NCBI GenBank assembly: GCA_965215265.1
Contig: OZ244048.1
Location: 1,504,001-1,568,000, forward strand
Length of the DNA stretch: 64,000 bases
Direction of reading: 5' to 3'
DNA from: Candidatus Poribacteria bacterium
GTDB lineage: Bacteria; Poribacteria; WGA-4E; WGA-3G
In this document: positions 1 to 64,000 of the stretch, one piece after another
How positions within the stretch are numbered: position 1 is the first letter of the stretch
Layout of the letters: each line of letters opens with the position of its first letter
Translations under genes and position numbers: made by a program
Notes under the pieces: generated by a model
Database searches by the model: none
Told to the model about the DNA's origin: nothing
Seen by the model: only the letters and a program-made list of their open reading frames with translations

Positions 1-219
1 TATAGGAGGAATAAGGATTTTCATTGTCATTTTACTGCTTACCGGAGAGAATGTGGGCTATCCGATTGATGCTGCCTATATAGGCAGTATTGCTGCTTAC
101 TCTTTTGTCAATTGAGTGTGAGTGATTTGACTAATTGACACAATCTCGCCTCTTCTAATAGCTCCTATAACTGCCGTTAGCATGCCGGATAATGAGGTCC
201 TCCTTTTGTATTGGAAAGT

Positions 220-252
220 AGCCCTAGGGGGGTAAATCCTCACCCTAGGGCT
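220..252. terminator. Hairpin, likely terminator downstream of the minus-strand paralog pair
   Basis: AGCCCTAGGG (220-229) and CCCTAGGGCT (243-252) form a perfect 10-bp inverted repeat. Confidence 0.5.
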
Positions 253-316
253 TTCAACTTTGTGTTTTGCATTCAGTTAGTATGAGGCCGGTTTGTGGGA
301 AAAATAGGATGCGGGT

Positions 317-922
317 TTATTGTTTCCCTTTCAAAGCGCCCCATGTCGTTGTAACTTTGCCGCTGGGTTCCACATCGGTTGTAGGCAGTTCCCCGACGGT
401 TTTTCTGAAGTATACATCATCTTCAACGTCGTTGGGGCCGGCCCAAACCCAATATGCTGTTGAGTCCGGGTCTTTGAGGGTTTCGCGCATAGTGTCTGCG
501 CCGAATCCCCAGATGCCTTCGCCGAATTGATCGAGTTGTGTGGCGTTATCCCAGCTGCTATCATCGAAATCGGATTGTTCCCAGCCATCGTTTCGTTCAG
601 CGATGGGTGGACCGGCATCGGCCTTCCATGTTTCATCGGAGGGTATGTAGGTGCCGTCATCCAGTATGACATCAAATAGAGCACCTCCCCTTCCAGCTGC
701 GCCGGGTTCTGCGTCGTGGACATAGACAGCAATCGTGGCGTAGCCGTCGGGCATATCGAATTCCGTAATGGAAGCTTCCTGCCAATTATCGCCTTCTGCG
801 ACTTTTTCGCCGTTGACGAAGCCTACCCAAGAATTATCTCCATTGATGCGGAGTGTTGCTGCCCATAGATTAAAATTAGCAATTGCTAACACTAAAATTG
901 TAGAGATCAAGCCTTTTTTCAT
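317..922 (-). CDS. Secreted beta-sandwich/lectin-like hypothetical protein with C-terminal VEP..K..TTW motif
   Basis: Signal peptide MKKGLIST...; AGGAGA RBS upstream of ATG 922; ends VEPSGKVTTTWGALKGKQ; paralog of the next gene. Confidence 0.75.
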   Translation of the reverse strand: MKKGLISTILVLAIANFNLWAATLRINGDNSWVGFVNGEKVAEGDNWQEASITEFDMPDGYATIAVYVHDAEPGAAGRGGALFDVILDDGTYIPSDETWKADAGPPIAERNDGWEQSDFDDSSWDNATQLDQFGEGIWGFGADTMRETLKDPDSTAYWVWAGPNDVEDDVYFRKTVGELPTTDVEPSGKVTTTWGALKGKQ

Positions 923-971
923 GATAAACAAATCTCCTTATTGTGAGTTGTGGCAGTTTGATTGTGTAAAT

Positions 972-1607
972 CTACTGCGTCTCGTTTTTAATTCTCGCCC
1001 AGGTTGTAGCGAGTTTATCTTGCGGTTCAACTGGTAGGGTGCCGATGGCATAACGGAAATAGACATCGTCTTCTCCATCATTGGGTCCGCACCAAACCCA
1101 GTTTGCTTCACAATCCGGGTCTTTGAGAATTTGTTGCATCTGTGCGGCCCCGAATCCCCAGATTCCCTGTCCAAATTTCTCATAAATTTCGAGTTGATCT
1201 TCCCATTTGCTGTCATCAAAATCAACTTCTTCCCATCCGTCTTCCCTATCTGCGATAGGTTTTCCTGCATCGCAACGCCATCCTTCTTCACCCGTGCCGA
1301 TGTAGTCCGGGTCGTCATCAAGTATGATATCAGCAAGGAAGCCGCCTCTGCCGGCTGCACCGGGTTCTGCGTCATGGACGTAGATAGCAATCATTGCAAA
1401 ACCTTTGTCCAATTTGAATTCGCTAACGGTGGGTTGCTGCCAGTTTCCGTTTGCAGCGACTTCTTCGCCGTTGACAAACGCTACCCAGCTGTTATCACCG
1501 CTGATGCGTAAAGTGCCATTTTTAGGTTCGGCGTTGGCTGTCTGCGGCAGGAGTGTACTGGCTAACAAGAGCAGAATTGTAGAGTAGAGCATTAATCGGT
1601 TGTACAT
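972..1607 (-). CDS. Secreted paralog of 317..922
   Basis: Signal peptide; shares GDNSWV.FVNGE.VA, YVHDAEPGAAGRGG, GIWGFGA and GPND.EDDVYFR; ends VEPQDKLATTWARIK; GGAGG RBS before ATG 1607. Confidence 0.75.
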   Translation of the reverse strand: MYNRLMLYSTILLLLASTLLPQTANAEPKNGTLRISGDNSWVAFVNGEEVAANGNWQQPTVSEFKLDKGFAMIAIYVHDAEPGAAGRGGFLADIILDDDPDYIGTGEEGWRCDAGKPIADREDGWEEVDFDDSKWEDQLEIYEKFGQGIWGFGAAQMQQILKDPDCEANWVWCGPNDGEDDVYFRYAIGTLPVEPQDKLATTWARIKNETQ

Positions 1608-1640
1608 AAAAACCTCCATTTTGGTATTGTTTCTTACGGA

Positions 1641-2915
1641 CTACGCTCGGCCTTCAAATTCGTTGTAGAGAGAGAGCAAACCCTCTGCAGTATTCTCATT
1701 GAAGGGGCAGCGCGCGTAAGGTTGATAAGGTTGAAATTGTGTTTTAAAATAGGAGACGATGTTATGCGGTTTGAGTTCGACCTCATCAGTGTCAAGTGCT
1801 TCGCGTAAGGCACAATAGGGTGGCCAGTTGCGGAGTTGTTGATAAAAGATGAGTTCGGCGTGTGAACCGGCTGTAACGTAAATTTCGCCGAGGGCTGTGA
1901 GCGCATAAGTGACGCGCCTGCCGACAGGCTGTTTTTCGACAAATCCCAAGATGGTTAAGTTATCTAACGCTTTGCGTACACCAGTATCTCCGGTTTTGCA
2001 GTTGCGTTCTTCTAACCATCGTCGGAGGATGCGTCGTGTTCGGTTTGGGCATGCGTGGACTGCTTCGGCTGCTAGTTTCATCGCACTATAGACACGGGCA
2101 GAGTAGTTTAAGAGCGAATCTTCCAGCTGCCATGCCTCCCATAGACTCAGTTTTGATTTTCTATCGGGAATGTAGTCTACCGTGTGTGTCTCTTGCAAGT
2201 ATTGAAAATGCCCAGTACCGAATTGGGTTTGTGCGATATGGAGGAGCGGCAATCGCCGTATCCACTTCTCAAGTTCATCTGGAAAGCTGATAAATTCAGG
2301 GAATGTCTGAATCGGTTTGAACTGTGCCGGTAATTTGAGATGGAGTTGACTTCCGGTGTAGCTAACAATAGTGTCATCTTCAATTTCAAATGCCTCCAAC
2401 AAGACAGATGCTTTTCCGGCAGCAATTCGCGATAAAACATGTGGACGCAACTCCGCCCAATCGATGAGTAAAATCTCGTGTTCTCTTTCGTGTCGTTGCC
2501 ACTGTCGGACGGTTTGATCAAATCCGTTGAGTGAAACACAGACAATCCCTTTACATTCTAAGTCACGGGCCGCTTGCAATCGGCGTTTGATGTGCAAATC
2601 TCGAACGGATGCTGGCCGTTTCTCAAAGAATTTGGCTTCCAAGAGATAGCGGTTAGTGCCGTCCCACAAGATTCCGTCGCACTGATAGAGGGTACCTGAA
2701 TTTCCGTAAATGCAGCTGGACCACTCTTGTACTTCTAAGTTTCGGACAGAGTTGTAGTAGCTGAGAATGAGGTGCTCGAAGGCGTTTCCGCGTTTTGAGG
2801 GTGATGCGGGCAGTGCGATTTTCGGTGCGCTCTCACCTTTTAGAACAAACGGGTGCTCGCCTTCTTTCAGTATGTTAAAAGCTGTGGGTTGTGCGTGTAT
2901 ATATGCCCATTTCAT
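1641..2915 (-). CDS. Restriction-endonuclease-like PD-(D/E)XK protein with probable C-terminal winged helix
   Basis: GNAFE...CDG...LLEAKF catalytic-type motif; RKALDNLTILGFVEK...YALTALG wHTH-like segment. Confidence 0.55.
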   Translation of the reverse strand: MKWAYIHAQPTAFNILKEGEHPFVLKGESAPKIALPASPSKRGNAFEHLILSYYNSVRNLEVQEWSSCIYGNSGTLYQCDGILWDGTNRYLLEAKFFEKRPASVRDLHIKRRLQAARDLECKGIVCVSLNGFDQTVRQWQRHEREHEILLIDWAELRPHVLSRIAAGKASVLLEAFEIEDDTIVSYTGSQLHLKLPAQFKPIQTFPEFISFPDELEKWIRRLPLLHIAQTQFGTGHFQYLQETHTVDYIPDRKSKLSLWEAWQLEDSLLNYSARVYSAMKLAAEAVHACPNRTRRILRRWLEERNCKTGDTGVRKALDNLTILGFVEKQPVGRRVTYALTALGEIYVTAGSHAELIFYQQLRNWPPYCALREALDTDEVELKPHNIVSYFKTQFQPYQPYARCPFNENTAEGLLSLYNEFEGRA

Positions 2916-2932
2916 GATTTATGTCCGCTGGT

Positions 2933-3721
2933 TTAGTTTCCAGATTCAAACAGAGATGGAAAATGACGATACGGATCTGCTGGTTCGCGAAAGAGAATCT
3001 GCTGTCGCTGTGTGAGTTGAATGCCCTCTGGCGTTGCAACACGCCGTGATGTCCATGCAATATGTGAGATGCAGTATTTGTACAACAGTGACCGGCGTTG
3101 ATGCTTTCCATTCCATGCGGCTGTTCCGTGCGTGAGTGCTTCAGTAAACAGAATAACAGAGCCGGCGGGTGCCTCGGGACTAACCACACATTCTGCTTTT
3201 TCAGGGGCTTCTGCGAGCTCTGGTGGCAGTTTAAAATTGCTTTTGTGGCTGCCGGGTATGCAGCAAAACCCGCCGGATTCGGGTCCGGTGTCGGCGAGGT
3301 TCCATGTCACAACCACGAATCCGTCGTGAATCTCGTTATTCCGGAAAGAGTAGTATTCGCCGGATTTGACTTTAGCAGTTGGAGAGGTTGCCCCGTAGTC
3401 GGCGTGCAGGTGTCCCCTAGGCATCCCTTCTCGCATGTACATCCCGTAGATTCTGTCGAGTCGGAAGCAGTCTCCTAATCGGAATTGAAGTATGGGCATA
3501 ATCTTGGGATGATCGAGTAGGTCACAAAACGGTTTTCCCCATTGTAGAAATCCGGATCCGTCTGGGGCGCTGCCGAATCGTTGGACCTTTCCGGGCGTGG
3601 GCAGTTGTTGCTCGTCAATGTGGCGATTGAGTGCTGCGACCTCCTCTGGACTTAAGACATCTTTAATGACTAAGTATCCCTGCAAATCGAAGAGATATTC
3701 CTGCGTTAGTAGTGAACTCAT
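2933..3721 (-). CDS. Phytanoyl-CoA dioxygenase (PhyH) family protein
   Basis: FDLQGYLVIKDVL start, GGFCCIPGSHK and FTEALTHG motifs. Confidence 0.85.
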   Translation of the reverse strand: MSSLLTQEYLFDLQGYLVIKDVLSPEEVAALNRHIDEQQLPTPGKVQRFGSAPDGSGFLQWGKPFCDLLDHPKIMPILQFRLGDCFRLDRIYGMYMREGMPRGHLHADYGATSPTAKVKSGEYYSFRNNEIHDGFVVVTWNLADTGPESGGFCCIPGSHKSNFKLPPELAEAPEKAECVVSPEAPAGSVILFTEALTHGTAAWNGKHQRRSLLYKYCISHIAWTSRRVATPEGIQLTQRQQILFREPADPYRHFPSLFESGN

Positions 3722-3855
3722 GCGATGCTTCTCCTATTCTTCGCTGTTTCAAGTAATAGATTGCACAGTTGCTTATTGTAAAATAGTGTCCATCCATTTG
3801 CGTTAGAATTATATGGAAAACCGCTAAAAAACACAAATGATTTTTTAGCACTGCG

Positions 3856-4752
3856 CTATTTGAGTGCTAATTGTCCAGCGAGAGCTGCGACGAATTGATA
3901 TGCAACACGTCCGGAACGTCCACTTGAGTTTGCTTCCCACTCCAAAGCAGTGCGATGTAATTTTTCCTTGGGCATGGCGAGTGCGTATTTTTGTGCGTAA
4001 TGCGTGACAATCTGTAAATAGGTATCTTGCGAAATCTGGTAGAAAGGGATGCGTAACCCGAACCGGTCGCTGAGTGAGACTTTCTCTTCTGTTGCTTCGC
4101 GAGGATATAATTCATCTTCGTCGTTCTGTGGAAATTGGTTATCCTGTACTTGTCGTGGCATCAGGTGCCTGCGATTTGAGGTAGCGTAAATAATTACGTT
4201 GTCAGGACATGCGGAGATGCCGCCTTCCAGCATCGCTTTCAATTCGCGATATTCGGGTTCGTCTTGACTGAAAGCCAGATCGTCACAAAATAGGATGTAG
4301 CGTTCCGGGCGTTCCCACAAAAGTTCTGCGATGTCTTGCAGGTGTGCCAATCCTTGTTTGCCAATTCCGACCAGCCGTAAGCCTTTATGTGCGTAGCGTG
4401 CTAACATTGCTTTAACGAGAGAAGATTTGCCGGTGCCCCGATCGCCCCAGAGGAGGGCATGGTTAGTGGGGAGTTGTTGTAGAAACTGCCTGGTATTCAT
4501 TTTTAACGCTGCAGATTGTGTTTCTATACCAATTAAGTCGGCACTATCAACAAGATGCGGATGTTTAACAGGAGTGAGGTGTCCTGTCCCGTTCTGCGTC
4601 CGCCAACGGAAAGCGATGTAATTGTCAAGGATTTCTTGTGTGTGTAAATGCGTTTGTTGACCATTCAAACGAGTGAGCAGGCTATCTGCTTTTTCAAGCA
4701 GTTGTGCAAAAAATGGCAGAACATCTTCGGGGTTCAATTTTTTTTCAGACAT
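3856..4752 (-). CDS. DUF815 family AAA+ ATPase
   Basis: LLWGDRGTGKSS Walker A, FCDDL, YATSNRRHL, EEKVSLSDRFG, RSGRVAYQF. Confidence 0.9.
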   Translation of the reverse strand: MSEKKLNPEDVLPFFAQLLEKADSLLTRLNGQQTHLHTQEILDNYIAFRWRTQNGTGHLTPVKHPHLVDSADLIGIETQSAALKMNTRQFLQQLPTNHALLWGDRGTGKSSLVKAMLARYAHKGLRLVGIGKQGLAHLQDIAELLWERPERYILFCDDLAFSQDEPEYRELKAMLEGGISACPDNVIIYATSNRRHLMPRQVQDNQFPQNDEDELYPREATEEKVSLSDRFGLRIPFYQISQDTYLQIVTHYAQKYALAMPKEKLHRTALEWEANSSGRSGRVAYQFVAALAGQLALK

Positions 4753-5226
4753 AATTTCCGGTTAACCACTGCTATCAGTTAGATTCAAGCTCTGTTTTAG
4801 CCCTTCAGTCAGTTCAAAGTCTCTGACAATTCTATTTCGTAGATGTATGCCGCGGCATTTGATACTCAACGCGAGCCTGAGGCCTCCTGCAAGCAGCTGC
4901 TGTGCAGTTCTGCTAAAAAGCATTGTGTCCTCCATTGCGATTAAGCATCTTGTGACATCTGCTCGTTAGAATATAGGATAGTTTACCAAATGTGAAGGAA
5001 ATTTGTCAACCCAAATTTTCGGTTTGGAAATGCCCGATAAAGGGCAGTGTGTTAAATGGATTGCCCGTTTTTGTGCAGATTCAAGGCAGAGTTTACGGAA
5101 TTCTCTCAAGAAATTCGCTTTGAGCCACTGCGTGTCGGTATATCCAGCGTTTCTCGGTATTGGCATATAAATTGCTCAAATTCCATAAAAATTCATATTG
5201 TAATGGATGTTCCAAGGGGGCATTTA

Positions 5227-8127
5227 ATGAAAGAAACACTATTTTTCGTACTAACGTTTCTATTTTTAGGAGCCACTAGTTTGGCACAAGATTATACACG
5301 AATGAGTCTTCCTGACGGGGCTAAAGCGCGCATCGGCAAAGCATCTATCATTGATGTTAAATATTCTTCCGATGGCACGCGGCTCGCGGTAGCGAGTACA
5401 ATCGGCGTTTGGTTGTATGATACAAACAGATACCGCGAAATCGCTCTGCTTTCGGGGCACACGTGGGAGATAAGTGCAATGACGTTCTCTCCAGATGAAA
5501 ACGTGCTTGCTACTGCGAGTTATGATGATCCTGTTCGGTTATGGGATACCCAGACCGGTGAGCTTCGTACTGTGCTGCCAGGGTACGTTAGCTTGGTTGA
5601 GGGCTTGGCGTTTTCTCCGGATGGTAATATACTCGCGATAGCGAATGAGCAAGAAATCTTCTTGTGGGATGTAGAAACGGTGGAACGGCAGGCTGTTCTT
5701 CAAGCGCCTGCGGGACGTATTATTGCACTGACGTTTTCTTCGGATGGCAAAACTTTGGTGAGTGCCAGCTTGGGTGAAACGATTCAGATATGGGATGTTG
5801 ATACGGCAAAACTCCTGGCGACTTATGAAATAAGCTTAGGTAATTTCTCACAGGCCGTCTTGTCAAAGGAGAATAGAATCCTGGCTAGTGTTATTTGGAA
5901 TGACAGAAGGATTAAATTGTGGGACATTCATACCGGACAGCTTCGTGCTACACTAAGCGGGCATAAGTATCGGATTGATTCTCTGGCATTCTCACCAGAC
6001 GGTACTATGTTCGCGAGTGGAGGTGCTGGCTGGGATAATGCGGCGCGCCAAAATTTGGGGGAGATTCTGTTGTGGAATGCCTCGACCGGAGAACTCCGTA
6101 AAACCTTCACAATACCGACAGTGACAATTAAAGCAGTGACATTCTCACCCGATGGAAAGACGTTGGTAAGTGCAAGTTCAGATAAGATTTGGCTTTGGGA
6201 GATGCAGACGGGTGCGCTGCAAGGGACAGTAGAAGGGTATACGCGGGGTGCAGACGCAATAGCATTTTCCCCGGATGGCGAAACCCTTGCGAGCGGAAGT
6301 GGAAACGAGGTCCGGTTGTGGGATGCACAGACAGGTGAACATCGTGCTAAACTCGCGGAGCATTGGCTCGTTGTCAAGTCCTTGGCCTTTTCACCGGATG
6401 GTGAGTTACTTGCGAGTGGGAGTGGAGAAGAAGCGATCATTTCACATGTTGAGACTGGGCGACAGCCTAAGTGGCTGAGTTTGAGAAGCAACTGGTCGAC
6501 TCCTGTCGCGTTTTCACCAGATGGTAAAACGCTCGCGATTCGGCGGTTTAGCGGTTCAATTTGGTTGCGGGATCGAGATACTGGAGAATTGCAGCGTGCC
6601 CTCGGGGGAAAGGAGTATTACGTTGAGGTGCAAGCATTTTCCCCGGACGGAAAAACGCTGGCGACTGCAGGTTCAGATGGCGAGATTTGGTTATGGAATG
6701 TAAAGACGGGTGAACTCCAAGATACACTCTTAGGAAATACGGATAGGATTTATAGTTTAGCCTTCTCGCCGGACGGAAAAATGCTGGCGAGTACAGGACG
6801 AAATGAAACGATTCGGTTGTGGGATGCAGAGACGGGCAGACTCCGGGAGGTTCTTAGTGGGCATAGAGCGCCTGTATACGCTATAGCATTTTCGCCAGAT
6901 GGCTGCCTACTTGCGAGTGGGAGTGGCGATGCTACGATTCGATTGTGGGATGTCGATTCTCGGTGCTATCGTGCAACACTCTTAGGACACTCAGATGGTG
7001 TCTCCGCTCTGGCATTTTCGCCAGATGGCCGTACGCTTTCAAGTGGTAGTTGGGACGGTAGCATTTTATTATGGGAATTACCCCTATCTCCTTCTGCTTT
7101 CGTCAGTATTACGCCTTCCGTTATGGAGGCACCACCGGTTGAAGAGCAGATACAGGTTAATGTTGACATTCGCGGTGGGCAAAGCGTTCGCGGGTATGAG
7201 TTGACCGTGGCGTTTGATAGTAGTGCACTCCGCTATGTTTCCGCAATTAACGGGGACTACCTGCCTGGTAATTGTTTTTTTGTACCACCGATCGTGCGGC
7301 AAAATCGCGTCACGGTTGTTGCAACTTCGCCAAACGGAGTTGGTGATGGTGATGGGACTCTCGCAACCCTCACGTTTGAGGTTGTTGCACGTAAAACCTC
7401 AAACATCGTTCTCTTTGAGGTAATGCTCTCTGATAGTAGTGGGGAAGCCTTACCGATATTCGTTAAAAGCGGGTGGATGACTGAGCCGCGATGGGATGTT
7501 AACTTTGATGGGTACGTGAATATCCAAGATTTAGCACTTGTTGCGTCGCGTTTCGGGCGGGCTGACTTCACTGAGTCAGATATCAATGGTGATGGTGTCG
7601 TTGATATAGCGGACCTGGTGCTGGTTGCGAGTGGATTGGATGCGGCTGCGGGCGCGCCTTCACAAAAGCAGATACAGATAATCCGTAGTATCAATCCTAC
7701 TGAAATCGAAAGGTGGATTCGTTTGGCACGACAATATGACGGTAGGGAAAAAGCCGAGCCGATGTTTCAGCAAGGGGTTGCTGTGCTTGGAAAATTGTTA
7801 GCCATCTTGACGACGACAAAAGCAACAGTTCCCACTCAAACGGTTCTATTCCCAAACTACCCTAATCCGTTTAATCCGGAGACGTGGATAGCGTATCAAT
7901 TAGCAGAGGCAGCGGATGTGACGCTGACTATTTACGATGTGAACGGAAAGGTAGTGAGGAGATTGATACGTGGGCATCAGCTTGCAGGCATGTATTACAA
8001 ACGAGGACGTGCGGCGTATTGGAATGGACGAAATGCTTTCGGTGAGCGTGTCGCAAGTGGTCTCTATTTTTATACGTTAACAGCAGGAGAGTTCACTGCT
8101 ACTCGGCGAATGTTGATTAGAAAGTGA
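5227..8127 (+). CDS. Secreted WD40-repeat protein with cohesin-like, dockerin/EF-hand-like and FlgD/T9SS-like C-terminal domains
   Basis: Likely start ATG 5227 (signal peptide); many AFSPDG..LAS....IRLWD repeats; cohesin-like FDSSALRYVS...GTLATLTFEV; DVNFDGYVNIQDL and DINGDGVVDIADL; NYPNPFNPETWI...MLIRK. Confidence 0.9.
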   Translation: MKETLFFVLTFLFLGATSLAQDYTRMSLPDGAKARIGKASIIDVKYSSDGTRLAVASTIGVWLYDTNRYREIALLSGHTWEISAMTFSPDENVLATASYDDPVRLWDTQTGELRTVLPGYVSLVEGLAFSPDGNILAIANEQEIFLWDVETVERQAVLQAPAGRIIALTFSSDGKTLVSASLGETIQIWDVDTAKLLATYEISLGNFSQAVLSKENRILASVIWNDRRIKLWDIHTGQLRATLSGHKYRIDSLAFSPDGTMFASGGAGWDNAARQNLGEILLWNASTGELRKTFTIPTVTIKAVTFSPDGKTLVSASSDKIWLWEMQTGALQGTVEGYTRGADAIAFSPDGETLASGSGNEVRLWDAQTGEHRAKLAEHWLVVKSLAFSPDGELLASGSGEEAIISHVETGRQPKWLSLRSNWSTPVAFSPDGKTLAIRRFSGSIWLRDRDTGELQRALGGKEYYVEVQAFSPDGKTLATAGSDGEIWLWNVKTGELQDTLLGNTDRIYSLAFSPDGKMLASTGRNETIRLWDAETGRLREVLSGHRAPVYAIAFSPDGCLLASGSGDATIRLWDVDSRCYRATLLGHSDGVSALAFSPDGRTLSSGSWDGSILLWELPLSPSAFVSITPSVMEAPPVEEQIQVNVDIRGGQSVRGYELTVAFDSSALRYVSAINGDYLPGNCFFVPPIVRQNRVTVVATSPNGVGDGDGTLATLTFEVVARKTSNIVLFEVMLSDSSGEALPIFVKSGWMTEPRWDVNFDGYVNIQDLALVASRFGRADFTESDINGDGVVDIADLVLVASGLDAAAGAPSQKQIQIIRSINPTEIERWIRLARQYDGREKAEPMFQQGVAVLGKLLAILTTTKATVPTQTVLFPNYPNPFNPETWIAYQLAEAADVTLTIYDVNGKVVRRLIRGHQLAGMYYKRGRAAYWNGRNAFGERVASGLYFYTLTAGEFTATRRMLIRK

Positions 8128-8279
8128 AATACTATGGATTTACCGGTGCGAACCGAGCATCTTTCCCACCCACGGGGTAGTTGATTGACCAGATTAACTA
8201 GCCCGGTGTTGACGTTAAATCAGGCAATGTTGTAAATATCTCATATTGGCAAAAATGCGCCAACCCAAATTTATGATTC

Positions 8280-8825
8280 TCAATCAGATTCCCATATCTG
8301 TTCTGGTGCGTTTGCACGGTAGTTGACGGTACGTGCAAGCATGAATAACAGATCTGAAAGGCGATTGAGGCTCCGGAGTAACTCAGGATTCAGATGCGCT
8401 TTGTTGGCTATTTCGACGACGGCACGTTCGCTTCTGCGGCAGACGGTACGTGCAATGTGTAAAACAGCACCGCCGGGGCATCCTCCGGGTAAAATGAAAT
8501 GCGTGAGGGGTGGGAGTTCCGCTGAGAGTTTGTCAATGGCGTGCTCCATCTCGGTTGTGAAGTGCTCTGAGATACGCAATTCGGCTGATTTTGAATGAGA
8601 GTCGGGTGTTGCTAAATCAGCGCCGAGTGCGAAGAGATGGTTCTGAATTCGGTTCAGTAGCGCGTTCACTTCATCATCGTCAATAAGAGATTGCGCGTAA
8701 CCGATATAAGCATTCAATTCGTCGACTGCGCCGATCGCGTGAATTCGCAGTGCATCTTTTCGGATTCGCGTGCCGCCGTAGAGGGCAGTGTCACCAGAAT
8801 CGCCAAATTTAGTGTAGATTTTCAT
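8280..8825 (-). CDS. pduO: PduO-type ATP:cob(I)alamin adenosyltransferase
   Basis: KIYTKFGDSGDT, GAVDELNA, FILPGG, RTVCRRSER, LNRLSDLLF. Confidence 0.92.
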   Translation of the reverse strand: MKIYTKFGDSGDTALYGGTRIRKDALRIHAIGAVDELNAYIGYAQSLIDDDEVNALLNRIQNHLFALGADLATPDSHSKSAELRISEHFTTEMEHAIDKLSAELPPLTHFILPGGCPGGAVLHIARTVCRRSERAVVEIANKAHLNPELLRSLNRLSDLLFMLARTVNYRANAPEQIWESD

Positions 8826-8903
8826 ATCTATTTATTTTATACTATCTGGGCAGCAGACTGCAAGTTAATCCTAATATAGAGAAGAAAAGGAGCAATACGA
8901 ATT

Positions 8904-10232
8904 ATGGGGGCTGTCATTGATAACGTCAACGTCGTCGATCTTCGTGTGCCGACATCCGATACGTTGTTAGGTTCCGATCCATTTCATAAAAAACCGAATT
9001 ATTCTGCGGTGCTAACAACGTTGAAGACTGACACTGGGCTTAGAGGGATTTCGGTAGCGTTTACTGCAGGTGCTGGCAATGACTGGATTGCCTACGGTGT
9101 CAAAGATCTTGCGCAGCTGGTTATCGGAATGGATATTGACACGTTCATCGCCGATCCGGGGGCGTTTCACAAACTCCTGATAGACCATCATCAACTGCGT
9201 TGGCTCGCTGATGGTGTGAATCGGATGGCGGTTGGAAGTCTTGTGAATGCGATGTGGGACCTCTGGGCAAAACAGTTGGGGAAACCGATGTGGAAATTGC
9301 TGGTTGACCTGCGCCCGGAACAAATTGTGCAGAGCATTGATTGGCGGTATCTGCGCGATGCGTTGACTCCGGATGAAGCGTTGGCGCTCTTGCATGCAAA
9401 TTTGGAGCGTCGCCATGAACGTGAACGGGTGCTTTGTGAACACGGTCCCAAAGCCTACTCCACTGCCGGTTGGCTTGGACTCACCGATGCCCAAATTATT
9501 GAGACGGTCAATCAGGTCAAAGCAGTCGGTTTTGATTGCTTCAAGATGAAGGTAGGACAAGATTTGGCCTTTGATAAGAAGCGACTCACTTTTATCCGAG
9601 AAGCGATTGGGCAAGGGGCACGCTTAATGCTGGACGCAAACCAGATTTGGGGTGTGGATGAGGCTATCGTGTATATGGAAGAATTGACGCGGTTTAATCC
9701 GACGTGGATTGAAGAGCCCACGGCGCGTGATGATGTGCTTGGATTCGTGAAAATTGCACGTGCGTTAGCACCACACGGAATCGGGGTGGCAGCCGGTGAA
9801 CAGGTGCCTTCATCTGTTATTTTTAAGCAGCTGCTCACGAGTGGTGGTATCCAATATTGTCAGATCGATGCGACGCGCTTGGGTGGTGTCAACGACGTTT
9901 TGGCTGTTATCTTAATCGCCGCAAAGTTTAACGTTCCGGTATGTCCACACGGTGGCGGTATCGGATTATGCAATATGATTCAGCATTATGCTATGTGGGA
10001 TCAGATTTGTGTCGCAGGGCATTCGGATACGCAGCTAGTAGAGTATCTCAACTTTCTCCAGGACGCGGTTTTCCTTCACCCGATTCAGGTTCGCGACGGT
10101 GCGTATATCGCGCCGACAGTACCCGGCTGGGGGCTTGAGATGCATGAAGACTTTATTGAAACACACACTTATCCGACAGGTTCAGTCTGGCAAGGCAGAG
10201 AGGCAGCTGGGGGTGTGACGTTTCTGGCATAA
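8904..10232 (+). CDS. L-fuconate dehydratase-like mandelate racemase/enolase superfamily enzyme
   Basis: LRVPTS..LLGSD, AYSTAGWLG, FKMKVG, LMLDANQ, WIEEPT, GEQ, VCPHGGGIGLC. Confidence 0.85.
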   Translation: MGAVIDNVNVVDLRVPTSDTLLGSDPFHKKPNYSAVLTTLKTDTGLRGISVAFTAGAGNDWIAYGVKDLAQLVIGMDIDTFIADPGAFHKLLIDHHQLRWLADGVNRMAVGSLVNAMWDLWAKQLGKPMWKLLVDLRPEQIVQSIDWRYLRDALTPDEALALLHANLERRHERERVLCEHGPKAYSTAGWLGLTDAQIIETVNQVKAVGFDCFKMKVGQDLAFDKKRLTFIREAIGQGARLMLDANQIWGVDEAIVYMEELTRFNPTWIEEPTARDDVLGFVKIARALAPHGIGVAAGEQVPSSVIFKQLLTSGGIQYCQIDATRLGGVNDVLAVILIAAKFNVPVCPHGGGIGLCNMIQHYAMWDQICVAGHSDTQLVEYLNFLQDAVFLHPIQVRDGAYIAPTVPGWGLEMHEDFIETHTYPTGSVWQGREAAGGVTFLA

Positions 10233-10350
10233 TTGTCTCAATATCTTAGTGTCTGCGACTCATACAGAGTGCTGCGATTGTAAAAAACTGAATGAATCTT
10301 TTCATGATTGACTTTACTTCTTCCTGCTCTGAAAAAGAGGTCTGATTGCC

Positions 10351-10632
10351 CTACTCTTCTGAAGGTTTCAACTGTTTCTTGATATCTGCCAACGTGTCGT
10401 GAATAGCGAAGAGAATAATCAAGAGTTCACAAAAGAGACGTAGAGCAATTGGACCAAAAATAAGACACCCAATTCCGAGAAAGGTCATATTTATAGCATC
10501 TATATGGTCTTCGCTGCCAAATCCGATATTGATTAGAGCGATACCTGCGAGGATACAGATAATAACCCCGGTCCAAAACAGAATTGGGATAATTGGCGTA
10601 ATCAGTTTCTTGAGTTTTAGAAAATCTTTCAT
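10351..10632 (-). CDS. DUF4282-like small membrane protein
   Basis: LITP.IPILFW...RLFCELLIILFAIHDTLADIK with two TM helices. Confidence 0.7.
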   Translation of the reverse strand: MKDFLKLKKLITPIIPILFWTGVIICILAGIALINIGFGSEDHIDAINMTFLGIGCLIFGPIALRLFCELLIILFAIHDTLADIKKQLKPSEE

Positions 10633-10664
10633 GTTCAGTTTCGCCTATCTAATATTTGTGAAAT

Positions 10665-11429
10665 TTAGGATCTGTTTTTGGCAGTTTCTGCGCGTTCTTG
10701 ATATTCGGCTGCCCCCGCTGCGATCCACGCCCCAATGCCCGTCATGAGGAATTGAACGCCTGCGTTGACGTATTTTTCAACGGTGGCGTTAGTTGTAAGG
10801 GTACCTGCGACGCGTCCGGCGGCTTGGATACGTGCCAAGGCAGCATCGATGGTGGTTTGAACGTCCGGGTGTGTATAGTTGCCGATGTATCCCATAGAGG
10901 TGGCTAAATCCGATGGCGCAACGAAGAATACGTCGATGTGTTCTACCGTTAGAATTTCGTCCAAGTTGTTGATAGCGGTGATGTCTTCAATTAAGACGAC
11001 GAGAAGCGTCTGTGAATTGGCCACGTCAAAATAGTTGTCTACCCCGTAGCCTTGTCTGCTGGTAAACATCCCGCGGTGTCCAATGGGTGCGAATTTGCCT
11101 CCGGAGACGACGTTTTGTGCTTCGGCTTTGGTATTGACATGCGGTACGGCGATGCCCATCGCGCCGCAGTCCAGGGTTCGGTAGATGAGCCCTTGGTCGT
11201 TCCGGTTGACGCGGACGAGGGATGTCATTGCCCAGAGATCGCAGGCACGCGTCAGATCTCCGATTTGCGCAGCATCGACCTTGCCGTGTTCGCCTTCCAG
11301 CCACACGCCGTCAAATCCGAGGGGTCCGAGAGCATCTATATCATCAGAGCTCGTCAATCCGGAGACGACGTACGCGAGTTTTCCGTCTGCCAATTTCTGC
11401 TTGATTCGATTGGGTCGCAGTGTTGCCAC
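10665..11429 (-). CDS. HpcH/HpaI aldolase family protein
   Basis: GFDGVWLEGEHG, LDCGAMGIAVPHV, LIED, IDVFFVAPSDL; likely GTG start 11429 after AGGAGA. Confidence 0.88.
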   Translation of the reverse strand: MATLRPNRIKQKLADGKLAYVVSGLTSSDDIDALGPLGFDGVWLEGEHGKVDAAQIGDLTRACDLWAMTSLVRVNRNDQGLIYRTLDCGAMGIAVPHVNTKAEAQNVVSGGKFAPIGHRGMFTSRQGYGVDNYFDVANSQTLLVVLIEDITAINNLDEILTVEHIDVFFVAPSDLATSMGYIGNYTHPDVQTTIDAALARIQAAGRVAGTLTTNATVEKYVNAGVQFLMTGIGAWIAAGAAEYQERAETAKNRS

Positions 11430-11583
11430 TATGTTTCTCCTATTAGGTCGCTGGTTTTGAAGTCTAGGGTAACATGAATCGCAAATGTTGTCCACTTAAA
11501 TCCGCTTATTCGTCTTGATCGGTTTCATCATCTTCAGGTTGCCCCTCTGTAAAAATTACTTATCGCGACCGCTTATCAGATGT

Positions 11584-12354
11584 TTATGCAGGTGTCTCTG
11601 TTGTTCTTTCGCCCTCTGATTCTTGTGCTATCCATGCTTTCAAATGTGAGCGTGAGATACTAATCGTCCATATCCCCGTCGCATCAGACTTTTTAGCGTT
11701 CCAGCCTTTCGCCCGCATCCTCTTTTTAAGTAGAGTATCCGGCTGTGTGCCTTGACTATGCCAATATTCCCATAAACCCCCAATCTCTTTGTTCCCACGC
11801 GCAACGAGGACTTCTTCACCATCTATTATCTCTGGTTTGAGTGTGGCACCTTCATACGTTACAGCACCCCCACGTACTGGCTTAGAGACGATATTGAACT
11901 TGGGAGCAGGAAGCGAGTCCCCGATTTGCAACAACTCAATTTCCACACCGAAGAACCGAAGATCTTCTCCTGTGATTCTATTCAGCCAATCAAGGGCAGC
12001 GCGATGTCCATCCCTGAATTTCTTTGCGATCCAAATGATAGTCGCTGCCTCCAGCCCTGCGGCCTCCAGCCCTGCGGCATACGTCAGGATCTGTCCAAGG
12101 TGCTTGTGGTTTGTCTTATCTAACTGATTCTCTATGAGCACGCGTGAACCGTCCACTGTATTCCGGCAGACGAGATCTGCGCGGAAATCTCCGATGTCTA
12201 TCTCTTGTGCCTCTAGTTCAAATTCCATGTTCAAGGTTCTAGCGAGGAAAGATAGGTTCTCTTCCTCTGCTAACCAAGGTGTGAAGTGACCAGGTTCTGT
12301 TTTCCAAATTCCTTGTAAGTCAACAGATTTAAGGCGGCTAATTTCTTTATGCAT
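11584..12354 (-). CDS. PD-(D/E)XK-like (ENQL motif) protein resembling the N-terminal domain of DUF4268 proteins, with divergent C-terminus
   Basis: FTPWLAEEEN, ADL...VLIENQL..T.H.HLGQILTYAAGL, ALDWLN, FFGVEIEL; 17 bp downstream of the E2-SEC-C gene. Confidence 0.65.
   Translation of the reverse strand: MHKEISRLKSVDLQGIWKTEPGHFTPWLAEEENLSFLARTLNMEFELEAQEIDIGDFRADLVCRNTVDGSRVLIENQLDKTNHKHLGQILTYAAGLEAAGLEAATIIWIAKKFRDGHRAALDWLNRITGEDLRFFGVEIELLQIGDSLPAPKFNIVSKPVRGGAVTYEGATLKPEIIDGEEVLVARGNKEIGGLWEYWHSQGTQPDTLLKKRMRAKGWNAKKSDATGIWTISISRSHLKAWIAQESEGERTTETPA
12047..12078. repeat. 15-bp in-frame tandem duplication (AAGLE-AAGLE)
   Basis: GCCTCCAGCCCTGCG repeated at 12047 and 12062. Confidence 0.85.
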
Positions 12355-12371
12355 TTAGTGCTGCTCCTTTG

Positions 12372-12998
12372 TTAAAAGCGGCGTTTTGCGGATTCCACTT
12401 GATCCAAGTGGCATTTTTTATACTTCTTGCCACTACCACAAGGACATAGGTCATTTCTGCCAGGGTTATCCTCCACAAAATTGACAATTTCAGCGCGGTA
12501 CTCTTTGATCCCTTCGGCACCATGCGAGTATTCTTCCCAAAGGTTATTTCTGCTAGCCTCAATGCCGAATTTCTCTACATAAGAAAGACGATAAAAAAAT
12601 GGAATTACAAATTCGTTAATAAAAGGTTTAATTCTAAAAACTCGGTTATCCGGGCATTTAATGCCTAGACAACAAGTGTTATCCACTGAATTGATGTGCA
12701 AATCAATGATGTCAATGTTGCATTTTTGAGCGATTTTCTGGTGCCGCCCACCAACTTCATAGACTTTTGGCCATCCATTCGCATCAGTACACCCCAAGCA
12801 AATCTCAATTTCAAAAACATCGCGAATCAAAAAGTCTGTTTCTTTGTCAACATTAACAATTATCAATTTTCCTAATTCGTTATTGTATGTGGCACAAAAA
12901 TCAAGTTCTCCGACTATTTTTTCGGAGGGTGCCTCATAGTATAGGTTTGGAAAAAGCAAATCTAACCATTCTATCTCGCTAGTATTTATCTTCATCAC
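12372..12998 (-). CDS. CBASS ancillary prokaryotic E2-like protein fused to a SEC-C zinc-binding motif
   Basis: WPKVYE...LHIN..DNTCCLG E2-like core, VIPFFY, EYSHG..GI.EY; C-terminal GRNDLCPCGSGKKYKKCH. Confidence 0.75.
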   Translation of the reverse strand: MMKINTSEIEWLDLLFPNLYYEAPSEKIVGELDFCATYNNELGKLIIVNVDKETDFLIRDVFEIEICLGCTDANGWPKVYEVGGRHQKIAQKCNIDIIDLHINSVDNTCCLGIKCPDNRVFRIKPFINEFVIPFFYRLSYVEKFGIEASRNNLWEEYSHGAEGIKEYRAEIVNFVEDNPGRNDLCPCGSGKKYKKCHLDQVESAKRRF

Positions 12999-13003
12999 AA
13001 AAA

Positions 13004-13954
13004 TTACCGTGCGTAGGGCTTCGCAGGGGTGACTATGATTGGTGCAGCCCCCTTGTTTCTGTTATTATTTTTAAGTTCTCCGAAATTGTCACCAAACAAT
13101 TCTCTCCACTTCCTAACACTAGTATTATGGTCCTTAGCTTCAAATGCTTTGTTTATCTTATCGTTATAAAGGTCAAACATGTCCCGAAAATTGCGATATT
13201 TATCTTGATCCCAATGCCGAGTGAAGTTTTCTGTCAGAAGCACCGGATTGCATATTTTCGGCACTAACACATTATCCTGCAAGAAAAAGTTAATCCGATT
13301 TGAAACCGTTTTTAAGGCCGTCGGGATGTCTGTAAAACCTTCACTATCTTCATCACTGGTAACAACAGTGTTGCCAATGAGTGTGGTTAGGAGGATTGAT
13401 TTTACTGAAAAGTTACCTTTGTGGTCTCGCAGATATTTTAACAATCGCGTAACCCGTCTTAGATGTCCATCAGTAATCTTCGTTTTCGCGTTAAACCAAT
13501 CTCTATATCCGATGCCATCAGTGACTTCAAACTTATTTTTCTTGTTATTGCAGATATAATATTCTTCCTCAAGCGTAATGCAAGAAACTAAATCTAAGTG
13601 GAAGTCTCCGGCATAATCGATATAAACGCACCGAGTTTTTCTATGTACCTTATCCTCATATTTTTTATTTTCTCGCAAACAGTCGTAAACAGCGTTTATA
13701 TAGTCCTTAGGTCCTTTGTTCTTATCTTTTTTTATATATAACAACATGTCAGCATCGTACTCTCGATTCCCAACAGGTTTGATGATTGTCTGCAAACCGT
13801 AAGAACCTTGTCGTTCCGTTTTTTCATACCCATCTAAATTCCCACGGAGGTAAGTTTCCACCGCTGCGGAACTATCATTTAACCTTTGCAATCGCGTTTC
13901 ATTGAGATTAACTTCGGTAGAGAGAAACTCTTGAAAATACTTGATATGTTTCAT
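13004..13954 (-). CDS. CD-NTase (cGAS/DncV-like, SMODS nucleotidyltransferase)
   Basis: QGSYGLQTIIKP...EYDADM, FHLDLV third Asp, RLLKYLRD, KSILLTTL, WRELFGDNF; tail PAKPYAR. Confidence 0.9.
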   Translation of the reverse strand: MKHIKYFQEFLSTEVNLNETRLQRLNDSSAAVETYLRGNLDGYEKTERQGSYGLQTIIKPVGNREYDADMLLYIKKDKNKGPKDYINAVYDCLRENKKYEDKVHRKTRCVYIDYAGDFHLDLVSCITLEEEYYICNNKKNKFEVTDGIGYRDWFNAKTKITDGHLRRVTRLLKYLRDHKGNFSVKSILLTTLIGNTVVTSDEDSEGFTDIPTALKTVSNRINFFLQDNVLVPKICNPVLLTENFTRHWDQDKYRNFRDMFDLYNDKINKAFEAKDHNTSVRKWRELFGDNFGELKNNNRNKGAAPIIVTPAKPYAR

Positions 13955-14874
13955 GGACTTTTATCTCCTATTCCAATAAATGATTTAATTTTGTCGGCAT
14001 CTTTCACAAAATCTGCATCTGCGGATGCTTTTAGGTGACCTAAATGTTTTATGTCATCCAACTCCGAATTCTCTATCAAAGGGTCTACGCGCAAGTAGTT
14101 CTCCTTTAAGAGAAGCTGAACCATATTTTTTGATGCTTGAGACTGCATCGCTAAAATGTATAAGATAATTTTTTTCCGTTCCCATCCGGTAAGAAACCCC
14201 CAATTTCGTTTTTGGGTATATATGTTTTTTGAAGATCCGGTTCCGATAGATAGCATCCGAATCTGATCGATGTTCTTCTTGAATTTTGAGATTGCTTCTG
14301 TTAAGGAAACTATTGACGGATTATTTGCCCATAATCCTCCATCAGTTAGCAGTGTATCATCGACCTTTACTGGGTCAAAGAAAGTGGGAGCAGCACATGA
14401 GGCGAGGATCGCGTCTCTCAAAAGTACATGCGGATCCCTACAGTAAGGTAAACCAAGTTGTTTCAGATACTCTGATTTAAAAACGTAAACCTCACCAGTG
14501 CTTAAATTCGTGCTCATTATCATGAGTGGTTTTGAAATCCCACCAAGCGTCACTGAGGAAAAATACTTATCAAGCACTTTATGAAGAGACTTTTCTAAAT
14601 ACTTACTACGAATCCAGGGATGACGGTACCACTTTTTTCGGAAGATACGTGGACCCTCCGCCTCAAAGAGTTGGACTATCTTTTTCATAGGAATGCCAAT
14701 GGCAGCTGCACCAGCAATAATGGAACCTGTGCTCGTACCAGCAATGAGATTGAAACAATCTTTGATCTGAGTATCAAAAGATTTCTCCATTTTAGCCAGA
14801 ATTTGGGCAGAATATATACCTCGAGTCCCTCCACCATCAAGTGAGAGAATACGAAACGTTTCTTCATTGTTCAT
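13951..14874 (-). CDS. capV: CBASS patatin-like phospholipase effector (CapV-like)
   Basis: LSLDGGGTRG, GTSTG, ASCAAPTFF, DGGLWANNP; stop overlaps CD-NTase start (ATGA). Confidence 0.85.
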   Translation of the reverse strand: MNNEETFRILSLDGGGTRGIYSAQILAKMEKSFDTQIKDCFNLIAGTSTGSIIAGAAAIGIPMKKIVQLFEAEGPRIFRKKWYRHPWIRSKYLEKSLHKVLDKYFSSVTLGGISKPLMIMSTNLSTGEVYVFKSEYLKQLGLPYCRDPHVLLRDAILASCAAPTFFDPVKVDDTLLTDGGLWANNPSIVSLTEAISKFKKNIDQIRMLSIGTGSSKNIYTQKRNWGFLTGWERKKIILYILAMQSQASKNMVQLLLKENYLRVDPLIENSELDDIKHLGHLKASADADFVKDADKIKSFIGIGDKSP

Positions 14875-15094
14875 TGAACGGTGCTCCCTAAGGTAATCTG
14901 CTAGAGATTACAATTCATATCAATAATATATTTCCAGCGAAGTTAATCAACTATTTCAGCGCGCATAGATAACCTTCTCATCAAGAACGCTTAACGCTTT
15001 CTGCTCCAAGTTATATGCCTCAGTCCGTTTCCGATAATAATAGAATTCTTTTGTACAATGATGCAGGTCGTAGCGTTGCGATTTTGCAAGAATA

Positions 15095-15123
15095 ATTATA
15101 TCACAGCAGTAAATTAATATCAA
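15095..15123 (-). promoter_or_regulatory. Sigma70-type promoter for the CBASS operon
   Basis: Minus strand TTGATA-17 bp-TATAAT with extended TG. Confidence 0.65.
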
Positions 15124-15157
15124 GGAATTTTGACAGTGGGTAATTTGCGATTGACTA

Positions 15158-16144
15158 TTACAGATTAATAAACCTCTGAATTTTTTCGGCTTCCGTCTTA
15201 AAATCGCGATCGGCGAGGTGCTTCAATTCAGCCAGCTGACTAACATCATCTAACTCCCAAAAGTGTATGATGGAGTTAATTCGGAGGTATCTCTCTTTTA
15301 GCAGACGTTGTGCCATCTCTGCGGTTGCCTGCGATTGCACGCTCAAGACGTAAGATGTGATTTTCTGCCCGCCCCATCCGGTGATGAAACCCCAATTCCG
15401 TCTGTTGCGATACATGTTTTGCGAGTGCCCGGTTCCGATCGAAAGAATCTTGATTTTTTCAATTTCTTGTCCGAGCGTTGATATCGCCTCGGTCAACGCT
15501 GCGATGGCGGGATTATTTGCCCAGAAACTTCCGTCTGCGAGTAAGGCTTTGCCCATGAGGTTCGGGTCAAAAAAGGTGGGTGCGGCACAGGATGCGAGCA
15601 CAGCTTGTCGCAACGTCACATTCCTATGAGTTCCGTCTGGGCTGTCTTGGCTGGCGTGTTGCGGTGGCGGGCTCTTCCCCTGTTTTTCCAAATAATTGGA
15701 TCTAAAAAGATAGCTTCCGCCGGTGCTTAGATCCGAGCAGGTTATCATGAGAGGTTTTGAGATTTGGTTGAGGGCTATTGCTGGCAAGTGTGCGGCGAGC
15801 GGTTTTTCAAGTTGTCTTTTTGAGTATCTGCTGAAGAGTAGGGGGTGGCGATACCATTTTTTCCGAAAGATGTGTGGACCTTCCGTCTCAAAGAGTTGTA
15901 CTATCTTTGACATGGGGATGCCGGTGGCGGCTGCGCCACCGATAATTGCGCCGGCACTGGTGCCGGCAATAAAATCGAAGAGTTCTTGAGCGGCAACATG
16001 ATATTTCTGTTCAAGGTTGGCAAGCAATTGGGCGGCATAAATGCCGCGAATGCCGCCGCCGTCGATGGATAGAATATAAAAAACTTTTTCTTCTCGGGTT
16101 GGCGTGTTATCTGGTATCGGTGAAAGTTTGCGATCTTCGCTCAT
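15158..16144 (-). CDS. Second patatin-like phospholipase, paralog of the CBASS effector
   Basis: SIDGGGIRG, GTSAG, ASCAAPTFFDP, DGS in place of DGG; shares IFRKKWYRHP and NWGF.TGW with 13951..14874. Confidence 0.85.
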   Translation of the reverse strand: MSEDRKLSPIPDNTPTREEKVFYILSIDGGGIRGIYAAQLLANLEQKYHVAAQELFDFIAGTSAGAIIGGAAATGIPMSKIVQLFETEGPHIFRKKWYRHPLLFSRYSKRQLEKPLAAHLPAIALNQISKPLMITCSDLSTGGSYLFRSNYLEKQGKSPPPQHASQDSPDGTHRNVTLRQAVLASCAAPTFFDPNLMGKALLADGSFWANNPAIAALTEAISTLGQEIEKIKILSIGTGHSQNMYRNRRNWGFITGWGGQKITSYVLSVQSQATAEMAQRLLKERYLRINSIIHFWELDDVSQLAELKHLADRDFKTEAEKIQRFINL

Positions 16145-16431
16145 AATTCTATATTATAACACAGAACCGTAAATTGTGCGAATCGTGGTGGGGGCTCGTT
16201 TCTAAGGGAGGCGATAAATTGTTCTAAGATGAATTTTGTTGATTGCGTGCACAAAGCACGCGCATAAGAGTAGAGGATATCCGCCTGATAAAGCAGGTAA
16301 AAAAACGGAAAACCCAGCCGTTTGAGCCCGTGACCTCCCTTGTCAGACGGAAGATTTTGTGCCTTTTCTGCAATGGCCGGTAGAAACGAGAGAGATAAAA
16401 CTAAATTCACATAGTTCAATAAGACGCACTC

Positions 16432-16461
16432 TTGACATAAAATGCTGATTTTTGCTAATAT
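16432..16461 (+). promoter_or_regulatory. Putative promoter of the sod operon
   Basis: TTGACA at 16432 and TGcTAATAT with 18-bp spacing. Confidence 0.4.
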
Positions 16462-16497
16462 GTATCTAAACCACTTGGAGTTGAAGGAGAATAAAAG

Positions 16498-17205
16498 ATG
16501 GATCGGAGAGATTTTATAATCAGAGGTGGGACGGCATTGACGGGCTTGTTGTTTGCGACTTCGCCGTTAGGTCTTTATGCAGCACACCACGAAAGCCATA
16601 CATTGCCGAAGCTGCCTTATGGTTACGATGCTCTAGAGCCGCACATTGACAAGCGGACGATGGAGATTCATCACGGGAAACACCATCAAGGGTATGTCAA
16701 TAAACTAAACGCAGCACTTGACGGTAACGATGACTTGATGCAGATGTCGGTTGAGGCGCTGCTTCGGAATATAGAAAAAGTGCCGAAGGCTATCCGCCAG
16801 GGTGTTATCAATAGCGGTGGAGGCCACGCGAATCATTCGCTTTTCTGGAGCATTATGAGTCCGAACGGCAGTAAGCCGATGGGAAAAGTGGCGGAGGCCA
16901 TCCAAACTACGTTTGGTTCTATTGATGCCGCAAATGAGATGTTCACCAAAGCGGCCACAACGCGCTTCGGATCTGGATGGGCGTGGCTCGTCGTTGATGA
17001 TAAGAAGCATTTGCAGATATATTCGACGGGCAATCAGGATAGTCCGTTGATGGCGGGACATACGCCGATTCTCGGGCTTGATGTTTGGGAGCATGCCTAT
17101 TACCTGAAATATCAGAATCGGCGTGCGGATTACGTGAAAGCGTGGGGGAACGTTGTCAATTGGGAAGCGGTGAATGCTAACTACCTTACGGCAATGAATG
17201 GATAG
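16498..17205 (+). CDS. sodA: Mn/Fe superoxide dismutase with Tat signal peptide
   Basis: MDRRDFI Tat motif; [40 protein letters not shown]. Confidence 0.92.
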
Positions 17206-17219
17206 TATAAGGAGTTACC

Positions 17220-18356
17220 ATGGAGCGGAGAGATTTTCTAAAACAGAGCGGACTAACGTTTACAGGTCTGTTGCTGAGTCCGTGGGCGGTTTATGCGTTT
17301 CCTCGCCTTGAGGGTGAATTGCTGATTCCATTTTTAGACCCGCCGCCGGAACCGCCGTCAAAGCGCGGACTGCTTGATTGGGAACAACTCAATTCTTTTA
17401 TCACGCCGAACGATAAATTCTTCAATGTTTCGCATTACGGTAAGCCAGAGGTTGACTTGGCGACGTGGCAGTTGGAGGTGAGCGGTTTGGTTGAAAACCC
17501 GTTGATGCTTACACTTGAAGAGATTAAAGCCCGTGCGCGGCAAGAGGTAACGTTTACATTGGAATGCTCGGGGAATCACGGTTTTCCGACTTTTACCGGT
17601 GCGATTGGGAATGCGAAGTGGGCGGGTACACCGCTCGCGCCAATTCTGAAGGAGGCAGGTATTCAAAAAAACGGGATTGAGGTGATTTTCTTTGGGCATG
17701 ATGCTGGAGAAGAAGAACGGCGCGGCATGAAGATGCCCCAGAATTTCGCCCGCAGTCTGTCCGTTCAAGATGCATTAGCGGAGACGAATTTGCTCTGCTA
17801 TGAGATGAACGGTGAACCGTTGCCCCAAGCGAATGGCGCGCCTTTACGCTTGATCGCCCCCGGCTGGTACGGTATTGCTTGTGTGAAGTGGCTCAAACGG
17901 ATTGAAGTGCGAGATACGCGGTTTATGGGACGCTTCATGGGGCGAGACTATGTGACAATTCGCGAAGAAAAACGTGCCGATGGCGAATCAGTGTGGATGG
18001 AAACCTCAGTTGGACGAACGCAGTTAAAATCCGTCGTGGCAAAGGTGACGCGCACCGGTGAGCAATATCGCATCTACGGTGCGGCGTGGGGCACGCCGAT
18101 TGATAAGGTAGAGGTGAGCATTGATAGCGGGGCGTGGCAGAGAGCTACGATAGAGACAACCGAATCGGCTGAATTCGCGTGGAAAATCTGGCACCTCAAT
18201 TGGGAAAATCCATCAAAGGGTGAACATACCGTCGTCTCAAGGGCTATTGATACGCTGGGGAATATTCAACCGGCAGCGGATTCGCCGCATATCATTGGCA
18301 AACGGACTTATTGGGAAAGCAACGGACAGATTGTGCGTCGGATTCATATTGAATAG
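17220..18356 (+). CDS. Tat-exported sulfite oxidase family molybdoenzyme
   Basis: MERRDFLK; TLECSGN Mo-ligand Cys, MNGEPLP..NGAPLRLIAPGWYG...VKWL, C-terminal Ig-like dimerisation domain. Confidence 0.88.
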   Translation: MERRDFLKQSGLTFTGLLLSPWAVYAFPRLEGELLIPFLDPPPEPPSKRGLLDWEQLNSFITPNDKFFNVSHYGKPEVDLATWQLEVSGLVENPLMLTLEEIKARARQEVTFTLECSGNHGFPTFTGAIGNAKWAGTPLAPILKEAGIQKNGIEVIFFGHDAGEEERRGMKMPQNFARSLSVQDALAETNLLCYEMNGEPLPQANGAPLRLIAPGWYGIACVKWLKRIEVRDTRFMGRFMGRDYVTIREEKRADGESVWMETSVGRTQLKSVVAKVTRTGEQYRIYGAAWGTPIDKVEVSIDSGAWQRATIETTESAEFAWKIWHLNWENPSKGEHTVVSRAIDTLGNIQPAADSPHIIGKRTYWESNGQIVRRIHIE

Positions 18357-18427
18357 CAGAGGGAGCACGGTTTACTCAGCACTTTCTTCATTTAGTTCAT
18401 TTAGATTGTATAGGAGAGTCTATCTCT

Positions 18428-19219
18428 ATGTCAGGACGTGTTACGATTACTGAACAACAGAAACAGCAGTACCGGGAAGAGGGTTATTTTATTTTAGAAA
18501 ATGTTATTCCGGATTCGTTATTGGGGCTGCTGCGTGGCGAATGTGGAACTTTTATCAGCCAGATGGATGCTGAGATGGATAGGCTGAAGACGGATGTTCT
18601 CGGCATCAACCATCGTGACAAGCGATATTTTGTGTCAAACTGTTTCAGGAAGCAGCCGAAACTTCGGGAATTCTTGTTCAGCGAATTGATGGCGGAGATA
18701 TGCCGTGCGACCTTAGGCGATACGGCGTATCTATTCTGGGAGCAATACGTTGTGAAAGGGGCAGAAGCGGGGATGAAGTTTAACTGGCATCAGGACTCCG
18801 GATATGTCGGCTATCCGGACCACAAACCTTATTTAACGTGTTGGTGCGCGCTTGACGATATGTCTGAAGAGAATGGGACAGTCTACGTGATGCCGTTCTC
18901 TCAGATCGGCATCCGTTCTTGGGTGAGGCACATCCGAGAAAAGGGCAGCAACGATATGGTCGGGTATTTCGGGCGAGAAAAAGGCGTACCGGCTATCGTG
19001 CCAGCAGGGAGCATCGTTGCGTTTACGAGCATTAATTTCCACTGTAGCGGTACAAATCGCTCTAATCAGCTGCGCCGCGCTTACCTTGCGCAGTATTCGG
19101 CGGAGCCGCTGCTGTCCCACGATGGTAGCCGTTTGTGGGGCAATGCAGAGCCGTTGTTACGTGCGGGGAAGTCGGCTGTAGGAGAACCTCCTCCGGAGAT
19201 TGTGTCTCGGTTTGATTGA
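18428..19219 (+). CDS. PhyH family dioxygenase
   Basis: YREEGYFILENV, WHQD, WCALDD..EENG, FHCSGTNRS..RRAY. Confidence 0.88.
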   Translation: MSGRVTITEQQKQQYREEGYFILENVIPDSLLGLLRGECGTFISQMDAEMDRLKTDVLGINHRDKRYFVSNCFRKQPKLREFLFSELMAEICRATLGDTAYLFWEQYVVKGAEAGMKFNWHQDSGYVGYPDHKPYLTCWCALDDMSEENGTVYVMPFSQIGIRSWVRHIREKGSNDMVGYFGREKGVPAIVPAGSIVAFTSINFHCSGTNRSNQLRRAYLAQYSAEPLLSHDGSRLWGNAEPLLRAGKSAVGEPPPEIVSRFD

Positions 19220-19235
19220 GTTCTCAGCATCTTAC

Positions 19236-19284
19236 AAAAACCTGTCCTTCATTGCAAGATTGTTGGGCAGGTTTTTATTTTTTT
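19236..19284 (+). terminator. Intrinsic terminator
   Basis: AAAAACCTGTCC...GGGCAGGTTTTT stem followed by a T tract. Confidence 0.6.
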
Positions 19285-19321
19285 TAGGGGCTAGCTAAGC
19301 AGAAAGAGAAAAGCAGTAACC

Positions 19322-19606
19322 ATGACAATTCAAGAATTCCAAAAACAGATTGAAACTATCTATTACGAGCGCGATGCGGAGCGCGGGGTACCACTCACCT
19401 TTACATGGTTCGTTGAGGAAGTTGGGGAATTGGCAAAGGAAATTCGCAAAGCACCACGAGATATAGAGCGGCTTCGTGAAGAGTTTGCCGATGTGTTTGC
19501 TTGGCTTGCGACGTTAGCGAGTCTATTAGAGATAGAGTTAGCGGAGGCGGCCCAAATCTATGCCGACGGCTGCCCGAAGTGCAAAGTTACACCTTGTGCT
19601 TGTTAG
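19322..19606 (+). CDS. MazG-like nucleotide pyrophosphohydrolase
   Basis: WFVEEVGELA...EEFADVFAWL, C-terminal CPKC..PCAC. Confidence 0.85.
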   Translation: MTIQEFQKQIETIYYERDAERGVPLTFTWFVEEVGELAKEIRKAPRDIERLREEFADVFAWLATLASLLEIELAEAAQIYADGCPKCKVTPCAC

Positions 19607-19780
19607 TGAATGGTGTGGAAGGTGCCCCGATGTAGGGCATCAGGCGGGAATTGAGACGCAAAAAAAGCCTTCGTTGCCATTCTTGTCAGGGACGAGTGAA
19701 GACTAGCACCTCTGTCACCCTTGTGGCGAAGCAGGTTCGGACGTTCGCGCCTATAAAAAGATTGTAATGCCCCTTTATTC

Positions 19781-21055
19781 CTAAGCTGAGTTGGAACTCA
19801 GAAACCGCTCAAAATTCCGACCAAACAGGTTGGCGACATCCCGTTCAATTTCCTCTGAAGTGACTGTCCATCCGGAATCCAGCAGATTTTGATATTTCTC
19901 TACGAGAACGTCTGCGATAATCTGGCGGGAATGCTTCCACTTATAGATGAGCTGATCTAAGATGCGGGCATCAGAATGCTGCGGGATCACGCTCAAACCT
20001 AGCAATTCGATCCGTTCGCGGGTAATTTCCTCTATGATGCTAGGATTGTTCATGAACCACCAACATCCGAATATCATGAGGTTTTTGAATTTTCTGCCGA
20101 TAACGCACAATTCATGCTGGTTTTCACGGGAGAGGAGTGTGACGAGGAATTTGTTATCGGGATTGTCGCGGAGAAGCGCTTCCAGACTGGTTAGATCAGC
20201 TTTACCGGTGCCGTCGCCTGCCATTTTCAGCAGGGGGTTGACGGCACGTTTGACCCCAATCATCAGGGCAAAAGGTACATTAAATTCGCGGGATACCGGC
20301 AAAATGCAGTTATCAAAAAGCCGTCCGAGAATGCCCGGGTGTGGATATTGGAAATCAGGTGGAAGCGAGACAGCCATGTATTTAGGCTGCATCCGTTGGA
20401 TCCAGTTCTCTAAGAATCGGCGGACTTCCTTATATGATTTCTCGCAAGAGAGCTGGGCATCAACCTCGTAACCGAGACTGCACAGGTGTTGATAGGCTGT
20501 CTCTTGGTAGTTGTTGATGAGTACATCCATCCTGAGAGCGGCTTGGAAGCGTGGATCCTCGGTGTCTGGAGATGCCCATACAGGTGCCTCTGCTGCGTCG
20601 AACGGGTCATTTGTCATCACAACCTGCTTGACTTTTGCACGTTCAAATACGGTGTCAATAAAGGCTTCAACGGTGGTATCAGCAAAGTAATTGCGATAGT
20701 CGTGAAGGTTGCGTGTACTGACATCTAGTCCAAGTTGGTTCAACGTAGTGATGACCCCACGGCACGCTTCACTCAGTGGAGAGTTTTCGATGAACAAGGT
20801 TTGCCAAATCAGTTCGGCTTGTGTAGGCTTTGACATTGCCCAAAATTCATTGTATGAGACATCAGTTTTGCGGAATACCTCCGCGATGAGATAGTGATAG
20901 GTTAGCAGTTCATCAATTCCCCAGAGCAACAGTTCTCCAAAGGGTGGGCTAAAGAGATGTGTGTGAATATCTGTGACGTTTTGTGAGTTAACTGCGTGAA
21001 GGACGTTAGTTCTGAGTTCAGCTGCGGTTTCAATTTTTGGTTGCGTAGCGTTCAT
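19781..21055 (-). CDS. uxaC: Glucuronate (uronate) isomerase
   Basis: DIHTHL, DELLTYHYL, MTNDPFD, FGCWWF.NNP, QHSDARILDQLIYKW. Confidence 0.88.
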   Translation of the reverse strand: MNATQPKIETAAELRTNVLHAVNSQNVTDIHTHLFSPPFGELLLWGIDELLTYHYLIAEVFRKTDVSYNEFWAMSKPTQAELIWQTLFIENSPLSEACRGVITTLNQLGLDVSTRNLHDYRNYFADTTVEAFIDTVFERAKVKQVVMTNDPFDAAEAPVWASPDTEDPRFQAALRMDVLINNYQETAYQHLCSLGYEVDAQLSCEKSYKEVRRFLENWIQRMQPKYMAVSLPPDFQYPHPGILGRLFDNCILPVSREFNVPFALMIGVKRAVNPLLKMAGDGTGKADLTSLEALLRDNPDNKFLVTLLSRENQHELCVIGRKFKNLMIFGCWWFMNNPSIIEEITRERIELLGLSVIPQHSDARILDQLIYKWKHSRQIIADVLVEKYQNLLDSGWTVTSEEIERDVANLFGRNFERFLSSNSA

Positions 21056-21061
21056 GATGTC

Positions 21062-21526
21062 TCACTCTTCCGTATGCGCGCTGTTGCAGCGAGCGCGTAT
21101 AAAATTAACGACCGGCTCAGGCGGGTACGTCCCAAATCGGACGTAAACACCGCGGAAGTTTTCCAGTCGGGTCGGTTTCGAAAAAGGACTGAGCAAAATC
21201 CCGTTTTTGTCGACGTAAAGGCTCCGGAAAGCGGTCCAGGGCTTCTCTAATCGATAACAACATGCGGTGACAATAAGTGCATCCGTCTCGCATCGGTAGT
21301 GAAAGGGCAGAAAATACTTGTACAACGATCCGGTGAGGAACAGTGTAGAGAGGAACGCGACAGCAACGGACTGGAATCCCCAATAAATAAAGGCGATGAG
21401 GGAGCAGAGTAGAATTACTGTTAGGACGGTTTTCGTCCAATTTTCGACGAGGGGATGCACTGTCCATGAAAGGGGTTCAAGCGTTTCATCAAGCATCGCG
21501 TTCCTGATCAAATTCTCCGTGTGCAA
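21062..21526 (-). CDS. Conserved hypothetical membrane protein
   Basis: Two TM helices then LSPFSKPTRLENFRG; co-oriented downstream of secG. Confidence 0.65.
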   Translation of the reverse strand: MHTENLIRNAMLDETLEPLSWTVHPLVENWTKTVLTVILLCSLIAFIYWGFQSVAVAFLSTLFLTGSLYKYFLPFHYRCETDALIVTACCYRLEKPWTAFRSLYVDKNGILLSPFSKPTRLENFRGVYVRFGTYPPEPVVNFIRARCNSAHTEE

Positions 21527-21538
21527 AGTTTGGCATGT

Positions 21539-21958
21539 CTATTCGGTGTCGTCTGCGGTGCCTCCATCGATCTGAGTTTTTGATTCTTGTCCTGTAGCGT
21601 TCTGCCCTTCTTCAGCGGGCGTTTCGTCAGTAGTTTCAACAGTGGTATCGAGGGGTTCCGGCACGGTTCCTTGTTGGGTCTGTTCCTGTTCAATGGGTGT
21701 AAGTACCCGGCCGCCCTCTTCGCCATAAAAGCGCATGAGGAAAAGCGAAATAACCATGAAGGCGACAGCGAACCAGGTGGTGAGTTTGCCGAGGAAGGTT
21801 GCGGCACCCCTGCCGCCTAGGACAGACTCTATTCCTGCGCCGCCAAACGCGCTTGATGAAAGTCCTTCGCCTTTGCTATCCTGTAATAGGATGACCACGG
21901 TAAGAATAACGCAGACTGGGACGAAGAGAAAAACTGCAAAATTAATTATAATTCCCAT
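21539..21958 (-). CDS. secG: Preprotein translocase subunit SecG
   Basis: VILLQDSKGEGL..AFGG....LG.RGAATFL.KLT; follows tpiA. Confidence 0.92.
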   Translation of the reverse strand: MGIIINFAVFLFVPVCVILTVVILLQDSKGEGLSSSAFGGAGIESVLGGRGAATFLGKLTTWFAVAFMVISLFLMRFYGEEGGRVLTPIEQEQTQQGTVPEPLDTTVETTDETPAEEGQNATGQESKTQIDGGTADDTE

Positions 21959-22016
21959 GAGATATTCCTTATATTAAGAGCGGCGGCTCTTTCTGTATGC
22001 CGCCTCGGTAATCTGA

Positions 22017-22790
22017 TTAGTTGTTGTTTGCAGCGGCTGCACTCTCTTTCACAATTTGTGCGAACGATGCGGCTTCAAGGCTAGCACCGCCGACGAGGGC
22101 CCCGTCGACATCTGGTTGCGCTATGAGTTCGGCTGCGTTCTCTGGTTTAACACTGCCACCGTATTGAATGCATATCTGCTGGGCAATATCATCAGAGCCG
22201 ACTGTTGTGAGCAATTCGCGGATAAATTTGTGAGTTTCCTGGGCCTGTGCCGGTGTAGCGGTTTTGCCTGTGCCGATAGCCCAAACTGGTTCGTACGCGA
22301 TGACAATAGAGAGTAATTCTGTGCTGGTCAATCCGACGGTCGCGCCTGCGACGTGTGCTGCAATCACGGCTTCGGTTTTGCCGGCTGCTCGTTCTTCAAG
22401 TTTTTCGCCGACACAGATGATCGGTGTTAACTTGTGCGCGAGCGCCGCCTTCACTTTGCGATTGACGTTTTCATTAGTTTCTCCGAAGTATTGTCTCCGT
22501 TCTGAATGCCCGATGATAACGTACTGACATCCGACATCTTTCAGCATTTCAGGTGAGACTTCTCCAGTAAATGCCCCGCTGGTTTCCCAATAGACATCTT
22601 GTGCGGCAAGGTGGATATTACTGAATGTTATCGTCCTATTGACTGCGGCGAGCGCGGTAAATGGCGGTGCGACTACAATCTCAACGTCCGTGGCCCCGGC
22701 AACGAGTTGCTTTAATTCCGTCGTCAACAGTACAGCCTCTGTAACCGTTTTGTTCAGTTTCCAATTTCCAGCGATGATAGGTTTTCTCAT
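22017..22790 (-). CDS. tpiA: Triosephosphate isomerase
   Basis: [34 protein letters not shown]. Confidence 0.98.
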
Positions 22791-22839
22791 AAACCTCCCC
22801 AAATTTTCAATTTTTCTATGTCAATGGCAATGCGCCGCG

Positions 22840-23844
22840 TTATAGGACTCGGGCGACGAGTTCAACGAGGCGATTGGAATAGCCCCATTCGTTATCGTAC
22901 CAGGATAAGACCTTGATTAGGCCACCTTCAATGACTTTGGTGAAAGGGGCATCGAACACAGAGGAGAGTTTGTTTCCGTTGAAATCAGATGAAACGAGGT
23001 CGAGGTCGGAATAGCCGAGAATTCCATCCAGGTTATTTTCGGCCGCGGCTTTGACAGCGGAATTGACCTCGTCTACGTCGGGGTTCTGCTTTAAATCTAC
23101 GGTGAGGTCTACGACAGAGACGTTGGGTGTCGGGACGCGTATTGCGAATCCATCAAGTTTTCCGTTGAGTTCAGGGAGTACTTTTCCGACTGCGACAGCG
23201 GCGCCGGTTGTGGTTGGGATCATTGATAGAGTTGCGGCACGTGCGCGTCGCATATCCGAGTGCGGAAAATCGTGAACGCGCTGGTCACCTGTGTAGGCGT
23301 GTACCGTGGTCATCAAGCCGCTTTCAATTCCAAAGGATTCATGGAGGACTTTCGCAACAGGAGCTAAGCAGTTTGTGGTGCAAGATGCATTGGAAATGAC
23401 GTGATGATTCGCGGTATCGTATTTGTCATCGTTCACGCCGAGAACGATAGTGATGTCTTCACCTTTCGCAGGTGCGGAGATAACGACTTTCTTCGCCCCG
23501 CCGGCGGTGATATGCTTTTCGGCATCCTCGCGCGCTGTGAAGAAACCTGTGGATTCAATGACAACGTCAACGCCGAGCTCACCCCAGGGCAGATTGCCGG
23601 GGTCGCGTTCCGCCAGTACACGAATTTCCTTTCCGTTGACGACCAGCCCGTTGTCAGTTGCCGAGATGTCATCCGACAAGATACCATGGATAGAATCATA
23701 CTGGAGCAGATGCGCCAGTGTTTCAGGGTTCGTTAAATCGTTCACAGCCACAAAATTTATATCGAGTGCCGGATTCTGTAAGGCGGCTCTAAACGCATTA
23801 CGCCCAATCCGACCAAAACCGTTGATACCTACTTTAGTTGGCAT
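22840..23844 (-). CDS. gap: Type I glyceraldehyde-3-phosphate dehydrogenase
   Basis: [30 protein letters not shown]; start ATG 23844. Confidence 0.98.
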
Positions 23845-24011
23845 AACCTCAATACACTCTCCTTTATAGTTTGAATCCACTTTATTAATAGTTTACCCTA
23901 TTTTATGTTCGTTTTTGTCAAGAGAAACCGGATCCATTAGCTTTTATCTTAATTATACCATGTTATGCGATGAATTGCAAGTGAGATTTGCGGATGCAGG
24001 CAAAATGCCTA

Positions 24012-24040
24012 TTGACATTTTACAACGTTTGGTATATCCT
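24012..24040 (+). promoter_or_regulatory. Sigma70-type promoter close to ATG 24050 (possibly leaderless transcript)
   Basis: TTGACA-17 bp-TATCCT, ATG 9 bp further on. Confidence 0.5.
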
Positions 24041-24049
24041 ATTGCTATC

Positions 24050-24868
24050 ATGACAAAGAGACATAACAGACCCATTCAACCGACCGGGAGTTTTCGGGCG
24101 ATTCCAGTTGCCGTTCCCGAAAATTTAGCCAATATCCGGATTATTTTATTTGAACCGCGCGAGCCGGGAAATATCGGTTCCGTTGCCAGAGTGGTGAAGG
24201 GGATGGGACTCTCTCAGCTCTATCTGGTGAATCCTGTCCCATTTCATAATGTTGATGCGGCGTGGTATATGGCGCACGGTGCGAAGGATATCCTTGAAAA
24301 CTGCGTTGTCGTAAACGCGTTAAAAGATGCTCTCGTCGATATCCAGTATCTAGTCGGGACAACGCACCGTCGGCGCGATATGCGGCTCCCGCAGCCAGTA
24401 CCTGCGCGCGAAGCGGCACAAACACTCGCCTCTATCTCGCAGGATAAACAGGTCGCGCTGCTGTTTGGGCGAGAAGACTTCGGATTGTCCACAGATCAGA
24501 TGAGTCTATGTCAATTGACAGCGAGCGTGCCGATGGCGACGAAGAACCCGTCTTTGAACCTTGCCCAAGCGGTGCAGATTTTCGCTTATGAGGTTTTCAT
24601 TGCAAGTTTGGCGGAGGTTCCAGCAGCTTCAATTGAGTATGCGGAAGTGAACGCGTTGGAAGAATTCTACGGGCGAGTGACGCGTTTGCTTGACAAGGTA
24701 GGGATGTCTCCTTACAACCATGAGTGGGAGACGTATCTGAGATCGTTGCGGCGGGTCTTTTCACGTGCCCCGTTAGAAGAGCGGGATATTGCCACGTTGG
24801 ATATGATTTTCTCGACAACATATCGTTATATAGAGCGGTTGGAGAAGAAGGTCGAGAATTCAGGTTGA
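24050..24868 (+). CDS. TrmJ/LasT family SPOUT RNA methyltransferase
   Basis: EPREPGNIGSVAR, LLFGREDFGLS, SLNLAQAV. Confidence 0.88.
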   Translation: MTKRHNRPIQPTGSFRAIPVAVPENLANIRIILFEPREPGNIGSVARVVKGMGLSQLYLVNPVPFHNVDAAWYMAHGAKDILENCVVVNALKDALVDIQYLVGTTHRRRDMRLPQPVPAREAAQTLASISQDKQVALLFGREDFGLSTDQMSLCQLTASVPMATKNPSLNLAQAVQIFAYEVFIASLAEVPAASIEYAEVNALEEFYGRVTRLLDKVGMSPYNHEWETYLRSLRRVFSRAPLEERDIATLDMIFSTTYRYIERLEKKVENSG

Positions 24869-24923
24869 AATATTAGAACGGATTGAGGTATGATATTTTA
24901 TACACCACGACACGAGCCTCTTT

Positions 24924-25994
24924 ATGAAAACTGACCATAAGCTCCTTTTTCAAAATGCCCAAGATTTAAAAGCAATTGCTTCGGAAACCATCGATCTGGT
25001 CGTTACCTCGCCTCCATATCCGATGATTGAAATGTGGGATGCTCTGTTTAGTACCCAGAACTCCAAGATTCAGAAAATGTTAGCGTCTGGCAATGGGAGA
25101 CAGGCTTATGAGTTGATGCACGAGATTCTCGATCCTGTATGGGATGAAGTGTTTAGGGTTTTAAAGAATGGGAGATTCGCCTGCATTAATATTGGTGATG
25201 CAACTAGGAAGGTCGGGGCTGATTTTTGTTTGTACCCAAACCATGCGAGAATCTTGAATTATCTCTTAAGTATCGGGTTTTCTGCGTTACCCGATATCCT
25301 CTGGCGCAAACGGACCAACGCACCTAATAAATTTATGGGTTCTGGGATGCTCCCGGCGGGTGCTTATGTGACGCTAGAACACGAATATATCGTTATTGTG
25401 AGAAAAGGTTCGAAAAGAGAATTTAAAAGTGAGTCTGAAAAGGAAAATAGACGCGAAAGCGCGCTGTTTTGGGAGGAAAGGAATGTCTGGTACTCAGATG
25501 TTTGGATGGATATTCGGGGGGCAAAGCAGGACATCTCTAATACGATGTCGAGATCGAGGAGTGCAGCCTTTCCATTTGATTTAGTTTATCGGCTCATCAA
25601 TATGTATTCTGTGAAAGGGGATGTCGTCCTTGATCCGTTTTTGGGGACTGGAACGACGGTGGCAGCAGCAATGACATCGGCCCGCAACAGTATCGGTGTT
25701 GAAATCGACAACGGTTTTCAAGCGTCGATTTGTCAGGTCGTACACCATATTGTCAATTCCTCTAATAATTACCTGAAAGATAGATTGCTAAGACATTTTG
25801 AGTTTGTCCAAAACCGGATCCAAAATGCTAAGCCCGTGAAATATACAAATATGCATTACGGCTTTCCGGTGATGACAAGTCAAGAGAGGTCTATTTTGTT
25901 GAATGGCTTAAAACAGGTTCAAAGTTGCAAGGGTAATACCTTTGAGGTTACGTATGCAACGGAATCTCAAACTATCGTCTGGCAGAACCTATGA
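24924..25994 (+). CDS. Beta-class N4-cytosine/N6-adenine DNA methyltransferase
   Basis: LVVTSPPY motif IV precedes VLDPFLGTGTT motif I. Confidence 0.9.
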   Translation: MKTDHKLLFQNAQDLKAIASETIDLVVTSPPYPMIEMWDALFSTQNSKIQKMLASGNGRQAYELMHEILDPVWDEVFRVLKNGRFACINIGDATRKVGADFCLYPNHARILNYLLSIGFSALPDILWRKRTNAPNKFMGSGMLPAGAYVTLEHEYIVIVRKGSKREFKSESEKENRRESALFWEERNVWYSDVWMDIRGAKQDISNTMSRSRSAAFPFDLVYRLINMYSVKGDVVLDPFLGTGTTVAAAMTSARNSIGVEIDNGFQASICQVVHHIVNSSNNYLKDRLLRHFEFVQNRIQNAKPVKYTNMHYGFPVMTSQERSILLNGLKQVQSCKGNTFEVTYATESQTIVWQNL

Positions 25995-26065
25995 AGAATC
26001 TCAAGGTATAGATGGATTCGTAGGTGAAGAAGCGTATTCTATTAAACCTAACACCTATAAGAGAT
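25990..26065 (+). pseudogene. Remnant resembling the C-terminus of an MjaI-family restriction endonuclease
   Basis: EESQGIDGFVGEEAYSIKPNTYK resembles the EES.GIDG......SIKP..Y motif from memory; no N-terminal part present. Confidence 0.55.
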
Positions 26066-26208
26066 TACTAATAAATCGTCTTTATGAGAGGAGCGGTAGT
26101 CCTCATAGAATAGTGGATAGACCGCAACACAAGTTTCCGTTTGAAGTTTTTGAGAAGTTAAGGTATTATATTTACAAGGTTAATCTGACAGCAGAAGGTT
26201 TTTTTTAG

Positions 26209-28494
26209 ATGCATAAAATCAAAAGTGAGACAAAGAGTATTAAGGAGCTTTTTAAATCTGAGTATACACTTGATTACTACCAGCGTGAATACGTTTGGCA
26301 ACGTATCCATGTGCGTCAGCTTATTGATGACCTCACGGTTCAATTTTTAGCGAATTATGATGAAACACATAATCGCGATCAAGGAAAGAACTATAGCTAT
26401 TATTTCCTCGGTTCAATTATCATCCGAAAAGAAGGAACTCAACGATTTATTATTGACGGTCAGCAGCGGCTCACGACGTTGACGCTTCTCCTGATTAAAC
26501 TCCAACACTTGCTGGAGGATAAAAGTCAAATTGCCCCCCTTATCTTCTCGGAGCATTTCGGGAAAAAGTCATTCAAACTTAATATTCCAGAACGGAAAGA
26601 GATTATGGAGAAACTCTGTTTAGTTGGATCATTTGATGACAAAGACCAGCCTATACTTATTAAGAACATTAATGCGCGCTATAGGGATATTGAGTCAATT
26701 TTTCAGAGTCTTCCGGAACAAGCGCTTCCATATTTCGTTGATTGGCTGCTTGAAAGAGTTTGCTTTGTAGAAATCACTGCCAACTCCGAGAATGATGCTT
26801 ACACGATATTTGAGACAATGAACGACCGGGGGTTATCCCTAACTGCTGCCGATATGCTTAGAGGATATTTGCTGTCGAATATTACCGATAGTGACCTTAG
26901 AGAGACTGCAAGCAGTGTTTGGCGAAAGCGGAGTCAATCGCTACAAGGTATAGGCAAGGACGAGGGGCGAAAGCGGAGTCAATCGCTACAAGGTCGCAAG
27001 GACGAGGATGGAAACGCGATTAAAGCATGGCTGCGCAGTCAATACTCGAGCGGAGTCAGTGATTTTGACGCAATTGGTAAGGAATTCCACCGGTGGGTCC
27101 GTAACCAAGCGGAGGATTTAGGTCTTAAGTCAAGTGAAGCCTTTGCAAATTTTATTAGACAGGACTTCGATTTTTATGGTGATCAGTATTGCCGTTTGCG
27201 CCAAGCAGCTAAATCGCTGACTCCCGGACTTGAATGTGTCTATTACAACGCATTAAACAATTTTACGCTCCAGTATATGTTTCTGTTATCTCTGTTAAGT
27301 GTAAGCGATACAGAAGAAGAAATCTCTGATAAGATAAGAATTGGTGCGCTGTTCCTTGATATCTTAATCCATAGGCGTATCTGGAATAACCTAGCCATCT
27401 CCCAAAGTACCATGGCAGACGAGCTGCCACGAAGTATACCGACTTTCAGGGGCAAGTGTAGCAACGAATTGAGAAATATATTGTATGAAGAACTTATGGA
27501 ACCTACTCTGATTTTTGCTAAGAATGAGCGTCTGACTTTTGCTAGGAATCCGTGGTTCAGTTTACACGGTGGAAACCGACGCAGGATATCTCTAATTCTG
27601 GCTAGAATGACAGATTACGTGGAAGTGCAATCTCAAAGACCGGCTCATTTTTCTGATTACGTCCGGGGAGGCAAAAATAGTTATGAGATTGAACACATCT
27701 GGGCGAAGGATGGGGTTAGTCATCTATCTGAATTTTCTCCGCATGAGTTTGATGAGTATCGTGACCGGATAGGAGGTTTACTACTTTTGCCAAGGAGAAT
27801 TAATGCCAGTTACGGTGATTTACGTTATGAAGAGAAGCGTCATTACTACCTCCGTGAGAATTTGCTTGCGGCAAGTCTCCACGAGCAGACCTACGAGCGC
27901 AATCCTGGCTTTAAAAAGTTTATTGAAGACAGCGGTTTGCCCTTCAAGCCGCATCCTGGATTTAATAAAAATGATCTTGATGAACGTCAACAGCTCTATC
28001 AGCAAATTGCGGAGCGAATCTGGAACCCGGAGCGTCTGAAACTCCCTTATGGAGAAGAACCGTCGGAAGCCCATCCTTATGATTCACTGCATCAAGATCC
28101 GGAAGTGGGGACAATAGAACGGATTAAGAATTTAATTCCTGAAGACCGTAGAAAATACTACGAAACGCACTATCGGCAAAGAATCGACCAATTTTACCTG
28201 CGTGTTGCAGAGTTAAAGAATTTTGTAGAAGAAAAAGGGTGGAAGTTAGAGCTCAGATTTCGGAAGTCCTACTGTGCTTTTTATTTAAAAAACCGCTTAG
28301 TATTTGGGGTGATCTTAAACCCGCCAAGATTTGCTGCGTGGATGACAAAGCAAGAGGCAGTGATGTGTAATAGATACTGTAAATTTGAACGTTATAGTCC
28401 CCAGCATCGACGTGCTGTTTATCCAATAGGTACGACAATAGATACCATTAGACCTATTCTTGAATTTTCGTATAGTAAACATCAGATAGATTGA
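26209..28494 (+). CDS. GmrSD-family (DUF262 + DUF1524/HNH) type IV restriction protein with C-terminal extension
   Basis: YQREYVW, FLGSII, IDGQQRLTT, IFETMNDRG..L; EIEHIW...GGLLLL...IN. Confidence 0.88.
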   Translation: MHKIKSETKSIKELFKSEYTLDYYQREYVWQRIHVRQLIDDLTVQFLANYDETHNRDQGKNYSYYFLGSIIIRKEGTQRFIIDGQQRLTTLTLLLIKLQHLLEDKSQIAPLIFSEHFGKKSFKLNIPERKEIMEKLCLVGSFDDKDQPILIKNINARYRDIESIFQSLPEQALPYFVDWLLERVCFVEITANSENDAYTIFETMNDRGLSLTAADMLRGYLLSNITDSDLRETASSVWRKRSQSLQGIGKDEGRKRSQSLQGRKDEDGNAIKAWLRSQYSSGVSDFDAIGKEFHRWVRNQAEDLGLKSSEAFANFIRQDFDFYGDQYCRLRQAAKSLTPGLECVYYNALNNFTLQYMFLLSLLSVSDTEEEISDKIRIGALFLDILIHRRIWNNLAISQSTMADELPRSIPTFRGKCSNELRNILYEELMEPTLIFAKNERLTFARNPWFSLHGGNRRRISLILARMTDYVEVQSQRPAHFSDYVRGGKNSYEIEHIWAKDGVSHLSEFSPHEFDEYRDRIGGLLLLPRRINASYGDLRYEEKRHYYLRENLLAASLHEQTYERNPGFKKFIEDSGLPFKPHPGFNKNDLDERQQLYQQIAERIWNPERLKLPYGEEPSEAHPYDSLHQDPEVGTIERIKNLIPEDRRKYYETHYRQRIDQFYLRVAELKNFVEEKGWKLELRFRKSYCAFYLKNRLVFGVILNPPRFAAWMTKQEAVMCNRYCKFERYSPQHRRAVYPIGTTIDTIRPILEFSYSKHQID
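26921..27007. repeat. In-frame tandem duplication (45 + 42 bp) inside GmrSD
   Basis: GGCGAAAGCGGAGTCAATCGCTACAAGGT at 26921 and 26966; encodes RKRSQSLQG twice. Confidence 0.9.
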
Positions 28495-28520
28495 TACCCT
28501 CACCGCGAACGTGATTTAAG

Positions 28521-31500
28521 ATGCGATATATTAAACCGATTGTTTGGCTCATTTTTATCCTCTCTGGTGCGAGTGGACTCATCTATGAAGTGATCTGGAT
28601 GCGGCAGTTGACGCTCGTCTTCGGAAGTACCGTCTTTGCGACAAGCACAGTACTGACGGCATTCATGGCCGGTTTAGCGCTTGGCAGCTTCTATTTTGGT
28701 CGAAAAATTGACGAAAGCGACGCGTCCCCGCTGCAGTTCTACGCACTATTGGAAGCAGGCATCGGTGTCTTCTGTCTAGTATGGCCGCTGATTCTAAGCG
28801 TCTTAACGGCCCTCTACGTGCTTATCTATCGGAACGTAACATCGGAGTTCTACACCCTCTCACTCATCCGGTTCGCTTTAACGTTTTTGGTAATCCTCGT
28901 TCCATCAACTTTGATGGGCGGTACGTTGCCGGTATTGACGCGTTTCTTCGTCCGGGAAATAGAGCGGCTCGGTATCAATGTCGGCATTCTGTATGCGTTG
29001 AACACCTTCGGTGCTGTGCTCGGATGCGTTGCGGCGGCTTTTTTTCTCATTGAGCGTGTCGGAATTCAACAGACGCTCCTTGTGGGTATTGCTATCAATT
29101 TTGCGGTGGCACTGGTTGCGTTTCTCCTAGAAAAGGGCGTTAACCGGGTGGAAGTCCGTGATGACTCCTTGCGTATGTCAGAGCCTGAAGGCGAGCGGGG
29201 AGTTGGGCTCCCACCCAAATCCCAAATCCTTTCTTCATCTCTCCGACGTTTGATGTTAGTCGCCATCGGGATTTCAGGCTTCTGTGCGTTGGCGTACGAA
29301 GTGTTGTGGACGCGAATTTTAGTCTTTTTCTTAGGAAGTACGACCTATGCGTTTGCGACAATGCTCGCTGCGTTCTTGTTCGGTATTGGATTGGGCAGTT
29401 TTCTGTTTGCTAGATGGATAGACAGGCTGCAGAATCCGACGGCCATTTTCGGGGTACTCCAACTCGGTATCGGTTTGTCTGCCCTGCTGCTCCTCCCGGC
29501 GTTTGAGGAATTGTATGGGATGAGTCGAGCGTTTCAATCAATCTTCGGCGGTGCGCGGTTCTGGGCGTTCTTCTCGTGTTTTCTTGTGATGAGCGTGCCA
29601 ACCGTTTTAATGGGTGGCAGTTTCCCCTTAGTCGCCAAAATTTACACGAGGGGTCCGAAGTGGCAGCGCGGGCAAGACGGTGGCGCGGTTATAGACGGTG
29701 AAAGCACCGAAAAAATCGGTCGGAGCATTGGCAACGTTTACGCGGTAAACACAGTCGGAAGCATCCTCGGCGCGTTTTGCGCAGGCTTCCTACTCATTCC
29801 ACTCTTAGGAATCCGACCGAGCCTTGTTCTGATTGTCGCACTAAACACCGGGCTCGGGTGTTGGCTAATTATAGGCGGTACGCGTGAGGTATCGAGTCCG
29901 TTTCTACAAGGAATTAGCATCGGTACGCCGATACTGAACGTCGGTTTGGCAGTTATCCTGCTCTTGACAGTGAATCAACCGCTCTTCTTGAAGAGTGCGA
30001 TTTTCAAAACGCAACGTCCCGGGGATACGCTTGTCGATTACAATGAGGAAGTGGATGCGACGGTGACAACGCTCAAAGATGATGAAGGGGTGTACCGGCT
30101 GTATGTCGATACAAATCAGGCGGCGGATGCATCTCGGTGGGATTCGCCATCGCACCGCGTCATAGCCCACTTACCCTTGCTGTTGCATCCGCGTCCTAAG
30201 CGGGCACTCGTAGTAGGTTTCGGCATGGGACTCACGTCCCATTCAATTACACAACATGGCGTACGAGTGGATGCCGTCGAGTTATCACACGGTGTGATTG
30301 ATGCGGCACGACAACATTTTACACACATCAACGGCAATGTATTTGAGAATGAACTTTTTAATTGGACACTCAACGATGGGCGGAACTACATCCTGATGAC
30401 GCATGAGAAATATGATATGATTTCAACAGGGATTATCCATCCGCTTGTCAGTGCGGGGAGTTCGAATATTTATACAGCGGACTTTTACCGGTTGTGTCAA
30501 CGTATCCTGACTCAGCAAGGCGTGATGTGCCAGTGGGTGCCGTTGCATCGTCTCCCGGAATCGCATTATAAGATGATTGTTAGGACGTTCATTGAGGTGT
30601 TTCCGCACACGACGCTTTGGTATAAATACACACCGGATTTTGTGATTCTCATCGGGGCACCCAAGCCGCTCTCAATTGACTATAAAAACTTTATTGCGCG
30701 TGCCCAGATAGCGAGCATCCGAAACGGACTCGCTGCCGATGACCTGGACGGGCTCTCCTTGCTGGATTCGTTTATGATGGGTCCGGAAGCGGTTCGGCGT
30801 TATGTGGGTGCGGGTCCCATCCACTCTGATAACCGTCCGCAATTGGAATTTTTCAAAGGTGCGGCGTTAGTTAACACTACAGCACAAAATATTACGGGGA
30901 TGGCTGAATACCGTGAGCAGGTCACGCCCTATCTCATCAATTACGGTAAAACCTTGGCAGAGCAAACTGCGATTCGCCTGAAAATAGAGAACTACTTTCA
31001 GGCAACAGAGAAGTTAATTCAGGGGCAGATTGCGTATGCCAATGCGCAGTATGATAGCGCTGCGTCTCTGATGAACGAAGCGGTGAAAATCAATCCGGCA
31101 GACGAAACCATCCGCTACAATTTCGGCATCGTCTCTGGGCTGATTCGCGAAGGCGAACGGGAAGAGCTGCGGCAGCTTGAAAAGCAGGTCCAAAGCACTT
31201 TGACACGGAATCCCGATGATATTCAGGGGCATCTCTATTTGGCGACGCTCTATGAGATGCAAGGTGAGCTCGCAAAGGCCACAAACGAATTGGAAACCGT
31301 GCTGAAACAGACACCTGACAGATTGGATGTCTATATGCTGTTAGGTCCATTGTACGAACGCCAACAGCGAAATAAAGACGCACTGCGCACCTACCAACGG
31401 CTTGAACAGCATGAGAGTGAGTTACCTGCCCCAATATTCGCCGCGATGGCACAGCTCCATCTCATCTTAAAAAATCTAGATGAGGCGGAACGGTATGGAC

Positions 31501-31709
31501 AGAAAGGCATAACAGCCGATGCAAATTCATGGCGTTCTCATTACATTTTGGCGAAGATTGACGAGGAACTGCAGCAGCCACAACAGCAACAGCAGCATTA
31601 CGTAAAAGCTTTAGAGGCACTTGACAAAGCCATTCGCTTGGCACCAACCGAACAAGATTTACAGATAGCAAAAGAACAAATTCAACATGAATTAAAGCTT
31701 GCTCAATAG
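28521..31709 (+). CDS. Fused membrane domain/spermidine synthase-like protein with C-terminal TPRs
   Basis: LSGASGLIYEVIW, LMGGTLP, YALNTFGA, LVVGFGMGLT, DAVEL, DGRNY; TPR-like helices at the end. Confidence 0.85.
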   Translation: MRYIKPIVWLIFILSGASGLIYEVIWMRQLTLVFGSTVFATSTVLTAFMAGLALGSFYFGRKIDESDASPLQFYALLEAGIGVFCLVWPLILSVLTALYVLIYRNVTSEFYTLSLIRFALTFLVILVPSTLMGGTLPVLTRFFVREIERLGINVGILYALNTFGAVLGCVAAAFFLIERVGIQQTLLVGIAINFAVALVAFLLEKGVNRVEVRDDSLRMSEPEGERGVGLPPKSQILSSSLRRLMLVAIGISGFCALAYEVLWTRILVFFLGSTTYAFATMLAAFLFGIGLGSFLFARWIDRLQNPTAIFGVLQLGIGLSALLLLPAFEELYGMSRAFQSIFGGARFWAFFSCFLVMSVPTVLMGGSFPLVAKIYTRGPKWQRGQDGGAVIDGESTEKIGRSIGNVYAVNTVGSILGAFCAGFLLIPLLGIRPSLVLIVALNTGLGCWLIIGGTREVSSPFLQGISIGTPILNVGLAVILLLTVNQPLFLKSAIFKTQRPGDTLVDYNEEVDATVTTLKDDEGVYRLYVDTNQAADASRWDSPSHRVIAHLPLLLHPRPKRALVVGFGMGLTSHSITQHGVRVDAVELSHGVIDAARQHFTHINGNVFENELFNWTLNDGRNYILMTHEKYDMISTGIIHPLVSAGSSNIYTADFYRLCQRILTQQGVMCQWVPLHRLPESHYKMIVRTFIEVFPHTTLWYKYTPDFVILIGAPKPLSIDYKNFIARAQIASIRNGLAADDLDGLSLLDSFMMGPEAVRRYVGAGPIHSDNRPQLEFFKGAALVNTTAQNITGMAEYREQVTPYLINYGKTLAEQTAIRLKIENYFQATEKLIQGQIAYANAQYDSAASLMNEAVKINPADETIRYNFGIVSGLIREGEREELRQLEKQVQSTLTRNPDDIQGHLYLATLYEMQGELAKATNELETVLKQTPDRLDVYMLLGPLYERQQRNKDALRTYQRLEQHESELPAPIFAAMAQLHLILKNLDEAERYGQKGITADANSWRSHYILAKIDEELQQPQQQQQHYVKALEALDKAIRLAPTEQDLQIAKEQIQHELKLAQ
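29198..29226. repeat. Palindromic element inside coding sequence
   Basis: GGGAGTTGGGCTCCCACCCAAATCCCAAA, identical to intergenic 33866-33894. Confidence 0.85.
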
Positions 31710-31728
31710 CAAAGGAAATAGAGACTAC

Positions 31729-33747
31729 ATGTCAGAAGAAACTCATTTAAAACGGACTCACTATTGTGGCGTACTCAGGCTGGCTGATGCCGGTAAACGT
31801 GCGCAACTCAACGGCTGGGTTCAACGACGCCGGGACCATGGCGGTGTGATCTTTGTAGACTTGCGGGACAGAACAGGCATAACACAGGTTGTCTTCGACC
31901 CGCAAATTGATGCCATAGCGCATAAACAAGCGAACGTTGTGCGCAGCGAATTTGTGCTAAACGTAAGCGGTACGGTTCGCGAGCGCGAACCGGGCGAGCA
32001 GCTTTTCCACGCAGATGTGGCGTATCAAACGGAACTCGCGGCAGCTCAGCTCTCGCCCACGTTTCGGGCATTGTTTGCCGCTGTCGATACCAAATACACA
32101 TTGTCCGATGACATCCGGATTGAAATTCGTGAGCCCGGCACACGGTGGATGCTTATTGATGCTGAGAATAACCGGACGTATGAAATCCATAGTGAAGAGA
32201 AAGGAGGTGCCGGGGCCCATCTAAGTGTTTATCAGGGAACCGTGAATCCGGAATTGGACACAGGCGAGATCGAGCTTGCAGTAGATGCGTTGCATCTGCT
32301 GAATACGGCCAAAACACCGCCTTTTCCGGTTGAAGATGCAGTGGAAGTCGCCGAAGATATCCGGATGCAGTATCGCTTCATAGATCTGCGTCGTCCAGAG
32401 ATGCAGAAGACGCTGGCTATCCGCCACAAAGCCGCGCTCGCAGCCCGAAACTATATGAACGAACACGGGTTCTTGGAAATTGAGACACCTATCTTGATGA
32501 ACAGCACTCCGGAAGGTGCGCGCGATGTGCTTGTGCCGAGTCGCCATCATCTCGGTAAATTCTACGCCCTTCCTCAATCTCCGCAGCAATTTAAACAGAT
32601 CTTAATGATGAGCGGCGTTGACCGTTACTTCCAGATCGCCCGATGCTTCCGCGATGAGGATACCCGTGCCGACCGGCAGCTGGAGTTCACACAACTGGAT
32701 ATAGAAATGTCATTCGCCGATGTAGACGATGTGCTTGAAGTCACTGAGGGGCTGATGAAGCGGATTTTTGAAGAGGCGGGCAACATTCCTATCCAAACGC
32801 CTTTTCTGCGGATGCCTTATCACGAATCCATCGCGAGGTTCGGGAATGATAAACCCGATACGCGATTCGGTATGGAACTCACAGACCTTTCGGATGTGAT
32901 GGTGGATTCGGATTTTCAAGTGTTCACGCGGGCTTTAGCAACCGACGGTCAGGTGAAAGGTATCGCAGTGCCGGGCGGTGCGGATTTTTCCCGGAAGGAG
33001 ATTGAAGACCTGACCCAGTTTGTTTCTACCTATAGAGCAAAGGGATTAGCCTGGATAAAAGTTACGACAGACGGTTTCTCATCGGGTATCGTTAAATTTT
33101 TCACAACCGAGCAACTCTCAACGGCACGCGAACGGATGAATGCCCAGCCGGGCGACATCCTGTTCTTTGTGGCAGATCAGCCGAAGGTTGTTGCTGACGC
33201 ACTTGGTAACCTCCGCCTCCACCTCGGCAAAAAACTGAACCTCATTGACGAAAGCCTCTATAACTTCCTATGGATTGTGGATTATCCGTTGTTTGACTGG
33301 AACGCTGAGGAGAAGCAGTACGAACCGTTCCACCATTTATTTACGGGTGCTACACCGGAAACCGCGGCCCTATTAGACACTTCACCGAGGGACGTGCAGA
33401 GCCAACACTACGACCTGGTTTGCAACGGTTTTGAAATCTGCAGTGGGAGTGTCAGAATTCACCGGTGGGATATCCAGCAGAAGGTTTTCGACGTTCTGGA
33501 AATCAGTGCAGAGGATGTAAGAAATCGGTTTGGGTATTTCATAGATGCGCTTGAGTACGGCACCCCGCCGCATGCGGGCATCGCGCCTGGGCTCGACCGT
33601 ATCGTCATGCTGATGCGCAACGAAGAGAACATTCGCGAGGTCATCGCGTTTCCTAAGTCGCAGCAAGGGCTTTGTCCTTTGACGAATGCCCCGTCCGTTG
33701 TCACAGAAGAACAGTTAGAGGAGCTGTCTATTCGCGTGAATGTGTAA
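31729..33747 (+). CDS. aspS: Aspartate--tRNA ligase (probably non-discriminating) with an insertion in the OB domain
   Basis: RTHYCG, RRDHGG.IF.DLRD, TPEGARD, LPQSPQ.FKQ, FRDED.RADRQ.EFTQLD, PPHAG.A.GLDR. Confidence 0.97.
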   Translation: MSEETHLKRTHYCGVLRLADAGKRAQLNGWVQRRRDHGGVIFVDLRDRTGITQVVFDPQIDAIAHKQANVVRSEFVLNVSGTVREREPGEQLFHADVAYQTELAAAQLSPTFRALFAAVDTKYTLSDDIRIEIREPGTRWMLIDAENNRTYEIHSEEKGGAGAHLSVYQGTVNPELDTGEIELAVDALHLLNTAKTPPFPVEDAVEVAEDIRMQYRFIDLRRPEMQKTLAIRHKAALAARNYMNEHGFLEIETPILMNSTPEGARDVLVPSRHHLGKFYALPQSPQQFKQILMMSGVDRYFQIARCFRDEDTRADRQLEFTQLDIEMSFADVDDVLEVTEGLMKRIFEEAGNIPIQTPFLRMPYHESIARFGNDKPDTRFGMELTDLSDVMVDSDFQVFTRALATDGQVKGIAVPGGADFSRKEIEDLTQFVSTYRAKGLAWIKVTTDGFSSGIVKFFTTEQLSTARERMNAQPGDILFFVADQPKVVADALGNLRLHLGKKLNLIDESLYNFLWIVDYPLFDWNAEEKQYEPFHHLFTGATPETAALLDTSPRDVQSQHYDLVCNGFEICSGSVRIHRWDIQQKVFDVLEISAEDVRNRFGYFIDALEYGTPPHAGIAPGLDRIVMLMRNEENIREVIAFPKSQQGLCPLTNAPSVVTEEQLEELSIRVNV

Positions 33748-33753
33748 CTCTAG

Positions 33754-33840
33754 GATGATTCATAGCATAGATAACCTCAGACGAGATTTACACAGGACTT
33801 CACAAAACATAAACCTTTTAGGTACGGAGATATACGAAAA
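33754..33840 (+). repeat. 87-bp bipartite intergenic repeat (two ~44-bp subunits)
   Basis: 84/87 identical to 36349-36435; ACGAGATTTAC box and GTACGGAGATATACGAAAA box 44 bp apart. Confidence 0.9.
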
Positions 33841-33865
33841 TAGATAGCTCTTCAGATCGATTAAA

Positions 33866-33894
33866 GGGAGTTGGGCTCCCACCCAAATCCCAAA
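33866..33894. repeat. Intergenic copy of the palindromic element
   Basis: Identical to 29198-29226. Confidence 0.85.
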
Positions 33895-33977
33895 ACCCCG
33901 GTTGTGAGCCCTTGCAAGCAAGGAGTATACAACGGGGTTCATAACAGGATGAATTCTTTACGGAGATATACAAAAAT

Positions 33978-36119
33978 ATGATTCAAAACATAAACGGCTC
34001 CGAAATTTGTGCACTGACCCTCTGCATGGTGCTTTTCTTAATGCCGCTGTCCACCTCGGCGCAAACTGTTAATATCCCCGACGCGAACCTGCGTGCTGCC
34101 ATTGCAGAGGCACTTGGCAAAGCACCAGCCGCAACGATGACCGCGGATGAGATGGAAACTTTGACGCGGTTAGAGGCACCTGACAAAGGGATTCTTAATT
34201 TGACAGGGCTGGAGACTGCGAGAAATCTGGAAGAGATAAACCTTGACAACAATTTGATAACGGATTTATCGCCACTCACGGAATCCACCAGACTGCGTGG
34301 CATAGAGTTGAGACAGAACACGATCACAGATTTATCACCACTTTCAGAATTAATCAGCTTGACAGGACTAGCACTTGACTCTAATTTCATACGTGACCTC
34401 TCACCGCTGGCCGGATTAATCAATTTGAGATGGTTAGGTATTTCGGATAATATCATCTCCGATTTATCCCCCCTAGAGGGTTTGATAAAACTAGAGTCGA
34501 TATGGATGAGCGAAAACCCGCCCGTAGACCTGTCGCCTCTAGAAGGATTAATGAGTTTGACACGTTTCCACTCTTGGGGTACCCCCATACTAAACCTGGC
34601 ACCGCTTGCGGAATTGCCAAAGCTGAGAAAGATAGATATTTGTGGTGCTGGAATATCAGATCTCTCCGCTTTGGAAGGGGTAACGGGCTTAAAAGAACTG
34701 TATCTCGTCGGTAACAATATCTCAGACATCTCCCCGTTGGCGAGTTTAACACAGTTGACACGGTTGAGTCTTAAACATAACGAGGTATCGGATGTAAGAC
34801 CGCTTGCATCTTTGAGTAACTTGACATGGATAGAGCTTGAGGACAATGCGATATCAGACTTTTCGTCCTTGGATGTGTTTCCTGAGAATGTCACTATCCT
34901 TCGGCGCGACAACCCGGGATTCACACGCGCTGCACCGAAAATAGAGGGGCCGTGGTTGTGGGTTATAGTGTCAACAGAAGGAATGTCTGGTTCAAGAGCA
35001 GCAGCTTCTGGAAGAGATTTTCTGGAACATAGCAGTCAGAGTGCTGTAACAGAATTAGAAATTGCGACTCAGGGGGCGACAGAAGGCGATACTGTGGGGA
35101 ATAAAGTCTGGACAATCGGCAGACTCAGGAGAAAAGGGGGCAATAACATCAATGAATTGGTGAACGCTACAGGCCTGGGAACAGATGATATAAATCATCA
35201 TGTGGCTTATGGTCTGGTTACCTTGGACGCACCACGGGAGCAGAATACAAAGATGTTTGTTGGAAGCAGTGATGCTGTTAAGGTCTGGCTCAACGGAGAG
35301 TTGGTTCACGATAACCCTATAGACCGGGATGCTCATGGGTATCAAGAAAATTTCCCTGTCACGTTAAAACAAGGAACAAATATTTTGTTGGTTGCTGTTT
35401 ATGAGGGCGAAGGCTGGTGGAGCGGCTTTTTTGGCTTTGATGCTAGTGCAGACTATACAGTGCTTCTACCGGATACGCGAGTTAGGAGAGGACAGCCGCG
35501 TGTAGCAGATGTGAACGTGGATGGAGAGGTGAGCATTCTGGATCTGATTCTGGTAGCACGCGACTTGGAAAGAAACAAACCGCTTAACTTGCGAACAGAT
35601 ATAGACGGCGATGGAAAAGTCACTATCTCAGACCTGGACCTTGTGGCACAAAGTATGGACTCAATAACAGGTGCTGCCGCCCCTACCTCACTTGCGATGA
35701 ACGCCTATATTTCTTCAACAATGATACGCACGTGGATAGCACGTGCGCAGCTTGAAAACGACGGCTCGCTTCTCTTTGAGCAAGGCATAGCGAACCTGCG
35801 GCAACTTTTAGGAGACATGCTGCCCGAAAAGACACGGCTTCTGGCGAACTATCCGAATCCATTTAACCCTGAAACCTGGATACCGTATCAACTTGCACAA
35901 GCAACCCGTGTGCAGATCCGTATCTATGCGTCAAGTGGCACGTTAGTGCGCACCTTGGATTTAGGGCATCGGGCTGCAGGACACTATGAGCAGAAAAGCC
36001 GTGCCGCCTATTGGGACGGCCGCAATCAACTCGGTGAAGCTGTAGCAAGTGGTGTCTATTTTTACACATTATCTACAGCCGATTTCACGGGTACCGGCAA
36101 AATGCTCATCAGAAAGTAA
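33978..36119 (+). CDS. Secreted internalin-like LRR protein with beta-sandwich, dockerin-like and FlgD/T9SS-like C-terminal domains
   Basis: IPDANLRAAI cap, L..N.ISDLSPL repeats, GSSDAVKVWLNG, DVNVDG and DIDGDG loops, NYPNPFNPETWIPYQL. Confidence 0.9.
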   Translation: MIQNINGSEICALTLCMVLFLMPLSTSAQTVNIPDANLRAAIAEALGKAPAATMTADEMETLTRLEAPDKGILNLTGLETARNLEEINLDNNLITDLSPLTESTRLRGIELRQNTITDLSPLSELISLTGLALDSNFIRDLSPLAGLINLRWLGISDNIISDLSPLEGLIKLESIWMSENPPVDLSPLEGLMSLTRFHSWGTPILNLAPLAELPKLRKIDICGAGISDLSALEGVTGLKELYLVGNNISDISPLASLTQLTRLSLKHNEVSDVRPLASLSNLTWIELEDNAISDFSSLDVFPENVTILRRDNPGFTRAAPKIEGPWLWVIVSTEGMSGSRAAASGRDFLEHSSQSAVTELEIATQGATEGDTVGNKVWTIGRLRRKGGNNINELVNATGLGTDDINHHVAYGLVTLDAPREQNTKMFVGSSDAVKVWLNGELVHDNPIDRDAHGYQENFPVTLKQGTNILLVAVYEGEGWWSGFFGFDASADYTVLLPDTRVRRGQPRVADVNVDGEVSILDLILVARDLERNKPLNLRTDIDGDGKVTISDLDLVAQSMDSITGAAAPTSLAMNAYISSTMIRTWIARAQLENDGSLLFEQGIANLRQLLGDMLPEKTRLLANYPNPFNPETWIPYQLAQATRVQIRIYASSGTLVRTLDLGHRAAGHYEQKSRAAYWDGRNQLGEAVASGVYFYTLSTADFTGTGKMLIRK

Positions 36120-36167
36120 TTTGTATATATCAGCACGTTACCCCCTGATGTGGCAGAATATCGTAGA

Positions 36168-36200
36168 TTGACATCCCGCCCGGAACCGGGCGGGAGTCAA
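36168..36200. repeat. GC-rich hairpin with CCGGAACCGG core
   Basis: TTGAC(A)TCCCGCCCGG-AA-CCGGGCGGGAGTCAA. Confidence 0.75.
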
Positions 36201-36240
36201 CCGAACTTACCAACCCACTGGGAGCCTTTTGATGTTCTTT

Positions 36241-36435
36241 ATTCATAACATAGAAAGCCTCGGACGAGATTTATGGAAGGGTTATCATAACATCAATCAC
36301 TGTTGGGCTCCTGTAGAGAAAAAAACGAAAAAAGGAGAGATACGAAAAGATGATTCATAGCATAGATAACCTCAGACGACATTTACACAGGACTTCACAA
36401 AACATAACCCTTTTAGGTACGGAGAGATACGAAAA
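36241..36435 (+). repeat. Tandem array of ~44-bp repeat subunits ending at the start codon
   Basis: Boxes at 36266, 36335, 36378 and 36422; last GGAGA lies just upstream of ATG 36437. Confidence 0.85.
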
Positions 36436-36436
36436 G

Positions 36437-39400
36437 ATGATGAAACAGATGAGAGCCTTCTACCTTCTTGTTGTTTTAACAGTTATCGCGCTAGGGGTTG
36501 GCACCGCTGATGCACAAAACCTCGCGCGACAGGCGTATGCTATCTTTGAACAAAACTGCCTGAACTGCCACGGCCCGCATGGTGCCTATACGGAGGAGCT
36601 CGTGATTGAATCCGCGCAAGGCTTGATTGATTCAGGCGTGGTGGTGCCGAGCAATGCTATCGGTTCGGAATTCTATCGCCGTTTGCTTGGCGATACGGAG
36701 AACGGTCTGCAGATGCCGTGGGGAAAACAGCCACTTTCGCCAGAAGCTATTGGAATAATCGGGGCCTGGATTTTAGCAGGTGCACCGAGCTGGGAGATTC
36801 AACACGATGTTGACTTCATTAGCACGGCTGATATGCTGAACACCATCCAAAGACATCTGGAGACGCTTTCCCCCTTCAACCGCCCCTTCGCGCGTTACTT
36901 TACGCTGACCCATCTCTATAACGCCGGCGAGCTGCCTGAGGCGCTGAGCGCCTACAAGATAGCCCTCTCTAAACTGATAAACAGCCTCTCGTGGGGGTTT
37001 GAGATTCACAATCCGGATGCCATAGGCCCGGCAGGGACGATATTCTACATAGATCTGCGGGACTATGAATGGGATACGAACGACGCATGGACATCGATAG
37101 AGCAGGTCTATCCGTATGCGATTGAGTTCGATGTTCAAACGCAAGCGCCGCTGCGTGACAAACTAATGCACCTCCGTGAAGAAATGGCTTGTGAGGTGCC
37201 GTATGTGTATGTCGATTGGTTCCTCGCGACGGCTGCCTTGCCGCCGCTCTATCACGATATCCTGGATCTGCCCCAAACCGACCGGGAGTTGGAGCGAAGG
37301 CTTGAGGTAGATGTGGCAAGGAATCTTCAGGCGGCACCGGGCGTGCGTGTGTGGCGTGCCGGGTTTAATGATTCCGGGGTGTCAAATCACAACCGCGTGG
37401 TTGAACGACACACGTCTCGGTATGGCGCATATTGGAAAAGCTACGACTTTGATGGGAGTGTAGGCACGCAGAATATCTTCACGCACCCATTGTCTTTCAG
37501 ACAGGATGGTGGTGAAGTCATCTTCAACTTGCCGAACGACTTGCAGGCATACTATATCTCGGATGAGTCTGGGAATAGGATAGATGTAGCGCCGACAACG
37601 ATAGTTTCTAATCCTGCGGCGAGAGATCCAGCAGTGCACAATGGGCTGTCGTGCATAGGGTGTCATACGGAAGGGATGAAGACGTTTGAGGATGGTGTGC
37701 GTTCTGTAGTACTCCAGGCGGGGAACCCACCGTTTGACAAAGAACAGGCGTTGCGTCTGTATGTTGAACAGGGCGAGATGGATGAGCTGGTGGCAGACGA
37801 TGCGAGGCGCTACAGTGAGGCGCTGAAGGAGACGGGTGGTGAACCTGGTGGGATTGAGCCTGTGCACCGTTTCTTTGAGGTGTATCAAGGTCCAGTTGAT
37901 GCGGCGTATGCTGCGGCATCGGTAGGCTTAAAAACTGGGGCGTTCCGGGAACAGATTCGTGCGAAGCCGAGTTTACAACGCCTGGGTTTGCTATCGCTAG
38001 TGGATGAGACGGGGAATGTGAAGCGTGATGCGTGGACGTCGCGTTTTCAGGAGATAGTGAGCGCGCTGAATTCCCCTGACGAGCCTGTTGTGACTCAGCG
38101 TGTGGTTGTGACACCGACGGGCACTTTTCACATCCCCGATGCGAACCTCCGTTCGGCAATTGCCGAAGCCCTCGGCAAAGCACCCGGTGCGGTGGTGACG
38201 GCGGAGGATATAGCAAGGTTAACGCGGCTTGATGCGGATGAAAGAGGCATCCGCGATTTGACAGGGCTTGAGGCGGCGACAAGACTGGAACGGATTGAAT
38301 GTCGTCATAATGCGATAGCCGACCTCTCCCCACTAGCCGGATTAACGCGTCTGAATAACATTAAACTGCGAGGGAACAGAATAACCGATGTATCGCCACT
38401 CGCCGACTTAATCAACGTGGACTGGCTGGGGCTTGAGGAGAACGCGATATCCGATTTATCTCCACTCAAAGGGTTAGTAAAATTGGACGGAATAGGGATT
38501 TCGGACAATCCTATATCGGATGTGTCGCCCCTTGCCAGTCTCATCAGCCTGGAAGGGATAAACGCTTGGCGTACCCATATTAACGACTTTTCCGTTTTGG
38601 CGAAGTTACCAAAGCTGGAGTGGATAGAATTTGGCGACAACAGAGCTATATCCGCATTGCCGTCTTTGAATGGATTAAAAGCGTTGAAACGACTGGAAAT
38701 CAATAACTGCAGCATCTCAGACCTCTCCGGGTTGGCGGAATTACAGCAACTGGAGTGGTTAACATTAGTTAATAACTTGATATCGGATGTGTCGCCATTA
38801 AGAGAGCTAAAAGACTTGAAACATCTGAATCTTGATGCTAACGTTATATCAGACGTGTCGCCGCTTGCAAAACTAACGCGGTTGGAAGTGCTGTACCTTG
38901 AGAACAACGTCATATCGGACACATCGCCGCTTGCAGGGTTAAACAACTTAGAACGGTTGGACCTTCGCAACAATGCGATACTCGACTTTTCGTCTTTAGA
39001 AGCATTACCTGATAAGACATTTATCCGGATGGACGGCAATCCGGGTTTCCCTTCGGGCGGTCCGAAAATAACAGGCCCCTGGTTATGGGCGATAGTACCG
39101 GGAATACGTCTTGATGACAACACAGATTTTCTGGCACGAGCAACGGGTGGTGCAGCGACAGAACTAAAGGTGGCTACCAACGGTGCAAAGGAAGGAAAGG
39201 CTGTGGGAGACAGCGTCTGGACACTTCACAAGCTGGCAGCTAGCGGTGGTAATAACATCAACCGAATGACAGATTCCCTTGGATGGGGGACAGGTGCAGA
39301 GATATATAACCATATCGTCTACGGTTCGGTTGTCTTGGATTCCCCGCATACACAAGAGACAACGATGCTGGTGGGTAGCGATGATGCAGTCAAAGTCTGG

Positions 39401-40651
39401 CTCAACGGAGAGTTGGTTCACCAGGCACTCGTTCATCGCGGGGCTGGCGATTATCAAGACTTTTTCCCCGTGACGTTGAAACAGGGGAAAAACGTGTTGT
39501 TGGTCGCGCTTGACAATCGTGGGCATGGCGGCTTTAGCGGCTTTTTCGGGTTTGCCTCAACTGCGAAATATGAAGTATTCCAACCGAGTCTCCGTTTTAT
39601 CTTTTCCACAGAGACGATGCAGGTCCAGGTCGGCGATACGTTTACCGTGCAGCTGAACGCCGAAAATGTCACCGATTTAGCCGGCTGGCAAACTGATATT
39701 GCGTTTGACTCCGCTGTGCTTGAAGCGGTTGAGGTGAGCGAAGGCGATTTTCTGAAAGCGGAGGGCGTAGATACCTTCTTTCAAGCAGGTGAGATTGATA
39801 ACAAAATCGGTAGAATTACCGGTTTAAACGCAGCGCGACTCTCCCACGCCACGTTGAGTAGACAAGGCACGCTGCTCTCGGTGAAATTCACCGCCATTGC
39901 AAGCGGAAAAAGCGGAGTGACACTGCCTAACTTTCAGGCAGGCTCCCGCGGCGGTCAGACAATCCCTTCGATACCGCCGGAGATGACCGTTGTTGTGGAG
40001 GGTTTGGGCACCCGCCCAAATCCTTCCTTACCTGCGTGGGATGTGAATCGAGATGGTGTCACGAATCTCGTGGATTTGATCCTGGTCGGGTCGGCGCTAG
40101 GGCAATTGCCTGTGAGGAATCCGCGAACAGATGTCAATGGGGATGGCGTTGTAGATGTGTTAGATCTCCAACTGGTTGCGGCACATTTTGGGGAAAGGAT
40201 GGTGCCGGCCGCGGCATCAAGCGCTACCTTGCCCGCGGATTTGACTGCGGAACAAGTGATATGGGTACTGAGTTTTTTACGAGATGCGGATGACGGTTCT
40301 GTTGGTTTAGAACGTGCGATTGCGAATCTCGAACAACTTTTAGGGGCGATGCTGCCGGAGAGAACCGCCCTGCTGGCGAACTATCCGAATCCATTTAACC
40401 CTGAAACCTGGATACCGTATCACTTGGCAACGAGTGCCGATGTGCAGATTCGTATCTATGCGTCGAGTGGGGCATTGGTGCGGACTTTGGATTTAGGACA
40501 TCAGGCTGCAGGACACTATGAGCAAAAAAGCCGGGCGGCGTATTGGGATGGAAAAAATGAAGCAGGTGAGGCTGTAGCGAGCGGTGTTTATTTTTATACG
40601 CTGTCTGCAGGCGATTTCACAGGTACCGGCAAAATGCTCATCAGAAAATAG
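36437..40651 (+). CDS. Secreted c-type cytochrome + LRR + beta-sandwich + cohesin + dockerin-like + C-terminal domain protein
   Basis: Signal peptide from ATG 36437; CLNCH and CIGCH heme motifs; LRR array; LAGWQTDIAFD cohesin-like segment; DVNRDG and DVNGDG; NYPNPFNPETW. Confidence 0.88.
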   Translation: MMKQMRAFYLLVVLTVIALGVGTADAQNLARQAYAIFEQNCLNCHGPHGAYTEELVIESAQGLIDSGVVVPSNAIGSEFYRRLLGDTENGLQMPWGKQPLSPEAIGIIGAWILAGAPSWEIQHDVDFISTADMLNTIQRHLETLSPFNRPFARYFTLTHLYNAGELPEALSAYKIALSKLINSLSWGFEIHNPDAIGPAGTIFYIDLRDYEWDTNDAWTSIEQVYPYAIEFDVQTQAPLRDKLMHLREEMACEVPYVYVDWFLATAALPPLYHDILDLPQTDRELERRLEVDVARNLQAAPGVRVWRAGFNDSGVSNHNRVVERHTSRYGAYWKSYDFDGSVGTQNIFTHPLSFRQDGGEVIFNLPNDLQAYYISDESGNRIDVAPTTIVSNPAARDPAVHNGLSCIGCHTEGMKTFEDGVRSVVLQAGNPPFDKEQALRLYVEQGEMDELVADDARRYSEALKETGGEPGGIEPVHRFFEVYQGPVDAAYAAASVGLKTGAFREQIRAKPSLQRLGLLSLVDETGNVKRDAWTSRFQEIVSALNSPDEPVVTQRVVVTPTGTFHIPDANLRSAIAEALGKAPGAVVTAEDIARLTRLDADERGIRDLTGLEAATRLERIECRHNAIADLSPLAGLTRLNNIKLRGNRITDVSPLADLINVDWLGLEENAISDLSPLKGLVKLDGIGISDNPISDVSPLASLISLEGINAWRTHINDFSVLAKLPKLEWIEFGDNRAISALPSLNGLKALKRLEINNCSISDLSGLAELQQLEWLTLVNNLISDVSPLRELKDLKHLNLDANVISDVSPLAKLTRLEVLYLENNVISDTSPLAGLNNLERLDLRNNAILDFSSLEALPDKTFIRMDGNPGFPSGGPKITGPWLWAIVPGIRLDDNTDFLARATGGAATELKVATNGAKEGKAVGDSVWTLHKLAASGGNNINRMTDSLGWGTGAEIYNHIVYGSVVLDSPHTQETTMLVGSDDAVKVWLNGELVHQALVHRGAGDYQDFFPVTLKQGKNVLLVALDNRGHGGFSGFFGFASTAKYEVFQPSLRFIFSTETMQVQVGDTFTVQLNAENVTDLAGWQTDIAFDSAVLEAVEVSEGDFLKAEGVDTFFQAGEIDNKIGRITGLNAARLSHATLSRQGTLLSVKFTAIASGKSGVTLPNFQAGSRGGQTIPSIPPEMTVVVEGLGTRPNPSLPAWDVNRDGVTNLVDLILVGSALGQLPVRNPRTDVNGDGVVDVLDLQLVAAHFGERMVPAAASSATLPADLTAEQVIWVLSFLRDADDGSVGLERAIANLEQLLGAMLPERTALLANYPNPFNPETWIPYHLATSADVQIRIYASSGALVRTLDLGHQAAGHYEQKSRAAYWDGKNEAGEAVASGVYFYTLSAGDFTGTGKMLIRK

Positions 40652-40652
40652 A

Positions 40653-40978
40653 TTTTTCGTCTACAGGAGCCCAATGACGCTCTATGTTTTTTAAAAACTT
40701 GTGCCTGTGGTGGTGCCCACCCGCCCTTTTCCAGTCTCTTCTTTCAGGAGAGAGGAGTTGGGCGGGTGGGCACCAAAAATCTCGTCTGAGCCTCTTTATG
40801 CTATGCCCAAGGAATCTCCGACGAGATTTACACACGAGCTATCAATAGCATAAGCGTTGATGGTACGGAGATATACAAAAAAGCGATGTTTAGATTCAAT
40901 ACATCAGGAGGCTCTGGCGAGATTTATACAGTAATTTACAAAACATAAACCTTTATGGTACGGAGATATACAAAAAAA
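40653..40978. repeat. Composite repeat region: inverted and tandem ~44-bp subunits plus a 16-bp inverted repeat
   Basis: Minus-strand subunits at 40653-40690 and 40777-40800; plus-strand boxes at 40823, 40868, 40919, 40963; TGGTGCCCACCCGCCC (40711) / GGGCGGGTGGGCACCA (40760). Confidence 0.85.
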
Positions 40979-42550
40979 ATGAATGAAAAAAAAAGTGACA
41001 ATCTTAAACTTCTTTACGGAATTATCATCGCTATTGTTGCAGGTGCGCTTGTTGGGGGAGGGTTCCCAGGGGTAGCGGTGCATACGACGATACTCGGTGA
41101 AATTTTCTTAAACCTACTAAAAATGATAGTGATTCCATTGGTGATCTTCTCCATGATTACCGGTATCACGAATTTAGGCGACATTCGCCATATCGGTTCT
41201 ATCGGTGGTAGGACCGTGCTGTACTATATGGCAACCACGGGGCTCTCCGTGCTGGTGGGTATCCTTCTCGTCAACATTCTGCTGCCCGGCAAAGGCCTCT
41301 CGAAAGGTGAAGAGCATCCGGATTTGAATTATACGCTGAGCGGCGACATGTTGCAGAACGTCACATTAGCGGCTGAATTCAGTAGAAGTTATAACGACAA
41401 GTATGTCATCACCCTCACTGACCAGGGTGTCCGCGGTGAGTTAGGATCCATGTCGGGTACCACTGTCACCGTAAAATCATGGACACTACTGGATCCTGCT
41501 GCCAGATATGTGAGTACAGACAGTGGTGAACGTTTATTGTTCCTCGACGGGAAACCGGCCGAGATCCAACTTAACGCTAGTGGGCAAGGCGTTGACATCG
41601 GGCTTCCTATTGCTGGCAAAATACAAGACAAAAAAGAGCGGGATATGCTCAGCACCCTCAAGGAGGTGTTCCTCGGCAATCTGGAGACTGGAAAAGTGGG
41701 GATGATACCCGAAAATGTATTCAAGGCAATGGCTAATATGGATATTCTCCCCTTAATCTTTTTCTCAATACTTATCGGGGCCGCGCTTTCAGTACTCGGG
41801 GAGCCGGGGAAGCCTGTGATAGCGATGATTTCGGGGCTCAATGATGCCGTGATGCAGCTCGTTCACTGGATTATGTTTGTTGCCCCGGTCGGTATTTTCG
41901 GTCTCATTGCCGGCCGCATCGGAGAGGCAGATGGGTTTGTCGGTTTCTGGCCCGAACTCGTCGCCGTTGGAAAGTATAGTTTTACTGTACTACTAGGCCT
42001 CTCAATTCATGGAGCAATTGTCTTACCCGTAATACTCTTGCTGGTTGGTCGGAGAAATCCGTTAGATTATGTCAAGGGGATGGCAACGGCGCTCTTGAAT
42101 GCATTTTCAACCGCTTCTTCCAGTGCTACCTTGCCCCTCACGATGGAGGGAGTAGAGGAGGAGAACGGTATCTCAAATCGTACTTCGAGTTTTGTGCTGC
42201 CCTTGGGCGCCACAATTAACATGGACGGTACCGCATTATATGAAGCCATTGCAGTCATGTTCATTGCGCAGGTGTACGCGATAACGATGGAACCAGCGCA
42301 GCAGCTTATTGTTGTGCTGACTGCCACGCTTGCGGCGATTGGTGCAGCAGGAATCCCGGAGGCAGGCCTCGTCACAATGGTGATTGTGCTTCGTGCTGTC
42401 GATTTGCCGATTGAGGGAATTACCTTGATTCTCTCCGTGGATTGGTTGTTAGATCGGTTCCGGACGACTGTGAATGTTTGGGGCGATAGCATCGGGGCCG
42501 GTGTCATAGAGACATACGAACTGAAGGATTCTGTGGCAGAGAGTACTTAG
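40979..42550 (+). CDS. Dicarboxylate/amino acid:cation symporter (GltP/DAACS)
   Basis: FLNLLKMIVIPL, AFSTASSSATLP, LGATINMDGTALY, DRFRTTVNVWGD; likely start 40979. Confidence 0.93.
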   Translation: MNEKKSDNLKLLYGIIIAIVAGALVGGGFPGVAVHTTILGEIFLNLLKMIVIPLVIFSMITGITNLGDIRHIGSIGGRTVLYYMATTGLSVLVGILLVNILLPGKGLSKGEEHPDLNYTLSGDMLQNVTLAAEFSRSYNDKYVITLTDQGVRGELGSMSGTTVTVKSWTLLDPAARYVSTDSGERLLFLDGKPAEIQLNASGQGVDIGLPIAGKIQDKKERDMLSTLKEVFLGNLETGKVGMIPENVFKAMANMDILPLIFFSILIGAALSVLGEPGKPVIAMISGLNDAVMQLVHWIMFVAPVGIFGLIAGRIGEADGFVGFWPELVAVGKYSFTVLLGLSIHGAIVLPVILLLVGRRNPLDYVKGMATALLNAFSTASSSATLPLTMEGVEEENGISNRTSSFVLPLGATINMDGTALYEAIAVMFIAQVYAITMEPAQQLIVVLTATLAAIGAAGIPEAGLVTMVIVLRAVDLPIEGITLILSVDWLLDRFRTTVNVWGDSIGAGVIETYELKDSVAEST

Positions 42551-42676
42551 ATTCAAAACATAGAAAGGCTCAGGCGAGATTTATGCGAGGTTGCATATCA
42601 CATCTGTTGTGTTGTGCTGCAGTAGACGAAAGACGGTACGGAGATATACGAAAAGATGGTACCAAGATATACAAAA
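42551..42676 (+). repeat. Repeat-family copy between the two transporter genes
   Basis: CAGGCGAGATTTA at 42571, GTAGACGAAA at 42622, GTACGGAGATATACGAAAAG-ATG at 42636-42658. Confidence 0.8.
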
Positions 42677-44803
42677 AATCAACAGCATTCTCCTATTACA
42701 GGGACGACGATCCTCGCCATCATCACTGTTGTACTGGCGGCGGCTTGGATCGCGTTCGCCTATTATAAAGGCAGCGGCCCCATTCTGTTGTTGCATCCTA
42801 TTGTCGCTATCTTTCTGATCGTTCTGCTCATCCGGGTTTACCGGTGGATCGAGATAAAAATCATAGTCGGGTTAGAATTGCTGATGATCAGTTTGTGGCT
42901 TTTTGTCACCCTGCTTGATGTACTGATGCCGTTCCTACTCGGCTTCGGGTTTGCATATCTCTTCCGATTTCTCTTTCGTGCAATCCCCTTCTCGAAATCG
43001 TATCAACGTTGGATTGCGACTGTGCTAATCGTCTTTACTTGTGGGTTGCTTCTGTTTTGGACCGGGCGGCAGATAGGCCGTCAGGCTAGACAGATGAGCA
43101 ACGGCTTGCAAAGATTTTATTATGAATCGGTGCTACCCATTGTAGTTGGTGAAACGTTGGAGACAATGGCAGTTGATCGGATAGACGCAACATCCCCGGA
43201 TGCTGCCCCCCCGGATGTCTATCTCGGTACCAATCACGGTATCTATCGCCTCAATCCGAACCGGTCTGGAATCACAAATGGCGATATCGTCGGCAAACGG
43301 ATACAGACAATTGCTTTAACGGATAAGTTTATCTATGCGGGGACACCAGATGGACTTTATAGACGAGCGAAGACAGATGAGAAGGCAGTTTGGAAGAAAA
43401 TCGGTTTTGCAGATACGTCCGTTCAAACGCTCTGCACTATAGAAAGAGCTTCCACGCCAGAAATCTATGTCGGCACTTCTAAAGGGCTTTATAAAGGTGA
43501 TGGCGAAACGTGGTTACCCGTTGCTCCGGAGACATTTGGTGACATATCCATCGTGAGCGTCGTGAAAAGTCGACACAGCCTTTATGTCGCGGCCCGTCCA
43601 CCCAAATCCGCGTCGGCAGCTGCGGGCCCGCCCACCCGGAACCGGGCGGGCGGGCCCGCAGCACTGGATGGGACAAGGTTGTGGGTTCTGGAATTTTCAA
43701 GCATGATGTGGTCTGATTTCCCATCAAATGGGCTCCCGACAGTTAATATCCTCGCATCCGATGCCGATGCTATGTCGCCATTGCTGTCTGCAGGGACACC
43801 TACTGGCATCTATCAATTTAATGCGGAGCAGAATCTGTGGGAGGCCCGTGCAGGGGCAGAACACCTACCAGCATCTATTTCGCTATTAGGGTACTTAGGA
43901 GTTGGGCACCCGCCCAAATCCACCACCGAGCCGGCGCCCCAAGTTGACCGTCGTCAGTTCCTTTATGCCGGGGATAAGACTGTCATCCGGAGCAACGTTA
44001 CGGAGCAGTGGCCCCTGTTGGTTGAACAACATGTCGGTCTTCTTAACACTTATAAGGATTTGGATTTGGGAGGGGGGGAGCTCGGATTGCAGGTGAAGTC
44101 CTACCTGACGCAAAAGATACCGAGCCTTGCAGAAAGTACAGGCGACATTTTCAAGTGGAGTTCAGAGTTCGCCGGCTCGCTAGCCTTTAAGTTCGGCGGT
44201 TTTCTGGCTACAGTGACTTTCTCTTTCATTGTGTTTGTCTACGCCATTCAATCATTTGAGACCTATTTTCGCAATTTGACGCAGCTCATTCCGCATCCAC
44301 ACCGCGATGATGTCAGAACCTACCTGCGCGAGGTTGATGAGAACATGCAACAGTTTCTCAAAGGTCAATTCACAGTAATAGCGATCGTTTCTGTCGTCTC
44401 CTGCACGGCGTATTGGCTAATTGGGGTACCGTTCGCCCTGCTCATCGGCTTGTTGGCTGGACTCTGCAATGCGATTCCGACGTTCGGCCCGTTTATCGGC
44501 GGCGCGTTCGCGTTCACAGCGATGCTGATGGGATTGGCAGCAGGCGATTTCAGCATCATCGGGTTCCTGATACGTAGCGGTTTTGTGTTGGTGGCCATCC
44601 TCGGTATCCAGATGCTTGACAACTCGCTCATCTCGCCAAAAGTGATGAGCCGAGCCGTGGATGTCGATCCGTTGCTTATTATGTTTGGTGTCATTGTCGG
44701 TGGCGCTTTTCTCGGTTTTTGGGGTGTATTGCTAGCGATTCCGATTCTTGTTGTGATAAAATCCGTTATTCATGTCTGGCACACGCACGGAGTGGCAGGA
44801 TAG
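42656..44803 (+). CDS. AI-2E (PerM) family transporter with an inserted beta-propeller-like domain
   Basis: N-terminal TMs with PFLLGFGFAYL; YLGT..GIY, YAGT.DGLY, YVGTSKGLY repeats; C-terminal FLKGQ, NAIPTFGP, DNSLISPKVM, GFWGVLLAIP. Confidence 0.85.
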   Translation: MVPRYTKNQQHSPITGTTILAIITVVLAAAWIAFAYYKGSGPILLLHPIVAIFLIVLLIRVYRWIEIKIIVGLELLMISLWLFVTLLDVLMPFLLGFGFAYLFRFLFRAIPFSKSYQRWIATVLIVFTCGLLLFWTGRQIGRQARQMSNGLQRFYYESVLPIVVGETLETMAVDRIDATSPDAAPPDVYLGTNHGIYRLNPNRSGITNGDIVGKRIQTIALTDKFIYAGTPDGLYRRAKTDEKAVWKKIGFADTSVQTLCTIERASTPEIYVGTSKGLYKGDGETWLPVAPETFGDISIVSVVKSRHSLYVAARPPKSASAAAGPPTRNRAGGPAALDGTRLWVLEFSSMMWSDFPSNGLPTVNILASDADAMSPLLSAGTPTGIYQFNAEQNLWEARAGAEHLPASISLLGYLGVGHPPKSTTEPAPQVDRRQFLYAGDKTVIRSNVTEQWPLLVEQHVGLLNTYKDLDLGGGELGLQVKSYLTQKIPSLAESTGDIFKWSSEFAGSLAFKFGGFLATVTFSFIVFVYAIQSFETYFRNLTQLIPHPHRDDVRTYLREVDENMQQFLKGQFTVIAIVSVVSCTAYWLIGVPFALLIGLLAGLCNAIPTFGPFIGGAFAFTAMLMGLAAGDFSIIGFLIRSGFVLVAILGIQMLDNSLISPKVMSRAVDVDPLLIMFGVIVGGAFLGFWGVLLAIPILVVIKSVIHVWHTHGVAG
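43619..43662. repeat. 44-bp in-frame palindrome inside coding sequence
   Basis: 21-bp arms with one mismatch around AA; encodes AAGPPTRNRAGGPAA. Confidence 0.85.
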
Positions 44804-44883
44804 GTTCTTTGTCTGTCCTGAAGGACAGACACCCATTGGGAATACCGAACTTGCCAACCCGCTGGAAGCCGCTTTATGCTACG

Positions 44884-44964
44884 CTATGCCTAAGAAATCT
44901 CCGACGAGATTTACACACGAGCCCTCAAAAGCATAGACGTTGACGGTACGGAGATATACGAAAA
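44884..44964 (+). repeat. Repeat-family copy upstream of der
   Basis: Closely similar to 40801-40880; boxes at 44906 and 44951; ATG at 44969. Confidence 0.88.
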
Positions 44965-44968
44965 CGTT

Positions 44969-46345
44969 ATGAAACCAGAAGCAAATCAAAATTACCAACG
45001 ACCTTCTTCTCTGCCAGTTGTGGCGATTATCGGCAGGCCAAATGTCGGCAAATCCTCTCTCTTTAATCGCATCACAGCCGTTGCCAGCGGTGCAAAAACG
45101 GCGAAAAAAAAGGCCGTCGTTCACGATACTGCTGGGGTGACACGCGATAGAAACTACGCAGCTGCTGAATGGGCGGAACAGCGTTTTACGATTGTAGACA
45201 CCGGCGGCTTAGATACCGATGCGGACGATCGGCTGATTCATAACGTTCAGCTGCAGGTAGATACGGCGTTAGCCGAAGCGTCTCTAATCCTCTTCGTTGT
45301 TGATGCCCGGACCGGTGTGATGCCTCACGATAGCACCATTGCAGACAAACTCCGTGCTGCCAATAAACCGATTTTCCTCGTTGTCAATAAGGTAGATAGC
45401 GAAAGATTGCGTAACGATGCAGCGGAATTTTATGCCCTCGGATTGGGAGAGCCCCTTTTAATCTCGTGTATCCAGAACGAAGGTATTTTGTCGCTGCTGG
45501 ATGAAGTGATAGAGGAACTGCCAGAACCCGAGGCAGATGAGATAGGCGAAGCGGCGCGCTTGATAAAAATCGCGATGGTCGGAAGACCCAACGTTGGAAA
45601 ATCATCACTCATCAACAGGTTACTCGGTGAAGATAGGATGATTGTTGACGACCGGCCCGGAACGACACGGGATGCGGTTAATATCCGCGTGAGCCATGAT
45701 AATATCCCATTTGAAATTGTTGACACGGCAGGCATGCGGCGCAAATCTGCCATAAACGATGAATTGGAATCGGAAACCGTGCAGCGTGCCATCCACAGTA
45801 TCCGTCAAAGCGATATTGCAGTGCTCGTTTTAGATTGCACGCTTCCTGTTGCGCAACAAGATAAGACGATTGCCAATTTTATCCAGCGACACGGCAAAGC
45901 TTCCATACTCGCAATAAATAAATGGGATTTGATTGAAAAGGACAACACCACGCATGGTGCGTTTATGGAAATGCTCGCGATGCAGTTACCAGGGTTCGAG
46001 TATGTGCCCCGCGTCTTCGTTTCCGCCGTCACAGGACAGCGCGTGACTACGATTCTTGACGCTGCGCTTCAGGTATATCGCGAGTATTGTACGCGCATCC
46101 CGACACCGACGCTGAACCGGATGCTAGTAGAGTGGCGTAATGCCTATCCGCCGCCGCGTGTCAAAGGCGTCCGACCCGCACTCAAATATATCACACAAAT
46201 TGAGACAAAACCGCCGACGTTCCTGATTTTCGGACGGAATCTCCATCGAATCCGCCCACCATATCAGGCATACCTCGTTAACAACCTGCGCAAAGAATTT
46301 GGGTTCCACGGCACACCCATACGCATCTATTACCGACATTCATAA
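44969..46345 (+). CDS. der: Ribosome biogenesis GTPase Der (EngA)
   Basis: Two G domains (GRPNVGKSS twice; DTGG, DTAG; NKVD, NKWD) and KH-like C-terminus ...FGFHGTPIRI. Confidence 0.97.
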   Translation: MKPEANQNYQRPSSLPVVAIIGRPNVGKSSLFNRITAVASGAKTAKKKAVVHDTAGVTRDRNYAAAEWAEQRFTIVDTGGLDTDADDRLIHNVQLQVDTALAEASLILFVVDARTGVMPHDSTIADKLRAANKPIFLVVNKVDSERLRNDAAEFYALGLGEPLLISCIQNEGILSLLDEVIEELPEPEADEIGEAARLIKIAMVGRPNVGKSSLINRLLGEDRMIVDDRPGTTRDAVNIRVSHDNIPFEIVDTAGMRRKSAINDELESETVQRAIHSIRQSDIAVLVLDCTLPVAQQDKTIANFIQRHGKASILAINKWDLIEKDNTTHGAFMEMLAMQLPGFEYVPRVFVSAVTGQRVTTILDAALQVYREYCTRIPTPTLNRMLVEWRNAYPPPRVKGVRPALKYITQIETKPPTFLIFGRNLHRIRPPYQAYLVNNLRKEFGFHGTPIRIYYRHS

Positions 46346-46362
46346 CGCGAAAGGAGGGAGTC

Positions 46363-47337
46363 TTGTCCAGATTCAAAGTTTTTATCACACGTCCCATTCC
46401 GCAGCAGATTGTTGACGCGATGGCATCGGAATGCGAAATAGATATGTGGCACACGAGTGCCATCCTACCGCCCATTGCTGAAAAAATCGGCCCGCTTGAT
46501 GGTTTGATGACTTACGGGCATGAACCGGTTTCCGCTGAAATGATTAACACCGCTCCAAATCTGAAGGCGATTTCCGTCGTTGGAGTCGGCTACGACCATG
46601 TGGATGTGGCAGCATGCAGAGAACGCGGGATTGCCCTCGGGCACACGCCCGGCATCCTCAGCGATACGACTGCTGACATGACGATGGCGCTCTTGCTCGC
46701 TGCTTCGCGTAACATTGTGCCGGCTTACCGACATGTCCAATTGAACAAAAGGTGGAGCTACTACGATCCGAACATTCTCTGGGGTTACGACGTACATCAC
46801 GCCACGTTGGGCATCGTCGGGATGGGGCGCATCGGGTACGCCGTCGCAAAGCGGGCCTCCGCATTTGACATGCGCGTCCTCTATTACAAACGCAGCCGCA
46901 GGCATGATTGGGAAGAAGCGCTCGGTATTGAATACGCCCAACTTGAACAACTCCTCCAAACCGCAGATTTCGTGACACTCCACGTGCCGTTGACAGATGA
47001 AACGTACCATCTTATCGGAGCAAAGGAATTCAAACTCATGAAACCGACCGCCATTTTAGTCAATATCGCAAGGGGACCTGTGGTCGACCACGATGCGTTA
47101 TATAGCGCCTTGAGCGATGGGGAGATTGCAGGAGCTGCGCTTGACGTAACGGAACCGGAGCCTATTAACACAGATCATCCGCTTCTCACCCTGGATAACC
47201 TGCTCATCGCACCGCATCTCGGGAGCGCAACAATCCAGACACGCACCAAGATGGCGACTATGGCAATGGAAAACTTACTTGCTGGACTAAAAGGGGAACA
47301 GCTGCCTTACGCAGTGCTTCAACCAAAGCCTGCATAA
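46363..47337 (+). CDS. D-2-hydroxyacid dehydrogenase (glyoxylate reductase/D-glycerate dehydrogenase type)
   Basis: GIVGMGRIG, LHVPLTDET, NIARGPVVD, LDVTEPEP, PHLGSAT. Confidence 0.92.
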   Translation: MSRFKVFITRPIPQQIVDAMASECEIDMWHTSAILPPIAEKIGPLDGLMTYGHEPVSAEMINTAPNLKAISVVGVGYDHVDVAACRERGIALGHTPGILSDTTADMTMALLLAASRNIVPAYRHVQLNKRWSYYDPNILWGYDVHHATLGIVGMGRIGYAVAKRASAFDMRVLYYKRSRRHDWEEALGIEYAQLEQLLQTADFVTLHVPLTDETYHLIGAKEFKLMKPTAILVNIARGPVVDHDALYSALSDGEIAGAALDVTEPEPINTDHPLLTLDNLLIAPHLGSATIQTRTKMATMAMENLLAGLKGEQLPYAVLQPKPA

Positions 47338-47478
47338 AGCCCTCCGATTCGTTTTGCTTTTTTGAGCAATTGAAGGTTTCGTAAACTTACCTATCCTGCC
47401 ACTCGTCTGAGCGGTTTAGGGTTTTATTTCAGAGGGTTTTGCTTTAGATAATGATATTGGGTTTTGTCTGCCCGATTT

Positions 47479-47745
47479 TTAGAATATCGAAGACATCCCC
47501 ATTGACGCGAAAACTCCCACCCATCCAACTCCTGCGATTGTAGCGTTTACCAGCTCCACACTCTTAGGAACAATAATAGACTTTCGCTTGAAACGTCCGA
47601 ACCCCTGCCGCATTAAACCATTGTTCCGCTCAATGTGATGTGTTTCAGTTTTCGTCTGAATCAATACATCTGCTCGGATAAGACTCTTATACGGTTGCCA
47701 ATCATCGGTGTAATACACCTTCACTTGCCAGGGCACCAAGCGTTT
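47479..47745 (-). mobile_element. IS1-family transposase (InsB) remnant
   Basis: YTDDWQPY...TKTETHHIERNN..MR...RFKRKS; N-terminus missing. Confidence 0.7.
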
Positions 47746-47794
47746 GAGAAGTTGTGATCTATTTTTGCTTAAGGATACCTTATCTGTTTTTCGG

Positions 47795-47850
47795 TGTCAA
47801 TAAAAATCCATCTGATTTTTATTGACAGGTTTTTCAACATCTGTTATACT
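47795..47850 (+). promoter_or_regulatory. Strong sigma70 promoter with a 14-bp perfect inverted repeat over the -35
   Basis: TTGACA(47822)-17 bp-TATACT(47845) with extended TG; TGTCAATAAAAATC-catct-GATTTTTATTGACA. Confidence 0.7.
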
Positions 47851-47936
47851 TTAACTAATTATGAAATAAGTGAGTGTGATACCCCAAGGATTAAAGAGCC
47901 CAGAGTCGTATCATTATTTTACGAAAAACTCTCTTA

Positions 47937-48017
47937 TTTCAAAACCTCGAAGGGCTCCGACGAGATTTACACACGAGTACTCACGACATCAGCGATGACG
48001 GGACTGAAATATACGAA
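47937..48017 (+). repeat. Degenerate repeat-family copy abutting the helicase ATG
   Basis: CTCCGACGAGATTTACACACGAG, then GAAATATACGAA-ATG; boxes at 47962 and 48006. Confidence 0.8.
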
Positions 48018-51000
48018 ATGCCTAGAATTTTTGATAATATAGACCAGCAACTGCTACCCGAGCTTCAACAGACACTTGAAACCGCCACGCATGCAGATTT
48101 TTGTGTCGGCTATTTTAACCTGCGAGGGTGGAGAAAGGTCAATGCTTACATTCAGAAGTGGGGCGGTGGTGAAGGTGCATGTTGCCGCCTGTTAGTCGGG
48201 ATGCAACGATTGCCGCAAGAAGAGCTCCGCGAGGCCAGACGGCTCGATCAGCAGAGCCATGGCATAGACAATCAGAGCGCGAGTCGTCTCAAACGAAGAT
48301 TAGCAGAAGAGTTCCGAGAACAGTTGACCGTCGGTTTTCCGACGCGTGAGGACGAAAACGGTTTGCGTCAATTGGCACAGCAGATTCGTGACGAGAAGGT
48401 GAAGGTAAAACTATTTCTCCGACATCCGCTTCACGCGAAACTCTATCTGCTCTACCGATCTGACCCGATTACGCCAATTGTCGGCTACCTCGGCAGTAGC
48501 AACCTAACGCTTGCCGGCCTGTCCCAGCAAGGAGAACTCAACGTTGATGTTGTTGACTTAGATGCTTGCGAGAAACTAGCGGAGTGGTTTGAAGCACGTT
48601 GGGAAGACTGGTGGTGTATTGATATTTCGGATGAATTGGTCGAAATTATTGAACAGAGCTGGGCGCGTGAAGAGTTCATTCCGCCCTATCACATTTACAT
48701 TAAAATGGCGTATCATCTCTCACAGGAAGCGCGCGCCGGATTGACTGAATTTCAGATTCCGCGCGAATTTCAAGGCAAACTCTTTGAATTTCAGACCGCT
48801 GCTGTTAAAATCGCAGCGCATCACCTGAATAGACGCGGCGGGGTGCTCATCGGCGATGTTGTTGGGCTCGGCAAAACGCTCATGGGAACGGCCCTCGCGC
48901 GCATACAAGAAGATGATTACGGACTTGAAACCTTAATTATCTGTCCGAAAAACCTAGTCAAGATGTGGGAAAATTATCGATACGAGTATCACCTGCGTGC
49001 GAGGGTGCTCTCCATTAGCCGAGTCATCAATGAGTTGCCCAACCTTCGCCGCTATCGTCTCGTCATGATTGACGAAAGCCATAACCTCAGAAACCGTGAG
49101 GGCAAACGCTACAAGGCTATTCAGGAATATATCCACGAAAATGAGAGCAAGGTTATCCTCCTCTCTGCAACGCCCTACAACAAAACCTATCTGGATCTCT
49201 CTAATCAGCTCCGCCTTTTTGTAGACGAAACTGAAGACCTGGGCATCCGTCCAGAGCAATATATCAAGAGGTTAGGTGGTGAAAGCGAGTTTATTCGCAA
49301 ACACCAAAGTGGGGCCCGGACGCTAAAAGCGTTTGAACAGAGCGAGTACATTGACGATTGGCGTGAACTGATGCGCCGGTATCTTGTCCGCCGCACGCGC
49401 AGTTTCATCATGGAGAACTACGCCGAAACCGAGCCGGAGACAGAACGCAAGTTCCTCGCCTTTGCCGATGGGACGTGCTCCTACTTCCCGATACGCGTTC
49501 CAAAAACAGTCCAGTTCTGCATTGATGAAGCAGACCCGGACGATACCTACGCCCAGTTATATTCTGCTTATGTTGTGAACATCATTAGCAATCTCAAACT
49601 GGCGCGATACGGACTCGCCAATTACATTCTTGATACGCCCACGGAACCGCCGACACAAGCAGAGCAGCAACAGTTGAATAACCTCTCCCGTGCTGGGCAA
49701 CGGCTGATCGGCTTCAGCCGGACGAACCTTTTCAAACGTCTTGAAAGTAGCGGGCAGGTGTTCATCCAGTCCGTAGCTCGGCACATCCTACGAAACTATA
49801 TTTTCCTCCACGCCATCGAGAACGACCAGCCGCTGCCAATTGGCGGACAAAACGCTGAAATGCTCGATCCTCGTTTCTACGATGGAGATACTGACGATGT
49901 TAATTTTACTTCAGATCCGTTTGATGAAGACGATGATGAGACACAAATTGATAGGACTCACGCGCAACCCACGTCCAATACAGTTGATTCCTTCAAACAG
50001 CGCGCCGCAGATGTCTATCAACGGTACACGACAGAATATAAGAGCAGGTTCAAGTGGATGCGTCCTGATCTTTTCCGGGGCTCGCTTCACGAAGAGCTGA
50101 CTGAAGACGCACACGCGCTACTAGACATCTTGCAACGGTATGGCGACTGGGATACCGAGAAAGACGCAAAACTCAACGCGCTTGAAAACCTCTTAACCCA
50201 GGTACACCCGGAAGATAAAGTATTGGTTTTCACCCAGTTTGCGGATACGGTGAAGTATTTGACAGATACCCTCTCAGCGCGCGGACTAACACAAATCGCT
50301 GCGGTAACCGGCGATTCGGCAGATCCCACCGCTTTGGCACACCGCTTTAGTCCTATTAGCAACAATAGTAAGGCGGAAGATGAGCTGCGAGTACTGATTA
50401 GCACTGATGTGCTGAGTGAAGGACAGAATTTACAAGATTGTTCAATTGTTGTCAACTACGACTTACCGTGGGCAATTATACGGTTGGTTCAACGCGCCGG
50501 ACGCGTCGACCGGATAGGTCAACACGCTGAAAATATTTTGTGCTATTCGTTTTTACCTGCAGACGGAGTGGAACGCATTATTAACTTGCGCGGTCGTGTG
50601 CGTACACGGTTGCTTGAAAACGCTAAAGTTGTGGGAGCCGACGAGGCATTTTTTGAAGATGACGGGGTACGTGGTGAAGAGGCAATTCTTAACCTTTACC
50701 ACGAGCAGGCAGGCTTGCTTGATGATGAACAGGACAACGATGTCGATCTTGCCTCGTACGCTTATCAGATTTGGAAAAACGCCATTACACAAGATGCATC
50801 CTTAGAACGAATCGTTTCTGAACTCCCCGCTGTCGTCTATTCAACCCGGTCGCATGAGCCAACGGAACCGGAGCCGGAAGGCGCGCTGGTTTACATCCGG
50901 ATAGGGCAGGAAAACGACGCGCTGGCATGGATAGCCCGAGATGGACAGAGCGTCACGGAATCGCAGTTCGCAATTCTCCAAGCCGCAGCGTGTGAACCAG

Positions 51001-51407
51001 ATACAAAGGCACTGTCACCGCTTGAAGAACACCACCACCTCGTGCAAGAAGCCGCTCGACGGATGGTTTCTGAAGAACGTCCCGTTGGCGGACAACTCGG
51101 ACAACCGTCGGGGGCACGTTTCCGTACCTACAAACGCCTGAAGCAATACGCCAACAACGTCCAAAATACCTTATTTTCTACACACGAACTTAGAAGCGCC
51201 ATTGGTGATATCTATCGCTACCCTCTCCGTCAAAACGCAACGGATACGCTCAATCGCCAACTCCGTAGCGGTATTTCAGATGATGACTTGGTGGCACTCG
51301 TAACCGATTTGTGGAACGAAGACCGGCTCTGTCTAATTGAAGAAGAAAAAGAGAGGCAAGAATCACAGATTGTCTGTTCATTGGGGCTTAGTGCAAGTGA
51401 GGCATGA
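48018..51407 (+). CDS. PLD-nuclease + SNF2-like helicase (restriction subunit)
   Basis: VGYFNL.GW, LHAKLYL...GSSNLT PLD motif; DVVGLGKT, IDESHN, LSATP, STDVLSEGQNLQ, QRAGRVDR. Confidence 0.88.
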   Translation: MPRIFDNIDQQLLPELQQTLETATHADFCVGYFNLRGWRKVNAYIQKWGGGEGACCRLLVGMQRLPQEELREARRLDQQSHGIDNQSASRLKRRLAEEFREQLTVGFPTREDENGLRQLAQQIRDEKVKVKLFLRHPLHAKLYLLYRSDPITPIVGYLGSSNLTLAGLSQQGELNVDVVDLDACEKLAEWFEARWEDWWCIDISDELVEIIEQSWAREEFIPPYHIYIKMAYHLSQEARAGLTEFQIPREFQGKLFEFQTAAVKIAAHHLNRRGGVLIGDVVGLGKTLMGTALARIQEDDYGLETLIICPKNLVKMWENYRYEYHLRARVLSISRVINELPNLRRYRLVMIDESHNLRNREGKRYKAIQEYIHENESKVILLSATPYNKTYLDLSNQLRLFVDETEDLGIRPEQYIKRLGGESEFIRKHQSGARTLKAFEQSEYIDDWRELMRRYLVRRTRSFIMENYAETEPETERKFLAFADGTCSYFPIRVPKTVQFCIDEADPDDTYAQLYSAYVVNIISNLKLARYGLANYILDTPTEPPTQAEQQQLNNLSRAGQRLIGFSRTNLFKRLESSGQVFIQSVARHILRNYIFLHAIENDQPLPIGGQNAEMLDPRFYDGDTDDVNFTSDPFDEDDDETQIDRTHAQPTSNTVDSFKQRAADVYQRYTTEYKSRFKWMRPDLFRGSLHEELTEDAHALLDILQRYGDWDTEKDAKLNALENLLTQVHPEDKVLVFTQFADTVKYLTDTLSARGLTQIAAVTGDSADPTALAHRFSPISNNSKAEDELRVLISTDVLSEGQNLQDCSIVVNYDLPWAIIRLVQRAGRVDRIGQHAENILCYSFLPADGVERIINLRGRVRTRLLENAKVVGADEAFFEDDGVRGEEAILNLYHEQAGLLDDEQDNDVDLASYAYQIWKNAITQDASLERIVSELPAVVYSTRSHEPTEPEPEGALVYIRIGQENDALAWIARDGQSVTESQFAILQAAACEPDTKALSPLEEHHHLVQEAARRMVSEERPVGGQLGQPSGARFRTYKRLKQYANNVQNTLFSTHELRSAIGDIYRYPLRQNATDTLNRQLRSGISDDDLVALVTDLWNEDRLCLIEEEKERQESQIVCSLGLSASEA

Positions 51408-51442
51408 ACCTTCGGAGCCGTTTATGTTTAGACTTCAAAAGA

Positions 51443-51615
51443 CTATACCTAAGCAATCTTCAACGAGATTTTTTAGTATATTGCAGCACAACAAAGGCTG
51501 CTGCTATGCTAAGTCCTTTACAAATCTCGCTCTTTTTCGTATATCTCCGTACCATCAACGCTTAGGTATTGATTAACAATACATCAGGCGTTGTGGGGCT
51601 CCAGTATACAAAAAA
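51443..51615. repeat. Mixed-orientation repeat-family cluster between helicase and MTase
   Basis: Plus ACGAGATTT at 51463; minus-strand TAAGCGTTGATGGTACGGAGATATACGAAAAA at 51533-51564; plus GGGCTCCAGTATACAAAAAA at 51596. Confidence 0.8.
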
Positions 51616-51628
51616 CAGGGAAACACCG

Positions 51629-54600
51629 ATGCAAATCAATCTTCCAGAGATACGTCAACACCTGAAAGCATTCGACTTCGAACGCCTCTTTAATGAACTC
51701 GGTTGGGATGCGCATGCCCAAACGCTCACCGTCACGGTAGATGAAACCGACTATCAACTCACCGCCATCGCCCAGAAACGCGGCCTAGTCGCCTTTGAAT
51801 GTCCTCCGGCAATCGAAACCGACGGACATCCCCCCGATTACGCAACACGCCGTAGCATTCAACGACGCGTCGCCAAATCTGTACACGAACACTTTATTAT
51901 CTACACGGACGCAGAGAAAAACACACAGATATGGCAGTGGCTCAAACACGAACCCGGCAAACCCGCCGCATCTAGAGAACATCGCTACCATAGAACACAA
52001 CCCGGCGACTCGCTACTCCAAAAACTCCAAACCATCGCTTTTAGCTTGGCGGAGGAAGAACAACTGACGCTGCCAGACGTGACTGGACGTGTTCAGGCAG
52101 GCTTTGACGTTGAAAAAGTCACCAAACGCTTTTATGAGCAGTTCAAAAGGGAACACGCCGCCTTTCTCAGCTTCCTCAAAGGGATTCCTGATGAAGAGAT
52201 GCAGCGCGGGTATGCCTCTGTGATGCTCAATCGCTTGATGTTCATCTATTTTATTCAGAAGAAGGGGTTCCTCGATAACGACGACAACTATCTACGCACC
52301 AAACTGGCAGAGAACCAAGCCGCCAGTGCCGCCGCGCCCCCCTCATCCAATAGATACTACAAAGAGTTCCTCTGTCCGCTCTTCTTTGAAGGGTTTGCGA
52401 AACCGGAAGCGGAACGCAGCCGAGAGATGCACCGCTTGCTCGGAAACATCCCATACCTCAACGGCGGCATCTTTCAAAAACACGAGATTGAAAAACTTCA
52501 CGGGGAAAAGATTGAGATTCCAGACGCGGCTTTTGAACAGATTTTCACCTTCTTTGAACGTTACCAGTGGCATCTAGACGAGCGCCCGCTGCGAAACGAT
52601 AACGAGATAAACCCTGATGTGCTGGGTTACATCTTTGAAAAGTACATTAACCAGAAGCAGATGGGTGCCTACTACACGAAAGAGGACATAACGGAATATA
52701 TCAGCAAAAATACGATGCTTCCGTTCCTATTTGATGCGGCGCGGCGTTCGTGTAGAATCGCATTTGAAGGGGACACGTCCGTGTGGCAGCTGCTACAAGC
52801 GGAGCCTGAGCGCTACGTCTACGATGCGGTGAAACACGGTGTCGCCTTAGATTTACCACCAGAAATCGCCGTCGGTATCAACGAGCCCACTAAACGCAAG
52901 GAATGGAACACGTTGTCCCCTGCTGAATACGGGTTGCCGACGGACATTTGGCGGGAAGTTGTAGCACGCCGGCAACGTTACGAAACCGTCCGCACTAAAC
53001 TCGCAAATGGCGAAATAAGGGACATCAACGCGCTGATAACAGACAACCTCAACATTCGTCAATTCGCGCAAGACGTGATTGAGAGTTGTGAAGGGCCCGA
53101 GCTGCTCCGTGCGTTTTGGAAAGCGATGACGCAGCTAACTGTGCTGGATCCGACGTGCGGCTCCGGTGCCTTCCTTTTCGCCGCGCTCAATCTCCTCGAA
53201 CCGCTCTATGAGGCGTGCCTGGATCGGATGCAGGCTTTCTTGGACGAGGAAGCGCACCACTCCCGTAAATATACCGACTTCCGACAACTCCTTGAGCGTA
53301 TCCAGCAGCACCCTAACCGCCGCTACTTCATCCTCAAGTCCATCATCGTCAACAACCTTTACGGGGTAGACATCATGGACGAGGCTGTTGAGATTTGCAA
53401 GCTGCGGATGTTCCTGAAACTGGTGGCGCAGATTGAAAATGTGAGGCAGATTGAACCGCTGCCAGACATAGACTTTAACGTGCAGGCAGGCAACACACTC
53501 GTCGGCTATGCCACTTATGAGGAGGTAGAAAAAGCCGTCACCGGTAAATTAGACTTTGACGACACGATGGGGCGGATTGAAGCACGTGCAGAGGACGTTG
53601 AAAGTTTGTTTACGCTGTTTCGTCAGCAGCAAACCGCGTTGGGCGGGACAGTGAACCCGTCTGACAAACAGAAGTTGCAGGGTAAACTGAAGGAGTTAGG
53701 GTCCGAACTGAATCAGTACCTTGCGGGAGAATACGGTGTGAAGACTACACAAATGTATAGTGGAAGGGGGGGGGAAATAGAGAAATTACAAGTGACGCTG
53801 CTTATCAGGCGTGGCTTTCTTCACATAAGCCGTTCCATTGGTTCATCGCGTTTTACGGCATCCTCAAGAAGGGCGGGTTCGATGTGATTATCGGCAATCC
53901 ACCGTATGTGGAATATAGCAAGGTGAAGAAAGAGTACACCATCAAGGGATATGAGACAGAGAAATGTGGGAATTTATATGCGTTTGTGTTCGAAAGGAGT
54001 TTCCAGCTGCTTCAAAAGAGCGGGTGGAAATCGATGATAATCCCTGTTTCAGCTTACAGTACTGATAGAATGTTTCCCCTCCAAGCTCTATTTCGTCGCT
54101 CCAAGCGAGTTGGGTGGGTGCAAACATACGATGTTTTTCCTTCAAAATTGTTTGTCGGAGCAAAGCAACGGCTGGCAATTTATATCGTTCAACAGAGCTC
54201 GCAACCATCTCCAGCGTTATACGCGACGCGCTATAATAGGTGGCATGAACCCTTTCGCGAACATCTCTTCGCCCTTATGGAATATACAGATGTCACGCAG
54301 ATGTCCGCTCAACATTCAGTCCCCAAGGTTCACAGCGCTATTGAACAAAGCATCTGGAACAAACTGTCTCAATTCTCAGTCTTAGAGACGCACCTTACCG
54401 CAAGACGTGTCCCACACACAATCTATTTCCATAACGCGCCGTACTACTTTATGCGGGCAATGGACTTTATTCCTTACTTCTGGAATGAACGAGATGGGGA
54501 GAAAATCTCAACACATCTCAAACCTCTATATTTAACAACCGCACTCGAGGCAGCCGTTGTTGCAGCTACAATGAACAGTTCATTATTTTATTGGTGGTAT

Positions 54601-54927
54601 GTTATTCTCTCCGATTGCCGTACTTTAAACTTGCGTGAAATTAGAAGCTTCCCTATCGGCGTTGCGCAAATGGAAAAATCCATAAAGCAGAATCTCTCTG
54701 CACTCTCCGCTGATTTGATGCAGGATTTAAAGCGCCACGCACAACGCAAGGAGACAACCTACAAAACCACCGGGCGTGTTGTCTATGATGAGTTTCACCC
54801 GCGTCATTCCAAATCCATCATAGACAAAATTGACCGTGTGCTTGCACAACACTACGGTTTTACGGATGAGGAATTAGATTTCATCCTCAACTACGACATC
54901 AAGTATCGGATGGGGTTGGGGAAGTGA
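51629..54927 (+). CDS. Eco57I/type IIG-like N6-adenine DNA methyltransferase, frameshifted at G9 (53766-53774)
   Basis: IPYLNGG.F, LGYIFE, GAYYT, LDPTCGSGAFL in ORF1; HKPFHWF...GGFDVIIGNPPY and TRD in the shifted frame, which is open from 53761. Confidence 0.85.
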
Positions 54928-55392
54928 TAAAGCCAATTGGCTGATGGCCCAAACGAATGCGAATTACCCAATTACCCCGAGCGGTTACGTAAATCTTCGG
55001 GCAGAGACCTCTGAAATTACCTTGACACGGTGAAAATTATCCATTCCGACGGTATAATTCCAACTTAGAGGTAGAAATTGCCCTTATATGCCAGAAACTT
55101 CCGTGGATAAGAAAAAGATTCATTTACGCCCATTTTTTGTAGCAGGCTTGTGAGAAAGGGGTTCTTGTGAAGGATGTGTATTGTTGGGTGTTAGAATCAG
55201 GCTATGCAGGATTTTAGGATTTTCAGGAGAAGCGGCGATTTGCGAGATTGAAATCTTTTTCGCCGGTTTTTTGCGTCGAGCAGATCCCGCTTTGGGATGA
55301 CTGACAGGTTTTCCTCATACAGAGACCTCGCCATCGCCCCTACTGTCAACTCAGGGGAAAAAATAGGGGAGAATGAGATAAGAAAAAGAGGC

Positions 55393-55421
55393 TTGACTTT
55401 TGTTGGAAAATGTGGTTTAAT
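55393..55421 (+). promoter_or_regulatory. Putative promoter of the TIGR04255 module
   Basis: TTGACT-17 bp-TTTAAT with extended TG. Confidence 0.5.
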
Positions 55422-55461
55422 TTATATAAACGTTTCACATGAAAGTAGCAAAGTTCGGATT

Positions 55462-56252
55462 ATGAAAACAACAGCACAATCAACCATAAAATATGAGAAT
55501 CCGCCCATTGATGAGATTGTTTGCGGTGTCCGTTTCGATCCAATTAAGCAGTTGCAATCCGGACATTTCGGCATACTATGGCAAAAGTTTAGGCCCGATT
55601 TCCGAAAACCGAAGATCAAAACTTGGTCGGTCCGGTGTCTAAAGAAAAACTTGAAAGCCCTATCAAATTTCCATTACCAAGGGTCTGGTTCATACACAAA
55701 AACGAAAACGAGCTTATCCAAGTACAACGGAATCGCTTCCTTTACAATTGGCGGCAAAGACAACCGGAGAATAAATATCCGGGTTACAAAGAAGTTGCCG
55801 AGAATTTTGAAAGATACCGATCTCGTTTCCAAGAATTTCTAGTAGAGGAAAACTTGGGAAATTTCGTGACAAAAGAATACGAATTAACCTACATAGATCT
55901 CATTCCGCAAGGGCAAGGCTGGGAAAAACTCGGCGATATGGAAAAAGTCTTCCCAAATTTGTTATCTGTAACAAGACAAGGGCTACTTTCAACCGATGTA
56001 AGAGCGATCCATTGGCAAACTGTCTTGGGCCTACCAAACGGCATAGGACAATTAGGAATTTCGATTCGTAACGCTAATCGAATCTCTACTAATCAACAGA
56101 TTATCGTTATTGAATTTAGGGCACGAAGTAACCGGCCATATCAACGTATGCATGCCTGGTTTGAGGCCGCGCCTGACACAATTATCAAACTTTTTTCTGA
56201 TCTCATCAGCGACGAAATTCAAGAGAAATTCTGGGGTCGAAAATCATGCTAG
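55462..56252 (+). pseudogene. TIGR04255-like protein, frameshifted near 55600
   Basis: YENPPIDEIVCGVRF in one frame continues as PRVWF...LIQVQRNRFLYNWR...YPGY...ELTYID in the next. Confidence 0.7.
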
Positions 56253-56704
56253 ATCGCTACACGCAGCCTACAGCAACGATAGGTGGAGACATAAACTTTA
56301 TCTTCTACTTAGAAGAAAAAGAAAAATTGGATCCTTCAAAACTCTTCCGGCAAAATACAAGTGCATTCTCTGAATTCGGCTTTACTACAGGAACAATAGT
56401 CGAAACTATAAGTTCTTCGTTCGGTGAAGAGGAAATGCCAGAGATTCCAGAGCCCTCTACGCAAAACACAATTACATCGCGCGAATTAAGTTTTGAGGAA
56501 GAAATTGTATCTGGAATAACACAAGACTTTACAGATCAACCCGTGCAACAATTTGACTTTCTTTCCTACAATGAAGAAGATCTCCTTGATTGGGATACTG
56601 CTATAATTGCTCCACCTCCTCGTCCATCAGGCACAATACGGGTTAAGTTAAAATACAAGGGACGGAGTCAACCTTTTCCTGCTGAAAATTTTTGGGAAGA
56701 ATAG
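56246..56704 (+). CDS. Acidic hypothetical protein
   Basis: Overlaps the upstream stop; E/D-rich; ends PPRPSGTIRVKLKYKGRSQP. Confidence 0.55.
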   Translation: MLDRYTQPTATIGGDINFIFYLEEKEKLDPSKLFRQNTSAFSEFGFTTGTIVETISSSFGEEEMPEIPEPSTQNTITSRELSFEEEIVSGITQDFTDQPVQQFDFLSYNEEDLLDWDTAIIAPPPRPSGTIRVKLKYKGRSQPFPAENFWEE

Positions 56705-56734
56705 GTATTAGCCCCTTTAGGAAATATTTTAGAA

Positions 56735-57268
56735 ATGGCTTACCCTTGGTATTGTTTAGTAAATAGTGATGAACTAGAACAAGGAGACATCTTAGAACAC
56801 TGTCCGGTGTTTGCTCCACCCCTTAATTTAATTCTCTTGAAGACGAGGAAGCAGATTTTACGTGGAAGAATCGCGATGTTATTATCATGTCTCAAAGTTG
56901 TGATTTAGTGAAGGGTAGAGAAAAAGTGAAGGAAGTGTTACTTTGCACGATATGGAATCGCTCAGAACTTGTAAAGCTTCCAGGCGGGAACTTATCCGCA
57001 AAATCAGGTATGGAACAAGTTCGAAAAGGGCGATTGCCCAGTTTACAAATGCTTAAACAAATGTGAATTACCGCATACAGAAAGAGACTTCAGAGTTGTT
57101 GACTTTCGCAGCACTTATACACTCCCAATAGATTTTTGCAGAGCGTTTGCGAGAAAATCTAAAAACCGCATTAGAGTCCTATCTCCGTATCGGGAACATC
57201 TCTCTCAAGGCTTTGCTCGTTTTTTCAGGCGGGTTGGTCTACCTACCGATGTTCCTCCATTCAGATAA
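56735..57268 (+). pseudogene. Conserved hypothetical protein with two single-base frameshifts (absent from the ORF track)
   Basis: MAYPWY...LEQGDIL / VIIMSQSCDL / VVDFR...SPYREHLSQGFARFFRRVGLP*; shifts near 56830 and 57056. Confidence 0.65.
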
Positions 57269-57536
57269 TCTTATGCGTGCGGTGCCCTCTTGTCGGAGCC
57301 CCGGGCTTCTGCGCGCGGGTGCGCTAACAAGCCGAGTCGGCTTATGTCAACGGCACCGGGGCGACAATCGCCCGGCACCCTACTGTGGGCTCGTATTGGC
57401 TATTCATCTATTTGTGCGTGGACAGCGTGCTTCGGCACGCCTGCCCACCCGCAATCAAACCGATAACGACTTATAAACCTAACCGATGCGATAACCGCAT
57501 CGACAACGGACACATCGTCCGAAAGGATATTTTGAA

Positions 57537-58145
57537 ATGAAAGATTGGATGAACGCGAAAAAAGGCATCGTGATTTTATTGGGCGGGCTGGTGTTAGTGT
57601 TTGCCTGCTACGGGCTGGTAAGAGCGCAATACGGCTTGAAGCCCGTTCAATCAGAGACGCGGCACATCGCCCCGCCGGTTGGGGGGCTCGCAGGGCTCGA
57701 GAGTGACTTGCCTGCAGTCTCCTCTGACTCGGTTTCTCCTGAAACGGTTGCAGAGTGGTTGTCCCTCTTACGTGCGAACGATGACGGTTCAGCCGTCTTT
57801 GCACAGGGGATAGCGAACCTTGAACAGGTGCTGTGGGAGATGCAGCCTGTGGAGCGGCCGCGGCTGTTAGCGAACTATCCGAATCCGTTCAACCCAGAGA
57901 CGTGGATACCTTATCAACTGGCAGTGCCAGCGGATGTGGAGATATCCATCTATGCGTTGGACGGGCGGTTAGTCCGGACGTTAGCATTGGGACATCAAGC
58001 GGCGGGCCGTTACGAGAGCAAGGCGCGTGCCGCGTATTGGGACGGGCGCAACGCCTCTGGTGAGCGTGTTGCAAGTGGTATCTATTTCTATACGCTGCGC
58101 GCCGGCGACTTCTCCGCGACGCAGAAGATGTTGATTAGGAAGTAA
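57537..58145 (+). CDS. Secreted protein consisting almost only of the shared C-terminal domain
   Basis: Hydrophobic N-terminus; DDGSAVFAQGIANLEQ; LLANYPNPFNPETWIPYQL...KMLIRK. Confidence 0.8.
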   Translation: MKDWMNAKKGIVILLGGLVLVFACYGLVRAQYGLKPVQSETRHIAPPVGGLAGLESDLPAVSSDSVSPETVAEWLSLLRANDDGSAVFAQGIANLEQVLWEMQPVERPRLLANYPNPFNPETWIPYQLAVPADVEISIYALDGRLVRTLALGHQAAGRYESKARAAYWDGRNASGERVASGIYFYTLRAGDFSATQKMLIRK

Positions 58146-58296
58146 AGGGAGACAGATGTGTAAGGGTGTGTGTGCCGTCTGCGTTTGACGCGGCGGTCCC
58201 GCCTCCAACCCCTCGTATTTTTAGCCGCGAGTGTTTCGCGGCATTTGGAGGACTCTAATGTATGATAAAAACGTGTCAAAGGTTTGGAGGGCTGTA

Positions 58297-61029
58297 ATGA
58301 ATAATAAAAGCGTGTCAGTGATGTTAGCAATATTGGCGTGTATAGTTTTAAGTTTAGGGAGTGTTGGCAATGTGTGGGCACAAAGGGTAAGCGTGGCTGC
58401 GGATGTCGGTGTGCTTTCGGCTGTGAAAGGTGATGCGGATGTGAATGGTGATGGCCGTGTGGATATAGTGGATTTGGCACTGGTAGCGGCGCGCCTGGGA
58501 ACCCGCGGTAACAGTTCGGCAGATTTGAACGGGAATAGTGTAGTGGATATAGGGGATGTGGCGTTAGTAGCAGAGGGGTTTAACGGTGCGGCGTCTGCAC
58601 CTGCGGCACCTGCGTCTGTGCCTGCAGGGATGGTGCTCATCCCCGGCGGCACCTTCCAGATGGGCAGCGATGCTGCTGATGCGCGGGATAACGAGCAGCC
58701 TGTGCGGAGGGTGCATGTGGACGCGTTCTATATGGATACGCACGAAGTGACTAACGCGGCGTATCAAACTTTTGTGCTGGCGAACCCGCAGTGGCAGAAG
58801 GGGCGTATTTCGGATGCCTTCCACAGCGGTAAGTACCTAAAACATTGGGAAGGTAATAACTATCCAGGGGGTAAAGGGGACCATCCTGTGACGTATGTGT
58901 CGTGGTATGCGGCGATGGCATATTCTGCGTGGGCAGGGAAGCGTCTTCCAACGGAGGCGGAGTGGGAGAAAGCGGCACGCGGTGGGGAGGCAGGCCGGAA
59001 GTATCCGTGGGGAGACACGATAACGGCGAACGATGCGAACTACGATAGGAATGTAGACGATACGACTTCTGTGGGGAGTTATGCTGCGAACGGGTATGGG
59101 CTGTTCGACATGGCTGGGAACGTTCACGAGTGGTGCCTTGATGAATGGGATAAGACATTTTATGCTGCGTCTCCGTCTCGTAATCCGCTGCGTGGTGTGT
59201 CTGGTAGTACGCTTGCGAATGTGGCTGAGATTGTAGCGGACTACACAGGCGTAAATGTGAACTTAAAGCGGGTTTTGCGGGGTGGTAATTGGCGTGCTGA
59301 TGCACGTTACCTGCGCGTCGCCGATAGGTTCAAAAGGGAGCCGACGTTCACGGAAAGCTTCGCCGGGTTTCGTTGTGTGAGTGCAGAGCCGCCGCCGGAG
59401 CTCCCCACACCGCCGGAACCACCCACACCGCCGGAGCCACCCGCACTGGAGCCGGAGCCACCCGCACCGCAGGCACCTGCAGGGATGGCCCTCATCCCCG
59501 CGGGCGAGTTCCAGATGGGCAGCAACGATGCCGAGGCCGATGGTGACGAGCAGCCTGTGCGGAGGGTGCATGTGGACGCGTTCTACATGGATACGCACGA
59601 AGTGACGAACGCCGAGTATAGAAGTTTTCTGCTGGCGAACCCGCAGTGGCGGAAGACGCGGATTCCGGATGCCCTCCATGATGGTAATTACCTAAGCGAT
59701 TGGGACGGTAATAAGTATCCTAAGCGTAAGGGGGACCATCCTGTGGTGAATGTGTCGTGGTATGCGGCGATGGCGTATGCGGCGTGGGCAGGTAAGCGTC
59801 TTCCAACGGAGGCGGAGTGGGAGAAAGCGGCGCGCGGCGGTTGGCTAGGGTTAAAGTATCCGTGGGGAAAGACGATATCCTCTGTGCATGCGAACTACGG
59901 TAGGAATGTAGGGGACACCCGTCCTGTGGGGAGTTATGCGGCGAACGGGTATGGGCTGTTCGACATGGCCGGCAACGTTTACGAGTGGTGCCTTGATGCG
60001 TATAATGTGGATTTTTATTCTGCGTCTCCGTCTCGTAATCCGCTGAGTGGAGTGTCTGGCAGTATGCTCGCGAATCTGGATGAGATTGTATCGGACTATA
60101 CCAATATTGAGTCTTCTCGCGTGTTGCGCGGCGGTAGCTGGTCCTTTGATTCACTCTTCCTGCGTGCCGCTAATCGCCGCGGGGATACCCCTACAGACAC
60201 CAACGGCAGCTACGGGTTCCGGTGTGCGAGGGCTGTGACTCCTTCCGTGCCGCCGGCACCGGGAGGGATGGCACTCATTCCCGCGGGTGCCTTCCAGATG
60301 GGCAGCAACGATGCCGAGGCCGCTGGTGAAGAGCAGCCTGTGCATACGGTGTATGTGGACGCGTTCTATATGGATACGCACGAAGTGACGAACGCCGAGT
60401 ATAAAAGTTTTGTGCTGGCGAATCCCGAGTGGCAGAAGACGCGGATTCCGCCTGCACTCCACAATGGTAATTATCTAAACCATTGGGACGGTAATAACTA
60501 TCCAGTGGGTAAGGGGGACCATCCTGTGACGTATGTGTCGTGGTATGGTGCGATGGCGTATGCTGCGTGGGCAGGGAAGCGTCTTCCAACGGAGGCGGAA
60601 TGGGAGAAAGCGGCACGCGGGGGGTTAGTTGGTAAGAAATACCCGTGGGGAGACACGATAACGCCGGACGATGCGAACTACGGTAATAATGTAGGCGGTA
60701 CAACGGCTGTGGGGAGTTATGCAGTGAACGGGTATGGGCTATATGATATGGCCGGCAACGTGTGGGAGTGGTGTCTTGATGCGTATAATGAGGATTTCTA
60801 TTCTGCGTCTCCGTCTAGTAATCCGCTGAGTGGTGTGTCTGACAGTATGCTCGCGAATCTGGATGAGATTATAGATAACTATACCAATGTTACCTCCTCT
60901 CGCGTGTTGCGTGGCAGGGGTTGGGCCGATAATCCGCGTACCGTGCGTGTCGCCGCTCGCTTCGGGCCTCCGCCGACGCTCACGTTCAACAACCTCGGGT
61001 TCCGGTGTGCGAGGGCTGTAACCCCTTAA
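58297..61029 (+). CDS. Secreted dockerin-like + three tandem FGE-sulfatase (CLec-fold) domains; probable DGR target
   Basis: GGAGG RBS and ATG 58297; DVNGDGRVDIVDL and DLNGN; three copies of F.MGS...EVTN...RLPTEAEWEKAARGG...DMAGNV.EW...RVLRG..W...GFRC. Confidence 0.9.
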   Translation: MNNKSVSVMLAILACIVLSLGSVGNVWAQRVSVAADVGVLSAVKGDADVNGDGRVDIVDLALVAARLGTRGNSSADLNGNSVVDIGDVALVAEGFNGAASAPAAPASVPAGMVLIPGGTFQMGSDAADARDNEQPVRRVHVDAFYMDTHEVTNAAYQTFVLANPQWQKGRISDAFHSGKYLKHWEGNNYPGGKGDHPVTYVSWYAAMAYSAWAGKRLPTEAEWEKAARGGEAGRKYPWGDTITANDANYDRNVDDTTSVGSYAANGYGLFDMAGNVHEWCLDEWDKTFYAASPSRNPLRGVSGSTLANVAEIVADYTGVNVNLKRVLRGGNWRADARYLRVADRFKREPTFTESFAGFRCVSAEPPPELPTPPEPPTPPEPPALEPEPPAPQAPAGMALIPAGEFQMGSNDAEADGDEQPVRRVHVDAFYMDTHEVTNAEYRSFLLANPQWRKTRIPDALHDGNYLSDWDGNKYPKRKGDHPVVNVSWYAAMAYAAWAGKRLPTEAEWEKAARGGWLGLKYPWGKTISSVHANYGRNVGDTRPVGSYAANGYGLFDMAGNVYEWCLDAYNVDFYSASPSRNPLSGVSGSMLANLDEIVSDYTNIESSRVLRGGSWSFDSLFLRAANRRGDTPTDTNGSYGFRCARAVTPSVPPAPGGMALIPAGAFQMGSNDAEAAGEEQPVHTVYVDAFYMDTHEVTNAEYKSFVLANPEWQKTRIPPALHNGNYLNHWDGNNYPVGKGDHPVTYVSWYGAMAYAAWAGKRLPTEAEWEKAARGGLVGKKYPWGDTITPDDANYGNNVGGTTAVGSYAVNGYGLYDMAGNVWEWCLDAYNEDFYSASPSSNPLSGVSDSMLANLDEIIDNYTNVTSSRVLRGRGWADNPRTVRVAARFGPPPTLTFNNLGFRCARAVTP

Positions 61030-61050
61030 ATCTTTACCCCTTTACCCCTC

Positions 61051-61068
61051 CGAGCTGCGTGCAGCTCG
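61051..61068 (+). promoter_or_regulatory. Short GC hairpin downstream of the terminal variable region (DGR target-recognition-like)
   Basis: CGAGCTG-CGTG-CAGCTCG 21 bp after the stop; no U tract. Confidence 0.5.
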
Positions 61069-61431
61069 TATCGAATGGAAAAAGCCCGAATAGCAAAGTT
61101 TGATGTTGCGGAATTTGAATGAAATTCCGCAACATCAAATGTTGTCATCACGAATCTTCTCTATCGATGCGCTGCGGCAACCGGTTGACTTCTATCTCTG
61201 TCTGGATAGAGGCACCCAGCCCAGAGAAGGGCAGCGCGAGGAACTCTTTGAAGAAAGGGTCCCAAAACTTCCGTTTGCTTTGTGTTTCTTTAGATGTCTC
61301 TGGTGCCGTAGTTTGCCTCATCTATCTGCTTAGACGCTCCACTTCTCATAATAAAGTATAGCAGCCTCCCTATTATTTTGTCAAGGCCGTCTCCAGATGT
61401 CGCTTCTCAAGGCGGCCTCGGTGCTTCTCTG

Positions 61432-61480
61432 AAAACAAAAAAACCAGGGGCAGCCATGTGAGGGTGGCTGCCCCTGGTTT
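61432..61480 (-). terminator. Intrinsic terminator of the minus-strand gene
   Basis: AAACCAGGGGCAGCCA...TGGCTGCCCCTGGTTT 16-bp stem with adjacent A tract on the plus strand. Confidence 0.8.
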
Positions 61481-61540
61481 AGGTTAGGTTAGTTTAGTTT
61501 AACTTAGATTTCACTGAGTTTATTCTCCCGAGTTAAGTTG

Positions 61541-63109
61541 TTAATCTGACAGCGGCGAGATATCCGATACTTGCGTATCACTGAGATCCAGCACTCTCAA
61601 GTTCGTGAGGTTTGCCAGCGGCGAGACATCCGACACTTGCGTACCCCCGAGATCCAACTCTTCCAAGTTGGTGGCGTATTCAAGTCCAGTCAGCTTGCTA
61701 ACGTCTGAGCCACCTAAATCTAGGCTTGTCAAGTCTAGCATATGTACCGAGGTCACAGCCGTCCCCGCGGCGATGTTGAGTGTCTCCTTGATTTTCGCAC
61801 GGAGCGTCTCATCCGGAATGGTCACCTCGACGCTTGTATTTACAGGCACCGTCAGCGTATTCGAGGCCAGGCTCAGGTTGCCCGCTATGTCCATGGTGGC
61901 ATTCTCTGGCACCGTTATTTCCACATTTCCGTCAAAAGCCGACGGCGGCGTGATAGTCGCTCTGTAGACTTTGAAGGCGGAACTATGTTTCACCTGTCCG
62001 TTATCATCCTTCATAGGAGGAAAACCGGGATCCCGATGGTCTAAGCCTATCAACATCGGGGCTGAAACCTGCCAATCAGCCGCGGTGGAGCCCAATGTCA
62101 CCGCGGTGTCATCTACCTTGAGCGTGATGTCCGTCGCCTCGAAGCCTCGCGTGGTATCTGCAATCACACCATCATCGCCACCTCCAATCCCATAATTGTA
62201 GAATAGGAATTCCACATCAAAGGACTCTGTCTGAGTGTCAGGTTCGGTAACAGCCGCATCGGGGTCTGTCGTTGAAAAGTCCACATGGGCGGTGCGGAAA
62301 CCCATCTCATCATGAGTCTCAGCCTTGATCAGCCCGGGAATCCTCACATTCGCCCGGATAGTATCTATGAGATAGTCATAAGTGTTGACATCTGCCTTAT
62401 TATAAAATAAGCCAAGTTTGTTCACAAGCTCGGCCCCGGCCCAAGCTTGTCCTCCTTGATGGGTACGTTTGATGTGATTATTAGCATCGGGAAGATTATA
62501 GGGAGGAACGTTAGGGATCTGAGCAAAACGCAGATCGCCGAAAACGTCATCACCGTCTTGCACCGTGTATGTGAAATATACGACTTTATTATCGAGTTCC
62601 GCCGTGGTCATAGTTTCATTATACACCGCGAGTAAATCCGTTCTGAGGTCCTGGTCTAAACGTAAAACCAGGTACGGCTTGTTGGAATCCGGATTCGTGA
62701 CTGTCACGTCGTCCCCAAATGTCAACTTAAAATGGATATTATCGCCAGTCGTGAAGAATTTAACTGTTCTGTCTGTCGTGGGTATGGAGGTGGAGGTGGA
62801 GTACCCCGGTGCAGTAAGAACATTACCTGTTTGAGCGTCTAGTAGCGGCTGCCCAGCACGATTGTTCCAATCGGCCAGTAACGCTATGCGGGCCGCGTTA
62901 TAGAGGGAATCGCCTGTCACTCGTGGATCGGGCGTGTCTGTCGTTATCTCAAGACTGTCTAAAACCGGTATATTTGCCTGCACGGTAGCCATCGGTGCGG
63001 CTAACATCGCAATCCCGGCTATCGAAATTACAGATGAGATAAATCCGCCACTCAACACGCAAATAAAACACTTAACATATAGAAGGGGGGGGTGCATTCT
63101 TCTCTTCAT
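61541..63109 (-). CDS. Secreted Ig-like-domain protein ending in a short LRR array
   Basis: Signal-like N-terminus; FTYTVQDGD and VPENATMDIAGN.S.AS Ig-like motifs; IPDETLR cap plus ~3 LRRs, then stop. Confidence 0.75.
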   Translation of the reverse strand: MKRRMHPPLLYVKCFICVLSGGFISSVISIAGIAMLAAPMATVQANIPVLDSLEITTDTPDPRVTGDSLYNAARIALLADWNNRAGQPLLDAQTGNVLTAPGYSTSTSIPTTDRTVKFFTTGDNIHFKLTFGDDVTVTNPDSNKPYLVLRLDQDLRTDLLAVYNETMTTAELDNKVVYFTYTVQDGDDVFGDLRFAQIPNVPPYNLPDANNHIKRTHQGGQAWAGAELVNKLGLFYNKADVNTYDYLIDTIRANVRIPGLIKAETHDEMGFRTAHVDFSTTDPDAAVTEPDTQTESFDVEFLFYNYGIGGGDDGVIADTTRGFEATDITLKVDDTAVTLGSTAADWQVSAPMLIGLDHRDPGFPPMKDDNGQVKHSSAFKVYRATITPPSAFDGNVEITVPENATMDIAGNLSLASNTLTVPVNTSVEVTIPDETLRAKIKETLNIAAGTAVTSVHMLDLTSLDLGGSDVSKLTGLEYATNLEELDLGGTQVSDVSPLANLTNLRVLDLSDTQVSDISPLSD

Positions 63110-63643
63110 CTTATCTAACTCCTTGTTATTCTTTATCCCGTGACGGAATAAACTTTATAGTCTTCTGACTAAGTTATAGAACCCAAAAAAAACACTTTAG
63201 CTATATTATACCATAAAACAAAACGCGAAAAAAAGCCGACTTTTTTCTCTTATATCTATCATGATACCCGCAATCTGAGAAAATTCAATTCTTTTTTTCG
63301 AATTCCTGAAATTGAGCCTTGTATCTATTTGCAGACGATTTTATACACAGGGCTCCAAACGACTTCGTCACACTTATAGAAACGTTATGGGTTGTAAAAG
63401 GGTTACAATACAAAAAATGTCAATCCATTTTACGCCATTTTACGGATGTTGCCTCAAACCGGTTCGGCAACTCACTTTTAATTAAATTAATTATACCTGC
63501 AATCTAAAAGAAATGTCCACTCTTTTTCTCTTGTATCTACTTAAGTATACCACTACCTACACTTGTTGGGGGGACGGAAATATCAACCCGCTTTCCTATC
63601 TTTGTTCTGTATTCAGGCTGCCGCTTCGCACTCGTCCGACATC

Positions 63644-64000
63644 CTAGCCGCGCATAACCCCAGTTTCCTCTAACCAGACTTTCAAGGGAACATCCACATC
63701 CTTGGGAGAAAAATGACCGTTCGCGTTCGTACCTCCTCCCAGCAGCTGCTGACGAATCGGATCGGCGCGATCAAACATCTCTTCCGGAATCGTCATATCG
63801 TCTTTACTCCGCAGCCAGCGGTACCCATAGCCGTAAAATAGCCCTTTTCGCGTAATAGCAGACTCATTTTCACTCCGCGCATGCCAAATCCGACGGTCAA
63901 AGAATACTGCAGCGCCTGGCTTACAGCACATAGGTATCGCCCCCTCCGGAGGAGAACCATCTACTGGGAGTTCTAAAGTATCCAAGAGATGGCTACCGGG
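63644..64000 (-). CDS. PhyH family dioxygenase, C-terminal part (runs off the window)
   Basis: PGSH at the window edge, GAAVFFDRRIWHA, RKGLFYGY. Confidence 0.75.
   Translation of the reverse strand, partial: PGSHLLDTLELPVDGSPPEGAIPMCCKPGAAVFFDRRIWHARSENESAITRKGLFYGYGYRWLRSKDDMTIPEEMFDRADPIRQQLLGGGTNANGHFSPKDVDVPLKVWLEETGVMRG

Follow-up and report, generated by a model that had tools for sequence, protein, structure and literature searches.

Organization of the locus

The minus strand of the window (the whole stretch of 64,000 nucleotides analysed here, from a Candidatus Poribacteria bacterium) carries an E2-only (type II short) CBASS at positions 12372-14874, and the earlier observation to that effect holds. 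The genes and the region upstream of them are listed below.

15123..15095, minus strand: sigma-70-like promoter match, TTGATA-17-TATAAT carrying the TG of an extended -10 element and lying 221 nt before the patatin ATG
14875..15157, minus strand: low-GC leader/intergenic region (GC 0.364), the upstream edge of the compositional island
14874..13951, minus strand: patatin gene, 307 aa
13954..13004, minus strand: cyclase gene, 316 aa, SMODS/CD-NTase
12995..12372, minus strand: E2 gene, 207 aa from the ATG (208 aa from an alternative GTG at 12998)

The first-pass annotation had described a tightly coupled, AT-rich operon, and both parts of that description were borne out. The three genes are co-oriented; those for the patatin and the cyclase overlap by 4 nt (ATGA), and only 8 nt separate the cyclase stop from the E2 ATG. 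The GC content is 0.381 in the E2 gene, 0.384 in the cyclase gene and 0.398 in the patatin gene (thus 0.38-0.40 throughout), versus 0.487 and 0.493 in the flanks, so that the operon forms a low-GC island in surroundings of about 0.49. Flanking repeats marking an insertion were not found in a repeat scan of positions 11400-16600, where the sole signal was the similarity of two patatin genes, and an Rfam scan of 11000-17000 gave no match at E <= 0.1.

The neighboring genes encode an aldolase, an enolase-family protein, a superoxide dismutase and a molybdopterin oxidoreductase; a second patatin gene, at 15158-16144, and a PDC-S11-like gene also lie nearby. The latter, downstream of the operon, was considered as a fourth operon member and rejected, because it is absent from the related loci (tblastn, 0 of 53) and its GC content is host-like (0.479). 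An E1 (adenylation) or JAB gene, already reported as missing, occurs neither in the operon nor among these neighbors, and the single match to Prok-JAB above the cut-off in the genome lies ~1.8 Mb from the operon. A PADLOC search, proposed earlier as a check, assigned all three genes to CBASS models (PDLC00758, PDLC00793 and PDLC00872). With a cyclase, an effector and a lone E2 present and E1 and JAB absent, the assignment as E2-only (short type II) CBASS is confirmed.

The operon had also been credited with its own consensus promoter. A near-consensus site is indeed present: it agrees with 11 of 12 consensus positions and is the top site of a scan covering 5.2 kb (11400-16600). The region has no excess of sites of this kind (14 versus 10.1 +/- 3.0 in shuffles), so the candidate is to be read as a consensus match only and does not imply function.

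The effector and the cyclase

13951..14874, minus strand: CapV-like patatin phospholipase effector, with GTSTG at residues 46-50 (Ser48) and DGG at residue 178
13004..13954, minus strand: SMODS/CD-NTase cyclase, with invariant G50-S51, D67-x-D69 and D121

The patatin belongs to PF01734 (9.4e-31) and matches the PADLOC CBASS phospholipase model PDLC00758 (3.8e-88). It also scores 259.6 bits against NCBIfam NF041079 (CBASS_lipase, 'CBASS cGAMP-activated phospholipase'), for which the cut-off is 200. Its gene overlaps the start of the cyclase gene and is the adjacent signal-activated effector gene of the CBASS.

The cyclase matches the SMODS family (PF18144, 3.9e-29) and the PADLOC cyclase model PDLC00793 (2.3e-115). 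Its GS...DxD...D set is complete, and G50, S51, D67, D69 and D121 are invariant across 24 aligned cyclases. The AlphaFold2 model (pLDDT 91.3) is closest in Foldseek to CdnD 7d4j (E 1.3e-16, TM 0.82), and CdnD 7ljl and 7to3_C match with a TM of 0.80; the E-values for CdnD, CdnC, CdnB and CdnG all fall within 1e-16 to 1e-12. At the sequence level the best solved match is BcCdnD 9sa4 (9e-12), and SmCdnG is matched in its N-terminal part only (8.3e-08). Among solved structures, the nearest cyclases are those of clades D, C and B rather than clade G, within the narrow range of E-values just given. This branch may already be listed in the clade tables published by Millman, Whiteley and Xiao.

Every block of the model up to residue 290 has a pLDDT of at least 89, and a large internal loop of disordered sequence, of the type that senses proteases, is absent. 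[quoted passage not shown] SmCdnG is the cyclase of the Serratia marcescens E2-CBASS, SmCdnG-SmE2 (PDB 8HSB, 8YJY; Yan et al. 10.1101/2022.05.25.493364; Xiao et al. 2026, PMC12948482), and it is this C-terminal helix and sheet of the clade-G cyclase that is said to recruit the E2 (10.1101/2022.05.25.493364; PMC12948482). As the fold is missing here, the recognition by E2 must differ from that in Serratia.

The cyclase tail and the proposed conjugation site

13031..13090, minus strand: variable disordered cyclase linker, residues 289-308, its length varying among the 24 aligned cyclases
13007..13030, minus strand: conserved tail T-P-A-K-P-Y-A-R, residues 309-316, with Ala315 as proposed conjugation residue and Arg316 as proposed removed residue

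The flexible tail ending in KPYAR is as first described (...TPAKPYAR), and residues 297-308 of the linker have a pLDDT < 50 in the AlphaFold2 model. V308 and A315 are nearly invariant in the alignment of 24 cyclases. A hand count over 47 separate upstream cyclase ORFs shows the same plan: the aromatic position is occupied by Y (37), F (4), W (4) or H (2), and the residue after it is A in 42 tails and G in 5. Exactly one residue lies beyond this small residue in 45 of the 47 (R 36, K 4, W 3, Q 1, G 1). Even cyclases only 24-26% identical to the one at 13004..13954 retain this motif. Furthermore, in-frame cyclase-linker-E2 fusions occur at loci L022, L036, L038 and L050, where the sequence continues past the Tyr-Ala. 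Among 13 fused distant representatives the junction is aromatic-Ala in 12 and aromatic-Ser in one.

The proposed conjugation site, A315-R316, consists of a small residue and a short extension. The small residue is Ala here, whereas a highly conserved Gly has been described for E2-CBASS (10.1101/2022.05.25.493364; PMC12948482). The Serratia E2 removes E407, as well as C-terminal MBP or GFP fusions, and links at G406; the G406A mutant still links (10.1101/2022.05.25.493364; PMC12948482). The first-pass annotation had proposed that the terminal Arg is trimmed to expose Ala. This proposal fits the tally of 47 tails, the natural fusions and the Serratia precedent, and the comparative tail data support Arg316 as the residue that is probably trimmed.

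The E2 protein

12372..12995, minus strand: UBC-fold E2, assigned from PADLOC E2 models, an AlphaFold2 model (pLDDT 76.9) and UBC/UEV matches
12669..12698, minus strand: E2 active-site stretch, His100-Cys109; Cys109 is likely catalytic, Cys108 is not conserved

The fold assignment of the E2 is based on VIA-align and HMM matches; Foldseek gave no match of the model in the PDB at E <= 0.001. Among the PADLOC E2 models the best is PDLC00872 (3.6e-23). In a structure search independent of Foldseek, over 48,161 PDB chains, the best 50 matches were all of UBC, UEV or RWD type. Tsg101 UEV domains are the top matches (Z 7.3-7.7), the Serratia CBASS E2 8hsb_B aligns over 123 residues (Z 7.1, rmsd 3.5), and 8yjy_B (SmE2) reaches Z 7.5 in a VIA-align re-examination of Foldseek matches; according to the notes of the tool, Z scores in this range (7.1-7.7) count as middling. 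The E2 domain of Cap2 (7to3_A) scores Z 5.7. The first-pass annotation had named the absence of a UBC fold as the outcome that would speak against it, and a UBC-like fold was found, with best PDB matches of UBC, UEV and RWD type that include 8hsb_B.

The active site was assessed by conservation over 118 sequences. H100 (118/118), C109 (116/118), H158 (115/118) and L110 (110/118) are kept, as opposed to N102 (43/118) and C108 (67/118), and representatives with the conserved Cys and His reach down to an E of about 1e-21. The 'H-x-N...C-L-G' motif noted previously therefore stands in its His100, Cys109 and Leu110 but not in its Asn102, and HxN is no family feature. In SmE2, the residues H87/C101/H152 were reported to be specific to E2-CBASS E2s (Yan et al. 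10.1101/2022.05.25.493364). The spacing of H100/C109/H158 is 9 and 49 residues, compared to 14 and 51 in SmE2. Searching the PDB sequences with the E2 and with its profile returned SEC-C peptides only and did not reach SmE2; the putative equivalence of the two sets is one of pattern and spacing. No conserved lysine that would be an obvious equivalent of K159 was found near His158 in the E2 alignment. A predicted cyclase-E2 complex scored 0.75; since one unrelated control reached 0.68, this score is used neither for nor against an interaction.

The SEC-C knuckle

12408..12458, minus strand: SEC-C zinc knuckle, E2 residues 180-196, with C184, C186, C195 and H196 as predicted ligands

The SEC-C motif (PF02810) is matched at 5.9e-11, with 42.5 bits against a cut-off of 20.4. 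The knuckle also matches the SecA C-terminal peptides 1ozb and 1sx0 (about 6e-06) and the C-terminal piece of YchJ (5e-05). Contrary to the first description, the knuckle is not the end of the E2: another 11 residues follow. Each ligand is kept in 111 of 118 family representatives, and in 44 of these 111 knuckle-bearing members the final His is replaced by Cys.

The fusion had been presented as if it were rare, and this did not hold. The knuckle is present in 120 of 120 close E2 homologues among the matches listed and, among distant representatives, in 97 of the 104 proteins of full length and in 12 of the 13 that are fused; the SEC-C piece alone matches six PADLOC CBASS E2 models. Because the fusion is near-universal in homologues and already inside these models, it is not unusual but the rule in this E2 family. 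Judged from the aligned sequences, the knuckle is an ancestral, near-universal part of the E2 branch, which comprises 354 representative clusters at E <= 1e-10. In the paper examined from the open full-text literature that mentions SEC-C together with CBASS, CD-NTase or SMODS, the SEC-C concerns a different protein, from the lactococcal Rugutis system.

Relatives and distribution

The gene order was compared over 53 related loci with 52 E2 copies. A cyclase detectable by tblastn lies directly upstream of the E2 in 47 of the 52; two of the remaining 5 have a second cyclase type of roughly 400 aa. Of the 44 copies whose upstream DNA extends for 2 kb or more, 39 have a patatin gene as well. Overall, the E2 branch has two cyclase types as partners, and its effectors are patatin or HNH-SAVED. 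Within the phylum the operon is patchy: it occurs in 24 of 176 genomes and is missing from the other genome of the same genus. Broad transfer across phyla was considered as well and is not supported, the phylum labels on the E2 tree needing 7 changes versus a minimum of 5.

Proposed mechanism and alternatives

The locus is probably an intact, horizontally acquired E2-only CBASS operon for abortive infection, the E2 of which acts on the cyclase tail independently of E1. Judging by the protein families, the cyclase would produce a cyclic nucleotide signal on infection. This signal would activate the phospholipase, which would destroy the membrane and kill the infected cell. The E2 would act without an E1, like that of Serratia marcescens; as the operon contains no E1 or JAB, it would itself have to trim and load the cyclase. 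Using Cys109 and His100, with His158 as second histidine, it would recognize P-x-K-P-Tyr-Ala on the disordered linker. The E2 would then cut off Arg316 after Ala315 and take the cyclase as a Cys109 thioester. Finally, the cyclase would be passed to a lysine on the E2 or on another cyclase, thereby setting the cyclase activity. For the SEC-C, the first-pass annotation had suggested a metal-dependent sensor or a targeting module, a choice on which the analysis bears only through the strong conservation of the knuckle. The best guess is that it docks or positions the partners, in place of the E2-binding fold that clade-G cyclases have and this cyclase does not.

It is also conceivable, though unlikely, that the E2-SEC-C is a general tail-conjugating module, which mainly attaches the cyclase, or other partner enzymes, to cellular or phage proteins as Cap2 does instead of keeping the cyclase on itself, with the SEC-C picking the target or place (SecB, ribosome or membrane). 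This would agree with the range of partners of the E2 branch, namely two types of cyclase and effectors of either the patatin or the HNH-SAVED kind, and with the SecA knuckle, which is reported to bind SecB and ribosomes (10.1101/613315). A relative on plasmid pRUNSL03 of Runella slithyformis points in the same direction: it matches PADLOC E2 models (5e-44) and the E2 alignment A1 (hhalign, probability 98), yet it sits behind an MBL-fold hydrolase instead of a cyclase, and this hydrolase has K-P-W near its C-terminus. However, the plasmid examples are only two and both are distant (28-32% identity); RefSeq names both inspected homologues merely 'SEC-C (metal-binding) domain-containing protein'. 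Moreover, the Serratia cyclase is found attached to the E2 itself and to further cyclase molecules (10.1101/2022.05.25.493364; PMC12948482), and the present data indicate no third-party target.

Quite improbable is a non-catalytic role, in which the E2-like protein would bind the tail or another partner as a UEV-like adaptor, with neither trimming nor a thioester. The Tsg101 UEV domains that head the structural matches lack the catalytic Cys, and the Asn of the eukaryotic HPN is the poorly kept N102. Against this, the near-complete conservation of Cys109, His100 and His158 argues for catalysis, and the cyclase ends with a small residue plus one, together with the fusions that need cleavage, are hard to explain without processing. 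Finally, that the operon is a silent or decaying passenger of a defence islet is very improbable: although it is a recent low-GC insert with a patchy distribution, and some relatives are broken (the cyclase of L001 is cut by an IS, those of L031 and L032 are without their N-terminal part), its three frames are intact, all catalytic motifs are kept and the coupling is preserved.

Within the preferred reading of an E1-independent E2 acting on the cyclase tail, a bolder and rather doubtful extension is that, in this branch, the part responsible for recognition or switching was transferred from the cyclase onto the E2. Here the SEC-C would dock the client or offer a lysine-rich acceptor surface, and its metal or redox state would gate whether the cyclase is held or released. 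The same module, acting on P-x-K-P-aromatic-small tails, may then also control enzymes other than cyclases, such as the MBL-fold hydrolases. With such gating, the CBASS alarm would be coupled during infection to a cue from zinc/iron or oxidation, or else to SecB, the ribosome or the membrane. A SEC-C that docks or senses would be a new control point in CBASS; were its role purely structural, the locus would be an ordinary representative of a branch in which the zinc knuckle is kept in > 90% of full-length members.

The comparative data yield three concrete features that can be put to the test. A degron-like tail, short and linear (P-x-K-P-Tyr-Ala plus one residue), would replace the folded E2-binding domain. 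The Cys/His/His set predicts E1-independent self-loading, and the natural cyclase-E2 fusions should cut themselves.

Comparison with known systems

The SEC-C of SecA and YchJ (PF02810; 1OZB, 1SX0, 9L6B) shares the C-x-C-x8-C-H knuckle and the basic core with the E2 described here, in which the knuckle is instead fused to a UBC fold. With the DncV-CapV type of CBASS, the locus has in common an effector that passes the model for cGAMP-activated phospholipases and keeps the Ser and Asp motifs. In contrast, its cyclase is not DncV-like, DncV ranking 36 or lower in Foldseek.

A closer parallel in the cyclase core is found in the Cap2/Cap3 type II CBASS. The core is most like CdnD, including that of Enterobacter cloacae CdnD02-Cap2 (7TO3; TM 0.80, with Z 5.7 for the E2 domain of Cap2), and conjugation of the cyclase C-terminus by a UBC-fold enzyme would be shared as well. 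Unlike in the systems with Cap2 (an E1-E2 fusion) and Cap3 (JAB), both the E1 adenylation domain and the JAB peptidase are missing from the present operon.

The Serratia E2-CBASS shares the stand-alone E2 without E1 or JAB, the UBC fold (Z 7.1-7.5) and, judged by pattern and spacing, a Cys flanked by two conserved His. The tail plan is also the same (aromatic, small, one removable residue), with Y405-G406-E407 in Serratia and Y314-A315-R316 here, although Gly is replaced by Ala at the conjugation site. The differences lie in the E2, which has 207 aa with SEC-C here versus about 160 aa without it, and shows about 11% identity to SmE2 in the structural alignment and no sequence-profile match. 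They also lie in the cyclase, which has 316 aa versus about 407 aa and is missing the E2-binding helix and sheet. In the literature surveyed, the Serratia system with its clade-G cyclase is the only E2-only CBASS that has been dissected; the branch to which the present locus belongs is much larger and has already been catalogued.

Organization of the operon and its surroundings

The operon at window 12372-14874 is a real and intact E2-only CBASS of a known, catalogued kind. It comprises three genes:

14874..13951, minus: patatin gene, 307 aa
13954..13004, minus: cyclase gene, 316 aa
12995..12372, minus: E2-like gene, 207 aa when started at the ATG; a GTG lies one codon before it

The first-pass annotation described an AT-rich, tightly coupled operon of patatin, CD-NTase and E2, and this description is borne out by the gene calls, family matches, spacing and composition. 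The patatin and cyclase genes are joined by an ATGA overlap, and the E2 ATG follows the cyclase stop after a gap of 8 nt. All three proteins match PADLOC CBASS models, the check that had been proposed: the patatin matches the CBASS phospholipase (3.8e-88), the cyclase a cyclase model (2.3e-115) and the third protein the E2 models (down to 3.6e-23). The patatin also matches PF01734 (9.4e-31) and the NCBIfam family 'CBASS cGAMP-activated phospholipase' (259.6 bits, cut-off 200), the cyclase matches SMODS (3.9e-29), and the E2 carries a SEC-C motif (42.5 bits, cut-off 20.4).

The GC content of the three genes and their 283-nt leader is 0.36-0.40, against 0.487-0.493 in the flanks, 0.491 in the patatin gene on one side and 0.479 in the PDC-S11-like gene downstream. 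In composition, the operon thus stands out as a discrete island between host-like neighbors. The promoter assigned to it is the best sigma-70-type consensus match of the region (11/12 positions, with TG) and lies 221 nt upstream of the operon; such matches are not enriched there over shuffles. As first noted, no E1 or JAB gene is found within ~10 kb. The whole genome contains one SMODS cyclase and one E2 of the operon's type, and its sole above-cut-off Prok-JAB match lies ~1.8 Mb from the operon.

Further features are located in the same window:

15158-16144, minus: second, stand-alone CapV-like patatin gene, 328 aa, adjoining the operon upstream
11584-12354, minus: gene with an AAGGAG ribosome-binding site, 17 nt past the E2 stop
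24924-28494, plus: DNA methylase (N6_N4_Mtase, 1.6e-40), then a GmrSD-type restriction enzyme (GmrSD_N, 4e-32), in a second low-GC stretch (0.40-0.44)
33978-40651, plus: two large proteins (713 and 1433 aa) with leucine-rich repeats and dockerin, cohesin and FlgD-Ig domains

The second patatin is 53% identical to that of the operon and matches PADLOC PDLC00758 (5.8e-74) and NCBIfam CBASS_lipase (206.4 bits, cut-off 200). Its GTSAG and DGS motifs are intact and it has its own promoter-like site (16182..16153). It could be left over from an older CBASS or act as a second effector responding to the same signal. The match between the gene past the E2 and the PADLOC candidate system PDC-S11 (1.7e-72) is confined to the N-terminal 160 residues of the latter. 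The gene has no Pfam match, and a search of the 53 related loci did not turn it up. With the two patatin genes it forms a small defence islet.

Predicted fold and likely catalytic residues of the E2

The AlphaFold2 model of the E2 (27 input sequences, pLDDT 76.9) is well ordered over residues 1-150. Foldseek returned nothing at E <= 0.001 for this model. In an independent VIA-align comparison with 48,161 PDB representatives, the 50 best rows contained UBC, UEV or RWD-type chains only. Among the best are the Tsg101 UEV (Z 7.3, rmsd 2.8, 99 aligned) and the Serratia CBASS E2 8hsb_B (Z 7.1, rmsd 3.5, 123 aligned), accompanied by UFC1 (Z 6.7) and the Cap2 E2 domain 7to3_A (Z 5.7). Re-scoring of the Foldseek list agrees with this PDB-wide search, giving 8yjy_B a Z of 7.5 over 126 aligned residues. 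The Z values are middling; taken together with the E2 HMM matches, they predict the UBC fold on which the first reading had been made to depend.

The window protein was aligned with 117 representatives of at least 195 aa (118 sequences). His100 is invariant (118/118), and Cys109 and His158 occur in 116 and 115 sequences. Since the adjacent Cys108 is found in only 67/118, Cys109 is likely the catalytic residue. The 'HxN' noted early on is not a family motif, with Asn102 present in just 43/118. According to the available text of Yan et al. (10.1101/2022.05.25.493364), C101 and H87 of SmE2, the Serratia marcescens E2, accomplish cleavage and loading, H152 is a second, pH-sensing histidine, and both histidines are conserved solely in the E2s of E2-only CBASS. 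At the level of pattern and spacing, the His/Cys/His set of the window E2 fits H87/C101/H152; the sequence profile of the window E2 family did not reach SmE2.

The SEC-C knuckle in the E2 family

The fusion to SEC-C, singled out in the first reading, is the rule rather than the exception in this family. At E <= 0.001 the E2 has 611 homologous 90%-identity clusters, and in all 120 of those listed PF02810 and the knuckle are present, some with a tandem pair. When 1.84 billion 50%-identity representatives were searched with a profile, 1973 matched at E <= 0.001, the weakest of which may be SEC-C-only, 354 at <= 1e-10 and 53 at <= 1e-30. Among the best 150, the knuckle occurs in 97/104 full-length proteins of 195-300 aa, in 12/13 above 500 aa and in 13/33 below 195 aa, mostly fragments. 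Each metal ligand is present in 111 of the 118 aligned sequences. The tandem pairs belong to a subset of ~233-247 aa (P0003-P0010, P0122 and others; locus L008, 6656-7357).

The 43-residue SEC-C piece alone matches six PADLOC CBASS E2 or E1-E2 models at model positions ~165-200. A Haliscomenobacter plasmid protein, encoded behind a cyclase and named 'SEC-C metal-binding domain-containing protein' in RefSeq, matches the PADLOC E2 PDLC00872 over its full length (8.1e-70). The E2-SEC-C architecture is therefore already contained in the 2023 catalogue of CBASS E2s. No discussion of SEC-C on CBASS E2s was found in the open full-text literature searched; in papers pairing SEC-C with CBASS terms, SEC-C, where examined, concerns another protein.

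The cyclase and its tail

In the model of the cyclase (pLDDT 91.3), helix 276-287 is the last folded element, and disorder spans residues 297-308. A large disordered internal loop such as has been linked to phage-protease sensing (Hobbs and Kranzusch) is absent from the model. The nearest solved cyclase by sequence is BcCdnD (9e-12), named in the available text of PMC13424991; by fold, CdnD, CdnC and CdnB are nearest with SmCdnG slightly behind, and no single clade is singled out. Among 406 E2-CBASS cyclases, 73.65% belong to clade G, whose members are long, recruit the E2 through a C-terminal helix and three-stranded sheet, and have a conserved terminal Gly (Xiao et al., PMC12948482). The window cyclase, in contrast, is short and has no such module. 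Instead, it carries a conserved linear motif, V-T-P-x-K-P-Y-A-R, which follows a length-variable linker in 24 aligned cyclases.

Scanning species-representative genomes yielded 53 loci and, within them, 52 E2 copies that include the N-terminus. A tblastn-detectable cyclase lies directly upstream in 47/52. Of the other five, two copies follow a second, ~400-aa cyclase type (PADLOC PDLC00770, 4e-132 and 4e-141), one comes after the 3' part of a cyclase of this type split by a transposase-like insert, one is L020, left out of the inspection, and one sits at a locus edge. Where upstream DNA extends for 2 kb or more, 39/44 copies have a patatin ahead of the cyclase; inspection added one further case.

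Tails were tallied by hand from the C-termini of 47 separate upstream ORFs. Y occupies the aromatic position in 37, F in 4, W in 4 and H in 2, followed by A (42) or G (5). A single additional residue completes 45 tails (R 36, K 4, W 3, Q 1, G 1); the other two have three. The motif persists in cyclases just 24-26% identical to that of the window. At four loci (L022, L036, L038, L050) cyclase, linker and E2 are fused in frame, with Tyr-Ala kept before the chain runs on into the E2; 13 fused representatives have aromatic-Ala in 12 and aromatic-Ser in one. These cyclase-linker-E2-SEC-C proteins measure 525-607 aa (L022 4774-6660; L036, L038 and L050, E2 at 6001; P0121, P0125, P0139 and 10 more). 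PADLOC PDLC00793 (462 positions) and PDLC00770 (509 positions) are far longer than the cyclases matched (positions 1-304 and 5-361) and may be built on such fusions.

The ~400-aa cyclase type has the same tail and the same E2-SEC-C branch (L013 4808-7948; L001 1-3902; L008 4488-7357). In L013 an HNH-SAVED effector (PDLC00739, 1.5e-115) lies downstream instead of a patatin; L001 has a similar gene, judged by eye only, and its cyclase is the one interrupted by a transposase-like insert. Several genomes hold two such operons within 12 kb. On the Haliscomenobacter hydrossis plasmid pHALHY02 (L057, 2823-4657), a clear pair consists of an E2 and a cyclase that RefSeq names 'nucleotidyltransferase', with the variant tail K-P-W-C-R-S. 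On the Runella slithyformis plasmid pRUNSL03 (L058, 2731-4468), an E2-SEC-C relative (PADLOC E2 models 5e-44; hhalign probability 98) stands behind an MBL-fold metallo-hydrolase, not a cyclase, with K-P-W near its own C-terminus. The E2-SEC-C module may thus serve clients other than cyclases. Standard annotation leaves the E2 unnamed as such in both plasmid records.

Distribution and inheritance

The MAGs that yielded close relatives are titled Poribacteria, Latescibacterota, Dehalococcoidia/SAR202, Caldilineaceae, Binatia, Spongiisociaceae and, in one case, Owenweeksia; such lineages are typical of sponge microbiomes. The genome scan used peptide patterns of close relatives and speaks for those rather than the wider family. 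The E2 occurs in 24/176 genomes of the window's phylum and was not found in the other genome of its genus. On a quick tree the window E2 groups with four Poribacteria rows and the Owenweeksia row (support 96). The phylum labels require 7 changes, the minimum being 5, which points to inheritance mostly within phyla with few transfers.

Proposed mechanism and comparison with Serratia

Given the parts, order, catalytic residues and conservation of the operon, the following course can be proposed. As judged from the protein families, the cyclase would make a cyclic nucleotide on infection, which would activate the patatin enzyme and kill the cell. By analogy with Serratia, the E2, without an E1, would cleave after Ala315, carry the cyclase on Cys109 and then move it to a lysine, thereby tuning cyclase activity. 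The available texts of Yan et al. (10.1101/2022.05.25.493364) and Xiao et al. (PMC12948482) report that the Serratia tail ends in Y405-G406-E407, that the E2 removes E407, and likewise an entire MBP or GFP when one is fused behind it, and that G406A still links. The early proposal that Arg316 would be trimmed to expose Ala315 is well supported by comparison, because of the tail tally, the natural fusions and this precedent. If the E2 cleaves as in Serratia, the fusions should be self-processing pro-proteins. Complex prediction scored the window's cyclase-E2 pair at 0.75 and one unrelated control at 0.68, which speaks neither for nor against an interaction.

For SEC-C, a docking or positioning element is favored, because the E2 has acquired a conserved knuckle and the cyclase is without a folded E2-binding module; the SecA knuckle was reported to bind SecB and ribosomes (10.1101/613315, available text). 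An acceptor surface, a metal or redox switch, or a targeting signal are possible roles as well.

Compared with Serratia, the one studied example, the window branch differs by the SEC-C knuckle on its E2, by a short cyclase whose linear Tyr-Ala tail takes the place of a folded E2-binding domain, and by frequent natural cyclase-E2 fusions. The window locus itself is not exceptional, and these three differences make its branch a reasonable experimental target.

Follow-up and report, generated by a model that had tools for sequence, protein, structure and literature searches.

In light of the recurrence of one short sequence in successive gaps between unrelated genes of a Poribacteria genome, we became interested in what kind of element this sequence represents and whether it serves the genes that follow it. 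The analysed stretch of DNA, termed the window, covers 64,000 nucleotides of a Candidatus Poribacteria genome (GenBank assembly GCA_965215265.1, contig OZ244048.1), and a first-pass annotation made from its letters had placed the same degenerate repeat in seven intergenic regions between 33.75 and 51.45 kb. This assignment is confirmed by a profile HMM built from genome copies, which finds 12 matches in the window, all located between positions 33755 and 51619 in the seven named gaps. The first 33 kb, where no clear copy had been noticed before, and the last 12 kb contain no HMM match, and the sole unoccupied gap in the span is, as described, the 17-nt junction between der and a dehydrogenase gene. 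The box ACGAGATTTAC is found 8 times in the window with at most one mismatch compared to 1.04 occurrences expected (8 or more in 0 of 100 shuffles) and the box GTACGGAGATATAC 10 times with at most two mismatches compared to 0.24 expected, and a de novo repeat search of the window recovered the element as families D5, D9, D12 and D19. In the entire genome of 4.83 Mb, 801 copies are detected at E<1e-3, corresponding to about one copy per 6 kb, with 0 matches in the reversed genome as control.

The copies span about 87–95 bp, and each is a dimer of a subunit of about 43 nt, with two halves that are direct copies of each other and a period of about 42–44 nt, which agrees with the earlier view of two degenerate versions of one unit. 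Two boxes characterize the element: the internal box A (CTCNGACGAGATTTAC), which is strongly conserved, and the A-rich box B at the 3' side, which reads ACGGAGATATACRAAAA in one sub-family. From the start of box A to the start of the following GTACGG sequence we measure 41–42 nt (33781 to 33822, 36376 to 36417, 40821 to 40863 and 44904 to 44946), so the spaced boxes stand whereas the previously given distance of 44–45 bp was slightly high. Copies begin with TTAGAGTCAA and end with ATATACAAAAA, two sequences that lack complementarity, and terminal inverted repeats are absent. In 22 columns of the alignment conservation reaches at least 93%, compared to a median all-pairs identity of 64%, values that are to be read with the bias of HMM detection towards copies keeping the conserved boxes; a comparison of close pairs, meant to test whether box A is under purifying selection, was discarded as circular, since its columns had been picked for being conserved. 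At the 3' end, copies carry A-runs of different lengths, which are limited to 4–8 nt. In one sub-type, box A is embedded in a 7-bp palindrome (AATCTC CGAC GAGATT), and the T at the deciding column that the extended palindrome needs is found in only 70 of 408 copies. The family also includes local arrays amplified as a 61-nt tandem unit and mosaics in which the element is joined to other repeat modules. When binned by the extent of the HMM match, about 241 copies combine a complete 3' end with a start at position 20 or later, and about 41 a complete 5' end with a stop before position 90; the apparent truncation peak at HMM positions 30–40 results from the 61-nt tandem unit and from alternative 5' modules.

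Within the window, the first full element (33755..33847, plus strand, nhmmer E 1.7e-19) contains box A at 33781–33791 and box B at 33822–33840 and is not followed by a start codon, and a copy consisting of box B only (TTACGGAGATATACAAAAAT, 33958..33977, plus strand), recognized from its sequence, adjoins the ATG at 33978 of a first LRR gene. In the next gap, a degenerate element (36235..36328, plus strand, E 2e-9) is followed by a GGAG-type box B (GGAGAGATACGAAAAG, at about 36335–36350) that is continuous with a full plus-strand element at 36350..36440, found both as D5 and by nhmmer, which is 97% identical to the copy at 33754 and places its box B against the ATG at 36437 of a second LRR gene. 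Upstream of an SDF symporter gene, a partial inverted box A (40777..40807, minus strand, E 0.003) is arranged head-to-head with a full plus-strand element of the palindromic box A sub-type (40791..40886, E 1.9e-24, fold z –2.08), and the latter is in tandem with another full copy (40885..40978, plus strand, E 2.3e-22) whose box B adjoins the ATG at 40979 of the symporter gene. The following copy (42542..42655, plus strand, E 7.2e-9) has its beginning at the SDF stop codon, which it overlaps, and carries a box B at 42636–42655 next to the ATG at 42656, and a second, GGAG-less box B (ATGGTACCAAGATATACAAAAAA, 42656..42680, plus strand) forms the beginning of the AI-2E transporter ORF, with MVPRYTK as its translation. 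Upstream of der, a full plus-strand element (44877..44967, E 2.3e-21) has its GGAG 19 nt before the ATG at 44969. A neighbouring mosaic module at 44851–44880 reads TTGCCA-18-TATGCT. A full element of the GGAG-less TGAAATATAC sub-type (47933..48023, plus strand, E 2.9e-21) adjoins the ATG at 48018 of a PLD-SNF2 helicase gene. Finally, the region at 51.45 kb does carry the element, but in the form of three partial copies detected by the HMM (51465–51529 and 51532–51575 on the minus strand, 51573–51619 on the plus strand), two of which are oriented towards the helicase gene's 3' end and not towards a start codon. The genes downstream of the copies in the window are mutually unrelated.

We then turn to relatives. 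Among the 151 Poribacteria genomes, families containing box A are expanded in three, with 375 occurrences of a box A 12-mer in the source genome, 240 in genome G004 and 46 in the sister genome G001, compared to at most 19 in each of the other 148. Box A is kept across these three genomes of two genera and is common to otherwise different units of 69 nt in G001 and 76 nt in G004, while the remainder of the unit diverges. The exact 15-mer of box B, which occurs 163 times in the source genome, is found 0 times in 30 relatives, and searches of a plasmid collection and distant blastn searches returned no match to the element. Orthologous gaps, whose inspection had been proposed, are empty: 60 der loci of relatives contain no HMM match at E<=10, and 47 kb of syntenic DNA of G001 contains none at E<0.01. 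In the 60 loci, the AI-2E transporter gene and der are separated by as few as 8 nt or by a gap with a native GAGGAGG. In G001, a 93-nt copy resides in the tnpA-tnpB spacer of one insertion sequence in four of its five copies, the fifth being empty, and three paralogous pairs of filled and empty sites are found within the source genome. At such pairs, the insertion is a discrete block of 87–95 bp with an ambiguity of 0–1 nt. The flanks of 135 isolated full copies are no more alike than shuffled pairings and thus show no target duplication. Filled and empty sites are the sole basis on which we infer insertion, and the comparisons support a lineage-restricted element that would be capable of inserting, in line with one of the original suggestions. 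Its placement at gene-cassette junctions, another of these suggestions, conflicts with the order SDF-AI2E-der-dehydrogenase, which is kept in 34 of the 50 relatives' loci among those listed, and with the lack of an attC-like structure in the element by RNAalifold and folding of the window copies; no integrase was found among ten ORFs scanned at 31.7–53.9 kb. A role in recombination is supported in part: in the sister genome, the interval from aspS to the SDF gene does not contain the pair of LRR genes that element-bearing gaps bound in the source genome.

With respect to genome context, 553 of the 801 matches fall entirely between ORF calls, which are crude (longest ORFs) and thus introduce error into the context counts. 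The density per kb is 1.21 in co-directional, 0.90 in convergent and 0.37 in divergent gaps. Between co-directional genes, 362 copies are in sense and 197 (35%) in antisense direction, with a strong sense bias in two sub-families (143 vs 44 in the GGAG sub-family and 69 vs 18 in another). A bias with respect to the replication strand was rejected since the orientation follows genes and not the leading or lagging assignment, which was made in a GC skew that offers no usable origin or terminus. Occupied gaps (350 of 3666) are clustered: both members of an adjacent pair are occupied 129 times compared to 33 expected, and the longest run of occupied gaps is 7 compared to a shuffled mean of 3.1.

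Neither a folded nor a coding product is evident from the sequence of the element. RNAalifold on 150 copies yields no consensus structure on either strand and no long-range pairing, and in the covariation analysis proposed earlier, the variable patch on the left side and the right end do not covary. Five of six sense-strand copies in the window fold no better than shuffles, and the mean fold z over 120 copies is –0.47, with values below –2 in 10%. In Rfam, no match at the gathering threshold is found in the 64 kb and none on the element at E<=1, where sub-threshold matches are confined to a different hairpin at 40696–40787. A consensus hairpin or RNA gene was rejected on these results. A coding unit resembling the ORF of MIRUs was rejected, since only 147 of 330 ungapped copies can be read through without a stop even in the best frame (45–54 in shuffles). 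None of 20 sigma-70-like sites lies within the core between box A and box B, although a canonical TTGACA-17-TATAAT promoter upstream of tnpA in the insertion sequence of G001 indicates that the genus uses such promoters.

The suggestion that the element acts as a translation-initiation module is partly borne out. In the window, a GGAG precedes five start codons as described, with its first G located 16, 16, 17, 16 and 19 nt from the A of the ATGs at 33978, 36437, 40979, 42656 and 44969, and the degenerate box abutting the ATG at 48018, also noted previously, is GGAG-less (TGAAATATACGAA). Throughout the genome, 65 of 293 GGAG-type box B copies adjoin a start codon at a distance of 12–24 nt, and the offset is sharply peaked, with exactly 16 in 41 of 739 copies. 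However, the native Shine-Dalgarno GGAG of the genome peaks at –10 and the GGAG of the element at –16 is thus 6 nt farther, and copies without GGAG adjoin starts about equally often (32 of 221 for the GGAGA sub-type, 13 of 112 for TGAAA and 19 of 295 for all other copies). Adjacency, spacing and sub-types together thus suggest that the supply of ribosome-binding sites is a by-product, and, as judged from sequence, this role would be incidental and confined to a minority of copies.

A mobilizing enzyme was searched for in the families that commonly move small elements. For the Y1 transposase, whose co-occurrence had been anticipated, the source genome contains no match to PF01797 (2 candidates scored) and equally none to TnpB, compared to 34 Y1 and 108 TnpB matches in G001 and 3 and 66 in G004. 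Matches to IS110 are absent from the source genome, as are matches to IS91/Y2, the latter being uninformative since control genomes contain none either. The ten largest multi-copy ORF families were annotated, and no parent insertion sequence with the ends of the element was found. YhgA-like proteins (Transposase_31) were rejected as partner: 22 of the 24 genes in the source genome have no element within –1.5 to +2.5 kb, and G001 has no such gene (0), compared to 10 of them in a genome with 4 box A matches, G006. A reverse transcriptase (RVT_1) is encoded by one gene in each of the two genomes where the family is most expanded and by none in G001, and was rejected since in both cases, including the sole such gene of the source genome, it belongs to a diversity-generating retroelement with FGE-sulfatase targets and bAvd. 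Thus, no partner transposase was found among the families checked (Y1, TnpB, IS110, DDE).

Among known systems, BIMEs and REP clusters of enterobacteria and pseudomonads resemble the element in being high-copy, intergenic mosaics of short modules that are expanded in certain lineages only and that favour co-directional and convergent over divergent gaps. BIMEs bind IHF and gyrase. In contrast to them, the Poribacteria unit is a direct dimer of about 43 nt and not an inverted pair, contains no palindrome of 20–40 nt and resides in a genome without RAYT/Y1 gene, in accordance with the initial distinction from REP and attC. MITEs such as Correia/NEMIS and RUP are similarly small, non-coding, multi-copy insertions able to alter the expression of neighbouring genes, but the element lacks terminal inverted repeats and target-site duplications, and no insertion sequence with matching ends was found. 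It differs from the IS200/IS605-derived PATE by the missing consensus hairpin and the lack of Y1/TnpB matches in the genome, and from integron attC sites by conserved gene order and the absence of a fold. The end modules of BOX elements of Streptococcus pneumoniae pair, whereas the Poribacteria element has no consensus fold. For BOX, predicted secondary structures are described in the available text of PMC3184786, and shared features are a modular build with one module in tandem, an intergenic location within transcripts, hundreds of copies and the lack of an own transposase (PMC3049150, PMC3184786, as far as their available text describes). The MIRUs of Mycobacterium, which the same text presents as units of 40–100 bp between operon genes, in tandem and preferring the transcribed direction (PMC3184786), share tandem units, sense preference, filled and empty sites between relatives and ends touching the stop and start codons of neighbours, as in the copy at 42542 and the five adjoining an ATG. 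They differ in their conserved unit ORF, in the tetranucleotide direct repeats at filled sites and in their number of about 40–50 copies compared to about 800 (PMC3184786, available text). Neisseria REP2 and Borrelia IR repeats, as portrayed there, likewise have no inverted ends and are found immediately before unrelated genes, to which they supply a sequence for ribosome binding (PMC3184786), as the element may do too; the Poribacteria element has neither their promoter consensus nor their pair of internal stem-loops, and only about a fifth of its GGAG-type box B copies are start-adjacent, with many copies in antisense or tandem. The element does not match the definitions of REP, MITE, MIRU or REP2 and is undescribed, as judged from Rfam and from a literature search that returned no title or abstract on repeat elements of Poribacteria.

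We consider it probable, at roughly two chances in three, that the element constitutes a family of high-copy, lineage-restricted, small non-coding interspersed repeats, which are selfish or nearly neutral DNA and not a dedicated control device. Accordant with this reading, a copy would insert between genes as one discrete block and without duplicating its target, amplify locally in tandem, join other modules and accumulate in clusters of neighbouring gaps. Copies may survive best where they are least harmful, in co-directional gaps and sense orientation, where their transcript would be an A-rich stretch folding little better than shuffled sequence. A copy landing directly before a start codon would have replaced the native leader, and such genes, der included, may start translation from the 3' end of the repeat, via the long-spaced GGAG or the A-rich tail. 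Against it stand the lack of a mobilizing enzyme, with YhgA-like genes not flanked by copies, and the dependence of transposition on filled and empty sites; the strong sense bias and the retention of box A in three genomes could reflect a host function, and the peak of start offsets at 16 is accounted for only in part. The sense bias and the start-adjacent GGAG-type box B copies with their peak at 16 would also fit a dedicated cis-regulatory module, a promoter and/or leader with ribosome-binding site placing many genes under one control, for which REP2 provides a precedent (PMC3184786, available text); the neighbouring TTGCCA-18-TATGCT module is a further point in its favour. We regard this as improbable, since the element is rarest in divergent gaps, where promoters lie, its core is devoid of sigma-70-like sites, a third of the copies between co-directional genes are antisense, others form tandem arrays or face gene 3' ends, the GGAG exceeds the native spacing and the downstream genes are unrelated. 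A comparably low probability is assigned to a DNA site used by the host, in which box A and box B would be two directly repeated half sites, spaced by about four helical turns, in a phased array for a nucleoid-type or recombination protein. The conserved columns, the sharing of box A by differing units, the direct repetition of the subunit and the regional clustering fit such a site, whereas no binding protein can be named, the expansion is absent from 148 of 151 genomes and thus reveals no conserved host need, and the conservation itself is affected by the detection bias and the circular test mentioned above.

The remaining alternatives concern the mode of movement. As a derivative of IS200/IS605 similar to PATE or REP/RAYT, the element would be moved as single-stranded DNA by a Y1 HUH transposase, which would explain the missing inverted ends and target duplications and fits the palindrome around box A in one sub-type and the Y1/TnpB genes of G001 and G004. 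We find this quite unlikely in view of their absence from the genome that is by far richest in copies, the scarcity of the palindrome-permitting T, the lack of a consensus hairpin and the location of the G001 copy, which is carried within the insertion sequence as a passenger, not located at its ends, and absent from one of five. Retroposition of a SINE-like transcript would lead to an A-rich 3' tail, an excess of 5'-truncated copies and no target duplications, and the surplus of 5'-incomplete copies, the variable A-run and the RVT_1 genes of the two most expanded genomes point in this direction. With the enzyme part of a diversity-generating retroelement, the truncation peak attributable to tandem units and alternative modules and an A-run of merely a few nucleotides, we consider this very unlikely. 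Also improbable, and speculative, is a new class of non-autonomous bacterial element defined by the internal box A instead of its ends. Its mobilizing enzyme would belong to none of the Y1, TnpB, IS110 and DDE families, and RNA or a single strand might serve as intermediate. Such an element would carry a portable, unstructured, purine-rich translation leader and, through insertions next to start codons, would have rewired about 65 gene leaders, including that of the essential der, in one sponge symbiont.

Since bacteria commonly carry small interspersed repeats, the phenomenon itself is ordinary. In the present case, a density of about one copy per 6 kb has been reached in a genome without the usual enzymes of small transposons, and in a conserved, operon-like string of genes, selfish DNA appears to have taken the place of native leaders for translation. 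For annotators, caution is warranted as several start codons lie inside or directly against repeat copies. The repeats also affect assembly: contigs from four DNA runs of four studies break at repeats, with joints that reflect other copies, and it is because of the repeat copies that short-read assemblies of the symbiont break at every gap.

The repeat that the first-pass annotation had placed in seven intergenic regions of the window is borne out by a reading of all seven gaps and by the 12 matches obtained with an HMM built from copies of the genome, which all lie within positions 33755-51619. Both of its boxes are enriched well above chance, with 8 instances of box A (ACGAGATTTAC, at most one mismatch) against 1.04 expected and 10 of box B (GTACGGAGATATAC, at most two mismatches) against 0.24 expected, and a de novo repeat search of the window picks it up in families of 54-92 nt (D5, D9, D12 and D19). 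As had been noticed from the sequence, the only empty gap of the span is the 17-nt junction between der and the dehydrogenase gene, and the first 33 kb of the window contain no HMM match. The run itself is among the longest of the genome. Two details of the initial description have to be amended. From start to start, the distance between the boxes is 41-42 nt, with a subunit period of ~42-44 nt, instead of 44-45 bp, and the gap at 51.45 kb does carry the element, but as partial copies, mostly on the minus strand, that face the 3' end of a gene. Other families of the window (D1-D3, D6-D8, D11) correspond to coding repeats of WD40 and dockerin-like type at 5400-7100 and 58400-60600, which are typical of the eukaryote-like repeat proteins of sponge symbionts.

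The scan of the source genome, a single 4.83-Mb contig with 48% G+C in which the window occupies positions 1504001-1568000, reveals a genome-wide family. All relatives of the der gene of the window bear the label Candidatus Poribacteria. The 12-mers ACGGAGATATAC and GACGAGATTTAC occur 221 and 196 times, a first HMM detected 596 copies and a second, depending on the threshold, 854 (E<=0.01), 801 (E<1e-3) or 716 (E<1e-5), compared to no match in the reversed genome, which amounts to a density of about one copy per 6 kb. Contigs assembled from four DNA runs, each of a different study, cover the span but break and pile up at the repeats, confirming that these are real and high-copy in the samples concerned. 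The conserved core of ~87 nt extends from about TTAGAGTCAA to ATATACAAAAA and forms a direct dimer, in which CAAAACATAA...GGCTCCGACGAGATTTACA recurs ~43 nt further on as CAAAACATAAG...GGTACGGAGATATACA. Since the halves echo each other at this distance, their earlier description as two degenerate halves of one subunit is correct. At a median all-pairs identity of 64%, 22 columns comprising box A and the ATAC.AA of box B are at least 93% conserved. Among the 739 copies whose 3' end is complete, box B reads GGAGA in only 259 and TGAAA in 129, with TCCTG, TGCAG and others in the remainder; it is also found behind different modules, among them a hairpin module of 33 nt, and units of 61 nt running from box A to box B are repeated in tandem. 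Of 408 distinct full copies, 65 are at least 97% identical to another copy and 36 have no relative above 80%, and the family therefore contains young and old members.

Judged by crude ORF calls, 553 of the 801 copies are located wholly between genes. Copies between co-directional genes are oriented in sense in 362 cases and in antisense in 197, and 74 and 53 copies reside in convergent and divergent gaps, corresponding to densities of 1.21, 0.90 and 0.37 per kb for the three classes. The sense bias is due to the GGAGA (143 vs 44) and TGAAA (69 vs 18) sub-families and is absent in the remaining copies (126 vs 113). It tracks the genes and not the assignment of replication strands, which is itself unreliable. 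The copies show strong clustering. They are present in 350 of 3666 gaps, and two adjacent gaps both carry the element in 129 cases compared to 33 expected. The longest run of occupied gaps counts 7, whereas shuffling yields 3.1 on average, and 22 of 97 bins of 50 kb are devoid of any copy.

The proposal of a co-opted translation-initiation module holds insofar as the element sometimes donates a leader, but in a motif-based count only 65 of 293 box B copies of GGAG type lie directly before a start codon, and the GGAG is displaced from its native position. The end of the 16S rRNA contains CCUCC, and at 3471 crudely called gene starts with no element close by the first G of GGAG peaks at -10 (range about -13 to -9), whereas at element-associated starts it peaks at -16, leaving a spacer to the ATG of 12 nt in place of the native ~6 nt. 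Starts of ORFs of at least 100 aa are found at an offset of 9-22 for 89 of the 739 copies complete at the 3' end, with 41 at exactly 16, and at an offset of 14-22 for 46 of the 259 members of the GGAGA sub-family. Copies lacking GGAG adjoin starts at almost the same rate (13 of 112 for TGAAA vs 32 of 221 for GGAGA), which assigns the adjacency to the 3' end of the element and not to GGAG. In case of der, whose N-terminus aligns with its relatives, no alternative ATG precedes the P-loop, so that translation must now begin behind the repeat. At 42656-42680, the AI-2E transporter ORF takes its annotated start and its initial seven codons (MVPRYTK) from a second copy of box B; most relatives align only from residue 34, which leaves the true N-terminus of this ORF uncertain. 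The 3' end of the repeat, A-rich and weakly folded with a distant GGAG, would act as a serviceable leader.

Several known classes of sequence can be set aside as an explanation of the family. An RNA family is ruled out by the Rfam search suggested at the outset, which gave no match at gathering threshold; at E<=1 only sub-threshold matches were obtained (potC, with 28.9 bits where 44 are required, and models of miRNAs), all on a different module at 40696-40787, found also at 29198, 33866 and 43897, which forms a long near-perfect hairpin (GTGGTGCCCACCCGCCC...GGGCGGGTGGGCACC) and is related to the 32-nt family D20. The element itself is not a hairpin: RNAalifold detects no consensus structure on either strand, five of the six sense-strand copies of the window fold no better than shuffles, with a z-score of -2.08 for one sub-type that has a 7-bp palindrome around box A, the mean fold z-score of 120 copies is -0.47, and the covariation analysis, likewise proposed earlier, finds none between the left variable patch and the right end. 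Neither is it a coding unit, as the best frame is open in only 147 of 330 copies, nor a sigma-70 promoter, as the region from 33 to 52 kb has 20 promoter-like sites, in line with the shuffle expectation of 19.3, and none falls inside the core. The genus does use canonical sigma-70 promoters, as found upstream of tnpA in an insertion sequence of the same-genus sister genome G001 (TTGACA-17-TATAAT). A MITE is excluded by the absence of inverted ends and of a target duplication at the element.

No partner enzyme was found among Y1, TnpB, IS110, YhgA-like and RVT_1 proteins. The anticipated Y1 (RAYT) transposase has no match in the source genome, compared to 34 in G001 and 3 in G004, a Poribacteria genome of another genus; TnpB counts are 0, 108 and 66, IS110 is missing from all three, and IS91/Y2 gave no signal in any of them, with the control genomes silent as well. 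YhgA-like genes (Transposase_31; 24, 0 and 7) are not flanked by the element, and RVT_1 (one match each in the source genome and G004, none in G001) belongs to diversity-generating retroelement cassettes, which are located at 737-4944 of contig locus 1416001-1426000 in the source genome and at 4384-7888 of the examined locus in G004 and comprise FGE-sulfatase-fold target genes, bAvd and a reverse transcriptase. The mobile-element content of the three genomes thus differs sharply, the source genome having neither Y1 nor TnpB but 24 YhgA-like genes and ~800 small repeats.

The view of a lineage-specific mobile element was partly right, in that the element is confined to a lineage and able to insert, but the enzyme moving it was not found. 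Alignment over the full length of five copies of an IS200/IS605-type element in G001 shows a 93-nt repeat copy in the tnpA-tnpB spacer of four and none in that of the fifth, with an ambiguity of 1 nt at the boundary, and in the source genome three paralogous sequence pairs differ by a single copy of 87-95 nt. The exact box B 15-mer is present 163 times in the source genome and absent across 30 relatives. Box A (CTCYGRCGAGAT) occurs 375 times in the source genome, 240 in G004 and 46 in G001, and at most 19 times per genome in the other 148 sampled Poribacteria genomes (backward control 0-4). The units of G001 and G004, with 69 and 76 nt, share box A and an A-rich tail without GGAG, and the HMM matches only their left halves; the term species-specific thus applies to the GGAG form and not to the family.

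Orthologous gaps in relatives are empty by HMM, with no match at E<=10 in 60 der loci and none at E<0.01 in the 47-kb stretch of G001 that is syntenic to the window. The gap between the AI-2E transporter and der spans 165 nt of repeats in the source genome; in relatives it measures 8 nt, is replaced by an overlap or contains a terminator-like hairpin and a normally spaced GAGGAGG. In G001, a degenerate remnant of box A directly upstream of der (E 0.22) suggests that this one insertion is older than the split of the two species. The order SDF symporter, AI-2E transporter, der and 2-hydroxyacid dehydrogenase is kept in 34 of the 50 relatives' loci listed, which speaks against the proposed gene-cassette junction. 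A synteny break does exist: two LRR genes of LRR/dockerin/FlgD-Ig type (33978-40651) separate aspS from the SDF gene, whereas in G001 aspS and the SDF gene adjoin with a spacer of ~140 nt, defining the LRR pair as a lineage-specific insertion or duplication. Element-bearing gaps flank the pair on both sides and lie between its members. A paralogue of the second LRR gene, located near 2.76 Mb, shares its repeat-derived leader, and some copies therefore travel with duplicated genes. These findings lend limited support to a role of the element in recombination, without turning it into a cassette site.

The element is probably a genome parasite of a kind ordinary in bacteria, though of unusual form, and the initial interpretation holds in part, for its restriction to a lineage, its ability to insert and its occasional donation of a leader. 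A review that also covers BOX, REP/BIME and MITEs portrays MIRUs as intergenic units of 40-100 bp within operons, whose ORFs overlap neighbouring genes and which show filled and empty sites (PMC3184786). Our element resembles a blend of BIME, MIRU and REP2, but fails a defining feature of each. Titles and abstracts from a literature search on Poribacteria intergenic repeats mention no such elements.

Towards the end of the span, an 86-aa IS1 transposase remnant (47479-47739, minus strand; PF03400, E 1.6e-11) is preserved. Beside it, at 47795-47850, an inverted repeat with a 14-bp stem and the region's best sigma-70-like site (TTGACA-17-TATACT) precede the helicase gene. The PLD-SNF2 helicase gene and the following gene for an MmeI/Eco57I-like methyltransferase (48018-53887) form a defence-type pair, and the methyltransferase ORF has two paralogues of at least 85% identity elsewhere in the genome.

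Follow-up and report, generated by a model that had tools for sequence, protein, structure and literature searches.

In Treponema denticola, one RT is thought to serve related targets scattered genome-wide, and passages of the same survey give the seven non-adjacent targets of Treponema as the largest number it found and eight as the maximum for tandem targets (PMC5758913). Those passages also describe, from Wu et al. 2018, a DGR target with three FGE-sulfatase domains, each of which seems to undergo diversification (PMC5758913). Excerpts on Thiohalocapsa sp. PB-PSB1 count 15 targets over nine DGR loci (PMC10907252), and excerpts on cyanobacteria 121 diversified genes in 21 genomes (PMC7517822); in both, remote CLec targets are diversified in trans and intragenomic duplication adds targets. 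For the hairpins that accompany VRs, the quoted text of Guo et al. gives stems of 7-10 bp and 4-nt loops at 4-34 bp from the VR (PMC3240598). Literature searches (DGR with Poribacteria; many-target DGRs) retrieved no report of the system described here.

The target gene discussed below lies in a window of 64,000 nt of Candidatus Poribacteria DNA, the window being the whole stretch that was analysed; coordinates refer to it unless contig C1 is named. Like T. denticola TvpA, the gene encodes an FGE-type CLec protein with a C-terminal VR. In contrast to T. denticola, it has three tandem domains, its VR is off the register of the present template repeat (TR) at 8 non-adenine sites, and in its genome terminal VR sites number 24 and VR-like segments 33, all for one RT. 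The three-domain architecture is the same as in the target of Wu et al. 2018, but paralog comparison shows here that the terminal domain alone was diversified. As in the DGR of Bordetella phage BPP-1 (Mtd), a VR-specific 3' element stands at the point where TR and VR diverge, and beyond it comes an inverted repeat, rich in GC, whose loop is 4 nt long. Unlike in BPP-1, the present target is in trans at 144 kb, the cassette has the order target-avd-RT-TR, and the loop reads C-R-N-G rather than the 5'-GRNA consensus. The hairpin begins 38 nt beyond the last TR-homologous base, just outside the range of Guo et al. The remote CLec targets, in trans and multiplied by duplication, recall the DGRs of PB-PSB1 and cyanobacteria; here, however, one cassette faces about two dozen sites, and the targets carry CLec domains in tandem and are probably secreted, in place of the STAND/NACHT or kinase fusions seen there.

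The target gene is a single ORF running to 61029, with its start at either GTG 58231 or ATG 58297. An earlier note on this DNA had proposed three CLec/FGE domains, and the ORF product does contain three FGE-sulfatase stretches (Pfam PF03781, E 3.6e-186), with tblastn placing all three:

58297..61029, + strand: target gene, 910 aa from ATG 58297, with a TAA stop at 61027-61029
58627..59385, + strand: FGE/CLec domain 1 (tblastn)
59482..60243, + strand: FGE/CLec domain 2 (tblastn)
60229..61026, + strand: FGE/CLec domain 3, terminal, bearing the live-type VR, VR3 (tblastn)

The identical 24-mer CGGGTTCCGGTGTGCGAGGGCTGT recorded by that note starts at 60213 and 60996, and the 12 codon pairs it gave for domains 2 and 3 are all present as listed when viewed by codon. 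The N-terminal hydrophobic segment MNNKSVSVMLAILACIVLSLGSVGNVWAQ is probably a signal peptide. A Dockerin_1 match scored 18.8 bits (E 0.0019), short of the Pfam gathering score of 22.9, and the segment concerned may be called dockerin-like at most. Against PDB sequences, domain 3 matched FGE (6muj, 7.7e-38) and the T. denticola variable protein TvpA (2y3c, 9.9e-13). A catalytic FGE was considered and rejected, as in the alignment domain 3 shows ...WADNP---, with no cysteine, opposite the C-terminal segment ...LCHDsyC... of 6muj, whose cysteines we take to be the catalytic, active-site pair of FGE; in translation, domains 1 and 2 likewise have no cysteine at the facing segment. Because this pair is missing, the target protein is filed as a putative FGE-fold binding module and not as an enzyme.

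A single RVT_1 match was found in the genome (4.83 Mb in one contig, 95% completeness), and it forms part of a complete cassette (cis target, Avd, RT and TR, in that order) located 143.9 kb upstream of VR3. The Avd matches NF033474 at 120 bits (cut-off 80) and bAvd PF22296 at 83 bits. The best PDB match of the RT is 8ub7 (9.6e-63), which we take to be the BPP-1 RT, the group II intron RT that came closest reaching 1.2e-20, and the RT contains IGNLTSQ, presumably a DGR signature. By these matches, the genome encodes a DGR-type RT together with Avd. The target, described as an orphan in the earlier note, is therefore no orphan within its own genome, and the remote RT and template that the note postulated are both accounted for by this cassette, including the adenine-rich non-coding copy that it had suggested looking for near an RT and Avd:

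1421035-1421146 of contig C1 (genome G000), outside the window: TR, non-coding and adenine-rich, adjoining Avd and RT

No second adenine-rich TR copy was found by gapless or gapped scans of the genome. A close RT homolog was present in one of the 30 relatives searched, G004, with an RT 83% identical, and the same-genus genome G001 yielded no RT homolog at E <= 1e-20.

Alignment of the end of the target gene to the TR delimits the VR of domain 3:

60901..61012, + strand: VR3, homologous to TR positions 1-112 (TR comparison)

Of the 35 adenine sites of the TR, 24 are different in VR3, as are 8 of the remaining 77 sites (Fisher p 9e-10). Nine of its 12 AAY codons are changed and the third base is kept in all 12, such that positions 1 and 2 appear randomised while the third is retained. 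A cct/ccg difference had been regarded as unexplained by adenine mutagenesis; the TR codon at that place is CCA, with the adenine third, and the objection falls away. The non-adenine differences are at TR positions 12, 16, 18, 21, 43, 48, 50 and 54, and all eight thus lie within positions 12-54, with 0 of 35 in positions 55-112. Adenines account for 24 of the 32 VR3-TR differences (75%, the other 8 being non-adenine), just under a working rule of more than 80% of mismatches at adenines given in excerpts of PMC7517822; the wording quoted from PMC5758913 is "only A-to-N, minor exceptions". We would like to note that the C-terminal end of domain 1, which is not a VR, is also enriched for differences at TR-adenine sites (23, against 18 others), so the TR comparison alone is weaker than a comparison of paralogs.

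In most 90-nt windows the target gene shares 93-100% identity with two paralogs, P4142 and P4442, but across 60856-61026 this drops to 73-83%. Compared among the three paralogs, VR3 shows differences at 23-26 of its 35 adenine sites and at 4-11 of the 77 others, and diversification is apparent at this level. The domain-2 counterpart, in contrast, differs at 0 of 35 adenine sites and 1-5 of 77 others, and the domain-1 counterpart at 0-2 of 35 and 1-5 of 77. The difference between VR3 and domain 2 shows that diversification after duplication was confined to the terminal VR, in agreement with the earlier proposal that the last domain alone is subject to it. We have very little doubt that VR3 was made by a DGR. 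The corresponding ends of the inner domains are as follows:

59269-59377, + strand: domain-1 VR-like end, a decayed fossil (23 adenine-site and 18 other differences from the TR)
60118-60229, + strand: domain-2 VR-like end, a well-kept fossil VR (20 adenine-site and 4 other differences from the TR)

Of the IMH-like sequence, the domain-2 end keeps the first ~15 nt, 3' of which linker coding sequence replaces the stop, spacer and hairpin; the frozen end of domain 1 is without these three elements as well. Both ends resemble VRs that were once terminal and became trapped when domains or genes fused. The suggestion that the internal domains are archived variants fits this arrangement, in which domain 2 has the TR signature without the stop, spacer and hairpin.

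At VR3, these elements follow in the order listed here:

61013..61050, + strand: IMH-like element and spacer, the stop codon among them, GGGCTGTAACCCCTTAAATCTTTACCCCTTTACCCCTC (24 terminal sites aligned)
61051..61068, + strand: hairpin or cruciform-type inverted repeat with a 7-bp stem and a 4-nt loop (fold; recurrence)

The TR and VR diverge directly 3' of ...GTGTGCGA, where the TR goes on as AGACCCTTTCC. The hairpin reads CGAGCTG-CGTG-CAGCTCG, and its stem and loop have the lengths given in the earlier note. Folded as DNA, it has a centroid of -7 kcal/mol and a z of -2.07, and 8 of 200 shuffles fold equally well; the fold alone is marginal, and what carries weight is that the hairpin recurs at other loci. 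Across the genome, 24 terminal sites preserve the 38-nt element (with stop and spacer) and the hairpin, whose consensus stem is 8 bp. In the VR3 copy the outer pair is broken, leaving 7 of 8 pairs, and the spacer is 1 nt short of the consensus of the 24-site alignment. At least 7 of 8 stem pairs are present at 14 of the 24 terminal sites (12 by pattern match, with 998173 and 999080 added by eye from the alignment), and the loops across sites read C-R-N-G (CGTG, CATG, CACG, CGCG, CAGG). Covariation gives little independent support, as there is one double change only (G-C to T-A, at 4 terminal sites) and the hairpin of the relative G004 keeps the same stem sequence. A role as a terminator was considered and rejected, no T-run following the VR3 copy and the pattern scan not listing the hairpin. 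VR3 is accordingly placed as in other DGR targets with respect to a VR-specific 3' IMH-like element and hairpin, whose role in homing is putative.

Over the 33 VR-like segments, the fraction of sites that differ from the TR averages 0.59 for adenines and 0.066 for the rest, and nearly every TR adenine site shows all four bases. The earlier note held that drift or a second template was implied, and six of the eight VR3 non-adenine differences are indeed markers shared with other segments: T12, G18, T21, T48, T50 and C54 occur together in 10 of them. G43 is seen in 3 other segments, two of which carry all six markers. The TR of G004 has T21, G43, T50 and C54, so these four are template-borne and probably older. 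From the sharing of these markers, and the presence of some in the TR of a relative, we infer that the present TR is not what last wrote VR3, which comes instead from an older or another state of the template ("class B"). No template with class-B markers was found in the assembly, the lowest adenine-site mismatch count among the other segments being 15. Four VRs have 0 of 77 non-adenine mismatches to the TR despite upstream coding DNA that is mutually only 78-89% identical, and the present TR has therefore been writing them:

C1:1419065-1419179: cis VR, matching the present TR at every non-adenine site
C1:1795834, C1:4150364 and C1:4795105: remote VRs, likewise matching the present TR at every non-adenine site

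These four are the only sites with the perfectly paired T-A variant of the stem, which is also found at the cis target of G004.

The reading that we favor, with moderate confidence, is that the target gene encodes a secreted or surface three-CLec protein and is a remote target of a single DGR, with a VR3 written by class B that is quiescent or rarely rewritten today, since the class-B state and not the present TR wrote it last. Following the established DGR model, an RT-Avd complex would reverse-transcribe TR RNA with random misincorporation opposite adenines, and the mutagenised cDNA would replace the VR of a target bearing the IMH-like 3' element and downstream hairpin. VR3 was rewritten after gene duplication, presumably in this way, and the VR-like ends that close domains 1 and 2 stayed frozen. 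The proposal that the last domain is diversified in trans thus stands as far as the remote DGR signature and the paralog variation go, but the present TR does not appear to be the writer of the current VR3.

It is possible, though rather unlikely, that VR3 is active now and that the present Avd, RT and TR rewrite it in trans, maybe rarely or by partial 3' conversion tracts, the class-B markers surviving since 5' cDNA integration would usually fall downstream of them. The near-consensus state of the IMH-like element and hairpin described above would suit such activity, as would the lack of non-adenine mismatches at TR 55-112, where most adenine sites lie. Additionally, segments 1004525 and 1666144 have class-B markers in their 5' part only, as expected if a 3' tract had been copied in from the present TR, and variable 5' limits of mutagenesis are on record in passages of PMC5758913. 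Nevertheless, adenine sites 25-42 also vary between class-B paralogs with class-B markers on both flanks, which argues that full-length rewriting used a class-B template. Contigs of three runs from two studies (X3, X5 and X7) also carry VR3 with 0 differences; these are assembled Logan contigs covering 60852-61022 (60812-61019 in X7), in which minor variants are invisible, and the source of the assembly itself may be among the three runs. In run X1, VR3 is uncovered by any listed piece. A dip in depth over 60840-61173 reflects paralog recruitment and has no meaning. A metagenome scan with domain 3 retrieved 586 relatives; the closest of them was 64% identical, and none came near identity.

We consider it improbable that class-B VRs were written from a second template bearing these markers, with or without its own RT, on an unassembled replicon or prophage or lost very recently. 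Eleven segments have class-B markers and all differ at adenine sites, and marker 54 has at least three states (T, C and G). Furthermore, P1564 and P4442 are 93-99% identical and their class-B VRs differ at 26 of 35 adenine sites, so a class-B template was recently active. The 4.83 Mb contig, however, holds only the one RVT_1 match and one adenine-rich TR-like segment, and among the 30 relatives searched G004 alone has a close RT homolog. Finally, that no retroelement is involved and these are ordinary hypervariable paralog loops under positive selection or gene conversion is hardly credible, for although loop codons of FGE-fold paralogs vary naturally and the non-VR end of domain 1 differs from the TR mostly at the same codons, the AAY third bases are kept in 12 of 12 with first and second bases randomised, adjacent domains of the same paralogs show 0 of 35 against 23-26 of 35 adenine-site differences, an adenine-rich non-coding copy adjoins Avd and RT, and a conserved non-coding element stands 3' of the stop at 24 sites.

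More tentatively, the two dozen VRs might hold, in their non-adenine markers, a stratigraphy of successive template states, although we think this unlikely. If so, the one RT would address only a subset of the ~24 competent-looking sites, those with matching cis elements, and the remaining VRs, that of the target gene among them, would be receptor variants kept as a frozen archive and datable against one another.

The locus is a remote DGR target of known type, well preserved, in a genome that is unusually target-rich: about two dozen sites for one cassette exceed the maxima of seven non-adjacent and eight tandem targets (PMC5758913) and of 15 targets over nine loci (PMC10907252), as quoted in passages of those sources. 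Large metagenome surveys miss remote DGR targets by design, according to excerpts of PMC8144416, and such targets are usually assigned from TR/VR similarity alone. This genome offers a natural experiment on site competence and on the ageing of a target family, in which near-identical paralogs indicate that a VR is rewritten only while it is at the gene end beside the stop, spacer and hairpin, and that an identical-looking VR inside the protein remains frozen. For the organism, the family would represent a large, partly archived repertoire of putative secreted, multivalent lectin-like binders.

The window gene with three tandem FGE-sulfatase/C-type-lectin (CLec) domains is a remote target, of the Treponema TvpA type, of a diversity-generating retroelement (DGR). 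The earlier note had placed the reverse transcriptase (RT) and template elsewhere in the genome, and a search of the whole source assembly (one contig, C1, 4.83 Mb) located an RT, Avd and a non-coding adenine-rich template repeat (TR), the TR lying 143.9 kb upstream of the gene's terminal variable region (VR3) and ~83 kb ahead of the window's first base. A whole-genome Pfam search returned one RVT_1 match. The cassette runs from an FGE-domain gene with a terminal VR (the cis VR, C1:1419065) through a 118-aa Avd (NF033474, 120 bits, cut-off 80) and a 354-aa RT to the TR, in which 35 of 112 positions are adenine and whose translation, were it coding, would read LRGGSWNNNTRNLRAANRNRNTPTNTNNNNGFRCA. 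The RT carries both IGNLTSQ and YVDD, and its best solved relative is 8ub7 (9.6e-63), with group II intron RTs far behind (1.2e-20).

Features of the target gene and the template
Window 58297-61029, + strand: target ORF, 910 aa from ATG
Window 58627-59385, + strand: FGE-sulfatase domain 1 (tblastn)
Window 59482-60243, + strand: FGE-sulfatase domain 2 (tblastn)
Window 60229-61026, + strand: FGE-sulfatase domain 3 (tblastn)
C1:1421035-1421146: TR, non-coding, adenine-rich, in the RT/Avd cassette

Pfam assigns the target protein three FGE-sulfatase domains (PF03781, E 3.6e-186) and a weak dockerin-like match under its cut-off; the N-terminal hydrophobic segment, ending ...VWAQ, is read as a putative signal peptide. 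Among solved structures, domain 3 matches formylglycine-generating enzymes (6muj, 7.7e-38) as well as a variable protein of Treponema denticola (2y3c, 9.9e-13). Since alignment to 6muj found no counterpart in domain 3 of the enzyme's cysteine-bearing segment, whose cysteines we take to be catalytic, the target domains are binding modules of the FGE/C-type-lectin fold rather than enzymes. An imperfect ~33-nt repeat at the gene's 5' end (window 58240-58330; …KNVSKVWRAVM / NNKSVSVM…) varies in copy number among paralogs, and a joint labelled 'goes back 34' (58299/58266) falls in this region in contigs of sequencing runs X3 and X5. On one side the target is flanked by the gene for a 202-aa protein (57537-58145) with FlgD_ig (36 bits, cut-off 27) and weaker, sub-cut-off similarity to C-terminal sorting domains of type IX secretion; on the other lies the gene for a 522-aa leucine-rich-repeat (LRR) protein (61541-63109). 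Both neighbours are consistent with a surface or secreted setting. An ORF at 53884-54927 matches part of the Eco57I restriction-modification methylase family profile (E 1e-10).

VR3 (60901-61012) differs from the TR at 24/35 adenine sites and 8/77 other sites (Fisher p 9e-10), and keeps the third base of AAY codons in 12/12 cases. The corresponding counts are 20/35 and 4/77 for the end of domain 2 (60118-60229) and 23/35 and 18/77 for that of domain 1; averaged over 33 VR-like segments of the source genome, the fraction of sites that differ is 0.59 for adenines vs 0.066 for the rest. The domain-2/3 codon pairs of the earlier note, its 24-mer (60213 and 60996) and its hairpin with 7-bp stem and 4-nt loop (61051-61068) are all present. 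The cct/ccg pair, which it had considered unexplained by adenine mutagenesis, lies over the TR codon CCA and is therefore explained.

Past the end of TR homology, where the TR continues differently, the VRs share a conserved non-coding element, GGGCTGTNACNCCTTAAATCTTTACCCCTTTACCCCTTC then CCGAKCTG-NNNN-CAGMTCGG, which we infer to function in homing. It follows 24 terminal sites, with at least 7/8 stem pairs at 14 (two of them scored by eye from the alignment), 5-6/8 at 6 and no stem at 4; the window copy has 7/8 and is one base short in the spacer. In domain 2 only the first ~15 nt of the element persist, a linker follows, and the stop codon is lost. Experiments on the Bordetella phage element showed that it needs a VR-specific 3' element (IMH) and then a hairpin with a GC-rich 7-10 bp stem and 4-nt loop (PMC3240598). 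The arrangement here matches these requirements, except that the loop follows C-R-N-G where the phage has GRNA, and that the hairpin begins 38 nt beyond the VR, compared with 4-34 bp in the phage. A further inverted repeat with an 18-bp stem (61099-61139), 30 nt past the DGR-type hairpin, lies between the convergent target and LRR genes and has a minus-strand entry in the terminator scan.

In most 90-nt windows, the end of domain 2 included, two paralogs (C1:4.142 Mb and 4.442 Mb) share 93-100% identity with the target gene, whereas across 60856-61026 the value drops to 73-83%. Because pairwise differences among these three genes reach 23-26/35 adenine sites (other sites 4-11/77) in the terminal VR vs 0/35 (1-5/77) in the domain-2 segment and 0-2/35 (1-5/77) in the domain-1 segment, adenine-directed rewriting after duplication was confined to the terminal VR. 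This agrees with the earlier proposal that the last domain is diversified and the inner ones archived: the inner VR-like ends are fossils, that of domain 2 well kept and that of domain 1 decayed. A tandem-FGE target has been seen once before, and there, per PMC5758913, all three domains appear diversified, unlike the terminal domain only here. Elsewhere, the element's stop codon has changed from TAA to CAA at C1:1417742 (the second gene beside the cassette), where the frame continues beyond the former stop, and to TCA at C1:1665295 and 1666144, whose VRs are now internal to a three-domain gene, which suggests how terminal VRs turn into internal fossils. A paralog at 1.263 Mb has a 33-nt internal duplication within its fossil domain-2 segment (C1:1263656) and, at its terminal VR (C1:1264478), a deletion that has removed the IMH-like element together with spacer and hairpin.

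All eight non-adenine mismatches of VR3 lie within TR positions 12-54. T12, G18, T21, T48, T50 and C54 (VR base and TR position) occur together in 10 further segments that are all different at the adenine sites, and G43 occurs in three segments besides VR3. Since these markers are shared with other segments, with the TR of a relative, G004 (T21, G43, T50, C54; RT 83% identical), and with decayed domain-1 ends (T21, T50, C54), they are template-borne, probably older states. The last writer of VR3 is thus a template other than the present TR; gapless and gapped scans of the source assembly found none with VR3's marker states. Rewriting by the present TR is evident at the four VRs with 0/77 non-adenine mismatches (cis, C1:1795834, 4150364, 4795105), whose upstream coding DNA is mutually only 78-89% identical. 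Short 3' conversion tracts from this TR may nevertheless still reach VR3, since positions 55-112 carry no non-adenine mismatch. Contigs of three runs (two studies) match VR3 exactly; contigs drop rare variants, however, and the source sample may be among these runs. The marker pattern speaks against present activity of VR3, which seems to us rather unlikely.

The VRs at C1:4150364 (-) and C1:4795105 (+) have perfect hairpins yet are frameshifted internally (5 single-base gaps, at TR adenines, and a 2-base insertion), their tblastn matches ending at query residues 249-250; unless these are assembly errors, the mutagenic process itself seems to have broken the two targets. Many VRs, the cis VR among them (C1:1419065, 1795834, 2357213, 2359547, 3732660, 1666144 and others), exceed the TR by 3 nt, usually through an additional codon within the AAC run or close to it, and others have 6-nt indels or a 21-nt deletion. 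The present TR cannot yield such lengths without slippage, unless template length has changed.

The target family is large: tblastn with domain 3 gave 54 HSPs at E <= 1e-10 in the source genome, 44 with at least 54% identity. A tandem array at C1:997500-1006800 holds at least 7 FGE-domain genes that all have a VR, stop and spacer of their own; most also have a hairpin. The array mixes VR classes, with 1 non-adenine mismatch in one VR and 6-12 in those next to it. G004, with a homologous DGR, has 37 domain matches (E <= 1e-30), and its cis VR differs from its own TR at 15 adenine and 0 other sites. The hairpin there is CGATCTGC-GTAA-GCAGATCG; the cis target and two others retain the CGATCTGC stem with loop GTAA or GTCA, and most remote VRs (L092, L100, L102, L105, L107 and others) are followed instead by a different repeated palindrome, …GGCACAC-TCC-GTGTGCC…. 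No RT match was found in the same-genus genome G001, which has only 5 domain matches (best 58% identity); across three genomes, this contrast of DGR with family size is an anecdote.

For specialists, what is notable is how many sites one cassette faces, the clean demonstration that gene-end position beside the cis element decides which near-identical VR gets rewritten, and the record of changing template states in the non-adenine markers.
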